Assembly (NCBI GenBank): GCA_963702895.1
Contig: OY969767.1
Coordinates: forward strand, 416,001 to 480,000
Direction: 5' to 3'
DNA from: an uncultured Elusimicrobia bacterium
GTDB lineage: Bacteria > Elusimicrobiota > Elusimicrobia > 2-01-FULL-59-12
DNA length: 64,000 nt
Shown here: in pieces, positions 1-64,000 of the stretch
Position numbering within the stretch: position 1 is the first letter of the stretch
How the letters are laid out: each line of letters begins with the position of its first letter
Program-made: the position numbers and the translations under genes
The notes under the pieces: model-generated
The model's input: only the letters and a program-made list of their open reading frames with translations
What the model was told of the DNA's origin: nothing
Databases searched by the model: none

Positions 1-1
1 G

Positions 2-304
2 AGTGGTCAAGCGACGGTCTGTCATGCCAATCTCTGTCATTGGGAGTTCCACGGCATGGAAGCCTCACCGCAAGAGATGGCGGTGACGCTGCAGAAAGGA
101 ACCGCCGACCGGAGAACGATCTACCATTGCCCGTGGCGGGCCATGAAGAATCTCCACGTGCTGGATTTCTCGGATCTGCAGCACCCGCACAGCTACTACG
201 TGAAGCTCAAGCCGGCTTGCGACATCTGGCTCGGATGGAAGACGCTGGAGGATGCGCGCCGGTTCGCCGATGCGGCCTTTTGGCTTCACACCCAGGCCGA
301 GTAA
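2..304 (+). CDS. 3' end of hypothetical protein, truncated by window edge
   Basis: Frame open from position 2 to TAA at 302-304; no recognisable motif. Confidence 0.45.
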   Translation, partial: SGQATVCHANLCHWEFHGMEASPQEMAVTLQKGTADRRTIYHCPWRAMKNLHVLDFSDLQHPHSYYVKLKPACDIWLGWKTLEDARRFADAAFWLHTQAE

Positions 305-413
305 GGCTTGAGTCATCCGGCTCGAATGTAGCGCGCCTTGCGTTCCAGAGTAAAACGGTATCACCTATAGAATGAATTTTTGTTTTCGCAACGGTAGTGC
401 GTTTTTTTGACTA

Positions 414-568
414 TGAGCCGGGAAAGTTCGGTTGACTGTGGTTGATCGACTGAGACATCGGGACTTTTTAGTGCCGTCATCCCCCACGGTCGTAAGTGGG
501 GGATCTATCATATTTTTATGTCGATGATAGACCCCCGCTTACGATCCGCGGGGGTGACGTCAACAGAG
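414..568. repeat. Palindromic MITE/REP-like repeat copy 1, left part; terminal ATTCCCGGTTAG displaced to 1913-1924 by the IS1111-type insertion
   Basis: GTCATCCCCC...GGGGGTGAC palindrome; left arm homologous to arms of the 17156-17309 and 44929-45187 copies. Confidence 0.85.
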
Positions 569-651
569 CGTAATATGAAAGCGGGCCTCAAGAGAGTTAT
601 AAACAAGGCTGTCGGTAAAGACACCTTAATAACCCCAGGAGGCCCAAAATC

Positions 652-1695
652 ATGATATCCATCGGCATTGATCATCACAAGAAGTATTGTCAGGTTGTGG
701 CTATGAGGGAGTCTGGCGAGATTGTATGGGAAGGTCAAGTCCCCACACGGCGAGAAGGTCTTGCACAAGTTAAAGAGGCGATTCCTCCAGGAGAACCGGT
801 GCAAAGTGTATTGGAATCTGGACGGAGCTGGGGCATTGCCTATGACATTCTGGAAGATCTCGGGATGAATCCGGTGTTGGCCAATCCGTACAAAACTCGG
901 TTGATCGCGGATTCGTACATCAAGACGGACAAGATTGATGCGACGGCACAGGCGGTGTTGTTGCGATTAGGGATGACGCCGATGATTCACGTTCCCGCGC
1001 GTGACCGACGAGAGCAGAAGTCGTTATTGCGACATCGATTGTGGTTGGTCAAAAGCCAAACGCTGATCAAGAATCGGATTCATGATTTACTGGACCGGCT
1101 GCATGTGGACGTGCCCAAGCGCAGCGATCTGTTTGGGGCTCATGGGAGGGCGTGGCTGAAGGAGTTGATTCTTCCCGAGATGCATCAACACCTGCTCAAG
1201 TCGCATATGGCCTTGTTGGATGAGGTTCGGCTTCAGGTCCGAGCAACCGAAGAGTGGATTGATCGTGTCTTAAGCGAACACCCCTTACGAGAGCTTGTCG
1301 ATTCTTTTCCTGGGGTAGGCAAGATCTTGAGCGCCCTGATGTCGCTGGAAATTGACCAGATCGAGCGATTTCCGTCGGCTTCGCGCTTTGCGTCTTACTG
1401 TGGGTTGGTGTGTAGCACGTATAGCTCAGGCGGTAAAACGTACCACGGGGGATTGATCCCGTCCTGCAATCGATACCTGCGCTATGCGTTTATTGAGGCA
1501 TCGTGGACGGCTGTTCAGGTGTCTCCCTATTTTCGATCGTTCTATCAGCGTTTGAAGACACGGAAGACCGCCTCAGTCGCGATTGTGGCGGTGGCGCGAA
1601 AGATGGCAGAGATTATGTGGGTGTGCTTAAAGAACAAGCGGAAGTACCAAGAGAAAGTGTATCGATTTGGTCGAGTCGCCTTGTCGAAATCTTAA
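652..1695 (+). CDS. IS110-family (DEDD) transposase/recombinase
   Basis: IGIDHH, VLESG, KTDKIDA (DEDD); FPGVG; ASYCGLV..YSSGG serine motif; GGAGG RBS. Confidence 0.95.
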   Translation: MISIGIDHHKKYCQVVAMRESGEIVWEGQVPTRREGLAQVKEAIPPGEPVQSVLESGRSWGIAYDILEDLGMNPVLANPYKTRLIADSYIKTDKIDATAQAVLLRLGMTPMIHVPARDRREQKSLLRHRLWLVKSQTLIKNRIHDLLDRLHVDVPKRSDLFGAHGRAWLKELILPEMHQHLLKSHMALLDEVRLQVRATEEWIDRVLSEHPLRELVDSFPGVGKILSALMSLEIDQIERFPSASRFASYCGLVCSTYSSGGKTYHGGLIPSCNRYLRYAFIEASWTAVQVSPYFRSFYQRLKTRKTASVAIVAVARKMAEIMWVCLKNKRKYQEKVYRFGRVALSKS

Positions 1696-1890
1696 CGGGC
1701 GGTTGCGTTTAAACTGAGCGTAAGGGACTCGACCTCGAACTATTACAGTGTCCAGACGATGTGGACGAAGAAAAGTGTGAGTTCAGCTTAACGACAAACG
1801 TCGGGGCGAACACCGAGGACGCTTACCACACTTTAAAAGGCCTTCAAAGAAAGAAGGCAAAGAGGGAGCTTTGTTTCTGGCAGAAATTAC
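1696..1890 (+). ncRNA. Probable bridge/seek RNA region of the IS1111-type element
   Basis: Position typical for IS1111; stem AAAGTGTG/CACACTTT enclosing a smaller hairpin; guide segments not resolved. Confidence 0.5.
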
Positions 1891-2086
1891 TTGCGCCCGC
1901 TTTCAGAAAAAGATTCCCGGTTAGTGGCCCAGCTCGAAGGTCATGTTCCTGTCACCTAGCGACCTACCAAAGTGCCTGCACTTTGGAGCCTACGTCCGGG
2001 GATTGTCCCTTCCTTTGATTCAAAAGGTAGGGGACACAGACGGCCGTGGGGGATGACGGCTGGGCGAATTATCACACGATTCGTCC

Positions 2087-3277
2087 TCACCAGAGGCGGC
2101 CTTCGAACTGGACATTGCCGCCATCAAAGCTGCGGGTTGTGCCGAGCTCGTCTAAGTCCCAGGTGGCGCTTAAGACCAGCCGGATGTTCGGCGTGAAATC
2201 AAACCGCAGCGGCGTCCTCAGCTCGCCCTGGGCGGTGCAGTGCCCTCCCGGGTCCCAGGCCACCGCACTGTAGACGCCCAGCGGAATCGACAGGCGCTCT
2301 GTCATCACCCAATCGAATTCAACAAACGAAGGAAGTTGCCAACGATTTTTGCTGTCATGGGGTAGGACGGTGGACGTAAAGGTCGATCGCCGGCGCTCGA
2401 GTCCCAAGCTGGGGCGCAGGCGGTGCCGCTGGAGTGCGATCTCGCGTTCGGCGCGAACGCCGCCCGCCTCCTTCGAGAAATCCTGCCGCCTGATCCCCGT
2501 GCTCAGCTCATCGTCCGAGCGCCGGTGGTTTTCCCAAAAGCCGCGCGCGCTCCACGGGCCGCGCCGGAGGGCGGCCGTGGCGGTCCAGGCGCGGTGGTTG
2601 AATATCTGCCCGTCATCCGGTAATTCCCGCTCGACCGGCGTGTCGAGGTCCCACGCGGCTTCGACAGCCGTCTCGCCGAAGATCCAACCACCCTCCGCGC
2701 GGATTGAATAGAGATCCTGCCGGTCGTAGTCGTTGGCTTTGTTTTTCTCGTTAAAATTGAAATCAACAAACCGCACGGCCAAGAGACCCCGTGCCTTGTC
2801 CGATTCCCAATCCGCGCCGAAACCGATGTCCGCATCCTGTTTATCAGCCGTCGGCTGTCCGAAGAACCGGAAACCCGCTCCCCGGCCCCGCCCCACGCGC
2901 ATGGAAAAGATCTGATCAAAGGAAGACTGTTCCACATCTTCCCACTGAGCAAGACGGTAGCCCCACCACATGCCGGAGGAGACATGGAGGCGGAACTCCG
3001 CCTCGCGGCGGACGAAGAGGTCCTTCGTGTTCAAGCTGCCTTCGGTGGTGCGGATGGCCGCTTGGGGGACGGGCGACATCGGTTCAGGCTCCCAGAAAGG
3101 GCGGAAAGCGAGCAGGTGCAGACCATAGTCCAAGTCGACGCGCGACTCGCTGTTCAAGTCCGCGCGGTCATACTGGTCACTTCCTGTAAAGAGCGCATGC
3201 GCCGGTGCCGCGCTCAGGCTGACGACGACGACGAGTGCGCCTAGGAAGGGATCAAAGGAGCGCCGGATCATGTCCAA
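2087..3277 (-). CDS. Secreted hypothetical protein, probable outer-membrane beta-barrel
   Basis: Signal peptide ending AHA, amphipathic strand-like segments, C-terminal Trp. Confidence 0.65.
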   Translation of the reverse strand: MDMIRRSFDPFLGALVVVVSLSAAPAHALFTGSDQYDRADLNSESRVDLDYGLHLLAFRPFWEPEPMSPVPQAAIRTTEGSLNTKDLFVRREAEFRLHVSSGMWWGYRLAQWEDVEQSSFDQIFSMRVGRGRGAGFRFFGQPTADKQDADIGFGADWESDKARGLLAVRFVDFNFNEKNKANDYDRQDLYSIRAEGGWIFGETAVEAAWDLDTPVERELPDDGQIFNHRAWTATAALRRGPWSARGFWENHRRSDDELSTGIRRQDFSKEAGGVRAEREIALQRHRLRPSLGLERRRSTFTSTVLPHDSKNRWQLPSFVEFDWVMTERLSIPLGVYSAVAWDPGGHCTAQGELRTPLRFDFTPNIRLVLSATWDLDELGTTRSFDGGNVQFEGRLW

Positions 3278-3314
3278 GGTAATAATAGTACTTACGGTGA
3301 GACCTTCAGAAGCA

Positions 3315-3484
3315 CAAGCCGAGAATCTTCTGTTGGGCCGGAGCTATCGCCTAAGGTCAATGGACTGATTTGTGCCGTCATCCCCCCCGGCCGTAAGGGG
3401 GGGATCCATCATTCCGTTTACGACGGTGATGGACCCCGGCTGACGACCGCCGGGGTGACGACCTAACTGAACTTTTCCGGTTAG
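3315..3484. repeat. Palindromic repeat copy 2
   Basis: Ends CAAGCCGAGAATCTTC and TTTTCCGGTTAG; internal GTCATCCCC...GGGGTGAC. Confidence 0.8.
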
Positions 3485-3560
3485 TTGGGCGGGCGGCACA
3501 TTTTGCACAGGTTCTTGTCACTCTCTCCGGTCGAATCACTCAAATGCGATAATCCCGGCG

Positions 3561-4793
3561 ATGACCCGTTCAACCAAGCCGTCCAAGAAACACGTGGTGG
3601 TGGTGGGCGGCGGCGCCGCGGGCTTTTTCGCCGCGATCCGTGCGGCTGAGGCGCATCCCGATTGGAACGTCAGCCTGTTAGAACGCACGTCACGGGTGTT
3701 GGCCAAGGTGCTTGTTTCAGGCGGCGGTCGCTGCAACGTGACCCACGCCTGTTTTGATCCCGCGGAGCTCGTCACCCATTACCCTCGCGGCTCGGCCGCC
3801 TTAAGAGGACCGTTCAGCCGTTTCCAGCCGCGCGACACGGTCGAATGGTTTGAGTCGCGCGGCGTCCCTTTAAAAACCGAGCCGGACAACCGGATCTTTC
3901 CCCAGAGCGACCGCTCGCAATCGATCGCGGAATGCCTCGAGAAGGAAGCGGCCCGCTTGGGCGTGGCTGTGCGTACGAATGTGCTCATTCAGACGATCCG
4001 GAAAGAAAAGGACGTCTTCCTGCTCGAATTGGACGCAGCGGCGCCGCTCGTCTGCGATCGCCTGGTGCTCGCGACCGGCTCAAACCCCCTTGGCTGGGTG
4101 TGGGCGAAGGGTCTCGGTCACACGATCGTTCCTCCAGTGCCCTCGCTTTTCACCTTTATGATTCGAGATCCTCGCCTGCAAGATCTGGAAGGACTCTCTG
4201 TTTCGCGCGCGACGGTCGCCCTTGAAGGGACCTCTTTCAAGCAAACCGGTGACGTGCTCATCACCCATTGGGGACTCTCCGGCCCGGCCATCCTTAAACT
4301 CTCGGCGTGGGGCGCGCGCTCTCTCCATGAGAGGGCCTATCACGCGGCAGTCCGCATCAACTGGATGAGCGAGCGAGAAGAGCCGGTGCTTGAGCGTCTG
4401 ATCGCTCGGCGTGAGGGGAAATCCCGGAACTTGCTGGCGGTGGACAATTTCAAAGAGATCCCGCGGCGTCTGTGGTCGCGCCTCGCCGACGCCGCGGGGG
4501 TTCCTTACGCCTCACGCTGGGCACAGGTCGGCAATGACCACCTCAGAGCTCTGGCGCGGCAACTCACGCAGTCGACCTTCGAGATCACGGGACGCGGGGT
4601 ATATAAGGAAGAGTTTGTGACCGCGGGCGGCGTGGATCTGGATGAGGTTGATTTTCGCACCCTCGAGAGTAAGTGCTGCCCGGGGCTTTTCTTCGCTGGC
4701 GAGATCTTAGACATCGACGCGGAAACGGGCGGCTTTAACTTCCAAAACGCCTGGACCACCGGCTGGATCGCCGGACAATCACTCGGATCTTGA
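3561..4793 (+). CDS. HI0933/YhiN/BaiN-family flavoprotein
   Basis: GGGAAG, KVLVSGGGRCNVT, VTAGGV, GEILDID..TGGFNFQNAWTTG. Confidence 0.93.
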   Translation: MTRSTKPSKKHVVVVGGGAAGFFAAIRAAEAHPDWNVSLLERTSRVLAKVLVSGGGRCNVTHACFDPAELVTHYPRGSAALRGPFSRFQPRDTVEWFESRGVPLKTEPDNRIFPQSDRSQSIAECLEKEAARLGVAVRTNVLIQTIRKEKDVFLLELDAAAPLVCDRLVLATGSNPLGWVWAKGLGHTIVPPVPSLFTFMIRDPRLQDLEGLSVSRATVALEGTSFKQTGDVLITHWGLSGPAILKLSAWGARSLHERAYHAAVRINWMSEREEPVLERLIARREGKSRNLLAVDNFKEIPRRLWSRLADAAGVPYASRWAQVGNDHLRALARQLTQSTFEITGRGVYKEEFVTAGGVDLDEVDFRTLESKCCPGLFFAGEILDIDAETGGFNFQNAWTTGWIAGQSLGS

Positions 4794-4812
4794 TGCTCGC
4801 TCCCCTGGTTGC

Positions 4813-4980
4813 TCAGCAGTAGGGAGGCTTGGGTAGGGGGCTGGCGGGTGACCGAGGCGGTTCGAGGAGCCTGGGCGGAAAGAGGAAGACTTTTGGCGCT
4901 TCCTTCACGCGGATTGTCTTGATTTCTAGAGGCTTTGTGCTGTTTTTCTTGGGCAGTCTCTTTCTTCTATTTCTGCTCAT
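4813..4980 (-). CDS. Possible 55-aa basic, Pro-rich small protein downstream of brnA
   Basis: ATG at 4980, 14 nt after antitoxin stop; MSRNRRKRLPKK...; no motif. Confidence 0.25.
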   Translation of the reverse strand: MSRNRRKRLPKKNSTKPLEIKTIRVKEAPKVFLFPPRLLEPPRSPASPLPKPPYC

Positions 4981-4994
4981 CTAAATTGCTTCCC

Positions 4995-5249
4995 TCAGGT
5001 TGGATGGGGACGGCTTTGCTGGGACATCAGGCGGTCGTGGATCCACATCTTGATAATGGCTTGGCGAGAGACATTCAGCTTGGTCGCCTCACGGTCCAGG
5101 CGCTTGATCATCCAGGCGGGAAAATCGACGTTGACGCGATCGACCACCACCGCGCTCTTGAAGTCGAGGTAGGGGGAGATGTCTTTGCCTTCGTCGAACA
5201 GGCGATCAAATGCTTCCGCGCTAATGGGCTTTACTTTTTTTCTCTTCAT
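4995..5249 (-). CDS. brnA: BrnA-type (CopG/RHH) antitoxin
   Basis: AEAFDRLFDEGKDISPYLD...RVNVDFPAWMIKRLDREA..VSRQAIIKMWI; overlaps toxin gene. Confidence 0.88.
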   Translation of the reverse strand: MKRKKVKPISAEAFDRLFDEGKDISPYLDFKSAVVVDRVNVDFPAWMIKRLDREATKLNVSRQAIIKMWIHDRLMSQQSRPHPT

Positions 5250-5520
5250 TCAGGATCCTTTCATAACGTTCTTGCAGAGTCCGATCGGCCCTGTGGCAAC
5301 TGATCACGCGAATCGTCGATGAGCGCATAACAAAGATGGCGATGTAGACCTCGCCATCGAGCGTTCCCAGGATCGCCTGGCGCTCTTCTGAGCCGACCGT
5401 CTTGGCCTTAACAAGAAGATGCCTGGTGCGCCACAGCTCCTGCGCTTTTTCAAAATCCAGGCCATGCTTGTCCAGGTTTTGCTGGCTCTTTTCTGGGTCG
5501 TATTCGAAGCGAAGACGCAT
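5221..5520 (-). CDS. brnT: BrnT-family ribonuclease toxin
   Basis: FEYDPEKSQQNLDKHGLDFE...EER...IRVISC. Confidence 0.9.
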   Translation of the reverse strand: MRLRFEYDPEKSQQNLDKHGLDFEKAQELWRTRHLLVKAKTVGSEERQAILGTLDGEVYIAIFVMRSSTIRVISCHRADRTLQERYERILNEEKKSKAH

Positions 5521-5524
5521 AAGG

Positions 5525-5553
5525 AGTATAACCGTTATACCTCATTAGTTCAA
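5525..5553 (-). promoter_or_regulatory. Sigma70 promoter and palindromic operator of brnTA (likely leaderless mRNA)
   Basis: TTGAAC-17-TATACT ending 4 nt before ATG; perfect IR GTATAAC-N-GTTATAC at 5526-5540 over the -10. Confidence 0.75.
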
Positions 5554-5737
5554 GCGGCCCATGGGCTCTGCAGGGGCCCCTATCTCTTAGATGCACAAAA
5601 CCGGGGAATATTCATTTTTGTGACGGAAGAAGGACGTGGGAGGAGACAGGGGGAAAGGGGATCGGAAGGAGGGGAAAGTCCTACGTCCTAGGGACAGACC
5701 CAGGGACTATCCCTAAGTGAGGGACACCCTTTGTGTC

Positions 5738-6169
5738 CTACACCTCAAAGCCGAGGCGGTCCAGGCCGTGCTCTTCGAATTCCTTCGTGTAGGCTTTGGC
5801 GAGAGCGCTGGCCGCGCGCTTGCGCGCTTCGGGACGCATGCCGCCCAACGCGCGCGCGCCGTGGCGCTCGAGCAAATCGCGCTCCGTCAGGCGCGCGGTG
5901 AGTTCTTCCCAGAACGTTTTATCGTCGTATTGGTCGATGAGCGCGTGCGCTTCCGCCTGAAAGGTTTCGGAAGGGGCCCACCCGAGTTCCGCTTTGTCCA
6001 AGGTGACGAGGGTTTCCAGCGCGGTTCCTTGGGCAAAGGCATAGACCTTCTCGGCCAGGTCTTCGAAGGCGGGGTCCGGATCCTTGCGGATGGCGTTCGC
6101 CATCCACTCGCCGAGAAAGGCGAACATCATGAGTCGGCGATACTCTTCTTCGGTAAAGGTGATATTCAT
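5738..6169 (-). CDS. Hypothetical acidic protein
   Basis: Clean ORF, GAGGAG RBS, co-oriented with the upstream small gene. Confidence 0.75.
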   Translation of the reverse strand: MNITFTEEEYRRLMMFAFLGEWMANAIRKDPDPAFEDLAEKVYAFAQGTALETLVTLDKAELGWAPSETFQAEAHALIDQYDDKTFWEELTARLTERDLLERHGARALGGMRPEARKRAASALAKAYTKEFEEHGLDRLGFEV

Positions 6170-6196
6170 GGGAGAACTCCTCGTTCGGCCAGAGAC

Positions 6197-6358
6197 TTAG
6201 CCGTCGTGCTTGGCAACGAACTTCTTGATGTCCTCGATGTGGGCCAGGATCAGTTTCGCCTTCTTGACGCCAAACTGGAAGGGGAACTTGTCTTCAGGTG
6301 TGGATTTGATCACGATCATGGGGTTGCCTTTGTACTCGGACTCGGACACTTCGGACAT
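6197..6358 (-). CDS. 53-aa small protein (MSEVSESEYKGNPMIVIK...KKFVAKHDG)
   Basis: AAGGAGG RBS before ATG 6358; protein-like composition; function unknown. Confidence 0.75.
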   Translation of the reverse strand: MSEVSESEYKGNPMIVIKSTPEDKFPFQFGVKKAKLILAHIEDIKKFVAKHDG

Positions 6359-6437
6359 GGAAGGCCTCCTTGGAGAAAATGGTGGTCGCGCCGGCATTGT
6401 AACAACATGCAGGTCCTGGAATCTGTATAGTGTGACC

Positions 6438-7145
6438 ATGAACGCTTCGGTCCGAACTTGTCGTGTGGTGCTGGTCCGGCCGCGCAACCCCGGCAATATG
6501 GGGGCCTGCGCCCGCGCGATGGGGAACTTTGGCTTGAAGGACCTGGTCGTGGTGGATCCGTTCCTGCCGATCTGGCAGGAAACGCGCTCCGCTCCGGACG
6601 CCGAGACACTCGTCCAGAAGGCCCGCAAAACCGCGACTCTCGCTCAGGCGCTCAAGGGCTGTTCCCGCGTTCTGGGGACGAGTTCCTTGGCCCACCGGCG
6701 ACTCGAACATGCCGTGGTGAGCCTGCCTCAGCTCGCCGAATACCTCTCGACCGTGAAGCCTGCCGAACGTGTGGCGCTCGTCTTTGGATCGGAACGGAGC
6801 GGCCTGAGCAACGAGGAGTTGAGCGCATGCGAAGCGGTGATTCAGATTCCCATGGCGCTCCCGGGGGTTTCGATGAACCTCGCGCAGGCGGTGGCCGTCA
6901 TTCTCTACGAGTGGAACCGTTCGGCCACCGGGACGATGACTCAGGAGGACGCTTGCGCGAGTGAAAAGAACGCTGTGGTTGCGGAATGGATCCGTCTCGC
7001 CGGAGCCGTGGGTTATCCTCCCGGCTACACCGCCGCGGCGCGCGCCGGCCGCATCCGCAAAGCCATGCACGGCGTCCGGATGCGGCCGGACACCGCCCTC
7101 TTCTTAAAAAGCTTTTCCCGCTGGCTCCTTAAGAAATCCAACTAA
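6438..7145 (+). CDS. trmJ: TrmJ/LasT-family SPOUT RNA methyltransferase
   Basis: VVLVRPRNPGNMGACARAMGNFG; LVFGSERSGLSNEEL; SMNLAQAV. Confidence 0.88.
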   Translation: MNASVRTCRVVLVRPRNPGNMGACARAMGNFGLKDLVVVDPFLPIWQETRSAPDAETLVQKARKTATLAQALKGCSRVLGTSSLAHRRLEHAVVSLPQLAEYLSTVKPAERVALVFGSERSGLSNEELSACEAVIQIPMALPGVSMNLAQAVAVILYEWNRSATGTMTQEDACASEKNAVVAEWIRLAGAVGYPPGYTAAARAGRIRKAMHGVRMRPDTALFLKSFSRWLLKKSN

Positions 7146-7344
7146 CCATGTGGGTGCCCCTCAGTTGGATCTAAAAGTTGGAGTCAGGTAATATCTCCGC
7201 GTCGCATACACTTGATGCTATTACCAACAAATTTAACCCTTCGTCGCTTGAGTAGGGGAGTCTTGATTGCGCTCGCGGCCCTGGTCGCTGCCAAGCCGGT
7301 GCGCGCGCAGGATGCCTATATCGCTCCGGAGAAGGGAGCATTCA

Positions 7345-8472
7345 TCAAGGACGGATCCAGGCGCTGCCGAATTGGACATACACCGCTGGACCGTCCGGGC
7401 CAAGGGCGGCATCAACGCCCATGTGCAAGCCGTACTTCCGCGCGAGCTCATAGCGGAACCCTCCTCCGGCGGCGACCGCCGTGACTTTGTTGTCCAAGCG
7501 CTCAAAGTTGTTCCATGCCGCCCCAGCGCCGCCAAAGGCCACCAAGCTCCAGCGCTTCCAGAACTGCCAGCGAAGCTCAAACTCCCCTTGCGCCGCCTCT
7601 TCGCCCTGATAACGCATGACCGGCACGCCCCGCAGGGTGATGAACGGCAACAGGTAGAACGGAGTGTCCCCGAAGCCGAAAGAGCCGCCGGCATTGATGC
7701 CAAGCGTCCAATCCTGGCTCAACGGGACGTATTGGATAAGGAGGGGTCCAGCGCGCTGGAACTGATCGTCGCTCCCGAGGGCTGGGCTCATGATCGCACC
7801 CGAAAAGTCGGCGAAAGTGCCGCTTCGGGGCGTAAAAAGATTGTCACGTGAGTCGTAGGTGGCCGACATTGTCATCGCGCCGACGTTCGACACTTCATTC
7901 CGCATGGGCCGACGGACATCGGAGTCCGTGGTGTCGATGGTGACTGCTGTTGAGGCATAGGCGTAACCCAGCCCGAGCAAGAATCCGGATTGTCCCAGCC
8001 GGTACTTGGTGTGCAGGACGGCTCCCGTCGGTTCGAGGTTGTAGCGGATCGGACGGTCCCTCAAGCGGCTGTCCTGGCCGACGCCATAGAAATCGAGATT
8101 GACCGAGGCGTAGAGCGCACCCGCAAGCGTCTGGAGCCGATCCTTCATCCAATACCGGGAATCCATCGCGAAGCCGCCCCACGTGCCGTTCTCGGTCCCG
8201 AGACCTCCCACCGCCGTGAGGTTCGGGCGGCCGAATCCGGGGTTGGGATTGTCTTTCTTTTTGTCGACGAAGATCAGGCCACCGGCTGCGCCATAGCCAA
8301 CCGCCGGCTCCGTGATCGGAGCCGCGATCGGTACAAAGCCGTAGGCCTCATCGAGAAAATCGCTCACATCCAGCCAGCCGTCTTCGCCCCGCATTTTCGT
8401 GTCATTCGCCGAGCCGAAAGCAGCGGCTGCCGTGGAGAGACTCAATAGAACGATGAGTAAGGAGCGTTTCAT
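7345..8472 (-). CDS. BamA/TamA (Omp85)-like outer-membrane barrel protein
   Basis: Signal peptide MKRSLLIV; YDSRDNLFTPRSG, LRG, GGGFRY, YVQFGSAW; ORF-track extension upstream lies in repeat. Confidence 0.8.
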   Translation of the reverse strand: MKRSLLIVLLSLSTAAAAFGSANDTKMRGEDGWLDVSDFLDEAYGFVPIAAPITEPAVGYGAAGGLIFVDKKKDNPNPGFGRPNLTAVGGLGTENGTWGGFAMDSRYWMKDRLQTLAGALYASVNLDFYGVGQDSRLRDRPIRYNLEPTGAVLHTKYRLGQSGFLLGLGYAYASTAVTIDTTDSDVRRPMRNEVSNVGAMTMSATYDSRDNLFTPRSGTFADFSGAIMSPALGSDDQFQRAGPLLIQYVPLSQDWTLGINAGGSFGFGDTPFYLLPFITLRGVPVMRYQGEEAAQGEFELRWQFWKRWSLVAFGGAGAAWNNFERLDNKVTAVAAGGGFRYELARKYGLHMGVDAALGPDGPAVYVQFGSAWIRP

Positions 8473-8500
8473 TTTCCGGCTGACAAACTCCGTTATAGCA

Positions 8501-8702
8501 CTAACCGGAAATCTTCGGTTCATTTTTCCTCATTGTCTGAACTCGATGCACTTTTTTGTGCCGTCACCCCGGCGAAAGCCGGCCCTCCAGACGCCCGGCG
8601 GGCCGGGTCGCCGGACTTGTGGAGACCCGGGGTCCAGTTCAACGACGATGGACTGGATCCCGGTTTTCACCGGGATGACGACAACTGCAGATTCCCGGCT
8701 AA
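8501..8702. repeat. Palindromic repeat copy 3 (complete, 202 bp, two 24-bp modules)
   Basis: TIR-like CTAACCGGAAATCT / AGATTCCCGGCTAA; near-identical inverted copy at 24094-24295. Confidence 0.92.
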
Positions 8703-8800
8703 ACCCTATTCTGGGCGCCTCTTCAGCGCTCCACTGAGAAAGAGGAGCGGAAATTCTGATATGCTAACACCGCTTCATTCAACACACCGCGGGGTTCTTA

Positions 8801-9418
8801 ATGCAGGATCCTTTCAAGAAGATTCAGCAACAACTCGGGCCACCAAAGTGGTTCTTTTCCAATGAATTACATGAGAAGGAGTGGCCCGCGTTTTTGGCCC
8901 GCCCGGGATTGCGGCGTTCCATCTTTGGGGCGACTACTCTTCTCACGATACTTCTCGATTATGGGACAGGTCCTACCATCCGATTCCCCGCCGCCTACGC
9001 TCTTCCAATTCTGATAGCGGCGTGGTATGAAGGCTTCTGGCCGGGGGTCCTGACCGGGGGAAGCATGATCGCGGCACGTCTTGGAATGGAGCGCTATCTC
9101 TGGACGGTCGTCCCTTGGGGACTGGCGGATTCGCTGGTCAACGCGCTCTCCGCGTATGCCCTGATCATCTTGCTGGTCTGGTTTACCGCGCTTGCTGGGC
9201 GGCTTAGTCGAGAGGTCCAGCTGCTTGGAGGGTTACTGCCGGTTTGCGTCACCTGCCACCGGTTTCATGATGACCATGGTGAGTGGCGGGAATTTGAAGA
9301 GTACATTATGGAGCGCTCTCAAGCCATGGTCAGGCACACCCTTTGTCCGAAATGCGAAAAGAGCACGCGCAGCAAGGAACATGTCAGGGAAAGTGTCAGT
9401 CCTCCATCACGAAGCTAG
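8801..9418 (+). CDS. Membrane protein with C-terminal Cys4 zinc-ribbon-like domain
   Basis: About 4 TM segments; LLPVCVTCHRFHDDHGEW...HTLCPKC. Confidence 0.8.
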   Translation: MQDPFKKIQQQLGPPKWFFSNELHEKEWPAFLARPGLRRSIFGATTLLTILLDYGTGPTIRFPAAYALPILIAAWYEGFWPGVLTGGSMIAARLGMERYLWTVVPWGLADSLVNALSAYALIILLVWFTALAGRLSREVQLLGGLLPVCVTCHRFHDDHGEWREFEEYIMERSQAMVRHTLCPKCEKSTRSKEHVRESVSPPSRS

Positions 9419-9522
9419 CCATGCCAGAGCAAAACGGTCTCCATGATCGAAGTGTTCTTGCTGCGGCACCAAACCCCCAATAGATTTCTTCCTTGTGTCT
9501 GGAGACTGTGTGATTTGGATGT

Positions 9523-10146
9523 TTAGCGGCGTGCTGTGTTGAAGAGCGTTTTGACGAACGTGCGGACTTGGGGAACCGGGTCGCCGCCCCACGCGATTTC
9601 GGTCTTCGAATGCGCGGACCAAACCTCCTTGCCGCTGGTCAAATCGAAGACCCGTGTTTCGACAGAAGCGGTCTGCTCGCGGACGTAGGAGGAGGGCTGG
9701 TACACCGCCGCATAACTGTAGCTGTAGTAATTGGCGTAGCCATAGCCCGTACCCACGGTGCTGGGCATGTTGATTTTGGCGGAGTATTCTTTCTCGACCA
9801 CCTTCATGTCCACAAGCCGCGAAATGATCACCGTGTCAAAGCCGTAGTCCAGGATGAGTTTCTTCCAGGCATCAGACTCCAGCTTGGTGTCGCGGGGAAC
9901 AAGCGTGTAGGAAGCGACCGCCTCCCGGCCGCGGCTCGTCAATTGCCGTACGAACTCATCCTCGAGCATTTTCTGGCCCCGGTCGGTCTTGACGAGTGCG
10001 ACAACGAAGACACGCCGCATGGCGCGGGAATCGTAGGTGGGATCCTTCGTCACGGCGCCGAGTTGAGTGGCCCTGCAGGCTGTGAGGCTTGAGAGCGCAA
10101 ACACGATCCCGGCCAGCGACAGAGCCTTCTGTGAGAGAGAGTTCAT
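9523..10146 (-). CDS. Hypothetical lipoprotein (DUF4136-like)
   Basis: Lipobox LTAC; Tyr/Gly-rich loop; VETRVFDLTSGKEVWSA. Confidence 0.7.
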   Translation of the reverse strand: MNSLSQKALSLAGIVFALSSLTACRATQLGAVTKDPTYDSRAMRRVFVVALVKTDRGQKMLEDEFVRQLTSRGREAVASYTLVPRDTKLESDAWKKLILDYGFDTVIISRLVDMKVVEKEYSAKINMPSTVGTGYGYANYYSYSYAAVYQPSSYVREQTASVETRVFDLTSGKEVWSAHSKTEIAWGGDPVPQVRTFVKTLFNTARR

Positions 10147-10201
10147 CAAGGGGTCTTCCTGTTCTGATTGCCTGAGCAATCTCGCGACGGACATCGCGCT
10201 C

Positions 10202-11116
10202 TTATTTCCGCCAATAGTACCACCACGACAGAACCAAGGCCACGGAAACCCAGGCCGTGCAAAGGATGCCCCAGAAAGCCCACCCTGCGTGCTGGCCGGG
10301 GAAAGAAACGTTCATGGAGAAGATGCTCACCACGAGGTTCGGCAACATGATGCAAATCGTGATCAGATTCAACGTCTTCATGAGGATGTTGAGGTTGTTG
10401 TTGACGATGGAGGCGCGCGCGTCCATCAGGCTCGCCAGGATATTAGAGTAAATCTCGGCCTGGCGAAAGGATTGCTTGTTTTCAATGATGATGTCTTCGA
10501 GGAGGTCCTGGTCCTGGGTGTTCAAGAGTCCCAACTTGTCCGCGCCTGACTTCAGTCGATCAAAGATGGACCCATTGGCGTTGATGGCGTTTAAGTAATA
10601 GACCAACGACTTCTCCAGGCTAAACAAATGGAAGATATGCTTGTTGTCAATCGAGACGCCAATCTTCTCCTCTAAGCTATCCGAGATCATACTGATCACT
10701 TTCAAGTGTTCCTGGTAGTGACGGATGGCACCGAGGATCACTTTGAGAAAAACGTCATTGACCGACTGGACAGAACGGAAAGGTCTTTCCGCGAAAGGCT
10801 CAATCTTGTCGTTGACCACAATCAGCAGACGATCCGTGAACAGAAAAAGCCCGAGCGAAGCGACTTTGAAAAGGAATTGCTTCCGGCCGGAGTAATTTTG
10901 CGGGTATTTAATGATGACGACCCGATGGTCCGGCTCGCTTTCAATGCGCGAGGGCTCTTCCGAGTCGAGGGAAGACGTCAAGTTGTGCTCATCGATGGGA
11001 AACGTTTGAAGGACGCTGGTTCGCTCCTCCGGTGTGGGCGTCCGCAAGAGCCATACGACAGGCTGAGGACCGTTTTCGACCAGCTGTGCATTTACGATCG
11101 CGAATTGCTGAAGCAT
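10202..11116 (-). CDS. corA: CorA-family divalent cation transporter
   Basis: SIVNNNLNILMKTL, two C-terminal TMs, FSMN in place of the GMN motif. Confidence 0.85.
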   Translation of the reverse strand: MLQQFAIVNAQLVENGPQPVVWLLRTPTPEERTSVLQTFPIDEHNLTSSLDSEEPSRIESEPDHRVVIIKYPQNYSGRKQFLFKVASLGLFLFTDRLLIVVNDKIEPFAERPFRSVQSVNDVFLKVILGAIRHYQEHLKVISMISDSLEEKIGVSIDNKHIFHLFSLEKSLVYYLNAINANGSIFDRLKSGADKLGLLNTQDQDLLEDIIIENKQSFRQAEIYSNILASLMDARASIVNNNLNILMKTLNLITICIMLPNLVVSIFSMNVSFPGQHAGWAFWGILCTAWVSVALVLSWWYYWRK

Positions 11117-11253
11117 TCGAATGCTATTTTAGTTCATTCAGGATGGGCTTGATACTGCTTTGGATCCGTTGGGGCAAGACCAGGGGCTTGCCCCCCCCCG
11201 TGAGCCATCACCGGCCTCCGGACAATAGTATTCAGATCATGGAAGAGTCCCGG

Positions 11254-14200
11254 CTAGGCGTGTCGAAGGGCTGGCTGCATCGCCGGGCTTTTGGCTTTGC
11301 TCTCGGGGACTCCTTGATAATACTCCTGAAGCGCTTTGGGCGGGATCTCGGCGTGTTGAATGGCTTCGATGGCCTCGACGCTCGCCCGGGCAGCGGCCAT
11401 GGTGGTCATGTAGGGGATCTTGTACTGGACCGCCATCATGCGAATGGACCTGACATCCGATCGGCCGCTTTTGCCATGCGGCGTATTGACGATCAAATGG
11501 ATCTCCTTGTTTTTGATGAGGTCGGCGATGTTGGGGCGCCCTTCGCTCAATTTCTTGGCCAGCGTGTTGGGGACGCCTTTGGAGGCAAGATAGTCGCTTG
11601 TGCCTTCGGTGGCATAGATGCGCAAGCCCAGCTTCACCAGCCTCTGGGCGATTCCCAGGGCTTCGGCCTTATTTTTGTCCGCGACGGTGATGAGCGCGTT
11701 TCCTTCCGAGGGCAGCCGCGTGCCGGCCGCGTCCTGGGCTTTGTAAAAAGCGAGACCAAAGGTGTTCGCTAGTCCCATCACTTCTCCCGTGGACTTCATC
11801 TCAGGGCCGAGGAGAGGGTCCACTTCCGGGAACATGTTGAAGGGGAAGACCGCCTCCTTGACACCCACGTAGGGGATGGCCCGCTTGGTGAGCTCCGGGA
11901 ATTCCGCCAATCTTTTTCCCAGCATCAGAAGTGTCGCGATCCGCGCGATGGGAATGGCGGTGACCTTGGACACGATCGGAACGGTTCGTGAGGCCCGGGG
12001 GTTGGCTTCCAAAACATACACCTTGTTATCGCAGATGGCGTACTGGACATTGATGATCCCGGAGACCCGCAGCTCCCGGGCGATTTGCGCGGTGTATTTT
12101 TCGATGGTCTGGAGATGCTCTTCCTTGATGGTGCGGGAGGGAATGGAGCAGGCTGAATCACCGGAGTGGACGCCGGCGTGCTCAATATGTTCCATCACCG
12201 CGGGGACAAAGGCGCTCGTGCCATCCGAAAGAGCGTCCACCTCCACTTCCACGGCGTTCTCCAAGAAGCGGTCGATGAGCATGGGGTGCTCGGGACTCAC
12301 CTGGATCGCCTCCCGGGCGTATTTTTCGAGCATCGCGTCATCATAAAGGATCTCCATCCCGCGGCCTCCCAAGACAAAGGAGGGACGGACCATCAAGGGA
12401 TAGCCGATTCTCTTCGCGATCGCGACGGCCTCTTCCATGGAACGGGCGGTGGCGCCTTCCGGCTGAAGGACGTGGAGATCCATCATTTTTTGGCGGAACA
12501 GTTCCCGGTCCTCGGCGAAGCTGATGCTCTCGGGCGTGGTCCCTAAGATGTTGACCCCCGCGTCCTTGAGCTCCTGGGCGATGTTCAAGGGCGTCTGTCC
12601 GCCGAACTGCACAATCACCCCGAGGGGCTTTTCCTTCTCATAGATGGCCAGGACATCCTCAACGGTCAGGGGCTCAAAATACAGTTTGTTAGAGGTGTCA
12701 TAATCGGTGGACACCGTTTCCGGATTGCAATTGACCATGATCGATTCATAGCCTTCATCGCGCAGGGCAAAGGCCGCGTGCACACAGGTGTAGTCGAACT
12801 CAATCCCCTGGCCGATGCGGTTGGGGCCACCGCCTAAGATCATCACCTTTTTATTGGAGGAAACGGGCGCATCCTCCTGGCCCGGGACATAGGTGGAGTA
12901 GTAATAGGCGGCATTCTTGACGCCGCTCACCGGGACCGCTTCAAAGCGTGCCACCTTGCCCAGGGAGATCCGCTTCTCCCGGACTTGTTTTTCCTTCACG
13001 TGAAAGATCCGGGCGAGGTAGCGGTCCGAGAAACCCCACTCCTTGGCTTTTTTCAAATCGGCCTCGGGAAGCGACGTCCAGGAGCGCTTCAGCATTTGTT
13101 CTTCGCATTCCACCAATTCCTTCATTTCCGAAAGGAAATAGGAATGGAGGTGGGTGAGCTGTCGCAAGTCCTCCACCGTCATGCCCTTCCGGAGGGCTTC
13201 GTAGATTAAAAAGATCCTTTCACTCGATGGAGAGGCGAGACGGGTTTTGAGGTCCTCCAGCGGCAACGCTTTGAAATTTTTGGCTCCGCCCAAGCCGTGC
13301 CGGCCGATTTCCAGGGACCGGATGGCTTTCTGAAGCGCTTCCTTGAAGGTTTTGCCGATGCTCATGACTTCGCCCACGGCCTTCATCTGGGTCCCCAGGA
13401 GGTCCTGGGCTTGCGGGAACTTCTCAAAGGCCCAGCGCGCAAATTTCACCACCACGTAAGAGCCGCTGGGTTTGTATTTTTCCAGGGTTCCTTCTTTCCA
13501 ATAGGGAATCTCGTCCATCGTGAGCCCCGCCGCCAGTTTCGTCGAGATGCGGGCAATCGGAAACCCGGTCGCTTTGGAAGCCAAGGCGGAGGACCTTGAG
13601 GTGCGCGGGTTGATTTCAATGACCACCAGCCGGTCATCCACAGGATTATGAGCAAATTGGATATTGGTTCCGCCGACCACGCCGATCGCATCCACGATCT
13701 TGTAGGAGTAGTCCTGCATTTTCTTCTGTAATGTCTCGGGTACCGTGAGCATCGGGGCCACGCAGAAACTGTCTCCCGTATGAACGCCCATGGCGTCGAC
13801 GTTTTCGATGAAGCACACGGTGATCTTCTGGTTTTTATGGTCTCGGACGACTTCCAGTTCCAATTCCTCCCAGCCGATCACCGCTTCTTCCACGAGCACT
13901 TGGTGCACGAGGCTTGCCGCCAAACCGCGGGCCACGATGACGCGAAGTTCCTCGACGTTGTAGGCGATCCCGCCGCCGGTCCCCCCCATCGTGTAGGCCG
14001 GACGCAGGACGACCGGATAATGCAGGCGCTCGGCAATTTGTTCCGCCTCTTCCACGGAGAGGGAGATCTCGCTTTTGGGGAGATCGATCCCCAATTGCTT
14101 CATGGTGTCTTTAAAAATCTGCCGGTCTTCTCCCCGTTCGATGGCATCCGCTTTGACGCCGATGACTTCCACGTTATATTTCTTGAGAATGCCCGCCTTG

Positions 14201-14508
14201 TGGAGGCTCGAGGCCAGGTTCAGTCCTGTTTGACCGCCCAGGTTGGGCAAGAGGGCGTCGGGCCGCTCTTTGGCAATGATTTTTTCGAGCCATTCCACGG
14301 TCAGGGGCTCAATGTAGGTTTTGTCGGCCATGTTGGGATCGGTCATGATCGTGGCCGGGTTGGAATTCACGAGGACAATCTCGTAGCCTTCTTCACGGAG
14401 GGCTTTGCAGGCTTGGGTGCCGGAATAATCGAATTCGCAGGCTTGTCCGATAATGATGGGACCCGATCCGATGATGAGGATTTTGTGGATATCTTTTCGT
14501 CGTGGCAT
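11254..14508 (-). CDS. carB: Carbamoyl-phosphate synthase large subunit
   Basis: MPRRKDIHKILIIGSGPIIIGQACEFDYSG; duplicated ATP-grasp halves; C-terminal MGS domain. Confidence 0.98.
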   Translation of the reverse strand: MPRRKDIHKILIIGSGPIIIGQACEFDYSGTQACKALREEGYEIVLVNSNPATIMTDPNMADKTYIEPLTVEWLEKIIAKERPDALLPNLGGQTGLNLASSLHKAGILKKYNVEVIGVKADAIERGEDRQIFKDTMKQLGIDLPKSEISLSVEEAEQIAERLHYPVVLRPAYTMGGTGGGIAYNVEELRVIVARGLAASLVHQVLVEEAVIGWEELELEVVRDHKNQKITVCFIENVDAMGVHTGDSFCVAPMLTVPETLQKKMQDYSYKIVDAIGVVGGTNIQFAHNPVDDRLVVIEINPRTSRSSALASKATGFPIARISTKLAAGLTMDEIPYWKEGTLEKYKPSGSYVVVKFARWAFEKFPQAQDLLGTQMKAVGEVMSIGKTFKEALQKAIRSLEIGRHGLGGAKNFKALPLEDLKTRLASPSSERIFLIYEALRKGMTVEDLRQLTHLHSYFLSEMKELVECEEQMLKRSWTSLPEADLKKAKEWGFSDRYLARIFHVKEKQVREKRISLGKVARFEAVPVSGVKNAAYYYSTYVPGQEDAPVSSNKKVMILGGGPNRIGQGIEFDYTCVHAAFALRDEGYESIMVNCNPETVSTDYDTSNKLYFEPLTVEDVLAIYEKEKPLGVIVQFGGQTPLNIAQELKDAGVNILGTTPESISFAEDRELFRQKMMDLHVLQPEGATARSMEEAVAIAKRIGYPLMVRPSFVLGGRGMEILYDDAMLEKYAREAIQVSPEHPMLIDRFLENAVEVEVDALSDGTSAFVPAVMEHIEHAGVHSGDSACSIPSRTIKEEHLQTIEKYTAQIARELRVSGIINVQYAICDNKVYVLEANPRASRTVPIVSKVTAIPIARIATLLMLGKRLAEFPELTKRAIPYVGVKEAVFPFNMFPEVDPLLGPEMKSTGEVMGLANTFGLAFYKAQDAAGTRLPSEGNALITVADKNKAEALGIAQRLVKLGLRIYATEGTSDYLASKGVPNTLAKKLSEGRPNIADLIKNKEIHLIVNTPHGKSGRSDVRSIRMMAVQYKIPYMTTMAAARASVEAIEAIQHAEIPPKALQEYYQGVPESKAKSPAMQPALRHA

Positions 14509-14692
14509 AACGCACCTGCTTCTATTCTTAAAGAGATTTCCGATGAGGCTCGGCCGCCGGAATGACGGGCGCACTCCCTGAAAAGAGCGATATACCTTAT
14601 AAAACTCCAAACGGCTTTGTCACGAGAAACTCCCTGACTCCCTGAGGAGGGCGCTGCCGGCAGGCGACCAGGCTGTCCTAAGCTTGCCGGGG

Positions 14693-15661
14693 TCAGAGAC
14701 TGCTGATCGAAGGGGCTTCTGGTGGGCTGTCCGCCGGATCGGAGAGGTTGAGGGTTTCCACCGCATGAACATCCGAATCGGCTTTTCCGAGGTCCGTAAT
14801 GGCAAACTGGCGGTCTTGCCATGTGGGGAATAGGGTCCGGTAAGAGGAAGGAGGTTCCGGGCTCAGGGATACGCTCCGCTTGGAATGTTGTCTCACAACA
14901 CGGTCCACTTCAGCTTCTGAAATCTGCGAGGTGGAAGCCGTTGGCGCTTGGTCTGTCAATGCCGCGGTGGCCGTCTTAGGGCTTACAAATTCGGTCACGG
15001 TCAGCTCCTTGATGAGAAGTCCCGAACCAAAGGGGTTTCCCATGGGCTGGTAGTTATCTTCGTTGCCAAAATAAATGTTCATTCCTTTCAAGGGGAGTGA
15101 TCCCGGAGGCAGCGTGATCCAAATATCCTGCTCCGCCGCGCCGACGGTCACATGGGCGCGTGAAAACATATAGCCCTGGTCCCAGACGCCTCCTGTCCAA
15201 CGATCCCAATGGGAGACCATAAACTTCGTGAAGCCATTGAGACCTTTGACCTTGAGATGATATTGGCAGCCTCCTTGGGAGCAATTCAAATTGCGACCCA
15301 GTGATTCTTCGAAATCAATTGCCGCCATGGCCCAACGGGAACCCCTATTGACCACGCGTAAAACGAAGCCTTCCGGGTTGGGTTCATAGGCGCCATCGCC
15401 AAAGATCTCCCAGGCCCAGCTCGGCTTATTGACGAGATTAAAGGTGGTGTGAGGAGAGTTGGGTGAGGGGGAACTCGGCTGAGTGTTGGTGACGAGAGGG
15501 GTCGCCAGAGGAGGTGTGGAAGGCGTTGTGGGAGTTGAGGGAGTTGTGGGTGTTGTGGGCGGTGTGGGGTTCGGCTTCTTGCATCCGCTTCCCACGAGCA
15601 CTGTCAGACAGATTGCCAGTGCCATCACGGCCGATGACGCGCTCGATCTCTTGAAGTTCAT
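14693..15661 (-). CDS. Hypothetical lipoprotein with Pro/Thr-rich linker
   Basis: Lipobox GSGC followed by PTTPTTPSTPTTPSTP; Trp-rich beta domain. Confidence 0.7.
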   Translation of the reverse strand: MNFKRSSASSAVMALAICLTVLVGSGCKKPNPTPPTTPTTPSTPTTPSTPPLATPLVTNTQPSSPSPNSPHTTFNLVNKPSWAWEIFGDGAYEPNPEGFVLRVVNRGSRWAMAAIDFEESLGRNLNCSQGGCQYHLKVKGLNGFTKFMVSHWDRWTGGVWDQGYMFSRAHVTVGAAEQDIWITLPPGSLPLKGMNIYFGNEDNYQPMGNPFGSGLLIKELTVTEFVSPKTATAALTDQAPTASTSQISEAEVDRVVRQHSKRSVSLSPEPPSSYRTLFPTWQDRQFAITDLGKADSDVHAVETLNLSDPADSPPEAPSISSL

Positions 15662-15814
15662 ATCCCGCCTCCTTACAAGAGTCTAATATCAGCGTGGGAA
15701 TGAAGCTATAGAACTGACGGGAAAAAGAAAAAGGCCTTTAGACACATAAGATTTTTGTGCCCATACGTTCACTCGGCTCTCTGCTCTGCCGTTCATGTTG
15801 GGGACACCTTTTCA

Positions 15815-15967
15815 TGATGAATGGGTGGTGAATAGGTGATGAATAGGTGATGAATAGGTGAACTGGCGGTTTTATCGTCTCAACAGCCATTCACCTATTC
15901 ACCGTGAATAGGTGGCTATTGTATGAATAGGTAGTGAATAGGTGATGAATAGGTGATGAATAGGTGA
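15815..15967. repeat. 11-bp tandem repeat array (GATGAATAGGT) with one inverted copy
   Basis: TGAATAGGT at 15818 (variant), 15829, 15840, 15851, 15905, 15924, 15935, 15946, 15957; inverted at 15893-15901. Confidence 0.92.
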
Positions 15968-16053
15968 CTTTGTGGCGCTTAGAATCGGGAGGGCGACAAA
16001 CGCCATGATCCGAAATGGAAAGGAAAAATGTGACGGGACATCAGCAGGCGGTC

Positions 16054-16296
16054 TTACGAGTGGTCGCAGATGTTATCGCGGCTGGTTTGAAACCCAGCGC
16101 CGGCGTTGTGAAATTTGCCGCGGGAGCGCAAGAACTCCACAAGCTCCTCGGCCGTGAGATCCTGTGCGGAACAGGTGTGAAAGCGGGCGTCCTCGCCAAA
16201 GCGCTTCCGGATGGCGCGCACGAGCGAGGCGTCCGTGAAAGCCTCCTTGGATTCAAGCATCATGCGCATGACTTCATGCCCATGAATAGAAGCCAT
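16054..16296 (-). CDS. YecH-family putative metal-binding protein
   Basis: SIHGHEVM...RFGEDARFHTCSA...RGKF...ICDH. Confidence 0.88.
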   Translation of the reverse strand: MASIHGHEVMRMMLESKEAFTDASLVRAIRKRFGEDARFHTCSAQDLTAEELVEFLRSRGKFHNAGAGFQTSRDNICDHS

Positions 16297-16342
16297 CAAG
16301 CCTTCACCTTTTGTTCCGCACGCCGACTCGAGCAACGGGATC

Positions 16343-16888
16343 TCAACGGCCGGCAACGGGTTCCCGAGCAGGCTCCGCGGGAGTTGGGTGAAGGGATTCC
16401 ACCAGCTCCAGCTGCCCGCTCTCAACGTGGAAGATAAACCCGTGGATGGGAATGTCCTTGGGAATAAAGGGGCATTCCCTTATTTTTTTCAACTGGGACT
16501 TCAGATTGGTCTTGAGGTCTTTGAAAGGGTAGAACTTCACGCCTTTTGCGTCCGCTCCGGTGTCACGGGTCAGCTGGGCTTGCAGCGCGGACTCGTCAAA
16601 GGTGAGCATGCCGCAATCGGTATGCTCGATCACATAGAATTCCCGGGTGCCCAGGAGCTTGTACGAGATCACCAACGACCGAATGGCGTCGTCGGTGACC
16701 AAGCCCCCTGCATTCCGGATAATATGAGCGTCGCCGGTACGCAAACCCAAGACCTCTTCCACGTTCAAGCGGGCATCCATACAGGCCACCACGGCCAGTT
16801 TCTTGGAAGGCGGCATCGCCAGCTTGCTGTGATCGAACTGGGCGGCGTACAAACGATTCTCATCCAGACTGCGTTGTAGCTGGGACAT
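16343..16888 (-). CDS. Beta-class carbonic anhydrase
   Basis: ACMDAR, IRNAGG, HTDCG zinc ligands; AGGAGG RBS. Confidence 0.95.
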   Translation of the reverse strand: MSQLQRSLDENRLYAAQFDHSKLAMPPSKKLAVVACMDARLNVEEVLGLRTGDAHIIRNAGGLVTDDAIRSLVISYKLLGTREFYVIEHTDCGMLTFDESALQAQLTRDTGADAKGVKFYPFKDLKTNLKSQLKKIRECPFIPKDIPIHGFIFHVESGQLELVESLHPTPAEPAREPVAGR

Positions 16889-17155
16889 AAATACCTCCTG
16901 TTATCACAGTCACTTTTGATAGCGGACTTCTTTTGTCTTGTATCTAGTATACATTAAACAGCACAGCCCTGTTCAAGGCCTATTTTTAGGCTTACCGCAC
17001 AGGACTCATAACGATTTTATGGCTCTGAGTGCTCAGCTAGGGGTGAGTCGCCTTAAGCTCTGAGTTCTGAGCCCTGAGCTGATTTTTGGGTACTAGGGAG
17101 TGCTGCTCGCTTTCATCGGCGGGACAGGTCCCGGCCCGAACCGCGTTCGGCGCTC

Positions 17156-17309
17156 TTAGCCGGGAATCTGCAGTTGTCGTCATCCCGGTGAAAACCGGGA
17201 TCCAGTCCATCGTCGATGTACTGGATACCGGCTTCCGCCGGTATGACGGCACTAAAAAGACCAGACATGTCAGTCGATTAACCACGGTCAACCGAACCTT
17301 TCGGGTTAG
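17156..17309. repeat. Palindromic repeat copy 4 (no modules); overlaps 3' end of the GH25 gene
   Basis: TTAGCCGGGAATCTGCAG...GTCATCCCGGTGAAAACCGGGATCCAG...TTTCGGGTTAG. Confidence 0.88.
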
Positions 17310-18066
17310 CCTCCGATCCGTGAGGCGGGCGGACAAGCTCGCCAAATTGGTCTTGGGTGCCGCAATAGACATTCAAATCGACCGGGCCGCGGAGGCCGGG
17401 GACCCGGCCGAGAGCGCTGTGCTGCCAAAACACCCATTCCGTGCAAGGGGCGAGTGAGGGTTCCTTGACGACATTCCGGATCCAAAGCCGGTGTGGCGGG
17501 AAGTTGTGCTCGTGACCTTTGAGATAGCGTTTATAGAAGTCCGGCGTGACATAGAACACCGGGGGGCCGGGGAAACGGCGAGAAATCGCGGCAACGAAAC
17601 TGGCCACTTCGCGCTCGACCTCGGCACGGGAGGGTATGCGGCGGCAACTGCCGCTGAATTCGAGGTCAAGTGCCGGCGGAAGGGCGTTCGGATCAGGCGG
17701 CACTGTTGCCAGGAAATTGCGCGCCTGCTCTTTTCCAGGCCGGCAGAAGTTAAAAAAGTGATAGGCACCGCGGGCAATGCCGTTCTTCGGGCATTGGGTC
17801 CAATTGTAGAGAAAACGAGGATCTCTAAAATCCGTCCCTTCGGTAGCCTTGATATAGGCAAACTGCACGCCGTGGAGGCTCGCCTCAAACCAGCCGATAT
17901 GGCCCTGATGGCGGCTGACATCGACGCCGCGAACCGGGAAGCGTTCCGGGGAAGGAAAGTTCAAGCGCAAGAGCCCGGCGTAGTAGATTCCCATCACGGC
18001 CAGAACCACTATCAAGAGCGTCACTGTGGTCTTGTTTCCGATGCGCCTTCGATCCCTCAAGCCCAT
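17278..18066 (-). CDS. GH25-family lysozyme (muramidase) with N-terminal anchor
   Basis: GVDVSRHQG, YIKATEG, GAYHFF, LDLEF, WQHS, VDLN. Confidence 0.93.
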   Translation of the reverse strand: MGLRDRRRIGNKTTVTLLIVVLAVMGIYYAGLLRLNFPSPERFPVRGVDVSRHQGHIGWFEASLHGVQFAYIKATEGTDFRDPRFLYNWTQCPKNGIARGAYHFFNFCRPGKEQARNFLATVPPDPNALPPALDLEFSGSCRRIPSRAEVEREVASFVAAISRRFPGPPVFYVTPDFYKRYLKGHEHNFPPHRLWIRNVVKEPSLAPCTEWVFWQHSALGRVPGLRGPVDLNVYCGTQDQFGELVRPPHGSEANPKGSVDRG

Positions 18067-18492
18067 GGCCAGAGAATCTTAGCAGAACGCGGAGGAAGCT
18101 AAGGGATGCTTCTCGCTCGTCTCAGAACTGGTTCCAGGGGCGGCCGCGGGCGTCGCGGTACGACTGAAGATCGACTTCTTCACGGAGCAGAGCTCTTTTC
18201 TACGGGCGAGACTGGACGGGATTCCATCCGCCACTTCTCGCAACGCTCGCGGGCCTCTGAGGAGATGGGGTCACCGAGACCCTCGAGAATCCAAACGACG
18301 GCGCAGGGGTCCTCTTCTATCTGAGCCTCTCCTCCAATTCAAGATTCAGATTATCAATACCGGGCCCCCCGTGCAAGCTGTGTCTCTGGCGCAAGAGGAA
18401 GCTGGTTCTTCAACCCGAGAAGGTCTTTAAAACGCTGTAGTCATCTGCGAATCTTAATCAATCGGCTCGTATATTTAGAGGTATAATTAAAC

Positions 18493-18690
18493 ATAAGCTG
18501 AATTCGGTTACGGGTCGTTTGAAGCGGCCCTGATGAGCCGAAGTGGGGAACCCAAAACGAACCTCGGATGTTACGAGGATCTCGGGGCGAATCCGAGCGC
18601 AGATGCGCTCGTCCGTCAGAAGTGTGGCGGATTGTGTAGGGCCTCCAAGCCCGAGCCCGACAGCTAACCTCGCAAGCGTATAAAACGAGA
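18493..18690 (+). ncRNA. c-di-AMP (ydaO-yuaA) riboswitch
   Basis: GCTGAAT...GGGGAACC...GGGGCGAATC...GTAGGG...CCCGAGCCCGACAGCTAACCTCGCAAGCG; TATAAT at 18482-18487; upstream of KimA-like gene. Confidence 0.9.
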
Positions 18691-18696
18691 GAGCAA

Positions 18697-18731
18697 GGCC
18701 AGAGAGCTGAACTCTTTGGCTTTTCCTTTTT
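18697..18731 (+). terminator. Intrinsic terminator (riboswitch expression platform)
   Basis: GCCAGAGAG-CTGAA-CTCTTTGGC followed by TTTTCCTTTTT. Confidence 0.8.
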
Positions 18732-18744
18732 CGGGGAGTCATCC

Positions 18745-18948
18745 ATGCGTCTCCTCTGTTGGCGTCTATGGCTCAGAGCCGTCCTCACCCTGTTCATCAC
18801 CTGCCAGCTCTATGCGGTCGCTATTTCTCCAGAACTGGAATGCGCCCAGAAGTCGGAATTTCCCGAAAGACTCGCCTGGGCGTTCTTGATCGCCTTTGGC
18901 ATCGGAATCGCGCTGGGCCTTTCACTGCATAACGGGAGGAAACGCTAA
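18745..18948 (+). CDS. 67-aa small membrane protein coupled to the transporter gene
   Basis: GGGGAG RBS, two hydrophobic segments, TAATG overlap with next gene. Confidence 0.6.
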   Translation: MRLLCWRLWLRAVLTLFITCQLYAVAISPELECAQKSEFPERLAWAFLIAFGIGIALGLSLHNGRKR

Positions 18949-20936
18949 TGTGGGGAAAATTCAAACGGCGTATGTTGGGCGATCCTCGGAACCTCCAAGA
19001 TCCGAATATCTTCCACCAGGTGTCGCTGGTCGCTTTCCTCGCTTGGGTTGGGCTTGGAGCGGATGGGCTCTCTTCTTCAGCCTACGGTCCGGACGAGGCC
19101 TTTCGTGCCCTGGGAAGCCATACCCATCTGGCGCTCTTCCTGGTGCTCATGATCGTTTTGACCATTACCGTCATCTCGATCGCCTACTCCAATCTGATCG
19201 AGCACTTTCCCGGAGGGGGCGGTGGGTATCTCGTGGCCACGAAACTTTTGGGCGAAAAGGCCGGGGTTGTTTCCGGATGCGCGCTCCTCGTGGATTACGT
19301 CTTGACCATCTCGGTATCGGTAGCATCAGCCAGCGATGCGCTTTGGTCGTTTCTGCCGGGAGCTGCGGCTCCGTTTAAGCTCTGGGCGGCCATGGGAATG
19401 CTGGTTCTTCTTTTGGTGTTGAACCTGCGCGGCGTCAAAGAGTCGGTTCTCGTGCTTGCGCCGATCTTTCTGGTCTTTATCGGAACGCACGTCTTCATGA
19501 TTATCTACGCCATCGGGAGCCGGTTTATGGAACTGCCCGGCGTTTTTACCGGAGCGGCGACCGAGTTCCGAGCCTCCGTGTCGTCGCTGGGTTTTATTCC
19601 GGTTCTCATGATCCTACTGCGGGCCTACTCCATGGGAGGCGGAACCTATACGGGCATTGAAGCCGTATCCAATGGGATCACCATGTTTCGCGAACCGCGT
19701 GTCCGGACAGGGAAGAGGACGATGTTCCTGATGGCGGCATCGCTCGCCTTCACGGCGGGTGGCATCATGTTCGGATACCTTCTGACCGGTGCCCAGCCGG
19801 AGGTTGGAAAGACGATGAATGCCGTGCTTCTCGAGAACCTCTTTGGCGCGTGGAAACTCGGCCCTTGGTCAGCGGGGACGACCCTCATCGTCACGGCGCT
19901 CATTTCGGAAGCCGCGCTCCTCGTGGTCGCCGCCCAGGCGGGGTTCCTCGATGGCCCTCGCGTGTTGGGAAACATGGCCGTGGATTCCTGGATGCCGCGC
20001 CGCTTTTCCCAACTTTCCGACCGTCTCGTGACGCAGAACGGGGTCATCCTCATGGGCTTAGCGGCTTTGGGGACCCTCCTCTACACGCGTGGGAACATCA
20101 CCACCTTGGTCGTGATGTATTCGATCAATGTGTTCTTGACCTTCACGCTGACAGAGTTGGGGATGTCGCGGCACTGGATCCTCAACCGACGCACGGAACC
20201 GCGCTGGAGAAGCCAGTTGGCGATCCATGGCACGGGGCTCCTCATGTGCGTCTGTATTCTGGTCGTCACGCTCTATGAAAAATTCGGACAGGGAGGCTGG
20301 GTAACGGCCTGTATCACCCTCTCGACCATCGCCCTTTGCTTCCTGATCCGCAGGCATTACCGGCAGGTCCACACTCGGATGCAACGATTGGATGATATCC
20401 TTCACGCCACCTCCATGGAAGAGAGACCCTTTGTGCCCGATGCCTTAGACCGAAAGGCACCGACGGCCGTTTTGGCTGTGGCCGGCTATACCGGCTTTGG
20501 GATTCACCAGCTCCTGTCCATCCAACGGCTTTTGCCGGCTTACTTTAAAAACTTCATCTTTGTGTCGGTCGGCGTGCTGGATTCAGGAAACTTTAAAGGG
20601 AAAGATGAAATTGGCAGCCTCGAAGCCAAGGTGCGGCGTGACCTGGAAAAGTACGCGACTTGGTGCCAGAGACAAGGGCTTCTCGCGGATTACCGAATGG
20701 CCATCGATACGGACGTGCCGGGGACCATGGAAAAGCTATGTTGTCAACTGTCCAAGGAATTTCCGCGGATGATCGTCTTTACTGGCAAGCTCTTATTCGA
20801 GCGGGAACAATGGTTCCAACGTTTGCTCCATAATGAAACCGCTTCGGCGATCCAAAGGCGTCTGCAATTCAACGGCCTACAGACCATCATCCTGCCCATT
20901 CGGGTCCTGGAGGCTTCATCGATGGAGAACGTATGA
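18948..20936 (+). CDS. APC-superfamily permease, KimA/YdaO-like K+ transporter
   Basis: DGLSSSAYG, PGGGGGY, YTGIEAVSNG, about 12 TMs plus cytosolic C-terminal domain; riboswitch context. Confidence 0.85.
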   Translation: MWGKFKRRMLGDPRNLQDPNIFHQVSLVAFLAWVGLGADGLSSSAYGPDEAFRALGSHTHLALFLVLMIVLTITVISIAYSNLIEHFPGGGGGYLVATKLLGEKAGVVSGCALLVDYVLTISVSVASASDALWSFLPGAAAPFKLWAAMGMLVLLLVLNLRGVKESVLVLAPIFLVFIGTHVFMIIYAIGSRFMELPGVFTGAATEFRASVSSLGFIPVLMILLRAYSMGGGTYTGIEAVSNGITMFREPRVRTGKRTMFLMAASLAFTAGGIMFGYLLTGAQPEVGKTMNAVLLENLFGAWKLGPWSAGTTLIVTALISEAALLVVAAQAGFLDGPRVLGNMAVDSWMPRRFSQLSDRLVTQNGVILMGLAALGTLLYTRGNITTLVVMYSINVFLTFTLTELGMSRHWILNRRTEPRWRSQLAIHGTGLLMCVCILVVTLYEKFGQGGWVTACITLSTIALCFLIRRHYRQVHTRMQRLDDILHATSMEERPFVPDALDRKAPTAVLAVAGYTGFGIHQLLSIQRLLPAYFKNFIFVSVGVLDSGNFKGKDEIGSLEAKVRRDLEKYATWCQRQGLLADYRMAIDTDVPGTMEKLCCQLSKEFPRMIVFTGKLLFEREQWFQRLLHNETASAIQRRLQFNGLQTIILPIRVLEASSMENV

Positions 20937-20981
20937 GGCGAAGCGGAATGGGTTGGGTCATCCCTTGCCGTCTTTGAGACC

Positions 20982-21362
20982 TCAGGCGAGTTCCTTCATA
21001 ATCGCCATGAGCTCGCGCTCCACCTCTTCGGCGACGGACAAGAGCCCTACCACCGGGAACAAGGACAAGAGGGCCGTCGGCTTGATGGTGGCGATCTTGG
21101 TTTTGCCACCTTCTTCATAAACCGACACCCGGCAAGGGAGTGCTGTCGAGATCACCATGTTCCCTTCCAAGACCTTTTTCGCCTGCTGGGGGTTGCACAC
21201 CTCAAAAACCAGGCAGTCTCGGTCAAAAGGGACACCCTTGTCATTCATCTTCTGCCGCAGATTGTGGACGCCGAGCACGCCGAACTGATGCCGGGTCGCC
21301 ACGTCCGAAAACACTTGAGCCACCTCTTGAACTGATTTTTTAGACTCGATGACGTGTAACAC
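20982..21362 (-). CDS. DUF302 domain protein
   Basis: FGVLGVHN, FEVCNPQQA, ALPCRVSVYE. Confidence 0.88.
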   Translation of the reverse strand: MLHVIESKKSVQEVAQVFSDVATRHQFGVLGVHNLRQKMNDKGVPFDRDCLVFEVCNPQQAKKVLEGNMVISTALPCRVSVYEEGGKTKIATIKPTALLSLFPVVGLLSVAEEVERELMAIMKELA

Positions 21363-21479
21363 GAAGGATCTCCTCTCCTCACTCCTTTGTTCTGCCTGGC
21401 ATGTTCATGACCCTGTCCGAATAGCAACCAGCGACTTGGCTTGGCATCCGCCTGCTTCCGCTGACGGGGGCGGGCGGGG

Positions 21480-21836
21480 TCAGCGCGTCAGGAGCATTTT
21501 GAGCGAGAGGAGCAGCATCACCGCGCCGAAGAGGCGTGTGAGCCACAGGCGAGGAATTTCAATCGCCCAGTGCGCGCCGATGTAGCCTCCCAACAGAAAC
21601 CCAAGCGCAAGCAGCGCGGCGGCCTTCACATCGACGAACCCCGCGCGCCAATAAAGCAGGGCCGCAAGAAGCCCGATCGGCGGGAGGAGCATCGCGAGCG
21701 TCGTCCCTTGCGCTTGATGCTGCGAAAAATGGAAGAGGTAAACGAGCGCCGGGATCACGATGATCCCGCCGCCGATCCCGATCAAGCCGCTCAAGATGCC
21801 GGCCGCCAACCCCACGGCGATGAGCCCCACGATCAT
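21480..21836 (-). CDS. TauE/SafE (TSUP) family membrane protein, half-size
   Basis: AGILSGLIGIGGGIIVIPAL, AQGTTL. Confidence 0.88.
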   Translation of the reverse strand: MIVGLIAVGLAAGILSGLIGIGGGIIVIPALVYLFHFSQHQAQGTTLAMLLPPIGLLAALLYWRAGFVDVKAAALLALGFLLGGYIGAHWAIEIPRLWLTRLFGAVMLLLSLKMLLTR

Positions 21837-21943
21837 CTTCCTATATTACTTTAGGCGAACGTTCATGACAACCTCCCTGTCAGCGCATCGCGAGCAGAGC
21901 ACAGCGAACAACCTTCAGCTTTTCGCTTTCCGCTGTTCGCTGC

Positions 21944-23086
21944 ATGGCAGCCGAAACATCCCAGAGCTGTATCATGTATAGTTTTCCCATGCAGATTGCG
22001 GCCAGTGATTCGGTCGTTTCCTTCATTTCCGGACCAAAAGAGATCTATTTTTATGACCGGGCGGGGCGGCTCTTTGCTGCCTGGCATGAGGATTGGTTTG
22101 TCCGGTTTGGGTTGGGGGGGAAGGTCGTCGCGGTGCGCTGGGAGCATCGCGAACGCGAGGTCAAGACGCTTGCGCCTGGCGATGCCCAGGCTCTGAGGCG
22201 TCAGGCTCAGCTGCAGCTTCAACATGCTCTTGCGCGCGCGCTGGCGCCCGACGTGAAGCGAACGTTCCTGCGCGCGCAGGCGTTTGACTTAGACGCTGAT
22301 TTCGCCCGGCATCTGGCGGTCTATAAGCCTGTCGGAATCCTGCCGCCGGACCAGTACAATGCCTGCGTTCTTCAAGTCACGGAAGGGTGCGCTTGGAATG
22401 CCTGCCATTTCTGCTCCTTTTATGCGCATCACCCTTTTCGCCTCAGGGACCTCCCGAAAATCAAGTCCCATATCCACCAAATCGCCGATTATTTTGGCGA
22501 TGGCCTGTCCCTGCGCAGTTCCATCTTTTTGGGTGACGCGAACGCCTTGACGGCGCCCGTCGAACTGCTCTTGCAGACCATCAGGATCGCCCGCGAGATT
22601 CTTGTAGCCCGCATGCCCCATTTTCGTGGTTATTACTCCTTCATCGAGCCCCATAAGAGCCAATGCCGAACCAAGGGGGATTTCGAGCGGCTTGCCAAAG
22701 TGGGTTTGCGGCGGATTTATTACGGGCTGGAAACCGGAAACTCTGAGCTGCGGAAGCTCTTGGGCAAACCGGGGGATTTAGAGGAGGTCACAGCGTCCCT
22801 TCATCGAGCGAAGGAAGCTGGACTCCAAGTCGCGCTCATTCTACTCGCCGGAGCGGGTGGTCGCCTGTGGGGGGAGAAACATCTTCAGGATTCGATCGGC
22901 TATCTCCAACGCCTGCCGATCGACACTCAGGACATCGTATTTGTGTCACCGCTCTGCGGACCGGACGGTACGGACGGTCCATCTTGCTCTTCGGCTGAGA
23001 AGAATGACCAAATCACTCACTTCCGCCGTGTCCTCAAAGGGAAAGTGCGCGTCGCCGCCTACGACATCCGTGAATTCGTGTATTAG
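21944..23086 (+). CDS. Radical SAM protein (start uncertain)
   Basis: CAWNACHFC CxxxCxxC motif; IFLGDANAL; YYGLETG. Confidence 0.9.
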   Translation: MAAETSQSCIMYSFPMQIAASDSVVSFISGPKEIYFYDRAGRLFAAWHEDWFVRFGLGGKVVAVRWEHREREVKTLAPGDAQALRRQAQLQLQHALARALAPDVKRTFLRAQAFDLDADFARHLAVYKPVGILPPDQYNACVLQVTEGCAWNACHFCSFYAHHPFRLRDLPKIKSHIHQIADYFGDGLSLRSSIFLGDANALTAPVELLLQTIRIAREILVARMPHFRGYYSFIEPHKSQCRTKGDFERLAKVGLRRIYYGLETGNSELRKLLGKPGDLEEVTASLHRAKEAGLQVALILLAGAGGRLWGEKHLQDSIGYLQRLPIDTQDIVFVSPLCGPDGTDGPSCSSAEKNDQITHFRRVLKGKVRVAAYDIREFVY

Positions 23087-23296
23087 CCGGAATTCCCCAG
23101 TTCGTCACCCCGGCGGATTGTTAGCCGGGGTCTATCATCGACGTAAGAGCATTGATGGATCCCGGGTCTCCACAAGACCGGCGACCCGGCCCGCCGGAAG
23201 TTTGGAGGGCCGGCTTACGACATGCCGGGATGACGGCACAAAAAAGTTCACCTCTGGCAGACGATAGATCGAGTGTGACTGAAGATTTCCGGTTAG
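23083..23296. repeat. Palindromic repeat copy 5 (two modules); end overlaps radical SAM stop codon
   Basis: TTAGCCGGAATT ... GAAGATTTCCGGTTAG. Confidence 0.88.
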
Positions 23297-23351
23297 CCGC
23301 AGCCCCTCAGCAAGGTTCATCGCACAGCCCGGCACGAAAGGCTTCTTACTC

Positions 23352-23879
23352 TTAATCGCAGCTCATCCCCGCCTTGATCCAGGCCCGGACCTGTTCCTTC
23401 CACGACTGGAAGCCGCCTTTCACTAAACCTTCATCTCGTTGTCCGCCCGGCAGCAACCCGCTGTTGGCCGTAGCACCTTCGATTCCCCAGAGCACCCGCG
23501 GATCTTTCAAGAGGTGCTCTTCCATTTCTCTGGCGATGAGCGCTTTGCTCTTGAACTCCGCCTGGATGGCCGCTTTCATCGTTTCGCACGTCTCTTTGGC
23601 GCTCATGCCCGAAGTGTAGAGGCCAGGCCTGGCGAACCACTCTTCCGGATGCTCAAAACCCGTGACCGCCTGCCGATGGCAAAGCACGCACGAGTCTGGT
23701 TTTCGGCCTTTGTGGCTGCCAAAGTCCAAACCCTTCAGCTTCTCAACAAAATAATCATGGCAGCTGGTGCAGGCTTTGGCCTGGAATTTCGCGTGCAAAT
23801 GGGTGCTGAACTTCGTATCGTCCGCAAGCGCCATCACGCCCCATGGCAGTAGCGTGAAAAGCATAAGGCAGCGTTTCAT
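23352..23879 (-). CDS. Periplasmic di-heme c-type cytochrome
   Basis: AGGAGG RBS, signal peptide, CTSCH and CVLCH. Confidence 0.8.
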   Translation of the reverse strand: MKRCLMLFTLLPWGVMALADDTKFSTHLHAKFQAKACTSCHDYFVEKLKGLDFGSHKGRKPDSCVLCHRQAVTGFEHPEEWFARPGLYTSGMSAKETCETMKAAIQAEFKSKALIAREMEEHLLKDPRVLWGIEGATANSGLLPGGQRDEGLVKGGFQSWKEQVRAWIKAGMSCD

Positions 23880-24093
23880 TCCATCCTCCTGTGAAGAATA
23901 ATCCCGTTCTAAAAGAGAGCGCCAGGGGGCCGGCGCCGCTTCCAGCCTGGATTTTACATTTTGGCCGGATGGCCCCGTGCAGCCGAGATGGCTTCTCCGT
24001 GAGGCGCTCCGCCGCGCTTTCGTGGCAGCTCCTGGGAAAATGTGAGCCAGAATTGAGCGGTATTTCAGCCGATCTTCAGGCAGAATAAGAATA

Positions 24094-24295
24094 CTAGACG
24101 GGAATCTGCAGTTGTCGTCATCCCGGTGAAAACCGGGATCCAGTCCATCGTCGTTGAACTGGACCCCGGGTCTCCACAAGTCCGGCGACCCGGCCCGCCG
24201 GGCGTCTGGAGGGCCGGCTTTCGCCGGGGTGACGGCACAAAAAAGTGCATCGAGTTCAGACGATGAGGCAAAATGAACCGAAGATTTCCGGTTAG
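24094..24295. repeat. Palindromic repeat copy 6 (near-identical inverse of 8501-8702)
   Basis: Direct sequence comparison. Confidence 0.92.
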
Positions 24296-24298
24296 GAC

Positions 24299-24703
24299 AT
24301 GCTCGTCATGGATCTTTTGCGCCCTTATCGTGTGTTGGTGGTGGAGGACGAACCCTTTGTACAGGAGTTCGTCGCTTCGGTCCTGCGCCAAAGGGGGTTT
24401 ATCGTCATGCAGGCCTTCGATGGGGATCAGGGCTGGGCGATGTTTAAGACGCACCAGCCCGATGCGGTGATCAGCGACATCTACATGCCGGGAATCGACG
24501 GCTACCGGCTCTGCCGTAACATCCGCGAGAAGGGCGATGCCACACCGGTGCTGTTTCTGACCAACCAATCGGAACTCTCCTCCCGCAATGCTGCTATCGA
24601 GGCTGGCGCGGATGATTTCTTGACCAAACCCGTGGACCCCTTCGATCTCGAAGGACGGCTCTGGGTCGCCCTGCGCCGGAGAACCCCGGTCACCAAGAAG
24701 TAA
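24299..24703 (+). CDS. Single-domain response regulator (REC)
   Basis: VLVVEDE, SDIYMPGIDG, FLTKP. Confidence 0.92.
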   Translation: MLVMDLLRPYRVLVVEDEPFVQEFVASVLRQRGFIVMQAFDGDQGWAMFKTHQPDAVISDIYMPGIDGYRLCRNIREKGDATPVLFLTNQSELSSRNAAIEAGADDFLTKPVDPFDLEGRLWVALRRRTPVTKK

Positions 24704-24762
24704 CGGCCAGAGGTGCCTGCCCCTTGACAGACCTGCCGGCAGAACGCAAACTTCCTCCAGTC

Positions 24763-27372
24763 ATGAACGCGCGCTGGAAGCGGAATCTGCAGCTCGTAAG
24801 CTTGCTGGGGGCCTTCACGGTTTTCACCGTGACCAGCTACTACGCCTATCGCAGCAACTACAACGTGATCGCCGTGAACCGCGGTCTCCTGGCCACCAAC
24901 CGTATCATCGATAACCTCCAGGACCTCCTGTCCCTCTTGCGCCATATGGAATCGGCGGCGAGAGGCTTCGCCTTGACTGGCCGGCCACAACAGCGGGCGG
25001 TCTACGAGAAGGACCTCCCCGAGATCGAGCGTCTCCTCCAATCCCTTCAGAACCAGCCCATGCCAAGTGCCAGGGCGCGCCAACACCTGGAGACCCTCCT
25101 TAAGCGGGCGAGTGAAAAACTGGTCTGGGCGCGCGAGGAAGTTGACGTTCGTCAAAAAAGCGGGATGGCTGCTGTTCAAGGCCTCCATCGGGAGCGGCGT
25201 GGCGAAGACCCGATGGCTGAGCTGGACTCTGCTTTCAAAGAGCTCCGGGAAGAAACCGGATCGCTTTTCGAGCAGCAGCTTCAGAATGAGGAAGCCAGCT
25301 GGCAAGACTCTAAGTTTTGGTTCGTCATACGGACCGTCGTGGTGATCGTCCTTCTCTTGCTGGTCTATTTGTTCTTGTACTGGGAGATCCATGAGCGGAA
25401 ACGAACGGAAAAGGATTTGCGGCGCGCCCAGTCCCAGCTGGGAGCTGAAAAACAGGCCTTGGACCAATACGCGATCGTAGCCGAAACCGACGCCGAGGGG
25501 CGTCTGACCTATGTCAATGATATGTTGACCCGCATTTCCCAATACAGCCGCGAAGAACTTCTGGGCCAAAATGCGCGGATATTGAATTCTGGATATTACC
25601 CGAATTCTTTTTGGGAAGTTTTGTGGAAAACGATTTCATCCGGGCGCAACTGGCATGGAGAGCTGCGCAACAAAGCCAAGGATGGGTCCTACTACTGGGT
25701 TCACAGTATTGTGGTCCCGTTCCCGGGTCCGGACGGGAAGCCGGAGAGATATCTTTCGATCCAGGTCCCCATCACCGAGCTCAAAGAGGCGGAAAAAGAA
25801 CTGAAGGCGGCCACGGAGGCGGCGGAAGCGGCGGGACGGGCCAAGGCCGATTTTCTGGCGAACATGAGCCATGAGATCCGCACGCCGATGAACGCGGTGA
25901 TCGGTATGGTCCAGCTCTTGCGCGGGACCGAGCTCACCCCGAAGCAGAAGGAATTCGCGGACATCGCCTGTCAGGCCGGGGATTCGCTCGTGGGCCTCAT
26001 CAACGATATTCTGGATTTCTCCAAGATCGAAGCCGGCAAGCTCAAGATTGAATCCATGGAGTTTGACCCGCGGGCGACGGTCCATTCGGTCATCGAAATG
26101 CTCAGCGGACAGGCCCATGCCAAGGACCTGCTCATTTCCGCCGAAATCTCACACGACGTGCCGGAGCGACTCGTGGGAGATCCCTTGCGCTTGCGCCAGG
26201 TGCTCATCAATCTCGTGAGTAATGCCATCAAATTTTCCGACAAGGGAGGTGTCCGGGTCACGGTCACGCGGCCCGACGAAACCGCTTCCCAGGCCCGCCT
26301 CCAGTTTGAGATTCAGGACACCGGCATTGGCATGAACCCTGAAACGCAAGCGAAGCTCTTTCAGGCCTTCAGCCAGGGCGACACCTCCGTCACGCGCAAG
26401 TACGGCGGGACCGGTTTGGGACTGGCCATCAGCCGCCAACTGGTCGGGCTGATGGGGGGAAAGATTGGAGTGCGCAGTCAACCGGGGCAGGGGTCGACCT
26501 TCTGGTTTGCGGTGGACTTTCCGAAACCGGCGGTCCGGCCCGAGGGCCCTCTGGTACCCGGCGGCGCCGCGCGCGAAATGTTGTCATGCTCTTTGAACGC
26601 TCAAGATCTCAGTCTACTTGTGGTGGAAGATAACCGGTTCAACCAAGTGCTGATGCAGAATCTCTTGGCGAACTTGGGGTACCGCGCGGACGTGGTTTCG
26701 ACCGGCCAGAAGGCCTTAGCGGCCCTGGGTGATCCGACCCAGCACTACGACGCTGTCTTGATGGATTGTCAAATGCCCGAGATGGATGGTTACCAGGCCG
26801 CGGCGGCGATCAGGGCCTTGGGCGGCACCGTGGCTAAGATTCCGATCATCGCGCTCACGGCCCACGCGCTTGAAGGCGACCGGGAAGAGTGCCTCGCGGC
26901 GGGAATGAATGACTACCTCGCCAAGCCTATCGATCCCCAGCGCCTGCGGGAGGTCCTTTCCCGCTGGGTCCGCGGCTTCGGCGAGCGGGAGGGCGCCAAG
27001 GCCGAAGCCCCGGCCCCACCCAAGGGCAAGGATCCGGTCGACATGTCCATCTTGCTGACTACGACGGAAGGGAATCAAGCGGGGCTTGTTCATCTGATCA
27101 CTCTCTACTTGGCCCAAAGCCGCGAAAGTATGACCAAGCTTGAGCAAGCAATCGAGGGTGGCGTGCCAGAAGAGATCCGCCGGGCGGCCCATGGCCTGAA
27201 TGGCTCAAGCGCCTGCTTCGGCGCGACCCGGATCATCCAGCCTCTGCAGGAGATTGAACAGATGGCCAAGAAGGGTCAAATCGAACCCCGGGTGAAGACT
27301 CTGCTCGCGCAGGCCCAGGAAGATTTCCGTCAGATTGAAGCGTTTGTGGAGCACTACCTTCATCCCCGTTAG
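24763..27372 (+). CDS. Hybrid histidine kinase CHASE3-PAS-HisKA-HATPase-REC-Hpt
   Basis: FLANMSHEIRTPMN, NLVSNAIKF, DTGIG, GGTGLGL, MDCQMP, AHGLNGSS. Confidence 0.95.
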   Translation: MNARWKRNLQLVSLLGAFTVFTVTSYYAYRSNYNVIAVNRGLLATNRIIDNLQDLLSLLRHMESAARGFALTGRPQQRAVYEKDLPEIERLLQSLQNQPMPSARARQHLETLLKRASEKLVWAREEVDVRQKSGMAAVQGLHRERRGEDPMAELDSAFKELREETGSLFEQQLQNEEASWQDSKFWFVIRTVVVIVLLLLVYLFLYWEIHERKRTEKDLRRAQSQLGAEKQALDQYAIVAETDAEGRLTYVNDMLTRISQYSREELLGQNARILNSGYYPNSFWEVLWKTISSGRNWHGELRNKAKDGSYYWVHSIVVPFPGPDGKPERYLSIQVPITELKEAEKELKAATEAAEAAGRAKADFLANMSHEIRTPMNAVIGMVQLLRGTELTPKQKEFADIACQAGDSLVGLINDILDFSKIEAGKLKIESMEFDPRATVHSVIEMLSGQAHAKDLLISAEISHDVPERLVGDPLRLRQVLINLVSNAIKFSDKGGVRVTVTRPDETASQARLQFEIQDTGIGMNPETQAKLFQAFSQGDTSVTRKYGGTGLGLAISRQLVGLMGGKIGVRSQPGQGSTFWFAVDFPKPAVRPEGPLVPGGAAREMLSCSLNAQDLSLLVVEDNRFNQVLMQNLLANLGYRADVVSTGQKALAALGDPTQHYDAVLMDCQMPEMDGYQAAAAIRALGGTVAKIPIIALTAHALEGDREECLAAGMNDYLAKPIDPQRLREVLSRWVRGFGEREGAKAEAPAPPKGKDPVDMSILLTTTEGNQAGLVHLITLYLAQSRESMTKLEQAIEGGVPEEIRRAAHGLNGSSACFGATRIIQPLQEIEQMAKKGQIEPRVKTLLAQAQEDFRQIEAFVEHYLHPR

Positions 27373-27529
27373 CGACGTCACCCCGGCGGATTGTAAGTCG
27401 GCCCTCCAGACTACCGGCGGGCCGTCCGTCCTGCCGTGTGGCGGACGGGGTCTATCATCGACGAATTTGCCATGATGGATCCCGGCTTAAGACATGCCGG
27501 GATGACGGCAATTGCAGATTCCCGGTCAA
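27369..27529. repeat. Palindromic repeat copy 7, spanning both stop codons of convergent genes
   Basis: GTCACCCCGG...CCGGGATGAC..GCAGATTCCCGG; two modules. Confidence 0.85.
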
Positions 27530-29067
27530 TGAGCGACTTTCGCAAGAAGCCGGCTCGTGCGCGCTAGCAGTTCCGGCGGGGAAAACGGCTTGACCATATA
27601 ATCGTTCGCACCGAGCTCAAACCCCTTCAGGACGTCCTCGCTCTGTCCCTGCGACGTCAGCATCACCACGGGAACCTCACGGAGCGCGGCGTTCGCGCGC
27701 AGTCTCCGGAGCACCTCAAAACCATCGATATCGCGCATCAGAACATCCAGCAGGATCACGGAAAATGATTTGGCTGTTGCCGTCTCCAGGACTTTCGAGC
27801 CCTCCAGGACGTGCTCGACGTCGAACCCGCGCTGTTCCAGATATTGACGAAGCAGCGAGGCGGTGAACAAGTCGTCTTCCACCACCAGAATGCTCGGTTT
27901 GGGGCACAGGGGCTGGTTCAAGGCGCTCGCCACTTTGCTGCGCCCCGAGACTTTCCCCGCGTACAGGAGCTGGTCTGCTTCTAAGATCGCCTCTTCCAGC
28001 GTCTCGTCGCCATGGACAGCCACCAGACCCGCTGAGAAGCTGACCTGAAACGTCTCGCCGTTCGGGGCGGTGAATTGCCGCAGCCGGAATTCCTCCAACG
28101 TCTTTTCGAGCATGCGCTGGCTGTCCTGAAGGCCCGTTTGAGGAAGCAGGATCGCAAACTCGTCTCCTCCCCAGCGGGCGAGCAGGTCAGACGATCGGAG
28201 CGAACGCGAAACCACCGACGCCAAGCGGCAAAGGGCGTCATCCCCCGCGGCATGCCCATACAGGTCGTTGATGGATTTGAACCGGTCCACGTCCAAGAGT
28301 CCCAGCGTCAAGGGTTGCCCCGAACGGCCGGCGAGTTGACTGGCACGCGCGAAGGCGTTCGTGAAGGCGTTGCGGTTAGGAATTCCCGTCAAGGAGTCTA
28401 AGGAAGAGCGCCGGCTTCTTTCCGCGGACCGGTGGAGTTCGGCGGCGACCAAGGTCGAGAGCGTGACGGGGTCGAAGGGTTTCAGGATATAGTCATTGGC
28501 TCCCAGGGCAAAACATTCGGTTTTGGGCTGTTGAGCGTGCTCCGCGGAAAGGACGATGACGGGGATCTCCCTGGTGTCCTCCTGTTCCCGAAGCTCAAGG
28601 AGCAAGTCGCGCCCATCGCCATCGGGAAGGCCGAGGTCCAAGAGGACCAGTGACACCTCGCGCTCGGAGAGCGTTTGGCGAGCGGCCGCGATCGAACCGG
28701 CCATCACGATGTCCCGGGAGGGAGAAGCGAGGCGCTCTTGGACCAGGGCCTGCACAACGGCATCATCTTCCACACAGACAATGAGACGCTTTCTTTCTCG
28801 CGGGGTCCGGGCAATGGCCCGGAGAATGGGAATAAACTTTTCGAGCACCCCGCCGAGTTGCTCCTCCGGCGCTTGTTCCAGGATCCGGGACATGGCTTTC
28901 ACTTCCGGGTGTTGACTGAGCCCTTCGGTGGCGCGGAGCGACCGCGCGAGTCTTCGGACGGCGCTTGCGGCCCCCGGCTCCCTGCGGCCAAGCGCCTGGC
29001 GGGCCATCCGCAGGGCGCTCACCCGCGAGGCCAACCCGTCACGACCCCAATTCATGTAATCGATCAT
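27526..29067 (-). CDS. REC-GGDEF-REC diguanylate cyclase (PleD-like)
   Basis: Intact RWGGDEF, RSSD I-site, two REC domains. Confidence 0.93.
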   Translation of the reverse strand: MIDYMNWGRDGLASRVSALRMARQALGRREPGAASAVRRLARSLRATEGLSQHPEVKAMSRILEQAPEEQLGGVLEKFIPILRAIARTPRERKRLIVCVEDDAVVQALVQERLASPSRDIVMAGSIAAARQTLSEREVSLVLLDLGLPDGDGRDLLLELREQEDTREIPVIVLSAEHAQQPKTECFALGANDYILKPFDPVTLSTLVAAELHRSAERSRRSSLDSLTGIPNRNAFTNAFARASQLAGRSGQPLTLGLLDVDRFKSINDLYGHAAGDDALCRLASVVSRSLRSSDLLARWGGDEFAILLPQTGLQDSQRMLEKTLEEFRLRQFTAPNGETFQVSFSAGLVAVHGDETLEEAILEADQLLYAGKVSGRSKVASALNQPLCPKPSILVVEDDLFTASLLRQYLEQRGFDVEHVLEGSKVLETATAKSFSVILLDVLMRDIDGFEVLRRLRANAALREVPVVMLTSQGQSEDVLKGFELGANDYMVKPFSPPELLARTSRLLAKVAH

Positions 29068-29381
29068 AGAGTTTGGAGAACCATCCCCCGAGGATCCTGG
29101 AGTAACTCCTCATGTCCGACGATCATCGCTTGGCCCACTTCGAATACCCCCATGGAACATTGGCTGTCGCTTGCAGCCTATGGAAGGTTAACGTGCCTTA
29201 ACACCTGCGGCAACTTAAATCGGCCTCAAATCGAGACAGATCATCAATATCTATTGATATTTGAATGAGTTTTGTGAGGGGCTCAGGAAGGCCATTGCCC
29301 TCCGAGAGGAAAATCAAGCCAGGAAGTACCGGACTAACCGGGAAACTGCAGTTGCCGTCACCCCGATTTCTATGACCTCGG

Positions 29382-30407
29382 TCAAGCATTTTTTAGGATC
29401 CGAGGATTGACTGACCTATAGTCAGCAAGATACGGTGACTTTGTGCGCAGTACGGCACAGATAATGCGCAAGAGTTTGTTGGCAATGTTGTTGAGCGCCA
29501 AGCGTTTGGCTTTTCCGGCTTGTACTTTTCTTTCAAAGTAGTGCCTGAACTGCTGATGATGTGTGCGAAGGGATCGGGCTGCCAGGTGCAATAGCTTGCG
29601 GATGATGTCCGGACCGATCCCGCGAGAGCTTGCATTCTTGCGCACGGAAGTTCCGCTGGAGTGTTCGAGTGGGCACATGCCCAAATACGAGGCGATGCGG
29701 CGGGGTTCCAGGGATCGCGTAAAGCCTTGGCTGATGACCATCAAATGGGCCGTCAAGAGTCGGCCCACCCCAGGGATGGTGAGCAGCAAGCTCACCATGG
29801 GGCCAATGGTGGGGTGGTTTGAGATCAGTTGATCCAAGGCCTGATCGATTTTTTTGATCTGTTCTTTGAGATGGCGGATGGTGTCCAGGAAGCTTTGTTC
29901 GGCGAGGATCGTGCGAACGACTTTCCGGCTGATGGCCGACAAGGCATTTTGATTGGCGGTCATCTGGCCGGTCAGCTGCTCGCGCGTCGTCAGAAGAACA
30001 CGGACTTGTTCGATCAAGGCTTCCGAGGGTTTCCAGAACGCGAGTTGATCGAAAAAGCGCCAGGCATATTCGGCGAGCTGGCGGCTATCGATGGGGTCGC
30101 TTTTGGCTCCCAGGGGGTGAAAGGCGCGTTTGGTTTTATGCGGCGCCTCCACCGACACCGGATAGCCTTTGGCACAGAGCCAGTAGCAGAGCTGCTCCGC
30201 ATAAACACCGGTGGCTTCCATGCAGACCACGGTATTGGTGGAATCGACTCCGCGTTTCTTAAACCAGGCTTCGAATTCCTCAAAGCCGGCGGGTGTATTG
30301 GCGAGCGTCTGATGTTTGGAATACTTTTGTTCGGCTGAGCTGTAATGTGTTGCGCTGAAGGTTTGATCGGCGATATCAACGCCTATGTAATGGAGAGGTG
30401 GGTTCAT
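29382..30407 (-). CDS. IS110-family transposase (bridge recombinase)
   Basis: IGVDIA, CMEATG, KSDPIDS, TIPGVG, YLGMCP..HSSGTS; AAGGAG RBS. Confidence 0.95.
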   Translation of the reverse strand: MNPPLHYIGVDIADQTFSATHYSSAEQKYSKHQTLANTPAGFEEFEAWFKKRGVDSTNTVVCMEATGVYAEQLCYWLCAKGYPVSVEAPHKTKRAFHPLGAKSDPIDSRQLAEYAWRFFDQLAFWKPSEALIEQVRVLLTTREQLTGQMTANQNALSAISRKVVRTILAEQSFLDTIRHLKEQIKKIDQALDQLISNHPTIGPMVSLLLTIPGVGRLLTAHLMVISQGFTRSLEPRRIASYLGMCPLEHSSGTSVRKNASSRGIGPDIIRKLLHLAARSLRTHHQQFRHYFERKVQAGKAKRLALNNIANKLLRIICAVLRTKSPYLADYRSVNPRILKNA

Positions 30408-30429
30408 AAGGCTCCTTTTTGTAAGTGCC

Positions 30430-30600
30430 GACATTCGTGATGCGAGCTTTGCCTATTAAGGGTTTTTATGACATCACTTCTATCTAGCTTTGGATCACGA
30501 AAGAATGGGGTCTTTACCGGGGTATGGTTTTCACCTTGGCGAAAGTTAGACTTATTCCATTCTTGTCGGTGTCTTCTTCTAGAGTCTACAAAGACTCGAG
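30430..30600 (-). ncRNA. Bridge RNA with target- and donor-binding loops
   Basis: Guides CUUUCGCC (30538-30545) and ACCCCGG (30517-30523) match the insertion site; UAAUAGG (30452-30458) matches the element end; enclosing stems visible. Confidence 0.85.
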
Positions 30601-30766
30601 AAAAGTCTAATAGGCGAAAGCCGGCCCTCCAGACGCCCGGCGGGCCGGGTCGCCGGACTTGTGGAGACCCGGGGTCCAGTTCAACGACGATGGACTGGAT
30701 CCCGGTTTTCACCGGGATGACGACAACTGCAGATTCCGGGCTAACGGTGTAAGGAAGTGGTCTTGA

Positions 30767-31489
30767 TCAGTCCAGGCGATAGCCGAAGCCGATGACGGTT
30801 TTGATTCGGCTGGAAAAGGATTCTCCCAGTTTCTTTTTTAGGCGGGAGACGTGGACTTCCACCGTGTGGGGATCGTTGTAGGTCTCTGGCTCATAACCCC
30901 AAACGCTTTTCAGAAGCGTGAGGGGGGAAAGGATGTTCTTGGGTTTCCGGAGGAGCTCCATCAGAAGGTCAAATTCCTTGCGGGTCAAGGCGACATCCTT
31001 GCCTTCGACCTGCACGCGGCGCTCCGTGACGTTCAAAGTGAGGTTGTAATAGCGGAGCGTTTGCTCCAGCTCCTCCGGCGCTTTGACCCGCCGGAGCACC
31101 GCCTGAATCTTGGCCAGAAGCAGGTCCGGGTTCAGAGGCTTGAGGAGATAGTCGTCCGCCCCGCCTTGCAGGCCGTCGACCACGTCTTCCTGCTCCATCC
31201 GTTCGCCCGAGATCAGGATCACGGGAATCTTTTCGGCCGCCGGATTTTTCTTCAGGGCGGCGCAGATCTCCACCCCGTTTTCCTTTTCCAGCAGCACGTC
31301 CATGAGCACCAGATCAGGACGCTCCTTCAGCACAAGGGGCAGCACTTCGGAGCCACGGCGGCAAACCGTGACGAGGCAGCCGGCCTTGGTCAGCCAGGTT
31401 TTGGCCATGTCCCGAAGCACGGCATCATCATCGGCGATCAGAATACGAGTGGGCGATGTCACAAGATTGATTTTATCAAAGACGATCAT
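30767..31489 (-). CDS. OmpR/PhoB-family response regulator
   Basis: ILIADDD REC domain; LTRKEFDLL, TVEVHVSRLKKKL, GFGYRL. Confidence 0.93.
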   Translation of the reverse strand: MIVFDKINLVTSPTRILIADDDAVLRDMAKTWLTKAGCLVTVCRRGSEVLPLVLKERPDLVLMDVLLEKENGVEICAALKKNPAAEKIPVILISGERMEQEDVVDGLQGGADDYLLKPLNPDLLLAKIQAVLRRVKAPEELEQTLRYYNLTLNVTERRVQVEGKDVALTRKEFDLLMELLRKPKNILSPLTLLKSVWGYEPETYNDPHTVEVHVSRLKKKLGESFSSRIKTVIGFGYRLD

Positions 31490-31571
31490 ACGACATGACA
31501 CAACATTGCACGAAATCAGGACCCCAAGGTCCCTCACCGGCCGCGCATTATGAAGGCAGGGACGACCAGAA

Positions 31572-31886
31572 GCAGGAAATCTTTAGAGGTAGGTTGCCTC
31601 CTCTTTCCCTGGAGCAGACGCCTGCTCGCTCCAGCGAAATTTCCCCCTCCATGGCCCTAGCCCTGCAGGGCCACGGAGGGTCAGCGTTTTGGCTTCGGGC
31701 AGCCTGCGGAACTCGGACCCTTTCCCAAAAGCATAGTGGTAGGTCCTCGCACAGTCCTCCGCCACTGGGTCTCTGGCGGACGCCAACGTCGTAGTGGCGT
31801 CGGCTTGGCACACCCTCGCCAAAACGCTTGAAATTTCGAGTCGCTCGCCAGGCTCCCGCTCCTGGGAAAGAGGTGCAACTCCATCT
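31572..31886 (-). ncRNA. Unassigned structured RNA-like element A
   Basis: Long nested stems; shares motifs with element B, with compensatory changes; strand inferred. Confidence 0.55.
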
Positions 31887-31892
31887 TGATAA

Positions 31893-32112
31893 CAGGAACA
31901 TCTTTTGTCGTGGGGGAGAGAGGCAGCGAACGACTCGCGGACGGCGGCCGGGTGGTGAGCGCGTCTAGCCGAGGATGGTTGAGCCTCGACCTTTGATGTA
32001 CAGGCAGGAGGCGAGTTCCGCAGGCTGCGCGAACCACCCAGCCGGGGTGTCCGGGAGCGCCGGAGTGAGTCGCCTCCCTCCCCCACGGCAAGAACCCCCG
32101 AAGATTTCCTGC
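31893..32112 (+). ncRNA. Unassigned structured RNA-like element B (paralogue of A)
   Basis: Closing stems CAGGAACATCTT/AAGATTTCCTG and TTGTCGTGGGGGAG/CTCCCCCACGGCAA; shared core CGAGTTCCGCAGGCTGC. Confidence 0.55.
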
Positions 32113-32261
32113 ATCGGAAACGGCCAAGGGACTGGAGATGACAGGCCTAATATTATTAGGATGATCCCCAATGTGGTCCGCATCGCATTGGAAAGAGCGC
32201 TTCTGGTTGATACTGGCGGCTTCGAAGTCTTAATTCCACCTCTACAGAAAAGGAAACTGTC

Positions 32262-34508
32262 ATGCATAAAATGATGCAAGCTACGCCGTTTGAAGTGATG
32301 TCCATCTGGATTGTTCTTGGAATTGCCATGCTGGGGCTGGCCTACGCGATGCTCTTGCGCAGCCAAATCCTCAGAATGGATACGGGTACCCCCAAGATGC
32401 TGGAAGTTTGGAACGCGATCCGCCTTGGCGCCGATGCCTACCTCGGCCGCCAGCTCAAAATCATTACCCCTTTGATTCTGGTGCTTGCGGTGGTCCTCTT
32501 CTACTCGGTTTACATCGTTCCCCCGACCGCGGAGGCGCTCGAGCGCTTTGAAGGGTACACCCCGGAGAAAGTCCGCTTTCTGATCGGCATGGGCCGCGCG
32601 ATCGCCTTTATCATGGGCGCCGGCTTCTCACTGATCGTCGGCCAGTTCGGCATGCGCATGGCGGTCCAAGGGAACGTCCGCGTCGCGGCGGCCTCGCGGC
32701 GCAGTTTCTCGGAAGCGCTTAAAGTGGCCTACCGCTCCGGAACCATCACCGGCATGCTCACGGACGGCCTGGGACTTTTCGGCGGCACCGTCATTTTCAT
32801 GTACTTCGGGGTGGCCGCGCCGGACGCGCTCCTGGGCTTTGGCTTCGGCGGGACGCTCTTGGCGCTCTTCATGCGCGTGGGCGGCGGTATTTACACCAAG
32901 GCCGCGGACGTGGGAGCCGACCTCGTCGGCAAGGTGGAAGCGGGCATCCCGGAGGATGACCCCCGCAACGCCGCCGTGATCGCGGACCTCGTGGGCGACA
33001 ATGTCGGCGACTGCGCCGGTATGGCCGCGGACATCTTTGAATCCTATGAAGTCACGATCGTCTCGGGGCTGATCCTGGGTCTCGCCCTCGTATCCATCAC
33101 CCACGAGCTCAAGTGGATCATTTTCCCGCTTCTCGTGCGCGGCATCGGGGTGCTCTCGTCCATCATCGGGACCTACGTCGTCCGGGGCTCTCCGGGTGAG
33201 GAGCGCGGCAACGCCCTTTCGTCCATCAACAAGGGGTTCTACACGTCGGCGCTCATTTCAGTCGTCGCCTTCTTCTTCCTCGCGCACTACTACATGCACG
33301 AGTGGCGGGCGTTCCTTTCGGTCTTCGCCGGCATTGTGCTTGCCATCGTGCTCGACGAGGTGACGAAGTACTTCACCGACACGCACTACCGCCCGGTCAA
33401 AAGCATCGCGGGCGCATCCAAGACCGGATCGGCGACGCTCATCCTGCGCGGCCTGGGCGTCGGGTTTGAGTCGGCCGTCTGGCAGACCCTCGTCATCGCC
33501 GGCGCGATCTTCGCGGCCGTCCTCATCTACCGCGGCCAGCCGGTGATCTTCGTGCTCTACGGCGTCGCCATGACCGGCATCGGCATGCTCACCCTCACCG
33601 GGAACAATGTGGCCATGGACTCGTTCGGCCCCATCGCCGACAACGCCAACGGCATCGGCGAAATGGCGGGTTTGGAACCCAAGGCCCGCAAGATCATGGC
33701 GGACTTAGACGCCGTCGGAAACACCACCAAGGCCATCACCAAGGGTGTGGCGATCGGTTCCGCCGTCATCGCCGCGGTCTCCCTGTTCGGTTCCTATCTC
33801 ACCGACGTGACCAACGTGCAGGCGCAGATGGGACTGGGCGAGCCGCTCCGGCTCCTGAACACCGGCATCCGCATTTCCCAGCCGGTCGTCTTCATTGGGT
33901 TCCTCATCGGCGGCGCGGTGCCCTGGCTCTTTTCCGGGCTCTGCATCAACGCCGTCACCCGCGCCGCCTCCCTGATCGTGGAGGAAGTGCGCCGTCAGTT
34001 CCGCATTCCGGGGTTGATGGAAGGGACCGTCGCGCCGGATTACAAGCAGGCGGTGGGGATTTGCACGCAAGCGGCACAGAAGGAGCTCGTGAGCCTGGCG
34101 CTCATCGCGATTTTGACCCCGCTCCTCGTGGGGATGCTCCTGCGCGTGGAGGCCCTGGGCGGGTTTTTGGGCGGTGTGATCCTTTCCGGACAGCTGCTCG
34201 CGGTCTTTATGGCGACGGCGGGCGGCGCCTGGGACAATGCCAAAAAGCTGATCGAAGACGGCATCTATGGCGGCAAAGGCTCGGAATGCCATAAAGCGGC
34301 CGTGGTCGGCGACACCGTGGGGGATCCCCTCAAAGACACTTCGGGGCCCGCGCTCAATCCCATGATCAAGGTGATGAACCTTGTGTCGCTTCTGGCGGCG
34401 CCGATCCTCGTGCAATACGACTTGTCGCACTGGGGCATGTGGGTGGCGATCTTTATCTGTTCGGCCGTGGTCCTGGCCTCCATCGGCTACTCCAAGCGGG
34501 AAAGCTAG
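32262..34508 (+). CDS. hppA: Membrane-bound ion-pumping pyrophosphatase, K+-independent type
   Basis: GGIYTKAADVGADLVGKVE, DNVGD, GDTVGDPLKD; GNTTKA (Lys). Confidence 0.96.
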   Translation: MHKMMQATPFEVMSIWIVLGIAMLGLAYAMLLRSQILRMDTGTPKMLEVWNAIRLGADAYLGRQLKIITPLILVLAVVLFYSVYIVPPTAEALERFEGYTPEKVRFLIGMGRAIAFIMGAGFSLIVGQFGMRMAVQGNVRVAAASRRSFSEALKVAYRSGTITGMLTDGLGLFGGTVIFMYFGVAAPDALLGFGFGGTLLALFMRVGGGIYTKAADVGADLVGKVEAGIPEDDPRNAAVIADLVGDNVGDCAGMAADIFESYEVTIVSGLILGLALVSITHELKWIIFPLLVRGIGVLSSIIGTYVVRGSPGEERGNALSSINKGFYTSALISVVAFFFLAHYYMHEWRAFLSVFAGIVLAIVLDEVTKYFTDTHYRPVKSIAGASKTGSATLILRGLGVGFESAVWQTLVIAGAIFAAVLIYRGQPVIFVLYGVAMTGIGMLTLTGNNVAMDSFGPIADNANGIGEMAGLEPKARKIMADLDAVGNTTKAITKGVAIGSAVIAAVSLFGSYLTDVTNVQAQMGLGEPLRLLNTGIRISQPVVFIGFLIGGAVPWLFSGLCINAVTRAASLIVEEVRRQFRIPGLMEGTVAPDYKQAVGICTQAAQKELVSLALIAILTPLLVGMLLRVEALGGFLGGVILSGQLLAVFMATAGGAWDNAKKLIEDGIYGGKGSECHKAAVVGDTVGDPLKDTSGPALNPMIKVMNLVSLLAAPILVQYDLSHWGMWVAIFICSAVVLASIGYSKRES

Positions 34509-34527
34509 GCTTTAGCAAACTTCAAAG

Positions 34528-34610
34528 GGACGTTCCATCACAAACGTAACAAACTCCCGTATCCTTGCGCTTGGCGCACAGGAGTTTGTTACGTTTGTGA
34601 TGGAACGTCC
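34528..34610. repeat. Perfect 30-bp inverted repeat with 23-nt spacer
   Basis: GGACGTTCCATCACAAACGTAACAAACTCC (34528-34557) and its exact reverse complement (34581-34610). Confidence 0.9.
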
Positions 34611-34828
34611 ACATCAGTTCTGAAGTCGGCGCTCTACTACCCGTTCCCGACGGAGGCCGAGCTGAAGGACAAGCACTATCTCTGGTGGAGATCCGCCGTT
34701 TAAGTACCGGGGTAACGGGGTATCGGAGTAACGGCATATCGGGGTAACGGAGCGTCGGCCCGGGCAAACGGCCCTGACAGCCAGCCGTTTCTCCGATACT
34801 CTGATAACCTGCAACTCCCCTCGCTACC

Positions 34829-37800
34829 TCAGGCGCTGCGGAAAACAGAACGCATCGAAGGTAGATATTTCTTCCCGTGTCGGTGGTCCGCCCCGAAGAA
34901 GATGGTCATTCCCTGAATTAGATTGACTGCACCAAATGCCGTGAGGAGGGCGCTCTGAGAAGCGCCCAGAGGTGCGAGATTTAGCAGAATCGCACCGGTC
35001 AGGAATTGAATAGCCCCTGGCAAGAAATAGAACAGGGCCAGCCTGACATCTGATCCTATCTCTGGAGGGTTCTCGCGATATCCTTGGGTTAACCAAAGGT
35101 GCGCCTTTTCGTAGAAGTTCTTCCCGGCGAGCAAACGCAGGCCTCCGCCGAGAGCCAGATGCAGGCCCACATGTGCCAGATAAAAGATCCCTGTTGCAGC
35201 TATTACAACGAGCATTTGGCGGAGCCCAAAATGATGAGCGTCCACCAGTGGAAGGAATCCGACGATGGCGCTAAGAATCGTAAACATCCCCTCTTGCGAT
35301 GCTGTTTCTGAATTTTTTCTCGCGGGTCTTCCAATCCTTGGTTCACTTGTTGGTGAAAATTCCCTGATCATGCGTTCGCGGCGTTGTGCTTGTATCGCAG
35401 GGTCTGGCGTGTAAACAAAATATTTATCAAGGACGACCTTGACTGGAAATGTGGGGTTTCCGGGAGTGAGCTCGGAGTGGAAGATACCGCCGTCTTCCGT
35501 ATTTGGAATGACAAGGCTCAGCGGGCTTTCGAGCGGTGTCTTCACCAACTGATATCCCGCTCCAAGGACTTTATCGGCATCTTTATCAAACAACGTAGCC
35601 GGGAAAATGATAGGTCGCCCGGACACGTCGGCCCATACTTTCATGTACATTAGGAAAGCGGGCAGAAAATCCAATTCAGACCGAACAGAGTACACATTGC
35701 TAGTCGCTAGAAGAGGTCCTTCTTGGGATCGAGCGATGGAAAATCTAGCCAAACGGTCCCTCCCGCGATTCTCTTCCGTTTTAAGGAATGCATAGACAGC
35801 GTGAATCCAAGGATTTTCCCAGTACGCCCGGATGTTGTGGAGTATGTGCTGTCTGTAGCGGTATGTGAAATCCAAAGAGCCGTGTGTTCCTGGGAATCCT
35901 ACGAATAGGCTTTCGAAGGGTTTATAAGCGGCGTCCAAAATAACCAGTTCCGATTTCAGAGATTGTCTTTGAATCTCTCTGGTCAAGTTTTGAAGGGTCA
36001 GGAGGTTGTCCGTCAGTCTTTCGATCTCGTCTCGCAGTCCCGTCAACATCTGCGCCTGCTGGTGGGTATGTTTCTTTCGAGCTTCCAAGTGGAGTCGTTG
36101 AATTGCTTCAACGATGGAGAGCAGGACACTGCGGAGGGAAGTGGCGATGATTTCACTTTCCTTTGATAATTGTTCATCCGATCGGAGCCTGATGGTTCCC
36201 TCCATCTCTAGTAATTTCAGGAACTGTGGATCAATCTTTTCATGGGAGCGCAGGGCCACAAGGTTCGGATCTATAAGCAAGGATGCTAAACCGGCACGCA
36301 CCTCTTTCCAGCATCTCATTCTGCTTTCCATGGCGTTGGAGTACTGACGCAGGTGGATGGGGATCTCGATGGCTCCCGGGCCCTCCAACCAATCAGATAT
36401 CTGGATGGGGTCAGCTTCGCGGCGTTGTTTGAGAGACCCCCTATAGTATCTTGATGATTCCTGCAGAGCAGCGCTGGCGTCACCTGGATACCTTTGCAAC
36501 ATCTGCGTATAGCGGATGAGACATTGCTTAAAGATCTCTGCTCCAGGTATTACGTGCTCTTTTATATGCTCATAGTAATGCAAGGCGATCTCCAGATCTG
36601 GATGAACACTGATGCGACGCAGGGGGTCGAACGTAACCCCCAATATCATGGAAAGAGGGATGGTCTCACGCAGTCCAGCGATTTCTCTTATTGCCTTTTC
36701 CAGCGCTGTATAGACGGATTTACTTTTAATCGTTCTCCGCGGTGTCGATTCATCCGGCTTCCATTCCCTGATCAGGTTCGAGAGCACGTTGCTGACGGTG
36801 GGGATGGCGCCCCGGGTTCCGGTCATGGATTCAGAGAATTCCGTCAGCGAGCGGAGAAGTGTGCCGAGTCCTCCCAACAATCCGCCATACTCCTTTTTCG
36901 ATAGAAGTGGCCAAATATCGCTCAACGCATTTAGGAGATCATGAATCTTCGGTCCAAAAGGGGTCGAAAGGGCTTGCGCTGCATATTGAAGATTGCTCCG
37001 ATTCTCAATCTTTTCGCCACTGATCCAAAACTGGTTCAACAGCAAAGGTAGATCTCTGCGCCTAAACATGAATAAGACAATCAAATGGGCGAGAAGGTCT
37101 TTGGGATTTAATGTTTCCAATCGGCGGACACGTTCAAGCGATTCGCTTGAACCACGGAGTCGATTCCAAGTCACGATGAACCTGCCGCGTATGTTCTGAT
37201 CATCGATGTTAGGTGCCCCAAATTCCAGCTCAGTTAATAAGGTGCGTTCAAAGGCAATAAATTCCGACTCCGGGTCCGAAATCCCTGATCCAGGAAGACC
37301 GTCATAAACCGAAAGGGGGTGCCCAAGCCATATCAATGCCTCGAGGGTTTGTTCCCAGGCTGTCGTCCGGTCAATGGCGATGAGGCTGGGGGAGCCCCGG
37401 GACGAGGCCAGGATCTTCATTACCCATTGCATCACGTGCTGGGCATTCTGCCATGTGTGCGTGATGGGCGCAGAAGTGCGCAAAGGGTTTGATTCGTATT
37501 GAATATAACGAATGACATCATCTATGGAGCTGGTTCCCCGGAGCTGGCCGGGGCCAGCAATACGGATTTCTTCAGCCTTGGCGATCCTCTCGATGCGTTC
37601 CACGAGCGAAGACCAGCGGAGATTGTTGTCCCGCACGATGTGCTTCGCTTGAATTTCAATCATCTTTCGAGCAAGCAGGCCCGCCAGCTGATCTGGTGTC
37701 AATCGTTCAGCGAGCTTCCGGCCAATAAAAATCTTGTTATCCATCGAAGAAGCTATGCTCGTTTGATGGCCCGGCGCCTCTTCCTCAAACACAACGACGG

Positions 37801-40800
37801 AGATTTTATTGAGCCAACGGTTGTAATCAATGTTTCCGAAGGGTATCAGAAAGTGCGTGTAGGACACGAGCCCAGGGGGTGTTAACATCAGAAATAAGGT
37901 GCGCGTAAATATTGCAAACCGATCCATAAGTTGTACTGCATTGCGGATCCACCTTGCCTTTGGGCGGGAGGGACTCTCCACGGCGAGCCCTCGCAACTGA
38001 TCAAATGCCGCGCGGCACTTGTTGATCAGCTCCCTGTTGTCCGAAAGGATCTCATCCATTCTGGGTGGAGTGATCGAACGCAAATCACCGGCGCTCGCGA
38101 TGGTTCTCGGGAGTCCTCCGCGTGCTTCATCGTGCGTATAGAGTCTTCGCGTCCCTCCCAAGGGTTCGCGGCGCTCCAGCGGGCCGGGTCCCAGACTTGC
38201 TTCTGCGTCAGCAGGAACTTTCCTTTCCAAAAGCCTAAAGGCGAAATTAAGAAGCAATATGGTCAAGTATCCAAAAACAACAAGGCCGACTATCTGCATC
38301 GCGAAAAATGAGACGTCTCCGGGGAAAGAAGGTCCCAGCGGCCAGGAGGAAGAGAGCGGCGTCAAAAGCCCCGCGAAAAATGAGACGTCTCCGGGGAAAG
38401 AAGGTCCCAGCGGCCAGGAGGAAGAGAGCGGCATCAAAAGCCCCGCGAGGGCGCTCCCGATCACGAAGGAACCTTCCATGGAGGCCCCGCCGTGGGGTGA
38501 GTCTTCTGCTGAGTCCGGATGAAGTCCTGATGCGGACTCCAAAGAATGACTCTTAGAAAAAGCGTCACGAATATTCTTCACGCGATCCCGGAGTGGCACG
38601 GGGATATCGTTAAGGCTCCGGCGTAGAGACGGCCGCGCTGTGGCATCTGAATAGCGATAGGGAGTGGCATGTTCTCCTTTCTTTTCTTGAATCAAAATCT
38701 TAAACCGCCCAGTATCAGTGCTCTCATCGAGAAAATCTCGCAGCGCTGCAGGTGACTGCCGTTCCGAGTTTGGCCCAAACCGTCCTTTTAAGGCCTGTTC
38801 TCGCACAGAGGTTCCGCTCATCAAATCACGCACCAACCCAAACCACGTCGTGTGGAGCGCTGTGTCTTCCCCGCGATTTGCCAAGGCTGTGAAGTTCAAA
38901 TCCGCCGTAATTTGTTGCTGCAAAATACGTGGGTGATAGGGAGGGGTGAGTTGTTCCTCCAATGGCACCTCTCCTCCATAGATATGGTGTTGAGGTGCTC
39001 CGGTGTGAAGATGTCTGAAAAGATCAGGAGCGCTGTGTCCATAATCCAACGTGAAAATGAACCCGGCTTCAAGGGCGCGACCGACATTTTCGACAAAAGA
39101 ATCCGCTTCGGTGTTGGCGAAGATCGTCCATCTCTGTTGTTCATGGCTTGCCAGGGCTGTGGCATAATCCTCGGCGTTTCGCTGGAGATGCTCGGCGACT
39201 TCAGGAATCTGTTGGGAAGGCACGTAGGTCTCTGTGTAGGTAATGCTGGCAAGCCGGGATTGAATGTCGCCCGGCGGCAGGCCCCCAACCGCCGATAGAT
39301 ATTTTTCAAAGCTTGATCGCGTTAGATACATGACGTTAACGCCGTTCAGCGCTGTCCGATCCCGGACCTCCGCGTCTTGTTGCCGGATGAGATCGTTCAA
39401 TTCCTGTCCGGAACCGATCTCGTCCAAGAGAGCAAGATGTTCAATCGGGATTTGCGGTATAACGAAAGCCACTTCCGCTTCACCTTGTGTTGTCAGAACG
39501 ACTTTGTGGGAGCCTAAATCATCCAGAAGCTCGTTTGTGAAGATCACCCCCTTGATCCTTCCCCCCATTAATGTGGCGAGTTTCGCTTGAGCTTCCCCCA
39601 ATACCGCATCCATTTTCCCTTTGTCAATATAATCACGGCCTTCCGCCGCCTGGCGATCATGTAGGCGAGCAGACTGCTCTATAATCGTGTAATGCAATTG
39701 GTTCCAGAAATCTCGCCATTCTGAGCTGGAACCATGTGAGGCACGGGACTCGACATAGCGCATGACGTCTCGAGAGAGAATGCCCGTTCCACCACCAAAT
39801 TCGACGAAATGAAACACATCCTGGGGCGAGAGGGATTCGTTATGACGCATATGTTGCCACATGCTAAAGAGGTGTTCCGCAATCATTCTCCCGAACAAAG
39901 GAGACAGCTCGACAGGCAGGGTCGAAAAATCTTCGTGGGGACCAATTCCCGCTCGATAACGATAATACAGCTGGTTGACAAGCGACATGAAGTCCTTAAA
40001 AGAGACGAAGAGTTCTGGCGCGACATTCTGCAGACGCTCAGGGAGGGAAATCGGTTCTGAGGGCTCGGCCGCGGCCTCGGTGGCAGGGATATTGCGCTCT
40101 CGGCGGGTGGGTCCGGAAGGATGAGCAGATAAAGGATTTGCAGGACGTGATCCGTCGCCCATTCGAGGCGCCAGGCCAGCGCTATCGGAGGGGCTTTCCG
40201 CCGAGGGTCCGATTCGTCCAGGTTCGGAAGTGACAGAAGCTCCCCCAGTCGGCGACCCCGGGCGGTTCGGAACTGAGCTTGAGTCAGGCGGGGACTGCAA
40301 GCGCTCCTTCATGGTTTTCAAACGTGCCACAAACCGTTCGAAATTTTTTCCCTTCATTCTTGCAGGCAGCCAATCCTGATTACTTTCCAGCCATTCCAAA
40401 AAGGCTTGAATACCGCTGACGAGTTCCTGTCTTACTGCGTCGGCATCTTCGCCTTCTTCAACATAAGGCTCCATAAATGCTTCGTCCGATATTCTGTTGC
40501 TCTGTCGAATCAAGATCTTGAGAAAATCAATCCGGCTGTTCTTATAGAGCTTGTTTTTAAACGGCGGTTCCGTGGCCACGACCGGGAGTAGGAATCGAAT
40601 CCGTTTGGCGATCTGTTTCTGGGGGAAATTTGGCTTTTCGGGAGTTTGAACTTCGAAGATAATCCTCAAGTTGTCCGTGCCGTCAGCCGATTTCGCGGCC
40701 TGAATATGAATGCTGGCCTCGTCGCGAAACCGGCTCCCGTACAGCGCATATCCCGCCTTCTTATAGTTTGTCATCAGGGTAATGATATTGATCAGGCGAT

Positions 40801-43800
40801 GCTCGATCATCCGGAAGGTGTCTCTGATTTCTTGCGCGATTCGATCCCGGTAGGCGACCATGATAGGGTGATCCGCAGGGGGGACCTTTTCCCCGGGATG
40901 GTCGCGCAAAAACATATTGCGGGGTCCATTTTCCAGGACGTCATGAAGCAATCCGCCTCCGATGAGGATGACCGGGTCTCTTTCTCCTTGTCGCAACAGG
41001 AGGGCCATGACGCTGGCAGGATGAACGGCGTAGTCGCGCCCATCCAGCCGTCTTTCGGGATCCCGTCGTTCTCCGTCCTTCGATACGGAGTGAAATTTCT
41101 CCATCAGCCGGATGGCGTCTTGAACCATAATGAGGGACTCTTCATCCTCTTGGCCGGGAGTTCCTTCTGCAAGATCGGAAGGCATGGGTTCATCGATATC
41201 GCCCTCCATCTCCTCGTCGCCCGCAAATGGACTGACCAACTTCTCCATGACCCCATCCAGGAAACGTCTGATTCTCCCTCTCCCAAATTTCTCCTGCAGC
41301 TTTTCGAGGGTCTTGACGGCCGTCGCATCGAAAATATCACCGGGCCCCACTTCGAAATGTTGGATCGACAGGTCGTGCGCTCGCTGCATTTGACCAAGGA
41401 CGCCCTGCAGGATAGTGATCGCGGATATTTCCGGAGCATCTAGCGAGGAAGGGATGGAAAGCGCGAAATTCAGCCAGAGAGTGCCGCTTTCCGTTTCTTC
41501 GTCGATGGTCAACCGCGCAATGTTCGCTAATGGCAATAGTGTGTTCAGGGTCGCAAAGAAATTCTTCATGAGGAGGGGATTGTCGGGAATCTGCACACTG
41601 GCCGTGACCCGTTTGATCGGCCGTGGCCCGGTGTTTGTGGGTGATAGGCGCAAGGCATTCATCTTTTCCACCAGAGACGTCATATCGACGTGGCGGTCTC
41701 TTTGCAGGACGAGACGCAATAGCCCAGTTCCTTCTTCGGCCGGGAGCGTACGCGAGCCTGCCAAGAGACGCGCTCCATGGTCGACGATCAAACCCATCAC
41801 GTGGGCAAAGATGGCTGGCTGATCTTTGGGGACCCGGATCAGGACGACCACCGTGTCCGATGTTTCCGCCGAGAGGTCCAGAGTGGCATTGATTTCGACA
41901 AAATCGGGAGTTGGCGTGTTGGCCTCCGGGGGTGGAAGATCGACGCCCGGCACCGTGGGCGCGATGGGGACGGTCGGAATAGGTGTTGGCAGGGCCTCGG
42001 AGGTCTGTATTGGGGCTGGGCTGGGCTGGACGGCCTCCACTGGCGCGGGCGATGCTGGTCTTTCCAGACGGGTCGCTTTCAAACGGCCTACGACATCGTC
42101 AAACGAGAGGACCCCGCAGGCGATGGCCAGCAGCGCGTATTCCGCATTGGGGACGGGCATTCCCTTCTCTCCAGCTAAGTCAGCAAGGCTGCGGCTGTAT
42201 CGTGCTAATCTGGGAGGAGTCCCGGCATTTTCCAGATCCTGGGTCGCCAGGGCAATCATTTCACCACGAATTTCTTGCCAGAGTGCCTCCTGGCGTTCAG
42301 CCACATAGGTATCGCGATGGGTAAGGCCCATGGCGGCCAGTAGGTGGTCGGCGTCGGGGAAGGAATGCTTCGAGGCCAGCGGCCCGAGGACTTGCCGTAA
42401 GGGCTGAAGCCAATTGGGTGACGGTCCACGGGGACGTGGACCCGTCTCCCTTTGCAGTCGTTCATGCAATTTCTCCGTGCCCTCCGCAGCTAATTCTGCT
42501 AACTGGGAGGCCCGGTCATCACTCTGGCGCAATTCGAATTCGACGAGAGCAGGCAAGGTGGAGGCGGATCTCATCATGGTCCGCAAGGACGCTGGGTTAT
42601 GTCTGATTGAAGCACCCTCCCTATCGGGCACATTGTCTGGCTTCACCTCATCTCCGTCTTCCAGTCGATATCCGAGGTCGACCCAGAATCCTCGATGCCT
42701 TCCCCGCGAAATATTGGCTCCACGGGTCCGGGGCCCCAAGGCGTTCATTTGCGCCAGGGCATCCGCCACGTTGCCTCTTCTTGACCCTCCTTTGGGGACG
42801 CACGCCGGAATCAAGTTTTCAGTATGTTCGTCGAACGGAGCGTGGAAGAAAAAAATGAAGGGATTAACGAGCTTTTCTCCAAATTTATTGAAAGTTCCTC
42901 GAGGGTCACGCTCATCCGGTTCAAAAGGATCATAGGCAGGGAGGACAAGAGTCAGCTGCTGTACCAGATAAGCCCAGCGGGCTTTTGTTGGACCGTAGCG
43001 GTATCGCCAATAAGCGTCCTGGTCATCGAAAATCTGGAATTCGTGCGGCCGGCGCTCGCCTGTTAACACGCGTTCGAACGAGGTGTGAAACGCCCAGTCC
43101 ATGCGTGAGGGGTCCGTCTGGTATTCGAAATGCTTCGCGATCCTGGCAGTCACATCGTTCTGTTGATCTGCATTGGTGAGAATAACGCTAAACCGCAGGA
43201 TGTCCCTTATCTCGCCGACGTGGCCATACCCCCTCTTGTCCGATCTCAGTTTGCGCATGACGGCGCCAACAGTTTTCAAGTTCCACGAAATTACCACTCC
43301 CTCGGGCAAGTCCTTTTGAATATCTCGTGCAGTCTTGTCCAGATAATCTCTCATCTCCGGCCAGGACATTTTGTATTCGGCTTGGATATCAGCATTCATC
43401 TTGGCATAGGCAGTAGGATCCGCCAATTGCTCGGCTTCATCCAGCAGTGAAGTGCTCAAGCCGGGCATGCCGAGGCGCTCGAGCAGGGGGACGTACACTT
43501 CGCTGATTTCGCGGTAGGTCTCATGCAGGACGTCGGAAGACACATTCGCTCCTTTCATCGTGGCCAATTTGGTTGCCATGGTCAGCAAAAGCACATCCAG
43601 AGAGCCCGCCTTTTTCGCATAGTGACCCATCAGATCCGGAATGGCCCAGCGGTGCTTGTCCAGCTGCTCTTTTGTCAGTCCGTAGCTCGTCGGGAACGTC
43701 TTGTTTACTTTTTCAGTCACTGCGAGCAGCCTGTCTTTTTCAGCTTTTTGGAGTCCCATTCGGCGTCGTTCCGATTCAGTGGTGCGGAGGAGGAACGCCG

Positions 43801-44803
43801 CGGCTAAGACATCAGGATCCACTTCGAGATTCAAGGCGCGAATCATCAAACGGTATTTCGCTGCGACATCGCTGCAGAACGTAGAATCCTCACTCCCTTG
43901 GCCCATATCGCGCTGGCTATAGATCTGGGCGGCTGCGGCGCGAGCTTTCTCCACGATCAGAGGATCTCTCGGGGGCGTTTGTTCGTCGGGGGCTGGTTGG
44001 CCGGCCGGATCCGGCGCTGACCCGGAGGGGGATGCGTCCATGATGGCAGGTACTCGAGTCCAGTCGCGGTTATTCATTTCATGGTAATAGGTGCTGAGCC
44101 AGAGGCCCGGAAGCGTGAGCAGAGGTGTGGCCAGCGCCGCAAGAAGCGCCGCTGTGGCCGGATCGGCGTGCGGGGCAAAAACGCGCGCAAACACCAGAGC
44201 GGCTCCCAGCGTGGTCGCTAGGAATACCCCGGTCAGGCTTCTGGCTGTCTGCCGCACTTCGTCACGCTGAGCATCCGTGAGGTTCCAGCCTGTCCGGTGG
44301 TCGATTCTGTGCCGGGAAACGAAATAAGGGATGCTGGTACGGTAAGCCAGGTAACCCAATCCGCCGGCAACGGCCATGCCGATCCCAACCAGGGGCGCGC
44401 CGGTCACGCCCAGTTTGATCAGGGAGGCGATGGCTGCAAGGGAACCGGCGGCGGCCCCGGTCCAGGGCAAGTAACGGACAAGGAATTCCTGCTCGCCAGG
44501 CTCGGAAATTTCGCGGTTGATACGCGCCGTGAAATCTCTGTACATTCCGGCAAAGGACTGGAAAGGCTGAAGTTTAATGAGCCGCGCGGCAAGCGCGGCG
44601 GGGGCCAGAGCGTCTTCCTGGAAGCGCGCGTTCTGAAATGAGGTGGATGCGGAGGTCGTCGGTGAAAGGCTTTGACCCGCCGCAAACGATAAAGCGTGCG
44701 GGTCTGCGGCAAGCGCGAAGACGAGAATCAGCGATGTCAGCCGGTAAAAGGTTCGATTCATAAGAATCCCAAACACGCCTGCGCGCGCGTTCGATAGGTT
44801 CAT
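34829..44803 (-). CDS. Giant 3324-aa multidomain membrane protein (RelA/SpoT-like, TGS, ACT, HD hydrolase, MidA/NDUFAF7 methyltransferase); start may be ATG 44761
   Basis: 10 kb uninterrupted ORF; KTVGAVMRK/IRDIL/HEFQI; YAVHP..LLHDVLEN..KSADGTDN; VEFGGGTG..TNELLD..TLDYGH..ITADLNF. Confidence 0.85.
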   Translation of the reverse strand: MNLSNARAGVFGILMNRTFYRLTSLILVFALAADPHALSFAAGQSLSPTTSASTSFQNARFQEDALAPAALAARLIKLQPFQSFAGMYRDFTARINREISEPGEQEFLVRYLPWTGAAAGSLAAIASLIKLGVTGAPLVGIGMAVAGGLGYLAYRTSIPYFVSRHRIDHRTGWNLTDAQRDEVRQTARSLTGVFLATTLGAALVFARVFAPHADPATAALLAALATPLLTLPGLWLSTYYHEMNNRDWTRVPAIMDASPSGSAPDPAGQPAPDEQTPPRDPLIVEKARAAAAQIYSQRDMGQGSEDSTFCSDVAAKYRLMIRALNLEVDPDVLAAAFLLRTTESERRRMGLQKAEKDRLLAVTEKVNKTFPTSYGLTKEQLDKHRWAIPDLMGHYAKKAGSLDVLLLTMATKLATMKGANVSSDVLHETYREISEVYVPLLERLGMPGLSTSLLDEAEQLADPTAYAKMNADIQAEYKMSWPEMRDYLDKTARDIQKDLPEGVVISWNLKTVGAVMRKLRSDKRGYGHVGEIRDILRFSVILTNADQQNDVTARIAKHFEYQTDPSRMDWAFHTSFERVLTGERRPHEFQIFDDQDAYWRYRYGPTKARWAYLVQQLTLVLPAYDPFEPDERDPRGTFNKFGEKLVNPFIFFFHAPFDEHTENLIPACVPKGGSRRGNVADALAQMNALGPRTRGANISRGRHRGFWVDLGYRLEDGDEVKPDNVPDREGASIRHNPASLRTMMRSASTLPALVEFELRQSDDRASQLAELAAEGTEKLHERLQRETGPRPRGPSPNWLQPLRQVLGPLASKHSFPDADHLLAAMGLTHRDTYVAERQEALWQEIRGEMIALATQDLENAGTPPRLARYSRSLADLAGEKGMPVPNAEYALLAIACGVLSFDDVVGRLKATRLERPASPAPVEAVQPSPAPIQTSEALPTPIPTVPIAPTVPGVDLPPPEANTPTPDFVEINATLDLSAETSDTVVVLIRVPKDQPAIFAHVMGLIVDHGARLLAGSRTLPAEEGTGLLRLVLQRDRHVDMTSLVEKMNALRLSPTNTGPRPIKRVTASVQIPDNPLLMKNFFATLNTLLPLANIARLTIDEETESGTLWLNFALSIPSSLDAPEISAITILQGVLGQMQRAHDLSIQHFEVGPGDIFDATAVKTLEKLQEKFGRGRIRRFLDGVMEKLVSPFAGDEEMEGDIDEPMPSDLAEGTPGQEDEESLIMVQDAIRLMEKFHSVSKDGERRDPERRLDGRDYAVHPASVMALLLRQGERDPVILIGGGLLHDVLENGPRNMFLRDHPGEKVPPADHPIMVAYRDRIAQEIRDTFRMIEHRLINIITLMTNYKKAGYALYGSRFRDEASIHIQAAKSADGTDNLRIIFEVQTPEKPNFPQKQIAKRIRFLLPVVATEPPFKNKLYKNSRIDFLKILIRQSNRISDEAFMEPYVEEGEDADAVRQELVSGIQAFLEWLESNQDWLPARMKGKNFERFVARLKTMKERLQSPPDSSSVPNRPGSPTGGASVTSEPGRIGPSAESPSDSAGLAPRMGDGSRPANPLSAHPSGPTRRERNIPATEAAAEPSEPISLPERLQNVAPELFVSFKDFMSLVNQLYYRYRAGIGPHEDFSTLPVELSPLFGRMIAEHLFSMWQHMRHNESLSPQDVFHFVEFGGGTGILSRDVMRYVESRASHGSSSEWRDFWNQLHYTIIEQSARLHDRQAAEGRDYIDKGKMDAVLGEAQAKLATLMGGRIKGVIFTNELLDDLGSHKVVLTTQGEAEVAFVIPQIPIEHLALLDEIGSGQELNDLIRQQDAEVRDRTALNGVNVMYLTRSSFEKYLSAVGGLPPGDIQSRLASITYTETYVPSQQIPEVAEHLQRNAEDYATALASHEQQRWTIFANTEADSFVENVGRALEAGFIFTLDYGHSAPDLFRHLHTGAPQHHIYGGEVPLEEQLTPPYHPRILQQQITADLNFTALANRGEDTALHTTWFGLVRDLMSGTSVREQALKGRFGPNSERQSPAALRDFLDESTDTGRFKILIQEKKGEHATPYRYSDATARPSLRRSLNDIPVPLRDRVKNIRDAFSKSHSLESASGLHPDSAEDSPHGGASMEGSFVIGSALAGLLMPLSSSWPLGPSFPGDVSFFAGLLTPLSSSWPLGPSFPGDVSFFAMQIVGLVVFGYLTILLLNFAFRLLERKVPADAEASLGPGPLERREPLGGTRRLYTHDEARGGLPRTIASAGDLRSITPPRMDEILSDNRELINKCRAAFDQLRGLAVESPSRPKARWIRNAVQLMDRFAIFTRTLFLMLTPPGLVSYTHFLIPFGNIDYNRWLNKISVVVFEEEAPGHQTSIASSMDNKIFIGRKLAERLTPDQLAGLLARKMIEIQAKHIVRDNNLRWSSLVERIERIAKAEEIRIAGPGQLRGTSSIDDVIRYIQYESNPLRTSAPITHTWQNAQHVMQWVMKILASSRGSPSLIAIDRTTAWEQTLEALIWLGHPLSVYDGLPGSGISDPESEFIAFERTLLTELEFGAPNIDDQNIRGRFIVTWNRLRGSSESLERVRRLETLNPKDLLAHLIVLFMFRRRDLPLLLNQFWISGEKIENRSNLQYAAQALSTPFGPKIHDLLNALSDIWPLLSKKEYGGLLGGLGTLLRSLTEFSESMTGTRGAIPTVSNVLSNLIREWKPDESTPRRTIKSKSVYTALEKAIREIAGLRETIPLSMILGVTFDPLRRISVHPDLEIALHYYEHIKEHVIPGAEIFKQCLIRYTQMLQRYPGDASAALQESSRYYRGSLKQRREADPIQISDWLEGPGAIEIPIHLRQYSNAMESRMRCWKEVRAGLASLLIDPNLVALRSHEKIDPQFLKLLEMEGTIRLRSDEQLSKESEIIATSLRSVLLSIVEAIQRLHLEARKKHTHQQAQMLTGLRDEIERLTDNLLTLQNLTREIQRQSLKSELVILDAAYKPFESLFVGFPGTHGSLDFTYRYRQHILHNIRAYWENPWIHAVYAFLKTEENRGRDRLARFSIARSQEGPLLATSNVYSVRSELDFLPAFLMYMKVWADVSGRPIIFPATLFDKDADKVLGAGYQLVKTPLESPLSLVIPNTEDGGIFHSELTPGNPTFPVKVVLDKYFVYTPDPAIQAQRRERMIREFSPTSEPRIGRPARKNSETASQEGMFTILSAIVGFLPLVDAHHFGLRQMLVVIAATGIFYLAHVGLHLALGGGLRLLAGKNFYEKAHLWLTQGYRENPPEIGSDVRLALFYFLPGAIQFLTGAILLNLAPLGASQSALLTAFGAVNLIQGMTIFFGADHRHGKKYLPSMRSVFRSA
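38300..38448. repeat. In-frame 72-bp tandem duplication within the giant gene
   Basis: AGLL(M/T)PLSSSWPLGPSFPGDVSFF twice. Confidence 0.92.
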
Positions 44804-44928
44804 AGAGTGTACGAGGCTTGAGATCGAAACGAAATGGAGCGAATGTCTCTATCTTTCGGCCCAAAAGACCCGGTGTCTTTTTAGGTCTAGTTCTATATGC
44901 TTTTTAACAGGCCAATATTACGGGGAGG

Positions 44929-45187
44929 TTGCCCGGGAAACTGCATTTGCTGTCTCCCCGGCACGTCGTAAGCCGGCCCTCCAGACTACCGGCGGGCCGA
45001 GCGCCACACACCCGGCGCTCTCCGCCTGTCGTGTGGCGGAGGGTCGCCGGGTGTCTGGAGACCCGGGGTCTATCACCGTCGACAAAAAACTCATGGATCC
45101 CCTACTTACGACCGTGAGGGATGACGGCACAAAAAAGTCCCGACGTCTCAATCGATAAAGAACGTTCAACAGAACTTTTCCGGTTAA
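44929..45187. repeat. Palindromic repeat copy 9 (four stacked hairpin modules)
   Basis: TTGCCCGGGAAACTGCA ... ACTTTTCCGGTTAA. Confidence 0.88.
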
Positions 45188-45552
45188 TGGGGAGGAAGTA
45201 TCTTCCTGTCTAATTACCAGTCTATTTTGATAAGTCGATAGAATCAGAGGACATCACAGAGGCGCTACGGGTTTGTTGTATCTTCCAAGACCGCGAGCGG
45301 AACGGCGCCCTTTTCCACCTTCCGGGCAAGTCCGTTCCGGCCTTCGACGACAACGTCCTCAGCCGCGGCCCAGGCCAAAGGCGACGCCGATCAGATGAAG
45401 GCGCTGTCGGACTGAGCCTCCGGTTTGTTTGGTATCAGTGATGCGCCACGGACCCCATTCGGATCGGGGTCCCTTCGGGACGAAAACCATGTCAAGCATA
45501 GTAAGTCGAAAAATACTCGACATACCATGTTAGTTATGATATACCATGCCCC

Positions 45553-46212
45553 ATGGAACTTGACGACCTGCGAAGGCGCGTGGCCGGGGAAGAATTCGAC
45601 TATCAGATGCTGATGGACGTTTTGCGGGGGTATGACCGTCCCCGGGACAAGGTCCGCGCGCTGCTCAAAAAGAAGTCGATCATACGGGTTAAGAAGGGCC
45701 TGTATGTCTTCGGAGAAACGCTGGCCAGGCGTTCCTATTCCCGGGAAGTCCTGGCCAATCTCATTTACGGACCTTCCTACATTTCTCTGGATTACGCGCT
45801 CCATTACCATGGGCTGGTTCCCGAGCGGGTGGAAAGTATCACCTGCTGTACCCCGGGCCGCGGGCGCCAATTTTCGACCCCCATCGGCCGTTTCAGCTAT
45901 CGCCAGATTCCTGCCGCCGCGTACGCGCTGGGAATAGACCAGGTGAAACTGGATGAGGGCCGCGCGTTTTTAATCGCGGTCCCGGAAAAAGCACTTGCCG
46001 ACAAGCTGGTGGCCGATCGGGGGACCGCCATCGCGAGTCCGGCCGAACTGAAGACGTATCTCGTCCATCACCTTCGGGTTGATCTGGAGGAATTGGCCGG
46101 TATGCAATCCAGTCTGATGGCGCGGATCGCTGTCGCTTATCGTTCCCGAAAACTCCACTGGCTTAGTCAGTTGATCCATCCATCGGCAGGAGGGAAAACC
46201 CATGATGAATGA
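45553..46212 (+). CDS. AbiEi-type antitoxin (type IV TA)
   Basis: IIRVKKGLY, PSYISLDYALHYHGLVPE, IAVPEKALAD. Confidence 0.85.
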   Translation: MELDDLRRRVAGEEFDYQMLMDVLRGYDRPRDKVRALLKKKSIIRVKKGLYVFGETLARRSYSREVLANLIYGPSYISLDYALHYHGLVPERVESITCCTPGRGRQFSTPIGRFSYRQIPAAAYALGIDQVKLDEGRAFLIAVPEKALADKLVADRGTAIASPAELKTYLVHHLRVDLEELAGMQSSLMARIAVAYRSRKLHWLSQLIHPSAGGKTHDE

Positions 46213-47071
46213 GGCCGTCGTCCGGATGCTCGCCCGCTATGAAAGCCGGACCGTGGAGGATCGCGTCCAGGCGCTGCGTGAAATCCTGCAAGAAATCGCC
46301 CTGCTGGGACTCTGGCGCAGCAAGTTTTTCGACAAAGCGGCCTTCTACGGCGGGACGTCCCTGCGGCTCCTGTATGGGCTCGACCGGTTTTCCGAAGACC
46401 TGGACTTCTCACTCTTGCGGCCGATGCCGGGCTTTGACCTGCGGCAGTATGCGGGCGCCCTGGAGCGGGAAATCGCCTCGTTCGGCTTTGATGTGCGGCT
46501 TGAAAAGAAAGAGAAAACAGCCGAGAGCAGAATCCAGTCCGCCTTCCTCAAGGCCGACACCGCAAAGCACCTCCTGGTGGTTGAAACCGCCGAAGCGCTC
46601 CTGCGAAAGATCCCGCGCGGGCAGATCATCAAAATCCGCCTCGAAGTCGACACCGACCCGCCGCCCGGATTCGAAACGGAAAATAAGTTTCTCCTGCATC
46701 CCATTCCGTTTGGGGTCCGCACCTACGTCCTGCCGGATCTTTTCGCGGGGAAGATGCACGCGGTCCTTTGTCGACGCTGGAAGAACAGAGTCAAGGGCCG
46801 CGACTGGTACGATCTGGTGTGGTATGCCGCCCATCATCCAAAACTGCATGCGGCGCATCTGGCGCAGCGCATGCTCCAGAGCGGCGATCTGAAAACTGGC
46901 GTCTCTCTGACGCAAGATCAGTGGATGGACATGGCCCATGCCGCCGTTGACCAGCTCGACGTCGCGATGGCCAGAAAAGAAGTCGAACCCTTCGTGAAAA
47001 ACCCGTACGCGTTGAAGGCCTGGTCACCGGCGTTTTTTCACGACGTCCTTAAACGGGTCGTCCTCGTTTAA
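46202..47071 (+). CDS. AbiEii/AbiGii nucleotidyltransferase toxin
   Basis: FYGGTSLRLLYGLDRFSEDLDF; K..A...R; RDWYD. Confidence 0.92.
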   Translation: MMNEAVVRMLARYESRTVEDRVQALREILQEIALLGLWRSKFFDKAAFYGGTSLRLLYGLDRFSEDLDFSLLRPMPGFDLRQYAGALEREIASFGFDVRLEKKEKTAESRIQSAFLKADTAKHLLVVETAEALLRKIPRGQIIKIRLEVDTDPPPGFETENKFLLHPIPFGVRTYVLPDLFAGKMHAVLCRRWKNRVKGRDWYDLVWYAAHHPKLHAAHLAQRMLQSGDLKTGVSLTQDQWMDMAHAAVDQLDVAMARKEVEPFVKNPYALKAWSPAFFHDVLKRVVLV

Positions 47072-47099
47072 GCCCGGCCCATAAAAAGGCGCTGTCGGA

Positions 47100-47115
47100 C
47101 TAACCGGAAATCTTC
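47100..47115. repeat. Terminus of repeat copy 10, interrupted by the group II intron (arm continues 48998-49042)
   Basis: CTAACCGGAAATCTTC identical to 8501-8516; 3' exon TTCCT..GTCTGAAC..GCACTTTTTTGT aligns with 8526-8559. Confidence 0.85.
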
Positions 47116-48997
47116 GTGCGCCAGGACAAACTGCACTGAACCCAGTGGATGAAAGATCCACGGCCCAAGGCCTAGCCAGCCAGGGCATAGCTCGTCTTGC
47201 ATCGACGGCCGTGAGGTCGGAGGCGAAGCGTAGACAAGCGACAACGTAGGCCGCAAGGTGATAAACCGATGGAGCCCCGAAAAGAACGGTAATGTTGTGG
47301 AAGCCGAGGCTGTGAAGATCGCCGAAGGCAACAAGGTTCCAGCCAAGACGGCAGGGAGGGAGCCTTTCCGCCGGGGTCGTACGAGGGCGGCATGTGTTGA
47401 AGGGACAGTGACGGGACCTGGGAGGCCTGCCGGGAGTCTGGGAGACTGGACACCGCCAACCCGAGGGACAACCAAAGGGAAACGGACCGGCAGGAGTCAG
47501 AGAACCCCATAGTACCTGAGAAGCGGGTAACGACCGTGGAGGGAAGGGGGCGACAGGAGGAGGAAGCGATGGAGGGACAGGGAGCTGATTCACAGAAGTC
47601 AGAGACTTCCTTAACGAAACTCCGGCGCGTAGCGGAGCAAGCGAAGCAGAATCAGAAGATGCGCTGGATATCGGTCAATCACCTCATGGACACCGACCTG
47701 TTGCGGGACAGTTGGAAACGGATCCGCAAGAGCGGAGCCAGCGGGGTGGATGGCCAGACAGCGCAGGCATACGGACAAGACCTAGAGAAGCGGTTGGAAG
47801 AGCTTCATGAGCGACTGAAGGCGGGGACGTACCGGGCACCGCCGGTAAGGCGGGTGTGGATTCCCAAGGCGGACGGCAGGCAACGGCCGATCGGGATACC
47901 GACGTTGGAGGATAAGATCGTCCAACGGGCGGTGGCCACGATCATGGAAGCGGTGATGGAGCCGTTGTTTCTGGAGAGTTCGTACGGGTACCGGCCTGGG
48001 CGGAACGCCCATCAGGCGCTGTGGTCCATACAACGGACGCTGATGTATCAGCCGATCCACTGGGTGCTGGAGATCGACCTGGAGTCGTTCTTTGACACCT
48101 TGGATCACGGATGGCTGAGACGGATGGTGGACGTACGGATGGGCGATGGGGTGATCCAGCGGCTGATCGGGAAATGGCTGAGTGCGGGAGTGATGGAGGA
48201 AGGAAGGGTGACGCGAACGGATCAAGGGAGCCCGCAAGGCGGTGTGATTTCGCCGATGTTGGCGAATATTTATCTGCACTACGGGATAGACCTGTGGTTT
48301 GCGAAGGTCATCCAACCGAAACTCAAGGGAGAATCGTACGCGTGGCGATATGCGGACGATATCCTGATGGCGTTCGAGCATGAAGCGGAGGCGCGCGAGG
48401 TCCAAAGGCAGCTTGGGGAGCGTTTGGCGAAGTTTGGCCTTAAGCTCAACCCAAGCAAGACACGCCTGATCCGGTTTGAGAGGCCACGAGACACAAACGG
48501 GGACGATCCGCCGGATCGGAGCGCGTTCGACTTTCTGGGGTTCACGCATTACTGGGCGAGGAGTCGACGAGGGATGTGGGTGGTGAAGCGGAAGACCGCC
48601 GGGAAGCGATTACGGCGGGCGATGAGTGCGGTGACGCAGTGGTGTAAAGCACACCGGCACTGGAAGCTCCGCGAACAGCACCAACACCTGAATGCGATTC
48701 TTCGAGGGCATTACCAGTATTACGGGATGACCTGGAACTGGGTTGGACTGAGCGTCTTTCACCTGCATGTGGTCAGAACGTGGCAGAGATGGTTGAGCCG
48801 CCGGAGTCAGACGGCTTACATTCACTGGGATCGGATGGAACAGATCCTGGAGAACTATCCCTTGCTACCTCCAATCATTATTCATCCTGATCCATGGCGC
48901 ATGGCACGTGAGTCCTTTTCTTGAAGAGCGTCGTGCGGGAAATCCGCACGCGGCGTTCTGTGAGGGGGCGGGAGGGCGACCTCCCGCTCTACTCGAT
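47116..48997 (+). mobile_element. Group II intron (bacterial, IIB-like, no En domain)
   Basis: 5' GTGCG; domain V GAGCGTCGTGCGGGAAATCCGCACGCGGCGTTC; domain VI ending CTACTCGAT; EBS1 GAAGAT 47314-47319. Confidence 0.93.
47569..48924 (+). CDS. ltrA: Group II intron reverse transcriptase/maturase
   Basis: GVDG, RPIGIPTLEDKIVQ, GSPQGGVISP, YADD, FDFLGF, X domain. Confidence 0.96.
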   Translation: MEGQGADSQKSETSLTKLRRVAEQAKQNQKMRWISVNHLMDTDLLRDSWKRIRKSGASGVDGQTAQAYGQDLEKRLEELHERLKAGTYRAPPVRRVWIPKADGRQRPIGIPTLEDKIVQRAVATIMEAVMEPLFLESSYGYRPGRNAHQALWSIQRTLMYQPIHWVLEIDLESFFDTLDHGWLRRMVDVRMGDGVIQRLIGKWLSAGVMEEGRVTRTDQGSPQGGVISPMLANIYLHYGIDLWFAKVIQPKLKGESYAWRYADDILMAFEHEAEAREVQRQLGERLAKFGLKLNPSKTRLIRFERPRDTNGDDPPDRSAFDFLGFTHYWARSRRGMWVVKRKTAGKRLRRAMSAVTQWCKAHRHWKLREQHQHLNAILRGHYQYYGMTWNWVGLSVFHLHVVRTWQRWLSRRSQTAYIHWDRMEQILENYPLLPPIIIHPDPWRMARESFS

Positions 48998-49228
48998 CAT
49001 CGGCCAGTTCCTACCGTCTGAACCTGCCGCACTTTTTTGTCCCCTCTCCCGCCGCCAGGTGGGAGACCCGCGCTTCCGCAATTTCCTATAGCGCGCAGGT
49101 CCCACGGTCGTAAGTGGGAGGGTAAAGGGTGAGGGCAAGAGGCCACTGTCTCGGTGGCTGCGGAGTATCACTCGACTGCGGTGGATAAGGCCAGACTTTG
49201 AAATGATAAACTTGAAGCCTTCAATCCC

Positions 49229-50746
49229 ATGACGACACGCAAACGCATCGTGATTGTCGGTGCCGGCCCAGGGGGGCTGACCAGTGCCATGATCCTCGCC
49301 CACCGCGGTTTTGATGTCTCTGTGTACGAAAAGAATGCCGAGGTCGGCGGACGCAACGCCCCTCTACGCCTGGGGAACTACACCTTCGACACCGGCCCCA
49401 CGTTCCTCATGATGCGGTTCATCCTCGAGGAGATGTTCCAGGAAGCCGGCCACAAAGCCTCCGAGTATCTCGAATTCCGCGCTCTGGATCCGATGTATCG
49501 CCTGGTCTTCGACGACCGGGAGATCCTCGTGTCGTCCAACCCGGAGACGATGCGCGAACAGCTGCGCGCCGCCTTCGCGGAAAAGGACGCCGGCCTCGAC
49601 GCGTTTCTGCGGGAGGAAGGCAAACGCTTCGAGATGCTCTACCCCTGCATTCAGAGGGACTACGCGACCCTGGGTTCGATGTTGTCGATGGATCTGTTGC
49701 GCGCCTTTCCGTACCTTGCGGTCACGAAAACCGTCTTCCAGAACCTCGGTCGTTACTTTAAGGAAGAGAAGCTGCGCATGGTGTTCTCCTTCCAGTCGAA
49801 ATATCTCGGGATGTCGCCGTGGCAATGCCCGGCCTTCTTCACCATGCTGCCCTACATCGAGCACCGCTACGGGATCGAGCACGTAATCGGGGGCCTGAAC
49901 CGCATCTCCGCCGCGATGGCCCAGGCCGCCCGGGCCGAGGGCGCCGAGATTCGTTTGAAGACGCCGGTGGAAAAGCTCCTCCTCAACGGCCGCCGGGTGA
50001 CGGGGGTGAAGCTGGCCAGCGGTGAGGAGATCGCCGCCGATGCCGTCTTTTTAAACGCGGATTTCGGCCATGCGATGTCGCATTTGGTCCCGGAGGGGGT
50101 CCTGCGCAAATACGCCCCCGCCAAGCTGCGCCGGAAGGACTATTCCTGCTCCACGTTCATGATGTATCTCGGGCTCGACAAGCGCTATCCCCTCAACCAC
50201 CACACGATCATTTTCGCCAAGGACTACCGGAGTAATGTGAACGCCGTGTTTGGACAAGGGTCCCTCACCTCGGATCTTTCGGTGTATGTCCAGAACGCCT
50301 GCGTCAGCGATCCCACACTCGCGCCGGAAGGCCACTCCACCCTCTACATCCTCGCCCCGGCCCCGAACAACGATTCCGGGCTCGATTGGCCGGCCACCCA
50401 AACGGCATTCCGCAAGAACGTTTTGAGAATCATCAAAGAGCGCCTGAAACTGCCGGACCTGGAGGAGCACATTCGTGCCGAACGGATCATCACCCCGAAC
50501 GATTGGGAGCAGCAGGGCTCGATCTTCAAAGGCGCGACGTTCAACCTGTCCCACAAGTTCACGCAACTGCTCTACCTGCGGCCGCGCAATCGTTTTGAAG
50601 AACTCCAGGGCGTCTACCTCGTCGGCGGGGGGACGCACCCCGGCAGCGGCCTGCCGACGATTTTTGAATCGGCCCGCATCTCCTCCAATCTTTATTGCCA
50701 GGACACTGCTGTGCCCTTCCCGCCGCCCGCCGCGTTGAGGACCTGA
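49229..50746 (+). CDS. crtN: CrtI-family desaturase, probable C30 diapophytoene/squalene desaturase
   Basis: GAGPGG, FDTGPT, VGGGTHPGSGLP; operon context. Confidence 0.8.
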   Translation: MTTRKRIVIVGAGPGGLTSAMILAHRGFDVSVYEKNAEVGGRNAPLRLGNYTFDTGPTFLMMRFILEEMFQEAGHKASEYLEFRALDPMYRLVFDDREILVSSNPETMREQLRAAFAEKDAGLDAFLREEGKRFEMLYPCIQRDYATLGSMLSMDLLRAFPYLAVTKTVFQNLGRYFKEEKLRMVFSFQSKYLGMSPWQCPAFFTMLPYIEHRYGIEHVIGGLNRISAAMAQAARAEGAEIRLKTPVEKLLLNGRRVTGVKLASGEEIAADAVFLNADFGHAMSHLVPEGVLRKYAPAKLRRKDYSCSTFMMYLGLDKRYPLNHHTIIFAKDYRSNVNAVFGQGSLTSDLSVYVQNACVSDPTLAPEGHSTLYILAPAPNNDSGLDWPATQTAFRKNVLRIIKERLKLPDLEEHIRAERIITPNDWEQQGSIFKGATFNLSHKFTQLLYLRPRNRFEELQGVYLVGGGTHPGSGLPTIFESARISSNLYCQDTAVPFPPPAALRT

Positions 50747-50750
50747 TCGG

Positions 50751-52202
50751 GTGGACCCTGTCTCCTTAGCCCGGGAGGCCGCCCGCGACTGGCGAGGCCG
50801 GCCCCTTTCCGAGCGCCTCACCTTCTTCAAACGCCTGCGGCTGGTCCTCGCGCGGGATCGCGAACAGCTGGCGCACGAGCTCAGCCAAACGGCAGGCATG
50901 GTCCCTATGGAAGCGCTCTTGAGCGAGCTCTTCCCTGTCCTTGACCTGTTGAAGTACTACGAACGAGAGGCGCCCCGCATCTTGCGCCCGCGGACCCTGG
51001 GCTCGTCGATGAACTACCCTCACACGAAGGCCGAAACGCGCTACCGTCCTTACGGCGTCGTGCTGGTGGTGGCGCCCTCCAACTTCCCTTTCCAGCTTTC
51101 CATTGTCCCGGCCCTCTCGGCCGCCCTGGCGGGGAACGCGGTCGTCGTCAAAGTTTCCGAACTGCGGCCCGGGGTCACTCCGCTTCTGCGGGCTTGTGTC
51201 GAAAAAGCAGGCTTCCCCCCGAACCTTATTCAGTTTCTGGATGGAGGCGCCGAGACCGTGCGGGGATTGATCGGCGCTGGTCCCGACAAAATCTTTTTCA
51301 CGGGCGGTGAGCGCGCGGCGCGAGAGATCCTCAAAGAGGCCGCGGAACGCCTCATCCCCGCGGATATGGAGCTGGGAGGAAGCGATCCCATGATCGTGTT
51401 GGACGACGCGGACCTGGAGCGCGCCAGCCGCGGAGCGGTGTACGGGTCATTCTGCAACTCGGGCCAGGTCTGTGTGTCCGCCCGGCGCCTCTTTGTCCAG
51501 GCCTCCGTTTATGACGCCTTTTTAAGCCGCGTGCTCAAAGAAGTCCCGACGCTGCGGCAGGGACCCGGACTCGAATCGGAACTACCGCGCTTAATTTCGC
51601 CCCAGAGCGTGGATCGCTTGAAAAGCCTGGTGGAAGAGGCCGTGCGCGAAGGCGCCCGTTTGCTCACGCCCTGGCAATGGAAAGACGGTTTCCTGGCGCC
51701 GCTCGTCCTGGCGGACGTTGCGCCCGGCATGCGGATGATGAAAGAAGAAGTCTTCGGTCCTCTCATGATGCTCGCGCCCTTTCGCCAGGACGACGAGGCC
51801 ATCGCCCTGGCCAACGCGAGCCCCTTTGGACTCAACGCCAGCGTGTGGAGCCGCAACCTGAAGCGCGCTCAGGCGGTCGCGGCCCGGCTCGAAGCGGGCA
51901 GCTGCGCGATTAATGACGTTCTCAAGAACATCGGCCGCCCCGAGCTCCCGTTTGGCGGGGTAAAGAAGAGCGGCTTCGGCCGTTACCATGGGCCGGAAGG
52001 GCTTCTGGCCTTCTCGCAGACCTACGCGGTCGTCGAAAACAGCGCCCGGTCGTCTTCGGAGGTGAATTGGTTCCCTTATTCCGCGGAACGGTTCCGCCAC
52101 CTCTCGAATTTCATGGCGCTGCGGTTCGGCGAAGGCTCTTTCCTGGGCAAGATGTGGCGGTACCGTGAAACACTCCGATACTTCCGGGAGGTCATGAAAT
52201 GA
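50751..52202 (+). CDS. Aldehyde dehydrogenase (diapocarotenoid aldehyde dehydrogenase AldH/CrtNc-like)
   Basis: FTGG, MELGG, NSGQVC, EEVFGP, PFGGVK.SG.GR. Confidence 0.88.
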   Translation: MDPVSLAREAARDWRGRPLSERLTFFKRLRLVLARDREQLAHELSQTAGMVPMEALLSELFPVLDLLKYYEREAPRILRPRTLGSSMNYPHTKAETRYRPYGVVLVVAPSNFPFQLSIVPALSAALAGNAVVVKVSELRPGVTPLLRACVEKAGFPPNLIQFLDGGAETVRGLIGAGPDKIFFTGGERAAREILKEAAERLIPADMELGGSDPMIVLDDADLERASRGAVYGSFCNSGQVCVSARRLFVQASVYDAFLSRVLKEVPTLRQGPGLESELPRLISPQSVDRLKSLVEEAVREGARLLTPWQWKDGFLAPLVLADVAPGMRMMKEEVFGPLMMLAPFRQDDEAIALANASPFGLNASVWSRNLKRAQAVAARLEAGSCAINDVLKNIGRPELPFGGVKKSGFGRYHGPEGLLAFSQTYAVVENSARSSSEVNWFPYSAERFRHLSNFMALRFGEGSFLGKMWRYRETLRYFREVMK

Positions 52203-53704
52203 TTCCACGAAAAGAAAAGGTTGTCGTCATCGGCGGGGGGCTGGGCGGCCTGTCGGCCGCGATTTCGTTGGCGACGGAGGGCTTTTCGGTCCGACTTCTT
52301 GAGAAAAACGACAAGCTCGGCGGCAAACTCAACGTCCTCACCAAAGACGGCTTCACCTTCGACCTGGGGCCTTCCATTCTCACACTGCCCCATTTCTTCC
52401 GGCGTTTGTTCGAAAAGGCGGGACGCCGGATGCAGGATTACGTCAAAATCTTCGAGCTCCAGCCGCATTGGCGCAACTTTTTCGAAGACGGCGCAGTGAT
52501 CGACCTCTCGTCCGACATGCGGGTGATGGAGGATGAACTCCGCAAAGTCACCCCGGAAGAGGCGCGCGGCTTCTACGCTTTTCTCGACTACTCCCGCAAG
52601 CTCTACGCGCTCACCGACTCCGGCTATTTCGAGAAGGGGCTGGAATCCTTCGGCGAACTCGTGCGCCATTACGGCATGAGGCAGAGCCTCGGCTTTGACG
52701 CCTTCCGGACGCTCGATGCCGGTGTCCGGCGGTTTGTCCCGGCGGGCAAGCTCGCCGACATTCTCAATTACTTCATCAAGTACGTGGGCTCGTCCCCGTA
52801 CGATGCGCCCGCCCTTTTGAACCTGATCCCGTACGCCCAATTCGGATACGGACTCTGGTATGTCGAGGGAGGGATGTACGCGCTCGCGGGCGCCTTGCAG
52901 AAGCTGGCGGGGGAGCTGGGGGTGACCTGCACGGTCGGCGAGGAAGTCTCAGAGATTCTCCAGGCCGGCTCCCGGGCCACGGGCGTACGCACCCGGAGCG
53001 GAAGCGTGATCGCCGCCGACATCGTGGTCTCCAACATGGAAGTGATCCCGGCGCACGAACGCTTGCTGAAGACGCCGCCGGCCCTCATGGCCCGTCTGGA
53101 GCGTTTCGCCCCCTCGTGTTCCGGATTTGTCCTGCATTTAGGGGTCCGCCGCCAGTATCCGCACCTGGCGCACCACAATTTCTTCTATTCCCGGGATTCG
53201 AAAAAACATTTCCGCACCATCTTCCACGACCACACGCTGTCCCAGGATCCCACCATTTATCTCGTCGCGCCCACCCGGACGGATCCCGCGCAGGCGCCGG
53301 CCGGGTGTGACGTCATCAAGATTCTGCCGCATATCCCGTCCCTGGACGCGCAACATCCTTTCAGTTCTGCCGACTTTCAGGCTTACCGGGAACGGGTGCT
53401 AACAAAACTCGAACGCATGGGCCTCACGGATTTGCGCAAGTCCATCGTGTGCGAGGACCAATGGACGCCGGCCGATATTCAGGCGCGCTATTACTCGAAC
53501 AAAGGCTCGATCTACGGCGTCCTCTCCGATCGCTGGAAGAACCTCGGTTTTAAGGCGCCCCGGCGCAGCCCGCTGTGCCCCAACGTCTATTTTGTGGGCG
53601 GAAGCGTGAACCCCGGCGGCGGCATGCCGATGGTGGTGCTCTCCGGCCAGCTCGTCCGGGACAAAATCCTTCAGGACCTCTCTGGCGGCCGGCCTTCCAC
53701 TTAA
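52199..53704 (+). CDS. crtP: Diapolycopene/diaponeurosporene oxidase (CrtP/CrtNb)
   Basis: GGGLGGLSAA, FDLGPSILT, FVGGSVNPGGGMPMVVLSG. Confidence 0.82.
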   Translation: MIPRKEKVVVIGGGLGGLSAAISLATEGFSVRLLEKNDKLGGKLNVLTKDGFTFDLGPSILTLPHFFRRLFEKAGRRMQDYVKIFELQPHWRNFFEDGAVIDLSSDMRVMEDELRKVTPEEARGFYAFLDYSRKLYALTDSGYFEKGLESFGELVRHYGMRQSLGFDAFRTLDAGVRRFVPAGKLADILNYFIKYVGSSPYDAPALLNLIPYAQFGYGLWYVEGGMYALAGALQKLAGELGVTCTVGEEVSEILQAGSRATGVRTRSGSVIAADIVVSNMEVIPAHERLLKTPPALMARLERFAPSCSGFVLHLGVRRQYPHLAHHNFFYSRDSKKHFRTIFHDHTLSQDPTIYLVAPTRTDPAQAPAGCDVIKILPHIPSLDAQHPFSSADFQAYRERVLTKLERMGLTDLRKSIVCEDQWTPADIQARYYSNKGSIYGVLSDRWKNLGFKAPRRSPLCPNVYFVGGSVNPGGGMPMVVLSGQLVRDKILQDLSGGRPST

Positions 53705-54157
53705 ATGCGCGTTGGCGTTCGTTCGTGGCGCTTGGGAGCCCTCCTCGCCGTGACCTCGATGGCCCTGGGTCAAACCCATCCCGAAGCCGGCAACCTCACC
53801 GTGACCGTGGAAGGCCTCCTTCCCAAGACCGGCCTTGTGCGCGTCGCCTTGTTCCAATCCGCGGACGGCTTTCCAGGAAACACGAACAAGGCTTTCTCGA
53901 TCACCCGGGCGGCTGTCACATCGAGCCGGGAGACCCTCACATTCGAGAATATCCCTTATGGATCCTACGCCATCAGCGTCTACCAGGATTTGAACAAGGA
54001 CCATCGGTTGAACAAATCATTTTTCGGGATTCCCAAAGAACCGGTCGGGTTTTCCAATGACCCGCCCATGAGAAAAGGGCCGCCGCATTTTGAGGACGCT
54101 GTCTTCCTCTTCAAGGATCCGTCGAAGACAGCCATGGTTCACCTCAGGACGCGATAA
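53705..54157 (+). CDS. DUF2141 secreted protein
   Basis: G.YAISVYQDLN...FFGIPKEPVGFSN. Confidence 0.85.
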   Translation: MRVGVRSWRLGALLAVTSMALGQTHPEAGNLTVTVEGLLPKTGLVRVALFQSADGFPGNTNKAFSITRAAVTSSRETLTFENIPYGSYAISVYQDLNKDHRLNKSFFGIPKEPVGFSNDPPMRKGPPHFEDAVFLFKDPSKTAMVHLRTR

Positions 54158-55290
54158 TGCCGGATTGGGCTCACTCCTTCCTCGCGCTTGACCTTAGCCT
54201 GTGGCTTCACGCGTCGTTTTGGATCGTTGGTTTTCTGGTCCTTTTTCGAATACGCGCCTTGGGGGATTCTCGGGGAAGCATACCGCCCGGGAAACCTTCC
54301 GTGTCGGTGATTATTCCCGCGCGAAATGAGGCGGAACGCCTGCCGCCCCTTTTGGATTCGCTTCAGCGCCAATCGGCCCCGCCGTTGGAAATTCTCGTGG
54401 TGGACGACCACTCCACAGATGGCACCGCTCTCCTGGCGGCAGGCAGGGGCGCCAGCGTTCTTTCCTCCCAAGCGCTCCCTGAAACGTGGCTGGGAAAACC
54501 CTGGGCTTGTTATCAAGGGGCTCTTCGCGCCAAGGGGGATCTGCTCATTTTTCTCGACGCGGACGTCGTGCTCGAAAAAACGGGACTCGAGAAAATAGCC
54601 GCCGCCCAGCATCAGAGCGGTGGTGCCCTCTCTGTCCTCCCTTATCACACGGTGCAGACAGCGGCAGAACAATTCTCCGCCTTTTTCAATCTCATTCAGG
54701 CCGCCGGCTCCAATGCGTTCACCTTGATGGGCCCTCGGGTCACTCATCCACGCCCCTTTGGCCCGGTGCTGGTGGTTTCCAAAAAGGATTATTTGAAATT
54801 CGGTGGACACGAGGCCGTCAAAGGCAGTGTGGTCGAGAACTATTCGCTCGCCGAACATCTTCGCCAGCACAAGATCCCCTTAACCTGTTATGTGGGAGAG
54901 AAAGCCGTCAATTTCAGGATGTATGCAGGAGGCCTACGGGACATCGTGGCTGGCTGGAACAAGTCTTTTTCGTCGGGAGCCAAGGGAACGCCGCCGGGCG
55001 TCCTCATTGGCCTTTGCCTCTGGCTGACGGGTTGCTTGGGAACGGCCCGGCACCTGGGGACCTCCCTTGGGATGGGAAGAACCGGGGAACTCCCCTTGCT
55101 CCTGTTCTTCTATGGCCTGTATGTCTTTCAAATTCGCCGGTGGCTGAACCAACTGGGGACGTTTCATTTTCTCACCTCCCTCTTCTTCCCCATCCCCGCG
55201 GTCTTTTTTGTTCTGGTGTTTGTGAAGTCCGCTGTTTCCTCGATGATGCATCGACCCTCGACCTGGAAAGGGAGACACATTCCTTCATGA
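54157..55290 (+). CDS. crtQ: GT2 glycosyltransferase, CrtQ-like
   Basis: VIIPARNE, VDDHSTDGT, WLGKPWAC, FLDAD, FRMY. Confidence 0.8.
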   Translation: MPDWAHSFLALDLSLWLHASFWIVGFLVLFRIRALGDSRGSIPPGKPSVSVIIPARNEAERLPPLLDSLQRQSAPPLEILVVDDHSTDGTALLAAGRGASVLSSQALPETWLGKPWACYQGALRAKGDLLIFLDADVVLEKTGLEKIAAAQHQSGGALSVLPYHTVQTAAEQFSAFFNLIQAAGSNAFTLMGPRVTHPRPFGPVLVVSKKDYLKFGGHEAVKGSVVENYSLAEHLRQHKIPLTCYVGEKAVNFRMYAGGLRDIVAGWNKSFSSGAKGTPPGVLIGLCLWLTGCLGTARHLGTSLGMGRTGELPLLLFFYGLYVFQIRRWLNQLGTFHFLTSLFFPIPAVFFVLVFVKSAVSSMMHRPSTWKGRHIPS

Positions 55291-55760
55291 GAATGATCGT
55301 GCTTTCCACGTCCGCCACGATCATTGTGGACGTGTGCGCCTGGCTTCTCCTGCACATCGGCATTTCCAAATGGCTGACCGGCTGGGACGTAAGCCGTTTC
55401 AATCCCGGCCGCTGGCTTTACCGGGAACGCCGCTGGGAAGAGGGAGGCCTGTTCTACAAAAGAGTGTTCCGGGTTCAGCGTTGGAAAAAATGGCTGCCCG
55501 ACGCGGCCCCCTGGTTCAAGGGCGGATTGGCCAAGAAAAACCTTCCTCCCTTGTCGAGAGATTCCCTTGAAAGGTTTATTGTTGAAACCTGCCGGGGAGA
55601 ATTGGCCCACTGGATTTCAATGGGAATGGCTCCGATCTTCTTTTTCTGGAACCTCCCCTGGGTGGGGGGACTGATGATCCTTTATGCGCTGGCCGCCAAC
55701 CTGCCTTGCATCATCACCCAACGCTATAACCGAGTTCGTCTTTCACATCTTCTGGAGTAA
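55287..55760 (+). CDS. crtO: Glycosyl-diapocarotenoate acyltransferase, CrtO-like
   Basis: WKKWLPD, FIVETCRGELAHW, NLPCIITQRYNR; ATGA overlap. Confidence 0.82.
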   Translation: MRMIVLSTSATIIVDVCAWLLLHIGISKWLTGWDVSRFNPGRWLYRERRWEEGGLFYKRVFRVQRWKKWLPDAAPWFKGGLAKKNLPPLSRDSLERFIVETCRGELAHWISMGMAPIFFFWNLPWVGGLMILYALAANLPCIITQRYNRVRLSHLLE

Positions 55761-55782
55761 CCGGGGTCAGGATTCTCTGAGA

Positions 55783-56183
<401 letters not shown>

Positions 56184-56230
56184 CGACGATCTTGTCCAAC
56201 TCCGCCGCATTCCAAAGAAGTGGGCGTTAG

Positions 56231-56734
56231 ATGAAAAAACGCATCGTCGTCAACGACCGGATGCAGTGGAATTATGCCTACGATCGCACCGAGCCGGTAG
56301 GCCGCCATTTTGCTCCCGACTTTAGCCCCGAACTCACCCCCAAGCAAATGCTCCGGCTCGGAGTCTTTGGCGGCAAGTACATGACCGACTGCCGGAAGGA
56401 ATTTCCAGCGGACGGGTTCGCCCGCGCCAAACTCTCCCCGGACCGGCGTGATCCCGACCTGAATTATTTTGAAGTGAACGCCTCCCAGCCGTTATCGGCG
56501 TGGCGGCAAAACGGCTGGATCCATCCGGAGGATCCGCGAGGCTGGTTTCAGTGGTATTGCCGCTATTACATGGGCAGGCGCTGCGAGGATGATGCGCGGC
56601 AGATTCAACGGTGGAAGGCCATCCGCCGGCACATCGCCCAGCTCAAGAAACATTGCCCTCCCGGCGCGCTCCACTGCCGCCGCCGGCAGCGCCAGGTGTT
56701 GCTCCACTGGGCCTATGACTCAAGGCGAATCTGA
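56231..56734 (+). CDS. Conserved-looking hypothetical protein
   Basis: FSPELTPKQMLRLGVFGGKY...DPRGWFQWYCRYYMGRR...RQVLLHWAY. Confidence 0.8.
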   Translation: MKKRIVVNDRMQWNYAYDRTEPVGRHFAPDFSPELTPKQMLRLGVFGGKYMTDCRKEFPADGFARAKLSPDRRDPDLNYFEVNASQPLSAWRQNGWIHPEDPRGWFQWYCRYYMGRRCEDDARQIQRWKAIRRHIAQLKKHCPPGALHCRRRQRQVLLHWAYDSRRI

Positions 56735-56812
56735 CCTGGAGAAGCGTATAATCTTAAAGAACGAACGAAAAAGCATTCAGGGGTCTTCAAGGGATCCCTA
56801 CAGGAGGTGGCC

Positions 56813-57247
56813 ATGAATCAGAAGATTCTGCAGCGGTTGGAACGCTTTGAGAATGTCATCATTGTCGCGCTGATCGGTTTGATGGTTCTGGTGGTGGGAC
56901 TCTCCACCGTGGAACTGGCGGTCGTTCTGGGCCGGGATATCTTGTACAGCCCGTGGCATTTGCCGGGAATCACGGAGTTGCTCGAGATTTTCGGCATGTT
57001 CTTGCTCGTGCTCTTGGGCCTGGAGCTTTTGGAGGTCATCAAGGCGTATCTCGTCGAGCATGCGATCCATGTGGAGATCGTGATGGTCGTGGCGCTCATC
57101 GCCATCGCCCGGAAAGTGATTATCCTGGATTTGAAGTCGACCCAAGCCATGATGCTTCTGGCCATTGGAGTCATTATTCTGACGCTCTCGATCGGTTACT
57201 ATCTGATCGCCAAAGTGCATCAGGGTCGACACCCCCCGAAATCCTAA
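56813..57247 (+). CDS. PsiE-family membrane protein
   Basis: FLLVLLGLELLE, VALIAIARKVIILD; AGGAGG RBS. Confidence 0.85.
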   Translation: MNQKILQRLERFENVIIVALIGLMVLVVGLSTVELAVVLGRDILYSPWHLPGITELLEIFGMFLLVLLGLELLEVIKAYLVEHAIHVEIVMVVALIAIARKVIILDLKSTQAMMLLAIGVIILTLSIGYYLIAKVHQGRHPPKS

Positions 57248-57259
57248 TAGAGGAGATCT

Positions 57260-59989
57260 GTGATGGAACGCATCATTGGAAAACATTGGCACCATTTGCC
57301 ATTCTCCGAAGTGGCCCAGCTTTTGGGTACGAGCGTCGAGCGGGGGCTTCCCCTTTTTGAGGTCCATCACCGCCAGGCCCAGTTCGGTCCCAATGAAGTG
57401 ACCGCCAAGAAGCCCCGCAGCGCTTGGCGCGCCTTTGTCTCCCAGTTCGCCCAGCCGCTCGTGTACCTCCTGGTCGTGGCCTCCGTGGTGACCGCGGTCT
57501 TGGCGCATTATGTGGATGCGGGGGTCATCTTTGGCGTGGTCTTCATCAATGCCATCGTGGGCTATCTTCAGGAGTCGAAGGCGGAAGCCGCCGTTGAATC
57601 GCTTAAAAGCATGGTCTTGACCGAGGCGACCGTCCTGCGTGACGGGACCAAGCGCCGCGTCTCCTCCCGGGAACTGGTGCCCGGCGATTTCGTGATCCTC
57701 CAATCCGGCGACAAAGTCCCCGCGGATTTGCGCCTCGTCGAATGTAAGGACCTCCAGGTGGACGAATCGGCGCTCACCGGGGAGTCGGTGCCTGTTCTTA
57801 AACAAGTGGGCCAGATGTCTGTCGAAACGGTGCTGGCAGACCGGCGATGCATGGCTTACGCGGGGACTTGGGCGACCTACGGACAGGGCCGAGGAGTGGT
57901 CGTGGCGATTGGCAATCGCACCGAGAGCGGCCAGATCGCCGAAATGATTTCCCGGGCGACCGACCTTTCGACCCCGCTCACGCGCAAGATCGCTGAATTT
58001 AGCGGTGTTTTGCTTTATGTGATCGGAGGACTTGCGATTCTGACCTTCGGGGTTGGCATACTCCGCAAAGAGCCCATGATCGACATGTTCATGGCCTCGG
58101 TCGCTCTGGCCGTTGGGATGATCCCCGAAGGCCTGCCGGCCGCGGTGACGATTACGCTTGCGATCGGGGTCAAGCGTTTGGCGGGACGCCGCGCGATCAT
58201 CCGAAAACTCCCGGCTGTCGAAACCCTGGGCAGCACGACCGTCATTTGCTCCGATAAAACGGGAACCATGACACAAAACCAAATGACAACCCAGCGGGTG
58301 CGCAGCGCGGAGGGTTCCTTTGAAGTCACAGGAACCGGGTATGCGCCTGAAGGACGGCTCGAGCGTGCAGACGGCGCGCCCCTGGCTTCACTTCCCTCGG
58401 GCGTCCAGAAGGTGCTCATCGCCGGTGCCTTGTGCAACGACTCCCACATCTCCCAAGAAGGAGGGCTTTGGAAAGTTCAAGGTGATCCCACCGAGGCCGC
58501 GCTCCTCGTCGCGGCGCGCAAAGCGGGCCTTTCTCCTGAAGATTTGGCCCAGACCCTGCCGCGAATCGACGTCATCCCTTTTGAGTCGGATCGTCAGTAC
58601 ATGGCGACGCTGCATCAGGTCCAGTCCAAAGCATCCCACCGGGTGTACGTCAAAGGGGCCGTGGAGCGCGTCTTAGACCTCTGCGACCGGCAGTTCGGCG
58701 CTGCGGGAAAGGAAGAAAAGCTGGACCGTGCCGCTATTCTGCGGGACGTCGAAGCGTATGCCAAAGAAGGCTTTCGGGTCCTTGCATTCGCCGAAGCGCC
58801 TGCGGAGGCAGCCCACCCGTCACTCACGCAAGCGGCTTGGCAGGGCCATCTGATCTTCACGGGACTCCAGGCGCTCATGGACCCGGCTCGCCCCGAGGTG
58901 ATGGCGGCTGTGGCCGCCTGCCACTCGGCGGGCATTCAAGTCAAGATGATCACGGGGGACCATGCCCTCACCGCACAGGCGATCGCCGCACAGCTCGGGC
59001 TGCGTGGTGGCGGATCACCCGGCAAGCTCAAGGTCCTGACCGGCCAAGAGCTCGCCGAGCTCACCGATGAACAGCTCATGACCGTGGCCGAGGAGACCTC
59101 CGTCTTTGCGCGCGTTGATCCCGCACAAAAGCTCCGTCTTGTGGAAGCGCTCCAGGCCCGCGGACACGTCGTGGCCATGACGGGAGACGGCGTGAACGAT
59201 GCTCCCGCTCTCAAACAAGCCGAAATCGGAATTGCGATGGGAAAAGCAGGGACCGATGTCGCACGGGAGGCCGCGGACATGCTCCTCACGGACGACAACT
59301 TCGCCACGATCGAAGCCGCGGTGGAGGAAGGTCGTGGCGTCTTCAACAACCTGACCAAATTCATCATCTGGACCCTCCCGACCAATCTTGGGGAGGGTGC
59401 GCTGATCATGTTTGCCATCTTTCTCGGCCTGGAACTCCCGGTCACGCCGGTGCAGATCCTCTGGATCAACATGACCACGGCGCTCTTCCTTGGTTTGATG
59501 CTTGCTTTTGAGCCAGCCGAGCCGGGCATCATGCGCCTCCCCCCGCGTGATCCCAAACAGCCGATCCTCACCCAAGCCCTCGCCATGAGAATCTTTCTCG
59601 TAAGCGCTGTGATGGCCGTGGGCGGGTTCTGGATCTACGACCATATTGTCGAGGGGGGAGGAAACGTGGCCGAAGCCCGGACGATCGTGGTGAACGTGAT
59701 CGTTTTTGTTGAGCTTTTCTATCTCTTCAACTGCCGGTCGATCACACGTTCTCCCGTCGCGGTGGGGTTTTTCGCCAACCCATGGGTGATCTTTGGCTCT
59801 GTTGGGATGGCTCTTCTGCAGATTCTCCTCACGTATGTCCCGCTCATGAACCGCTGGTTCGACACAGCGCCCATCTCGGGTGAGGGGTGGCTCAAGGTGC
59901 TGGCCTTGAGCGCCGTAAGCTATATCGTCATTGATCTTGAAAAGAGAGCTTGGCCGCTCTGGGCCCGCCTGAAACCAAAGGGCGTCTGA
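57260..59989 (+). CDS. P-type cation-transporting ATPase (type IIA, Ca2+-like)
   Basis: TGES, IPEGL, DKTGT, KGA, MITGD, TGDGVNDAPAL, ILWIN. Confidence 0.96.
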   Translation: MMERIIGKHWHHLPFSEVAQLLGTSVERGLPLFEVHHRQAQFGPNEVTAKKPRSAWRAFVSQFAQPLVYLLVVASVVTAVLAHYVDAGVIFGVVFINAIVGYLQESKAEAAVESLKSMVLTEATVLRDGTKRRVSSRELVPGDFVILQSGDKVPADLRLVECKDLQVDESALTGESVPVLKQVGQMSVETVLADRRCMAYAGTWATYGQGRGVVVAIGNRTESGQIAEMISRATDLSTPLTRKIAEFSGVLLYVIGGLAILTFGVGILRKEPMIDMFMASVALAVGMIPEGLPAAVTITLAIGVKRLAGRRAIIRKLPAVETLGSTTVICSDKTGTMTQNQMTTQRVRSAEGSFEVTGTGYAPEGRLERADGAPLASLPSGVQKVLIAGALCNDSHISQEGGLWKVQGDPTEAALLVAARKAGLSPEDLAQTLPRIDVIPFESDRQYMATLHQVQSKASHRVYVKGAVERVLDLCDRQFGAAGKEEKLDRAAILRDVEAYAKEGFRVLAFAEAPAEAAHPSLTQAAWQGHLIFTGLQALMDPARPEVMAAVAACHSAGIQVKMITGDHALTAQAIAAQLGLRGGGSPGKLKVLTGQELAELTDEQLMTVAEETSVFARVDPAQKLRLVEALQARGHVVAMTGDGVNDAPALKQAEIGIAMGKAGTDVAREAADMLLTDDNFATIEAAVEEGRGVFNNLTKFIIWTLPTNLGEGALIMFAIFLGLELPVTPVQILWINMTTALFLGLMLAFEPAEPGIMRLPPRDPKQPILTQALAMRIFLVSAVMAVGGFWIYDHIVEGGGNVAEARTIVVNVIVFVELFYLFNCRSITRSPVAVGFFANPWVIFGSVGMALLQILLTYVPLMNRWFDTAPISGEGWLKVLALSAVSYIVIDLEKRAWPLWARLKPKGV

Positions 59990-60022
59990 TTTTTCTGCGG
60001 CGATCATTCCGTCTGAAAGGAG

Positions 60023-60604
60023 ATGAAGAACATGGGGAAGGGACGACTGGAGGCTTTCAGCGATGGCGTGATTGCCATCATCATCACAATTATGGTGTTG
60101 GAGCTTAAAGTACCGCACGGGAGGGAGTTTTCGGAGCTTGCGCCGCTCGTGCCGGATCTTCTGAGCTACATCTTAAGTTTCGTTTATGTCGGGATCTACT
60201 GGAACAATCATCATCACATGCTGCAAGCGGTCCGCCAGGTCAACGGCCGGATCCTGTGGGCCAACCTCCACCTGCTCTTCTGGCTTTCCTTGGTCCCTTT
60301 TGTGACGCGTTGGATGGGGGAGTCGCATTTTGCCGTTTTGCCGGTCTCTCTCTACGGCATGGTCCTACTTATGGCCGCGATCGCCTATTTCATTCTGACG
60401 CGCTCCCTCATCCGGCATCACGGCAAAGATTCGGCGCTCGCCCTTGCCATTGGGAATGATTTCAAAGGAAAAGTTTCACTCGCCCTCTACGCGGTTGCCA
60501 TTCCTCTGGCTTATGCGAGCCCCTGGATTGCTGTTGGGCTTTATTGGCTTGTGGCTTTCATCTGGCTTGTGCCTGACCAACGCTTCGAGAAATCGATTCA
60601 CTAA
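60023..60604 (+). CDS. TMEM175-family K+ channel
   Basis: RLEAFSDGVIAIIITIMVLEL, WNNHH. Confidence 0.92.
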   Translation: MKNMGKGRLEAFSDGVIAIIITIMVLELKVPHGREFSELAPLVPDLLSYILSFVYVGIYWNNHHHMLQAVRQVNGRILWANLHLLFWLSLVPFVTRWMGESHFAVLPVSLYGMVLLMAAIAYFILTRSLIRHHGKDSALALAIGNDFKGKVSLALYAVAIPLAYASPWIAVGLYWLVAFIWLVPDQRFEKSIH

Positions 60605-60695
60605 CCCCACCCTCCACGACCAAGACAGCCTCTCCCCTCATGGCGGATGCCTCTCTATGGGCTGCTGCCGCTTCCTTTGCGCAAAGGGAGAGGTT

Positions 60696-60947
60696 GTGCT
60701 CACCGGGCTGCCAGACCCTCTTCGCTCAAGAAGCTTTAATACCGCGCGAGCAAGTGCCTTGGTCACCTTTCTTGCCCTAAGCATTCTCCGTGGTCCGATC
60801 GAGGCTTTCGTGACTCTGCTGGCGACCGTGGCGTTGGGGGCGGGCTTATACTTGGGGCTGAGGCTCGTTCAAGCATGGATGGGCCGTTTAGAACGGCCGC
60901 CTTTTTCTTCAAATCCTTCCCTTCACTTTCTTCAACAAGCCGCGTAA
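60696..60947 (+). CDS. Possible small membrane protein
   Basis: GGAGAGG RBS before GTG; two hydrophobic segments. Confidence 0.35.
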   Translation: MLTGLPDPLRSRSFNTARASALVTFLALSILRGPIEAFVTLLATVALGAGLYLGLRLVQAWMGRLERPPFSSNPSLHFLQQAA

Positions 60948-61021
60948 CGGCCACATCGCTGAAGTCACGATTGGCGTTTCGGTCCCTTTGACGAAGTTGC
61001 GCTTAAGAGGAGGGAGGGAAC

Positions 61022-62074
61022 TTAAGAATAGGTATAAGATTTGAGGACGATAAGCCACATGATGGCGAGGACGACCATGGCCCCTAGGGACTTCCCAAAG
61101 GACCCTCCTGGCCGCCTTTTCAGCTGAAGACCCACAATCAGAAGAGAAGTCAGCATGAAGCTGTCCAGCGGTTTCATCCAGAGCGCTTGCATCAAGGTGT
61201 ACCTGCTGCCAGGTTCCGGGTTCACCATGAGGAGAACGATTTTCATAAGCAGGGGAACCATGGCAAGTCCGGTGATTCGAACGGCAACACGGGCTGCCAC
61301 CGAAATGTGAACAACATCAGCAAACACGGCTAAAAACCCTGTGAGCATGGCCCAGGCGCCCATCACCGTGCCTACCGCACGAAGCAGTTCGAGCGCTTGG
61401 TCGGGGCCTTCAAAGATCATAAAACCCACAAGAAGGAACATCATGAAGGAAGCGCTCAGGATTGCCGAGAGCCGCCAAGTTTGAAAATGGGATGTTGAGG
61501 GAAGGCTCAAAGCGGGCACGGTCCCTCTTTCGTCGCCATCCAACTTGGGAGCGTTGCTCAGAAGAGGGAAGAGTGTTTGCTCGGGTCGTTGTGACATCAC
61601 GACGTCCTTCAAATGGATGGACGCCCGCTCGCTTTGGATGCTGCGAACCAGTGACTCCGGCGCAAGCGATAAGACGGGAGGCTCTTCAACGGCACGTGGC
61701 TGGTGGGGCAACTTGAGCAGTCGATGGATCTTTTCCTGCAAGATATCGATGTTGAACGGTTTGAGGAGATAGTCATCCGCGCCCATCATCGAGCCAAGCA
61801 GCTGCTGATTGGGGTGTCTCGCCGCGCCGCTCATCATGATGATCGGCATCGTGGCGGTCTCGGGATTTTCCCGGAAACGTTTCACCATTTGAAATCCGGT
61901 GGCATCGGGGAGCATCACATCCTGGATCACCAGATCAGGTCGGATTTCCTTGGCCTTCTCCCATCCCTCATTTCCGGAACGGACGACGGTCACATCGTGG
62001 CCTTCACTCGAGAGGAAGTCTTGGAGGAGCTGCGTCACCAGGGCGTCATCATCGATCACGAGGATACGGGACAT
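61022..62074 (-). CDS. Response regulator: REC fused to C-terminal multi-TM domain
   Basis: ILVIDDD, QDVMLP, YLLKP; about 5 C-terminal TMs. Confidence 0.85.
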   Translation of the reverse strand: MSRILVIDDDALVTQLLQDFLSSEGHDVTVVRSGNEGWEKAKEIRPDLVIQDVMLPDATGFQMVKRFRENPETATMPIIMMSGAARHPNQQLLGSMMGADDYLLKPFNIDILQEKIHRLLKLPHQPRAVEEPPVLSLAPESLVRSIQSERASIHLKDVVMSQRPEQTLFPLLSNAPKLDGDERGTVPALSLPSTSHFQTWRLSAILSASFMMFLLVGFMIFEGPDQALELLRAVGTVMGAWAMLTGFLAVFADVVHISVAARVAVRITGLAMVPLLMKIVLLMVNPEPGSRYTLMQALWMKPLDSFMLTSLLIVGLQLKRRPGGSFGKSLGAMVVLAIMWLIVLKSYTYS

Positions 62075-62356
62075 ACGCAACTCATAGGATATCATGCTTT
62101 TGAGCCTTTGGGGTTTCGTGTCCCTGATGAACGAGGCCAGTGGCGCTCAGGCGCATAACCGGCGTTAACTTTCCGCAGTGAAACACCCTATAAGGACAAC
62201 CTGTTTTAACCATGGCTGGATCGACGTCCTCCCGCGCGCTGAACAATGGCCTGGGGCCATTGTGGTAGGAAAAATATGGGAATTAGGCCTTGTCGAGGAT
62301 GGACTTAGAGGAAAGAAGGGGAAAATGGCACCTGGCGCGTCAAGGACCCGACAGCT

Positions 62357-63400
62357 TTAGAGTGTTTGGGTGTCGATGACGAAACGGTAGCGAACATCGC
62401 CCTTGAGGATGCGGTCGTAAGCCTCATTGATTTTGGAAGCGGGGATCACTTCCACGTCCGAATACACTTTGTTCTTGGCGCAATAATCGAGCATTTCCTG
62501 GGTTTCTCGTATTCCTCCGATCAGAGAACCGGCAAGGCGCCGGTTCCCCATGATCAGGGAAAAGGCTTGCAGCTCGGCGGCTTTGGGAGGCGCGCCCACG
62601 AGGACCATCACGCCACCCACCACAAGATGCTCGAGGTAAGCGTTCATATCATGAGGCGCGGAAACCGTGTCCAGAATGAAGTGGTACCGGTCTCTGAGCG
62701 CGGCGAGAACTTCGGGTCCAGAAGCGAGGACAAATTGCTGGGCCCCCAGGCGCCGCGCGTCTGGTCCTTTTTTGGCGGAGGAGCTAAAAACCGTCACGTC
62801 CGCTCCCATGGAAGCCGCGAGCTTCACCGCCATATGCCCCAACCCGCCAAGGCCGATCACGCCCACCTTTTGTCCTTTTCCGACTTTCCATTGCCGCAAG
62901 GGGGAGTAGGTGGTAATGCCCGCGCACAAAAGGGGTGCCGCGCGCTCCAGAGGCATTTTGGGAGGGATCTTGAGCGCGTAGGTCTCATCCACAACGATCT
63001 GGGAGGAATAGCCGCCATACGTAGGCGTTTTCATATCCATTTCGGTGGAGTTATAGGTAAAGGCCGTATGGACAGAGCAATACTGTTGCTGCTGCTTCTT
63101 GCAAGCGGGGCATCTCCGGCAAGAATCCACGAAACAACCCACGCCTGCTGCCGCACCCACTTTAAAGCGTTTGACTTTGGATCCGATACGGGAGACGAGC
63201 CCCACGATCTCATGCCCGGGCACCATGGGGAAGGCTGAGCCTCCCCACTCATCGCGCGCCTGGTGAATGTCCGAGTGACAGATGCCGCAGAAGAGGATGT
63301 CGATGAGGATGTCATGGGGACCCAGTTCGCGCCTGTGGAACGGGTAAGGTTCCAGGGGGCTTCCGGCTTGGTGGGCGGCGTATCCTTTGACGGGAATCAT
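62357..63400 (-). CDS. Zn-dependent NAD(P) alcohol dehydrogenase (CAD/YahK-like)
   Basis: CGICHSD, GHEIVG, structural Cys cluster, GLGGLG, RYRFVID. Confidence 0.95.
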   Translation of the reverse strand: MIPVKGYAAHQAGSPLEPYPFHRRELGPHDILIDILFCGICHSDIHQARDEWGGSAFPMVPGHEIVGLVSRIGSKVKRFKVGAAAGVGCFVDSCRRCPACKKQQQQYCSVHTAFTYNSTEMDMKTPTYGGYSSQIVVDETYALKIPPKMPLERAAPLLCAGITTYSPLRQWKVGKGQKVGVIGLGGLGHMAVKLAASMGADVTVFSSSAKKGPDARRLGAQQFVLASGPEVLAALRDRYHFILDTVSAPHDMNAYLEHLVVGGVMVLVGAPPKAAELQAFSLIMGNRRLAGSLIGGIRETQEMLDYCAKNKVYSDVEVIPASKINEAYDRILKGDVRYRFVIDTQTL

Positions 63401-63411
63401 CGGCGTTTCCT

Positions 63412-64000
63412 CTACTTCTCTGCCGGGGCGGCGGTGAACTCGTAAGCATCATAGCCAGTGAGGGTCGCTTTGACAAATCGGCCGCGCCGCGCGGCAGAGC
63501 GCGGAAGCCGCACCACGGCATCAATCTCAGGGGCTTCGCGGCGCGTGCGGCCCAGCGCCGACTCGCCTTCCGTCTCTTCTAAGAGAATCGTCTCTGTGGT
63601 GCCGATCCGGTTTTGGGCTTTGGTGTGAGCCACGTCATAGTAGGCCTCCGTGAGGGCCTTTAGACGGTTTTGTTTTTCATCTTCCGAGATCTGGTCCGGT
63701 CTTTGGGCGGCCGGGGTCCCCTCTTCCCGGGAGTACGCAAAGGCGCCGAGGTAATCAAAGTGGCCTTCTTTGATGAAGTCGAGAAGGCAGAGAAATTGTT
63801 TTTCCGTTTCGCCGGGCGCGCCCACGATGAACGTCGTCCGAAGGGCGAGCGCCGGCGCCCGGCGGTGGATCGTGTCCAGAAGCTTACGCAAACCCGCTTC
63901 GTCCGTTTTGCGCTTCATCTCGGCGAGCATCCTGGAGTCGATGTGCTGCAGCGGCATATCGAGGTAGGGGAACTTCTCCGGCCTTTCTGCGAGGACGTCA
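63412..64000 (-). CDS. rimO: Ribosomal protein S12 methylthiotransferase, C-terminal part
   Basis: YLDMPLQH, RTTFIVG.PGET, YSREEGT, GR....APEID TRAM domain. Confidence 0.88.
   Translation of the reverse strand, partial: DVLAERPEKFPYLDMPLQHIDSRMLAEMKRKTDEAGLRKLLDTIHRRAPALALRTTFIVGAPGETEKQFLCLLDFIKEGHFDYLGAFAYSREEGTPAAQRPDQISEDEKQNRLKALTEAYYDVAHTKAQNRIGTTETILLEETEGESALGRTRREAPEIDAVVRLPRSAARRGRFVKATLTGYDAYEFTAAPAEK

Follow-up and report, generated by a model that had tools for sequence, protein, structure and literature searches.

How do chemically unrelated RNA-guided mobile elements come to occupy copies of the same non-coding repeat? The question is raised by a 64,000-nt stretch of the genome of an uncultured Elusimicrobia bacterium (contig OY969767.1, forward-strand positions 416,001 to 480,000; hereafter the window, numbered from its first base), where an initial annotation had placed three autonomous elements in copies of a dispersed palindrome. 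Their identity was confirmed, two of them carrying IS110-family transposases and the third being a group II intron, and their junctions (568-1910, 29365-30612 and 47116-48997) agree with those first proposed. Very probably, five RNA-guided lineages use multicopy repeats composed of IS1380 ends and REP-type sequences, each by base pairing.

Composition and origin of the repeats

Ten intervals were mapped in the window, in line with the ten or so copies originally counted. Three hold an element (414-1924, 29334-30744 and 47100-49135). The others, none assigned a strand, comprise unoccupied MITE copies at 3315-3484 (with a CGTC doublet), 8501-8702 (CTAA duplicated on both sides, empty IS110-B target present), 17156-17309 (154 bp, TTAG on both sides), 23083-23296 (TTAG on both sides), 24094-24295 (99% complementary to 8501-8701) and 44929-45187 (CGTC doublet enlarged), together with a CGTC doublet with a single arm at 27369-27529. 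Five of the ten were drawn slightly narrower in the repeat map (416-1924, 3317-3484, 27369-27526, 44933-45187 and 47101-49066). The ends had been described as TIR-like, which holds for all but the outermost four bases, these being a target-site duplication. As for the GTCAYCCC core, it is absent from the intron-holding copy, where a second palindrome type is found instead.

Judged by sequence, the supposed single repeat is a composite of three layers: IS1380 ends, CGTC REP doublets and the second palindrome (CCCTCTCCC/GGGTGAGGG). For this second hairpin family (63 intervals), BoxC-like is used as a shorthand label only. In the IS1380-derived MITE, a 4-bp YTAR target duplication and the TIR surround either a CGTC-type REP doublet or the second palindrome, with a short arm corresponding to the IS1380 left end (ca. 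17 nt) and a long arm corresponding to its right end (ca. 58 nt). Assignment as a MITE is based on the TIRs, the target-site duplication, the multiple copies and their non-coding nature, with identical flanking 4-mers in 27 of the 38 paired copies. By type, these flanks were direct-repeat only in 23 copies, palindromic in four, inverted only in none and neither in 11. A reading of the repeat ends as integron attC sites was rejected, since 0 of the 38 paired copies had inverted-only flanks and the duplication is direct. At least 10 of the 38 copies have a partner at 96-99% identity, indicative of recent MITE mobility. Folded repeat copies form long hairpins, and about 250 more hairpin intervals lie outside IS1380-end containers.

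The origin of the arms is indicated by an intact IS1380 (L099; NF033539 above cut-off) of 1545 bp, flanked by TTAA on both sides and having the same TIR as the MITE. Its ends and TTAA duplication correspond to those of the MITE, and the long arms are 72-84% identical to its last 58 nt (E values down to 1e-11). On this sequence correspondence the arms derive from IS1380, and a REP-carrying MITE can be traced to an IS1380 subgroup. The cognate transposase of the parent clade is absent from this genome, where the best match reached 24% identity. The resident IS1380 (7 copies) was rejected as the MITE mover, having other ends, 6-7 bp duplications and 24% identity to the parent clade.

Genome-wide distribution of RNA-guided elements

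Tabulation over the whole genome against a random expectation placed all 13 IS110-family copies (four kinds) and all three group II introns inside repeats, each kind at one fixed base and in a single orientation. Only one of 25 DDE insertion sequences was found there (versus 16 of 16 RNA-guided copies; Fisher p=1.6e-10). The repeats represent 1.27% of the element-free genome, 1.8% when padded, and 10.5% of non-coding DNA as crudely defined by an ORF mask. The three IS110-C sites had been among the seeds of the repeat map, and the seed-independent count is therefore 13 of 13. Although copy numbers are small, the proposal that unrelated RNA-guided elements converge on non-coding repeats is borne out by these positions and by guides complementary to their targets. 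The pattern that would have told against it, with most copies elsewhere or at random positions, did not appear. Positions, orientation, guide-target complementarity and covariation can all be read from the DNA.

Might such a pattern arise if elements inserted widely and only the copies in harmless repeats persisted? As repeats make up about 10% of non-coding DNA (by the crude ORF mask), purifying selection would enrich for insertions in them. However, DDE elements under the same selection lie inside in only 1 of 25 cases, each RNA-guided kind uses one base and one orientation, and guides are complementary to their sites and covary with them. Within non-coding DNA alone, the chance of 16 out of 16 is about 2e-16. 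This explanation is thus largely refuted, and we regard it as highly improbable. The repeats may act as a "safe harbour", as first suggested, and a low host cost may have selected for repeat targets.

IS1111-type elements

The first element in the window, designated A1, is a 1343-bp IS1111-type element (568-1910, forward strand, as are all A1 features) inserted between TIR positions 10 and 11. To its left are a 4-nt flank, the long arm, a CGTC REP doublet and the start of the short arm (414-567); to its right are the remainder of the TIR and the 4-nt target duplication (1911-1924). A1 occurs as two identical genomic copies and its sister A2 as three. The 347-aa transposase (652-1695) scored above the cut-off of NF033542 and, like that of IS110-B (see below), of both PF01548 (DEDD) and PF02371 (Transposase_20), which places the two elements in the IS110 family. 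The IS1111 group is characterized by 11-13 bp subterminal inverted repeats, extensions of 6-7 nt on the left and 3 nt on the right, and a downstream non-coding region (PMC11187229). Both A1 and A2 have perfect 11-bp subterminal repeats (576-586 and 1895-1905 in A1), which lengthen to 13 bp with one mismatch and then leave 6- and 3-nt extensions, and a 3' non-coding region of about 215 nt.

A predicted target-binding loop (1686-1718) comprises a putative right guide that shares bases with the last transposase codons (GAAATCT, 1686-1692) and a putative left guide, AAACTGAG (1711-1718). It is followed by a predicted donor-binding loop (1741-1775; TATTAC and GAAGAAAAG) that, read by eye, matches the putative circle junction. 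As predicted from sequence only, the right guide precedes the left guide in A1, A2, L129 and L130, the order expected of an IS1111-group seekRNA, in which the top-strand match lies 5' of the bottom-strand match. Minimum-energy folds gave no clean target loop for A1 or A2. The left-guide position covaries with the target in A2 and three foreign relatives: at all three A2 sites the slot is identical to 7-8 nt of the left flank, and so it is in all three foreign relatives that could be read, which have different targets. The A1 left guide has one mismatch to each of its two sites, hence an exact-match score of 0. The full guide-predicted targets had no perfect genomic match; one-mismatch matches numbered 20 for A1 (14 in repeats) and 23 for A2 (19 in repeats). 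RNAs are presumably made from the predicted guide regions and act as guides. The 3' guide RNA of A1 and A2 would pair with the TIR bottom strand, and recombination would take place at TIR 10|11 for A1 and 9|10 for A2. Relatives were detected in 5 of 392 other genomes, L132 being a distant one and L131 truncated where its contig ends. The three readable junctions were at non-TIR sites, and TIR targeting by the A family is therefore local.

The group II intron

The third element is a group II intron of 1882 nt (47116-48997, forward strand), present in three genomic copies. It has GUGYG...AY ends, domain I and DV/VI folds (Rfam D1-D4-6 and DV/VI) and a 462-aa RT/maturase with a YADD motif (47536-48924; TIGR04416 above cut-off), in which a profile search found no match to an endonuclease domain. 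The 5' exon (47100-47115) consists of CTAA and the first 12 nt of the TIR, containing IBS2 and IBS1. The 3' exon (48998-49135) is the rest of the IS1380 right end followed by a disrupted second palindrome; the repeat scan did not find the right arm of this copy. In pairwise comparisons only, the RT is 49% identical to that of the disrupted pRmeGR4b intron versus 35% to RmInt1/RmInt2. The former, equated by plasmid and disruption only, is the class E intron S.me.I4 (PMC5894124), which on RT identity makes class E the nearest labelled relative.

The putative EBS2, EBS1 and EBS3 were located at 47286-47290, 47314-47319 and 47379. EBS1 pairs over 6 bp in two of the three copies and at 5 of 6 positions in the third: GAAGAT with EBS3 G faces ATCTTC|C in two copies, and GCAGTT with U faces ATCTGC|A in the other. 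EBS1 and EBS3 alone match 546 sites, 15 of them in repeats, so that EBS2, whose inferred pairing covers 3-5 bp only, or the protein must add specificity. The endonuclease-less intron would reverse-splice into the TIR top strand at 12|13, its target chosen through EBS1 and EBS3, probably aided by a short EBS2, while the protein probably reads the constant YTAR duplication at -16 to -13. Two of the three introns lie on the predicted lagging template (by skew), a number uninformative for replication-strand bias.

Recognition could instead depend on single-stranded hairpins, as in IIC introns, or on protein-DNA contacts, RNA pairing being secondary. Repeat copies do form long hairpins, and RmInt2 selects for C-16 and T-15 in its distal exon, a preference ascribed to the protein (PMC4615759). 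Membership in group IIC was nevertheless rejected, as no stem-loop lies upstream of the site, where unique flank is followed by only 16 nt (the duplication and 12 nt of TIR), and as EBS1 pairing exceeds 3-4 bp. EBS1 and EBS3 also vary with the exon in this genome, and the guides of the insertion sequences covary with targets among relatives.

Intron 5' DNA matched in 7 of 393 genomes. TIR sites were found in this genome, G351 and G040; matches in G021 and G014 were outside TIRs, and no 5' end was read in G031 and G358. In G351 a close relative occupies position +12 in a TIR of this type, and in G040 close relatives do so at both 5' ends and all five 3' ends examined, defining a TIR-homing clade in three genomes. 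In G351, EBS1 pairs with only 3 of 6 exon bases although the intron is still at +12, and RNA pairing is therefore not the whole story there. Overall, recognition dominated by structure or protein appears improbable, and base pairing is preferred. Two other G351 introns were not in TIRs. An RT search (E<=1e-60) retrieved matches in 8 of 300 other genomes (35-43% identity), with mostly unreadable junctions; a protein search returned five RT relatives at 81-93%, without genomic context; a metagenome scan gave one locus identical with that of G351, counted once; and two low-share DNA sequencing runs yielded fragments only, with no junctions.

A shared TIR target

The initial annotation had proposed that the elements partition one repeat. 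IS110-B targets a REP hairpin, but the IS1111-type elements and the introns strike the same four bases, TIR positions 9-12, on opposite strands, which is overlap and not partition. A finer partition is nonetheless seen, in that each element lineage is divided among variants of the TIR sequence. Among 87 arms, CTTC occurs in 34, CTGC in 29 and GTTC in 23. All eight insertions sort by variant, A1 and intron-1 occupying CTTC arms (4/4) and A2 and intron-3 CTGC arms (4/4), with a chance probability of about 3e-4 (hand calculation on the 87-arm stock). Going by these sequences, the sister IS1111s and the sister introns are each split onto the same two variants.

Could each element have inserted once and then spread inside the MITE? 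MITE copies were recently mobile, yet copies of one and the same element have hosts unlike each other in length, arm type and inner hairpin family, and insertion at TIR 9-12 presumably breaks an end needed for transposition. Contradicted by such unlike host copies, this scenario has almost no probability. Insertion may in turn immobilise the MITE. More tentatively, these elements may form a guild of hyperparasites tracking the IS1380-type TIR. As the TIR split into CTTC and CTGC, the IS1111 and intron lineages would each have divided, in parallel, into sister forms with re-tuned guides, and the two would now contend for one four-base stretch. Since a TIR end is lost on insertion, these elements would serve as programmable brakes on the spread of IS1380 and the MITE, with the unoccupied GTTC arms (23/87) as the current escape variant. 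Taken jointly, these propositions are possible but doubtful.

IS110-B and IS110-C

IS110-B (29365-30612, reverse strand; 1248 bp; five near-identical copies) interrupts the REP hairpin CTTTCGC[C]GGGGT. A short arm (IS1380 left end) and the hairpin start lie to its left (29334-29364, forward strand), and the remaining REP doublet, a short arm and the CTAA duplication to its right (30613-30744, forward strand). On the reverse strand, it encodes a 350-aa transposase (29382-30434; Pfam matches, NF033542 above cut-off) downstream of a non-coding region (30435-30612) predicted to specify a bridge RNA. Predicted target guides, CTTTCGCC (30538-30545) and ACCCCG (30518-30523), fold into the same internal loop; predicted donor guides are at 30476-30483 and 30453-30458. 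Genome-wide there are 42 occurrences of the 13-nt target predicted from the IS110-B guides, every one in a repeat, and 55 of the 9-nt predicted target of IS110-C, 21 of them in repeats. IS110-B would read the CGTC hairpin and IS110-C the second hairpin. No MITE arms were found by regex at 3 of 5 IS110-B sites, and at one of these three, 504,670, none were seen by eye either.

Comparison with known systems

Each targeting habit, and convergence itself, is already known, and what is found here is their combination in one genome. The printed precedent for convergence is attC (PMC3001079), a target of IS1111-attC elements (ISPa21, ISPst6, ISKpn4) and of group IIC-attC introns (PMC3001079, PMC11187229, PMC7923331). 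There as here, IS1111-type elements and group II introns enter one multicopy non-coding palindrome at almost identical points. Unlike attC, the shared site here belongs to an IS1380-type TIR and is attacked on opposite strands by the two elements, while the inner hairpins serve two further IS110s; unlike IIC-attC introns, the intron is nearest class E, relies on EBS1/EBS3 pairing and has no upstream hairpin.

RmInt2, found in the inverted repeats of ISRm17 in Sinorhizobium meliloti GR4 (PMC4615759), is likewise an endonuclease-less intron homing to IS inverted repeats with relaxed EBS2. Its pSymA copies have CTAG at -16 to -13 in 4 of 4 cases, the geometry of YTAR plus 12 nt seen here. In contrast, RmInt2 belongs to class D, the RT described here is only 35% identical to its own, the repeat sequences are unrelated, and its host is an autonomous IS, with no IS110 co-targeting described in the accessible part of that report (PMC4615759). 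Insertion of IS110/IS1111 elements at fixed TIR or REP positions has parallels in IS4321/IS5075 in Tn21-family TIRs and in ISPa11, ISPpu9/10, ISRm19 and IS621 in REPs (PMC11187229, PMC1525189). Different IS110s at one REP point, ISPpu9 and ISPpu10, provide a precedent for target sharing; unlike those cases, four IS110 kinds are distributed here over two TIR variants and two hairpin families in one genome. Mainly non-subscription literature gave no direct example of IS110 elements and an intron sharing a MITE or REP.

No new mechanism is revealed. The system offers a compact natural experiment on the way in which RNA-guided mobile elements select targets and switch between them, with two chemically unrelated systems, sister guides that differ where targets differ, and many empty sites in one closed genome. 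It also supplies guide-target-donor sets from four natural IS110s, two of which have crossovers one base apart.

The REP layer too has counterparts. CGTC-tagged REP dimers, found within longer palindromes in three species in 2013 in an account that, in its accessible part, traced no origin in an IS (PMC3733652), are the same as the NTS/SRM hairpins assigned to the Ssn nuclease family (PMC11893778). The doublets described here share the CGTC/TGTC terminal tag, AT/AC first stem bases and head-to-head dimers; unlike those dimers, a subset lies within IS1380 ends with a 4-bp duplication. The published SRM pattern gave 149 matches, 123 within repeats (17 in the reversed control), and among 196 CGTC intervals 99 fit it, as do two of the five IS110-B sites. 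A RAYT/Y1 partner was rejected on a single weak match 13 kb from any repeat. As in Ssn/SRM systems, 2 of 9 GIY-YIG matches, both small genes, are boxed by inverted copies of the motif and represent candidate Ssn-like nucleases.

Genome-wide distribution of RNA-guided insertions

Sequence comparison and profile matches located ten repeat intervals in the window, along with its three autonomous elements, at the positions given in the initial annotation, and in silico excision of each element restored an uninterrupted repeat sequence. In the closed 2.72-Mb genome containing the window (G000), a PF02371 search identified 13 IS110-family copies, comprising the sister IS1111-type elements A1 (two copies) and A2 (three copies, 88% to A1) and two other kinds, B (five) and C (three); tblastn revealed three group II introns. 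Iterative blastn, with the three C sites among its seeds, mapped 301 repeat intervals covering 1.27% of the element-free genome. The use of dispersed repeats as landing pads by unrelated RNA-guided elements held genome-wide, with all 16 insertions (13 IS110-family copies and three introns) lying within repeat intervals, a count that becomes 13 of 13 when made seed-independent, because the three C sites helped to seed the map. The comparison set consisted of four DDE families drawn from Pfam and self-comparison: IS1380 (seven copies) and three families with 7, 9 and 2 copies, tentatively labelled IS4, IS256 and IS30 from their proteins. Whereas every RNA-guided insertion was in a repeat interval, this was the case for 1 of these 25 copies (Fisher p=1.6e-10). 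The concentration of RNA-guided elements in the repeats is real and statistically overwhelming, and its mechanism is readable from the sequence.

Composite structure of the repeat and IS1380 origin of its wrapper

The 301 intervals contain CGTC-type hairpins (193), a second hairpin family (63), both (3) or neither motif (42). The CGTC hairpins match the REP dimers described in PMC3733652, and also the SRM pattern described for Ssn-family nucleases in PMC11893778; the SRM pattern gave 149 hits in G000, 123 of them within repeats, against 17 for the reversed control. Paired arms enclose 38 intervals, and the outer four bases of these arms form a direct duplication (identical in 27/38, inverted-only in 0/38). 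The TIR-like ends described initially thus resolve into a YTAR duplication, made up of the outer four bases, and a TIR proper beginning CCGGRAA.

When the 301 available genomes in the class were scanned with a pattern for such ends, 28 gave a match (reversed control, 2). One match bounds an IS1380 transposase remnant, from which the trail led to L099, an intact IS1380 of 1545 bp with TTAA on both sides and the same TIR as the MITE; its right end is 72-84% identical to the MITE long arms over 58 nt. Although no IS1380 transposase of the parent clade was found in G000 (best match, 24%), many MITE copies there are alike at 96-99%.

Several further arrangements were observed. MITE copies with a CTAA duplication lie inside the CGTC hairpin loop at G000 184,606-184,870 and 144,165-144,300, a further nesting level, and one-armed MITE halves of 105 bp each occur three in tandem at 1,380,369-1,380,680. 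In the resident IS1380 of G000 (e.g. 508,307-510,121), a CGTC hairpin lies 25 nt in from the left end. Window positions 31568-32119 are taken up by another, distinct non-coding element (~550 bp), whose TIR, GCAGGAAATCTT, is related to that of the MITE; its ~8 copies in G000 (73-92% identity) lack a clear duplication, and none is occupied by RNA-guided elements.

Insertion points and predicted guides

A1 is inserted at TIR 10|11 and A2 at 9|10; for the introns the junction is 12|13, on the opposite strand. Altogether, eight insertions fall within four bases of the TIR. B occupies the loop side of the CGTC hairpin in 5/5 copies, with or without arms, and C the second hairpin family in 3/3. CTTC arms are the sole hosts of A1 and intron 1 (4/4) and CTGC arms of A2 and intron 3 (4/4); GTTC arms (23 of 87) are unoccupied. 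A1/A2 and intron 1/intron 3 thus appear, on small numbers, to show a parallel split by arm variant.

In the predicted fold upstream of B, CTTTCGCC and ACCCCG share one internal loop, and the target spelled by these two predicted guides occurs 42 times in G000, always in repeats. For C, ACCCT and GGAGAG segments match the target, as read from sequence, and the predicted target is less discriminating (21 of 55 occurrences in repeats). In the A-type elements, the predicted left guide has a constant position within the 3' region; its sequence is identical to the left flank for A2 and for three relatives whose targets are unrelated. A second segment, at the ORF end, pairs with the right flank. The A1 left guide has one mismatch at each of its sites, and its fit may account for the one-base shift of the insertion point. 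Intron EBS1 and a putative EBS3 covary with the exon between copies in G000; alone they are too loose (546 matching sites, 15 in repeats), and adding a short putative EBS2 leaves 15 sites, eight in repeats.

Relatives and known systems

In genome G351, an intron relative (RT 80% identical) occupies position +12 of an element of 650 bp that shares this TIR type and has a CTAG duplication but no internal REP; the EBS1 of this intron pairs only three bases with its exon, though the site is the same. In G040, intron 5' ends (2/2) and 3' ends (5/5) lie at the +12 position of a ~50-bp mini-element, and one of two IS110s is inside a CGTC doublet. IS1111 relatives and more distant introns use other sites. 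Together, the TIR insertions in both genomes and the other sites of IS1111 relatives indicate that TIR homing is a trait of the intron clade and that the IS1111 elements were retargeted locally. Reverse nesting was seen at L090 (G014), where an IS1380-type end breaks a group II intron domain I.

According to the available text of the respective reports, IS1111 elements are known in TIRs, REPs and attC (PMC11187229; PMC1525189), RmInt2 sits in inverted repeats of ISRm17 (PMC4615759, PMC5894124), and IS1111-attC elements and IIC-attC introns both lie near one end of attC (PMC3001079; PMC7923331). RmInt2 sites have the same duplication-plus-12 geometry as the G000 intron, but the underlying repeat sequence is unrelated. 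The accessible portions of PMC3522654 and bioRxiv 10.64898/2026.10.21.760802 added nothing specific, and the open-access main texts gave no account of an IS110 and an intron with a common MITE end. The G000 system combines habits already described singly; what is new is the derivation of the wrapper from IS1380, the hotspot of four bases used in common and the guides splitting in parallel.

Hairpin-flanked genes and other features

Small GIY-YIG genes lie between inverted CGTC hairpins at G000 543,286-543,640 and 554,230-554,610, the Ssn/NTS layout described in the available text of PMC11893778. A lone DUF559 gene (1,904,700-1,905,500) has a parallel layout, but with arrays of the second hairpin family on either side. 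At 1,812,950-1,813,950, a tandem pair of GIY-YIG genes accompanies duplicated tRNA 3' ends bearing hairpin inserts.

The window also contains an 11-nt unit in two short tandem arrays (15795-15989), a c-di-AMP riboswitch (18486-18693) 5' of an amino-acid-permease-family gene, and an ORF of 3324 aa with HD and methyltransferase domains (34829-44803), immediately downstream of which is a perfect 33-nt inverted repeat (34528-34610). An AbiEii-type toxin-antitoxin pair (45553-47071) is flanked by a MITE copy on one side and the intron on the other.

Follow-up and report, generated by a model that had tools for sequence, protein, structure and literature searches.

The region described here lies in a window of 64,000 nucleotides (the whole stretch analyzed, positions 416,001 to 480,000 of contig OY969767.1 from an uncultured Elusimicrobia bacterium), between the gene of an OmpR-type response regulator (30767..31459, minus strand) and hppA, encoding an H+-pyrophosphatase (32262..34508, plus strand). 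Two rod-shaped structured units stand back to back in this gap: unit A on the minus strand (31600..31873, closing stem 31849-31873/31600-31624) and unit B on the plus strand (31905..32091, closing stem 31905-31924/32072-32091). Their 5' ends are separated by a short variable spacer to which no strand is assigned (31874..31904); an ORF, a consensus promoter and a terminator were looked for in it and none was found. The 3' tails of the units are at the same time 22-bp terminal inverted repeats, the left one at 31568..31589 (plus) and the right one at 32095..32116 (minus), and outside them lie 9-bp target-site duplications (31559..31567 and 32117..32125, both plus; 6 of 9 bases identical). A sigma-70-type hppA promoter, the presumed target of insertion, is predicted by consensus score at 32133..32162 (plus), with the −35 box (32133-32138) starting at the 17th base past the element end and the −10 box at 32157-32162.

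An initial annotation had reported a pair of structured elements between an OmpR-type regulator gene and an H+-pyrophosphatase gene, and both the pair and its setting are real; its ends, however, lie four bases further out on each side, at 31568-32116, in the frame of the 9-bp duplications. The motifs that it described as common to the two units are placed as claimed: a 12-base motif at 31837-31848 (minus) and from 31926 (plus), AGCCGA at 31800-31805 (minus) and from 31967 (plus), an identical 17-mer at 31699-31715 (minus) and from 32012 (plus), and a 3' 12-mer at 31572-31583 (minus) and from 32101 (plus). The proposed self-folding was borne out for unit A (z = −8.3, 0/100 dinucleotide shuffles) and unit B (z = −3.6, 0/200). 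Unit A includes a side hairpin (31645-31680) and a conserved core (31694..31805, minus; AGCCGA...GGA, an apical hairpin and the 17-mer), while the core of unit B lies at 31967-32028. Unit A is indeed one structured unit, yet 42 of its bases (31760..31801, no strand) form a double-hairpin insert that splits the core and is identical in three of the eight full copies found in the genome. Parts of this insert match a separate short repeat family present in the same genome and in the genomes G001 and G002. The insert is common to the copies at 447k, 1133k and 1939k, though the last represents another subgroup, and this distribution suggests recombination or conversion between copies. The window also holds an IS110-family transposase gene (29382-30434, minus), one of several copies in the genome and unlinked to the element, and an ORF of 3324 aa (34829-44803, plus) with stretches that look by eye RelA/SpoT-like and methyltransferase-like.

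Twenty-one aligned long-form units fit a nested rod that is 82.5% paired; both partners vary in 32 of its 47 pairs. Its covariation was 0.401, compared to 0.140 after shuffling (0/500) and at most 0.157 when the rod was slid, values obtained on related sequences with a structure drawn from those same sequences and not equal to an R-scape test. Inner helices (4 and 7) covary too, and the outer stems pair almost perfectly, yet are unrelated from one locus to the next. The invariant core consists of GCC GA GGA ... GA, an apical hairpin and GAGUUCC G(C/G)A GGC; it is invariant by construction among the pattern hits, and the model also recovers it in other genomes. The internal loops of the core are asymmetric and non-palindromic and are kept across phyla. 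According to this analysis, the two units of the window, with their shared motifs and the same core, are paralogous and belong to a covarying family, as had been proposed from the pair itself, and the earlier view that they are not a simple inverted duplication was right. A suggested pseudoknot between GACUCG and CGAGUU found no support: the sequence allows the pairing, but covariation as high as its own appears in 159 of 500 shuffles. Of the two strands, the written one gave the better fold in 15 of 16 cases under RNA parameters and in 16 of 16 under DNA parameters, a bias that does not discriminate between the two types of molecule.

The genome (2.72 Mb, one contig, 98% complete) contains eleven copies with common ends. 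Eight of them are full copies of a non-coding element of 500–610 bp, including window positions 31568-32116 and those at ~522k, 683k, 1133k, 1249k, 1704k, 1827k and 1939k, with units A and B back to back in every case. Two end-bounded copies (106k and 1198k) hold unit B only, and at the left end of the 106k copy the sequence reads like a B 3' end on the opposite strand. The remaining copy (1959k) is rearranged; it has both ends and an exact duplication around an interior without intact cores. In the eight full copies, A-half and B-half distances correlate (Mantel r = 0.82, p = 2.5e-4), which indicates that the doublet moves as one piece. A lone diverged unit without terminal repeats was found at 2371k (L152; G000:C1 2371427-2371632, minus), with a perfect 21-bp closing stem, between methylthioadenosine phosphorylase-like and HAD hydrolase-like genes (names assigned by eye); it is possibly a source or a remnant of the family.

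The copies bear the marks of transposition. Over ten elements, the 9-bp flanks gave 59 of 90 matches against a permutation mean of 27 (0/100,000 permutations); the 683k copy was excluded because its right end is decayed. By element, 6, 7, 7, 1, 8, 0, 6, 9, 6 and 9 of nine bases matched, so that the duplication is exact in two of the ten, and two show none at the fixed register (0/9 and 1/9, the second off by one indel). A −35 start at bases 15–18 past the B end ranked first among 66 windows (0/100,000 permutations), and the same interval past the A end gave a weaker signal (p = 0.0056), both with our own rough sigma-70 consensus weights and an interval set after one copy had been seen and with TnGBS as a precedent. 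The better promoter side is B in six elements and A in four, and the score is at least 5.4 bits in nine of ten. The predicted metK promoter is kept almost letter for letter in the relative G003, which has no element upstream, and the site is also empty in the relatives G001 and G007; no element occupies the tRNA-Leu/mutY site of G003, G004 or G007. Both of the two comparable sites are therefore empty in relatives, which are too distant for base-level junctions, and the window site falls outside this comparison. The conserved metK promoter and the empty sites lend independent support to promoter-proximal insertion.

Overall, the element is a non-coding doublet with terminal repeats whose repeated insertions lie at a constant spacing in front of promoter-like sites and duplicate 9 bp. 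With its dispersed copies, common ends, duplications and empty sites it is a MITE, that is, a non-autonomous element with terminal inverted repeats (TIRs), and its outer shell alone is of an ordinary kind. A non-autonomous mobile element had been among the initial suggestions; this part stands, the pair being a MITE with multiple copies, terminal repeats, target duplications and promoter targeting.

In the parts of Guerillot et al. (2014; PMC3942029) compared here, insertions of TnGBS/ISLre2 and of the ISKra4 group are reported to lie 15–17 bp upstream of −35 boxes, with 8–9 bp repeats and terminal repeats of 18–39 bp, and to take either orientation where the two ends hardly differ. The promoter spacing and duplication of our element are like those given there for the ISKra4 family (p-MULT 4: ISKra4, ISAzba1 and ISMich2 groups) and for ISLre2/TnGBS (p-MULT 3). 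In a string search of Table S1 of that paper, the end of ISMal1 (ISAzba1 group) was closely similar to that of the element, and the layout of the element ends is in register with the ends of ISKpn19 and ISMal1. The consensus of 20 element ends matched both ISKpn19 ends at 13 of 22 positions without gaps, with the peak at zero shift; random 22-mers reach at least 13 in 0.09%, a p-value that is optimistic because ISKpn19 was picked after the likeness had been seen. Five ISKra4-group ends from the host class scored 11, 10, 10, 8 and 5 of 22.

Other features speak for caution. The element ends begin with C (12 of 20) or A (8 of 20), in contrast to the G of the p-MULT ends in the published rows compared; the closest ends belong to the ISAzba1 group, whose 23 rows examined list no direct repeat and no promoter junction; and, unlike ISKra4-family elements, ours has no transposase gene and an interior of two covarying rods. 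No transposase of the ISKra4, ISLre2 or ISAzba1 type was found in the 98% complete genome. Due to the mismatch at base 1, the ISAzba1 rows and the lack of a resident transposase, the ISKra4 assignment is likely but not demonstrated. An autonomous element with these ends was found neither in the host genome, in 250 genomes of the class or 400 of the phylum nor among 91 loci with the end motif (88 viral and 3 genomic); the exact motif is present as a single occurrence in each of three of the 400 phylum genomes and at the 88 viral loci, in no case with a partner end. Genes of the ISKra4 family were found in 26 of the 250 class genomes, and the 21 loci inspected had different ends. As movers, the resident IS256, IS4 and IS1380 and a two-copy 397-aa DDE element were rejected because their ends differ; the first three match the element consensus at 3–8 of 22 positions against a random mean of 5.5, in a scoring that left out the IS110 and group II intron copies. 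The two copies of the 397-aa DDE element (G000:C1 2241855-2243160 and 2505520-2506843) have flanking repeats of ~15 bp, and both carry an IS256 copy at the same place in the right end.

Beyond this genome, units without these ends were found in 3 of 10 genomes of the family (1, 2 and 5 copies, non-syntenic) and in 9 of 150 genomes of the phylum, mostly in a form with a shorter apex. Among 62 distinct metagenome pattern hits, 39 were units as judged by eye and the other 23 lay in coding frames. Thauera propionica has 16 matches and a further Thauera sp. 7, both genomes having been chosen because the 17-mer is present; units also occur in 3 of 39 other genomes of the order Burkholderiales and in three contigs of the viral collection. 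The exact 17-mer scan was too loose, with the full core in only one of the loci examined (L109, the G001 unit), and model R1 found no match in five genomes reached via 17-mer loci and none in three of five others. BLAST against plasmids and phages returned short chance matches only.

Divergent doublets recur in this wider set. The AT-rich metagenome loci L162, L165, L166 and L177 contain doublets of 541–566 bp with their own terminal repeats, and a 375-bp deletion form stands beside these four full loci. Together with L200, they make up a separate doublet family of an AT-rich lineage, in which the core of the partner unit is a variant one. L281 and four loci of G641 likewise hold divergent doublets whose terminal repeats are lineage-specific, and at two of the G641 loci the partner has another apex. 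No clear duplication was seen at the AT-rich, G641 and L281 doublets. In Thauera, pairs are divergent or convergent and units follow gene ends. In L167, G004 and G171, low-GC genes lie between units placed back to back; these cargo-flanking pairs showed no shared ends or duplications. In G171 (C47 269-4462; L262) the units enclose a low-GC N6/N4 methylase, a MutH-like nuclease, an unknown ORF and a DndB-like gene, a restriction-modification set that adjoins a tRNA gene. Among 41 units outside TIR-bounded doublets, none had a flanking repeat of at least 8/9 and 11 had one of 7 (null expectation 20%); their distances to promoters were scattered, with no fixed value.

According to our own count, 10 of 13 phylum units between co-directional genes lie antisense. 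Upstream of prmA in metagenome contigs, the unit has one orientation in L171 and L210 and the opposite one in L176, L191 and L224, and looks as if it were inverting between its closing stems. The antisense bias and the two orientations at this site argue against a cis-acting mRNA element.

We compared the units with known systems. When the window and 43 homologue loci were scanned with Rfam, none of its families reached the cut-off on any unit, in line with the earlier statement that the elements were of no family recognized there. The models of 6S, Flavo-1, Methylosinus-1 and TwoAYGGAY gave nothing over cut-off in the host genome. The best score on a unit was that of Methylosinus-1 (RF03108; 25.6 bits, E = 0.021). 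Identity with it was rejected, since the score is far under the 145-bit cut-off, and so was homology, since model R1 had no match to nine true members at their RNA. By eye, a CCGAGG / CCGSAGG loop-like motif is common to both, whereas the Methylosinus-1 members are multi-branched with a promoter of their own. At the Methylosinus-1 loci (L460-L468) a sigma-70 promoter is clearly recognizable upstream, and the conserved structure runs on past both ends of the Rfam model. 6S RNA (RF00013) was rejected as well, as the units lack a model match and are multi-copy and non-syntenic.

The closest parallel is the doublets of TwoAYGGAY (RF01731), of which 68.4% are divergent and whose spread is described as mobile-like with the mechanism left open, in the parts of Li et al. 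(2026; 10.64898/2026.09.22.753630) compared here. The likeness extends to multi-copy intergenic rods, long basal stems and patchy copy number. In contrast, our units have no AYGGAY loops, a single apical hairpin and another invariant core, and so fail the motif; the RF01731 model, too, had no match in the host genome, where the controls were silent as well (alignment rows for TwoAYGGAY were taken from the supplement of PMC2864571). Terminal repeats, duplications and promoter spacing are found here and are not among the features given for TwoAYGGAY in those parts of the source. The literature compared includes parts of 10.64898/2026.10.21.760802 and PMC5737381 and yielded no description of the family or of its core sequence; the supplements of the two 2026 preprints and of PMC5737381 were beyond its scope, and a prior description there is possible. 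The rod family is therefore apparently uncatalogued.

REP/REPIN, ERIC and other hairpin MITEs are, like our units, intergenic, multi-copy and able to fold back, often arranged as doublets and located after gene ends. Our units differ from all of these in being longer and rich in internal loops, with sequence-variable stems and no consistent RAYT neighbor.

Based on these results, we consider it likely that the element is a MITE of about 500–550 bp moved in trans by an ISKra4-family (Mutator-like) transposase and that its arms are members of an older, widespread rod family. A Mutator-like DDE transposase of this family, supplied in trans and now gone from the genome, would bind the 22-bp ends and place the element 14–17 bp ahead of sigma-70 −35 boxes, with a 9-bp duplication and no damage to the promoter. 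Both the enzyme family and the route of targeting, which may run via the RNA-polymerase holoenzyme as proposed for TnGBS, are inferred. Each arm would belong to the older family of 100–250 nt rods, often arranged as divergent doublets, one of which would have acquired transposon ends in this lineage; that the ISKra4-family enzyme acted in trans and that a doublet of the older family was here captured or converted is, taken together, probable. The least certain part concerns the invariant non-palindromic loops, which most probably form a site that a protein recognizes on a folded single strand, either DNA or RNA, in a REP/REPIN-like manner, and that is presumably needed for the family's own spread; a search for a partner protein of the core found none. 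By analogy with TwoAYGGAY, there is also a slim chance that the rods are single-strand modules of a cross-phylum clan of divergent doublets, whose arms would bind the Mutator-like transposase or the sigma-70 holoenzyme, would aid promoter homing and could bracket and move cargo.

The role of the rods in transposition can be read differently. They could be the working ends, each unit with its 3' tail acting as a transposon arm whose folded core is needed to mobilize the doublet. Doublets with lineage-specific terminal repeats do recur (L162, L165, L166, L177, G641 and L281), low-GC cargo is enclosed by units in back-to-back arrangement in L167, G004 and G171, and the cores are intact in all eight full copies despite divergence of the halves by up to 26%. 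Nevertheless, we regard this as unlikely: the 1959k copy has its exact duplication and both ends without intact cores (a rearrangement that may postdate insertion), and duplications were not evident at the cargo-flanking pairs, which also share no ends, or clear at the other doublets. It is also quite improbable that the same MITE was moved by another promoter-homing DDE family, such as IS5, IS4 or IS256. Duplications of 9 bp are common to several families, and the terminal base departs from the published p-MULT ends compared; however, the resident IS256, IS4 and IS1380 ends score near random, and the spacing fits the Mutator-like value given in the compared parts of PMC3942029.

The units might instead be trans-acting RNAs (ribozyme, riboswitch-like, 6S-like or a Csr/Rsm sponge), whose transcription would start in the spacer and run outward and whose copy number the MITE would have raised. 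This would agree with the better fold of the written strand under RNA parameters, with the excess of G-U (45) over A-C (23) at paired cells in these related sequences, with tandem G-A beside a 3–4 nt bulge that looks k-turn-like to us, with the lack of an Rfam 6S match in the host genome and with the one lone unit without ends. We nonetheless doubt it strongly. No 6S model comes near threshold, and neither does any for the ribozyme or the riboswitch-like RNA that the initial annotation had put forward (among the self-cleaving ribozyme and riboswitch models of Rfam 15, the best was Hairpin-meta2, at 12.3 against 210 bits, on the other strand of unit A). Moreover, the spacer has no consensus promoter, the units are non-syntenic and restricted to 3 of the 10 family genomes, they take either orientation to their neighbors and both at the prmA site, CsrA was not found in the host genome while the controls matched, and the strand bias is the same with DNA parameters. 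Most improbable of all is that the covariation is a by-product of palindrome arms re-copied from each other by template switching, without selection on structure. Such copying would suit outer stems that are near-perfect yet unrelated between loci, and the 106k copy, whose left end corresponds to a B 3' end in reverse complement; but the invariant core is asymmetric, non-palindromic and kept across phyla, and helices 4 and 7 covary too, so that template switching can account for the outer stem only.

Multi-copy structured repeats paired as divergent doublets are common in bacteria. Here, such a doublet, from a sister-like and uncatalogued family, has a legible transposition footprint of ends, 9-bp duplication, promoter spacing and empty sites, and this footprint names a candidate enzyme family. 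The element also places a stable double rod of 500 bp immediately before promoters, those of metK, hppA and a tRNA gene among them, and at this position it could block read-through or regulation from further upstream. The rod family deserves a covariance model of its own.

At one further locus (L264), a RAYT-like ORF recognized by eye and without a Pfam hit (3062-3529, plus) lies directly upstream of a unit; this is a single case.

Follow-up and report, generated by a model that had tools for sequence, protein, structure and literature searches.

A group II intron predicted to retrohome into the terminal inverted repeats of IS1380-type MITEs in an Elusimicrobia genome

What brings a group II intron in the genome of an uncultured Elusimicrobia bacterium into the end of a short non-coding repeat, and what fixes its position within that end? 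The locus lies in a 64,000-nt stretch of contig OY969767.1, here called the window, which belongs to a closed genome of 2.72 Mb (G000). A first-pass annotation read from the letters of the window had proposed that the intron homes into a multicopy non-coding repeat rather than a gene. Our analysis supports that kind of target and points to the TIR of a probably IS1380-derived MITE, with homing predicted. We hold it likely that the intron uses ordinary endonuclease-independent retrohoming into MITE TIRs, with EBS1, EBS2 and EBS3 predicted to pair with the end. The guide bases match the end and change when the end changes, which makes RNA-guided homing into these ends likely.

The intron and its landing site

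The element is an intact endonuclease-less group II intron (Table 1) for which splicing and mobility are predicted. It has 5' GUGYG and 3' AY termini, domains I, V and VI with a bulged A, and an RT/maturase ORF in domain IV. Rfam models RF02005 (47152-47386, 128.5 bits) and RF00029 (48924-48997, 47.3 bits) both match. No endonuclease domain was detected in the 451-aa RT/maturase, for which Pfam gives RVT_1 only.

The first-pass annotation had placed both intron limits correctly, along with the ATCTTC exon and its complementary GAAGAT, which pair at 6/6 positions. RNAalifold with three relatives locates GAAGAT in a 10-nt terminal EBS1 loop closed by GGC/GCC, so the doubt raised with that claim, that the motif might lie elsewhere, falls away. 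The 3-bp alpha pairing is conserved among the same three relatives, without covariation. The proposed EBS2, CGGT, gains one compensatory change in L007, an 80% identical intron of genome G343 (CAGGU against exon CCTG). The probable delta-prime position is A in L007 and C, a mismatch, in the G000 copy at 229533. EBS3, absent from the earlier reading, is assigned to position 47379 from its pairing state with the +1 base. Position 47291 was considered and rejected, as were 47358-47359, which form a stem with a compensatory change. EBS2a, as set out in the accessible portion of PMC8643678, was not identified in the window intron.

Three empty copies of the site had been listed in the window. The exact 16-mer is indeed present at 8501, 23281 and 24280, but the +1 bases there are G, A and G. 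They are imperfect targets because EBS3 G47379 requires C; EBS3 narrows the good targets of the window copy to 8/44 empty ATCTTC ends. A shorter match, at 32100-32109 on the minus strand, had been listed as well. It is a bare 10-mer with 33 copies genome-wide; lacking YTAR-CC and the repeat interior, it is no repeat end and is a chance match. Allowing up to 3 mismatches, the window contains 10 instances of the 16-nt site where 0.6 would be expected, and 0/100 shuffles reach that number.

Table 1. Features of the intron, its host repeat and the empty repeats of the window
Feature	Position	Strand	Basis or remark
Group II intron	47116..48997	+	1882 nt, GTGCG...CTCGAT; intact
5' exon: outer 12 bases of IS1380-type TIR (CCGGAAATCTTC)	47104..47115	+	
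IBS2 (ACCG), predicted EBS2 partner	47103..47106	+	sequence; compensatory change in L007
IBS1 (ATCTTC)	47110..47115	+	
Probable delta-prime (G), facing delta U47313	47271	+	inferred
EBS2 (CGGU)	47287..47290	+	
EBS1 (GAAGAU)	47314..47319	+	inside 10-nt terminal loop 47311-47320
Terminal loop with probable alpha-prime (GGC)	47345..47354	+	3 bp with GCC at 47175-47177
EBS3 (G), pairs with +1 C	47379	+	co-variation with +1 across copies
RT/maturase ORF, 451 aa, YADD motif	47569..48924	+	TIGR04416 359 bits, cut-off 300
Domain V: AGC triad, 5-nt GAAAU loop	48926..48958	+	Rfam match, sequence
Domain VI with bulged A48991	48962..48994	+	Rfam match, sequence
IBS3 (C48998) and inner 5 TIR bases (CATCG; consensus NGTTG)	48998..49002	+	
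YTAR target-site duplication (CTAA), MITE left end	47100..47103	+	
MITE interior with CCCTCTCCC-type hairpin	48998..49140	+	empty sibling at G000 647572 shares 94% identity across 114 nt
Empty MITE (CTAA/CTAA), ATCTTC|G end and ATCTGC|A end	8501..8702	+	
Empty MITE	24094..24295	-	99% identical to 8501-8702
Repeat copy, empty ATCTTC|A end at 23296	23103..23296	-	left limit approximate
Empty MITE (TTAG/TTAG)	17156..17309	+	

Guide bases and occupied ends

G000 contains three intron copies: 463116, which is the one in the window, 1961796, which departs from it at a single base of 1882 nt, and 229533 (94.5% identical). Of these, 3/3 start after base 12 of the same TIR end. The two copies outside the window also lie in this repeat family, at the identical position, which removes the earlier reservation that they might lie in unrelated sequence. 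Variant A (463116 and 1961796) carries EBS1 GAAGAU and EBS3 G at ATCTTC|C ends, with 6/6 EBS1 pairs, and variant B (229533) carries EBS1 GCAGUU and EBS3 U at ATCTGC|A, with 5/6. Relative to A, the 229533 copy combines A to C at EBS1 position 2 with T to G at exon position -2, and G to U at EBS3 with C to A at +1; its delta pair is absent and one EBS1 base is mismatched.

Complementarity between EBS3 and +1 holds in 5/5 complete introns with both bases read (the three copies, L007 and the more distant L002). Position 47379 is G with +1 C in two copies and L002, and U with +1 A in 229533 and L007. Both A copies occupy ends with the uncommon +1 C (P about 0.04). Contig pieces from two public sequencing runs have T at 47379, so the EBS3 U/+1 A state common to the relatives is probably ancestral and the window's G/+1 C derived. 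Among sequencing runs, no RNA run was found to contain the sequence and every share was 0.13 or less; fragments from the four runs searched reach neither intron junction, so neither occupied nor empty alleles were seen in them. EBS2 pairing involves only 3-4 bases, and in copy 1961796 it is shifted by one base and weaker. The co-variation of guides with site comes from few, related sequences. Occupancy is low, at 2/10 good ends for variant A and 1/~30 for variant B.

Across 81 nt the exons of the two A copies share 91% identity, and near-identical introns within less similar exons fit two separate insertions. Between the A and B ORFs, codon differences are 49 synonymous and 13 non-synonymous, which we count in favor of retrohoming. 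Since dnaA lies at 2.61 Mb and the skew peaks near 1.3 Mb, only 2/3 copies are on the lagging-strand template, an uninformative count.

All copies found in three genomes lie within such TIRs (3/3 in G000, 1/1 in G343, 6/6 of the 5' junctions in G040). The L007 intron of G343 follows base 12 of a perfect TIR pair bearing a CTAG/CTAG duplication. In genome G040 a 92-98% relative of L007 is represented by six 5' and six 3' junctions, of which ten fall at contig ends. Five of the 5' junctions are at base 12 and one at base 11 of a one-base-shorter end, and all six 3' junctions start AG[TC][TC]G. This intron is known from its junctions alone, as its body is unassembled and its EBS1 not readable. 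Relatives P0001-P0005 are 81-93% identical, and a close full-length IEP occurs in only 2/401 genomes. The next relative, L002 (58%), lies at a different sequence, GGGGACA|C, so IS1380-end targeting is seen only in a tight clade. A metagenome scan with the 5'-end pattern gave 125 loci; those with an aligned ORF are 31-43% relatives in unrelated exons, none of them close. Viral contigs yielded no match, and the best protein identity on plasmids was 50%. Among fragmented assemblies, the intron 5' domain was not found in G369, G251, G108, G020 or G006, nor the L007 intron in G403, G046 or G019.

Distant introns of the same Rfam type (L031-L152, about 40% identical) show recurring exons of their own: AAYAGGGGA, GACCCnnAGCGGA and GGTTTTCGGCT..GTGGCGTCCC, the last being similar to the terminus of DGR variable regions. 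Their class may often target repeats. The published boundaries of the g1 intron Rh.js.I1 (L243, NC_008270) make it overlap an annotated IS1380 transposase gene at that gene's end.

What weighs most against strict pairing is L007, in which EBS1 GAGAAA pairs with the AAGTTC exon at only 3/6 positions. The IS1380 end might instead be recognised mainly by protein or DNA structure (the YTAR-CC motif, the TIR hairpin), in the way that terminators and attC sites are recognised by class C introns, with EBS1 only fixing the exact bond. Such recognition would agree with the correct placement of the G343 copy on just three EBS1 pairs, the constant position in G040 despite a variable IBS1 (AAATCC, AAACTC, AAAATC, AAATTC), the near-constant YTAR-CC among occupied sites and an insertion position maintained across 20% protein divergence. 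However, EBS1 and EBS3 co-vary with the site within one genome, and at one G040 site and copy 1961796 the spacing is shifted, yet insertion still follows the C of IBS1. An EBS1 reading GARUUU would pair with all G040 sites. GAGAAA matches the TTTTTC ends of genome G403, so the G343 copy may be an off-target insertion. We regard recognition mainly by protein or structure as unlikely, and favor guidance by base pairing.

The MITE ends and their 5' stubs

The dispersed repeat is a MITE: short, non-coding and multicopy, bounded by TIRs of ~17 bp (CCBGRAWNNTKC-NGTTG) and flanked by 4-bp target-site duplications (TSDs) of the form YTAR. With insertion after base 12, the intron splits the TIR and is not at its edge. 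A matrix trained on 61 exact ends, which are included in its count, finds about 124 ends in G000 against 2 in a shuffled genome. The ends pair into elements mostly of 146-210 bp with REP-like hairpins inside, including 8 elements of 146 bp and 5 of 194 bp. Identical 4-mers flank 33/48 short paired elements (permutation mean 9.8, maximum 22); four of these pairs are non-consensus, ATAA, CTTA and TTAT among them. Two intron-bearing MITEs have matching TSDs, and no right TIR was found for the window's intron-bearing MITE, whose right end is lost.

The same end motif bounds short paired elements in further genomes of the phylum; at least one exact 16-nt match occurs in 70/401 Elusimicrobiota genomes, many of them single chance matches. 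In G251 the motif flanks a transposase scoring as IS1380 (NF033539 244 bits, cut-off 180). Of 20 loci examined for this IS1380 subfamily, 11 carry an end that differs from the 16-nt motif at no more than one base, and 5 have none, several being cut by contig ends; the matching ends continue AGT, mostly AGTTG. On this evidence the MITE is probably derived from IS1380, with mobilisation by an IS1380 transposase predicted. No cognate IS1380 transposase was found in G000: the best match there reaches 24% identity and is bounded by different ends, which suggests that the MITEs are orphaned. The resident IS1380 (about 1.8 kb) and DDE_Tnp_1 element (about 1.27 kb), both present as 7 copies of uniform length, were rejected as partners, having other ends and longer duplications. 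Long TIR-bounded elements were also set aside as autonomous partners, as they contain IS110 genes inserted into MITEs. Searches for a MITE transposase with PF13546 and PF05598 gave no matches, and with PF01797 one weak match.

A different origin would make the repeat REP-like or attC-like, or moved by the resident IS110 recombinases, with a convergent match to IS1380 ends. The REP-like hairpins of the MITE interiors would suit this origin, as would the 13/13 IS110 matches that fall within these repeats and the identical 4-mers at only 2/7 IS1380 relatives with both ends seen. The direct 4-bp duplications, including the non-consensus pairs, speak against it, as do the AGT continuation at the 11/20 matching IS1380 loci and the fact that the IS110s have their own ends inside the MITEs. 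We consider it highly improbable. Most doubtful of all, and disfavoured, is a single MITE entry followed by multiplication of the intron as cargo through MITE transposition or gene conversion: recent MITE amplification (the 146-bp and 194-bp classes) and the matching TSDs would allow it, but exons diverge far more than introns, three copies occupy two end types, the TIR is split by the intron and G000 has no detected cognate transposase.

Under retrohoming guided by pairing, the intron would be transcribed by read-through, probably from the AbiE operon ending at 47071. This AbiEi/AbiEii operon is on the same strand 44 nt upstream, with no terminator-like site found between it and the intron. 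The RNA would splice with the help of its own RT, and the RNP would reverse-splice into single-stranded TIR DNA at a replication fork, where the nascent strand would prime cDNA synthesis. Every MITE presents one end per strand in an intergenic position, which makes targets plentiful at little cost. A few EBS1/EBS3 base changes could shift the intron between TIR subtypes, and insertion, by splitting the TIR, would hinder transposition by that end.

Some MITE ends in four genomes (G000, G040, G369 and G403) carry 3-8-nt stubs of the intron 5' end in place of 5-6 TIR bases. The stub search covered 30 genomes selected for having the ends. At G000 179882 an 8-nt 5' stub, GTGCGCCA, replaces the inner TIR, and at 2280595 a 9-nt remnant joining both intron termini, GTACTCGAT, stands before AGTAG; chance expectations among 154 ends are ~0.002 and ~0.0006, and both are probable intron scars. 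In G040, 14 matches to the end plus GTGC include 4 intron 5' ends and 9 stubs continuing into MITE sequence, of which two have one base changed and two form palindromes. The palindromes (L304, L312) consist of the outer 12 TIR bases and a GTGCGC stub duplicated head to head. Of ten matches in G369, 9 are 3-6-nt stubs spread over two MITE subfamilies and the tenth lacks the repeat interior; G403 has 2 stubs. Since neither G369 nor G403 yielded an intron, reading their stubs as scars is indirect. Rejected candidates were the 'GTCCGCC' ends of G376 and G210, which are hairpins, and the one-mismatch matches L293, L295, L296 and L299, which have no repeat interiors.

We read the stubs as probable traces of insertions that failed or were lost. 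They may have arisen by abortive homing, by a later deletion between microhomologies or by the amplification of a single scarred MITE. We tentatively raise a broader possibility, which we think less probable than not, that a class E lineage is a lasting IS1380-end specialist that re-tunes EBS1/EBS3 to TIR subtypes and whose failed insertions leave 3-8-nt 5' stubs (GTG, GTGC, GTGCGC, GTGCGCC) in place of 5-6 RNP-covered TIR bases. In that model the growing strand would stall at ~+6 and switch to the intron 5' end through 1-4 nt of microhomology. The length replaced is close to the +5 and +7 target limits given for RmInt1 and RmInt2 in the available text of PMC4615759. If the reading is true, retrohoming rewrites transposon ends and destroys its own targets, and stubs record past intron activity even in genomes without an intron. 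If the stubs reflect abortive retrohoming, they would expose a step of endonuclease-independent mobility and a route for introns to alter transposon ends.

Neighbours, class and known systems

Other elements share the repeat. An IS1111-type IS110 (window 414-1924; G000 645877, 671274, 2232482 and 2427247), with subterminal repeats and a 3' non-coding region, is inserted 2-4 nt from the intron site in the same TIR. Its two variants divide as the intron's do: CTGC ends hold 3 copies and CTTC ends 2. The hairpins inside the MITE have received two more types of IS110, one in 5 copies and the other in 3 (window 29334-30744 and 7 other G000 loci). One small repeat is thus a landing pad for a retroelement and three IS110 types. 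The IS1111-type elements IS4321 and IS5075 target transposon TIRs, the ends of Tn21. Like them the window intron parasitises transposon ends, but they act through a DNA recombinase and guide RNA, whereas the intron is a retroelement.

The window has other content. The AbiEi/AbiEii genes (45553-47071), a type IV toxin-antitoxin pair directly upstream of the intron, lie between two MITE copies. At 15795-15989, 11-nt tandem arrays (ATGAATAGGTG) adjoin a GGGGACACC motif resembling the L002 intron target. A 3324-aa ORF (34829-44803, minus strand) has, by eye, a RelA/SpoT-like N-terminal region and hydrophobic stretches. A carotenoid desaturase cluster (crtI family, TIGR02734) with an aldehyde dehydrogenase-like gene occupies 49229-53704, and a c-di-AMP riboswitch match with long insertions (RF00379, 56 bits) lies at 18486-18693.

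The intron itself is probably class E. Its IEP groups with S.me.I4 at 95/97 support, apart from anchors for g1, g2 and g3 that were chosen from PMC3552965 (Table S2), in a tree with one class E anchor, most rows picked by similarity to the query and no basal class F (Ge.ur.I1, Pe.th.I2, So.us.I2), g4, A, C or D anchors. Identity is 45% to S.me.I4, located on pRmeGR4b, versus 30-33% to the g1-g3 anchors. S.me.I4 is named class E in the available text of PMC5894124. Section 4 of PMC3753933 gives a 5-nt DV loop and a terminal stem-loop alpha-prime as IIE/IIF features; the window intron has the GAAAU 5-nt DV loop, the terminal-loop alpha-prime (shared with IIF) and no endonuclease domain. Like the class E introns S.me.I4 and Cl.be.I2 (PMC3753933, sections 4, 11 and 15), it combines RT-X without En with these features, and it matches the same Rfam D1 model as S.me.I4, although its IEP is only 45% identical to that of S.me.I4.

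Class C was rejected. Class C introns have a short EBS1 and no EBS2 according to section 4 of PMC3753933, and insert at terminators and attC sites according to the accessible part of PMC4424553. The window intron resembles them in being En-less with multicopy non-coding targets, but has a 6-nt EBS1 and an EBS2, and no terminator-like site was found upstream.

The literature covered (mostly open-access papers, mostly titles and abstract openings) yielded no report of group II introns in IS1380 or MITE ends, of 5'-stub footprints or of IS-end targeting by class E introns. The only published example of homing into inverted repeats found there is RmInt2 of Sinorhizobium meliloti GR4, which in experiments retrohomes into both inverted repeats of ISRm17 (available parts of PMC4615759 and PMC5894124). 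On those accounts, the window intron is like RmInt2 in being En-less, in having all copies in the inverted repeats of a mobile element with one end per strand, and in its EBS1-3 pairing with a relaxed EBS2. Unlike RmInt2, a class D intron whose target ISRm17 is an autonomous IS, it groups with class E and targets the ends of non-coding IS1380-type MITEs; its mobility is predicted, and within one genome it comes as two variants, each matched to its own end subtype. These form a natural retargeting pair whose empty sites include both predicted and unpredicted ones, which makes the pairing rules of class E, a little-studied class, directly testable. Homing into transposon ends is a known strategy, to which the window intron adds an independent class and target family.
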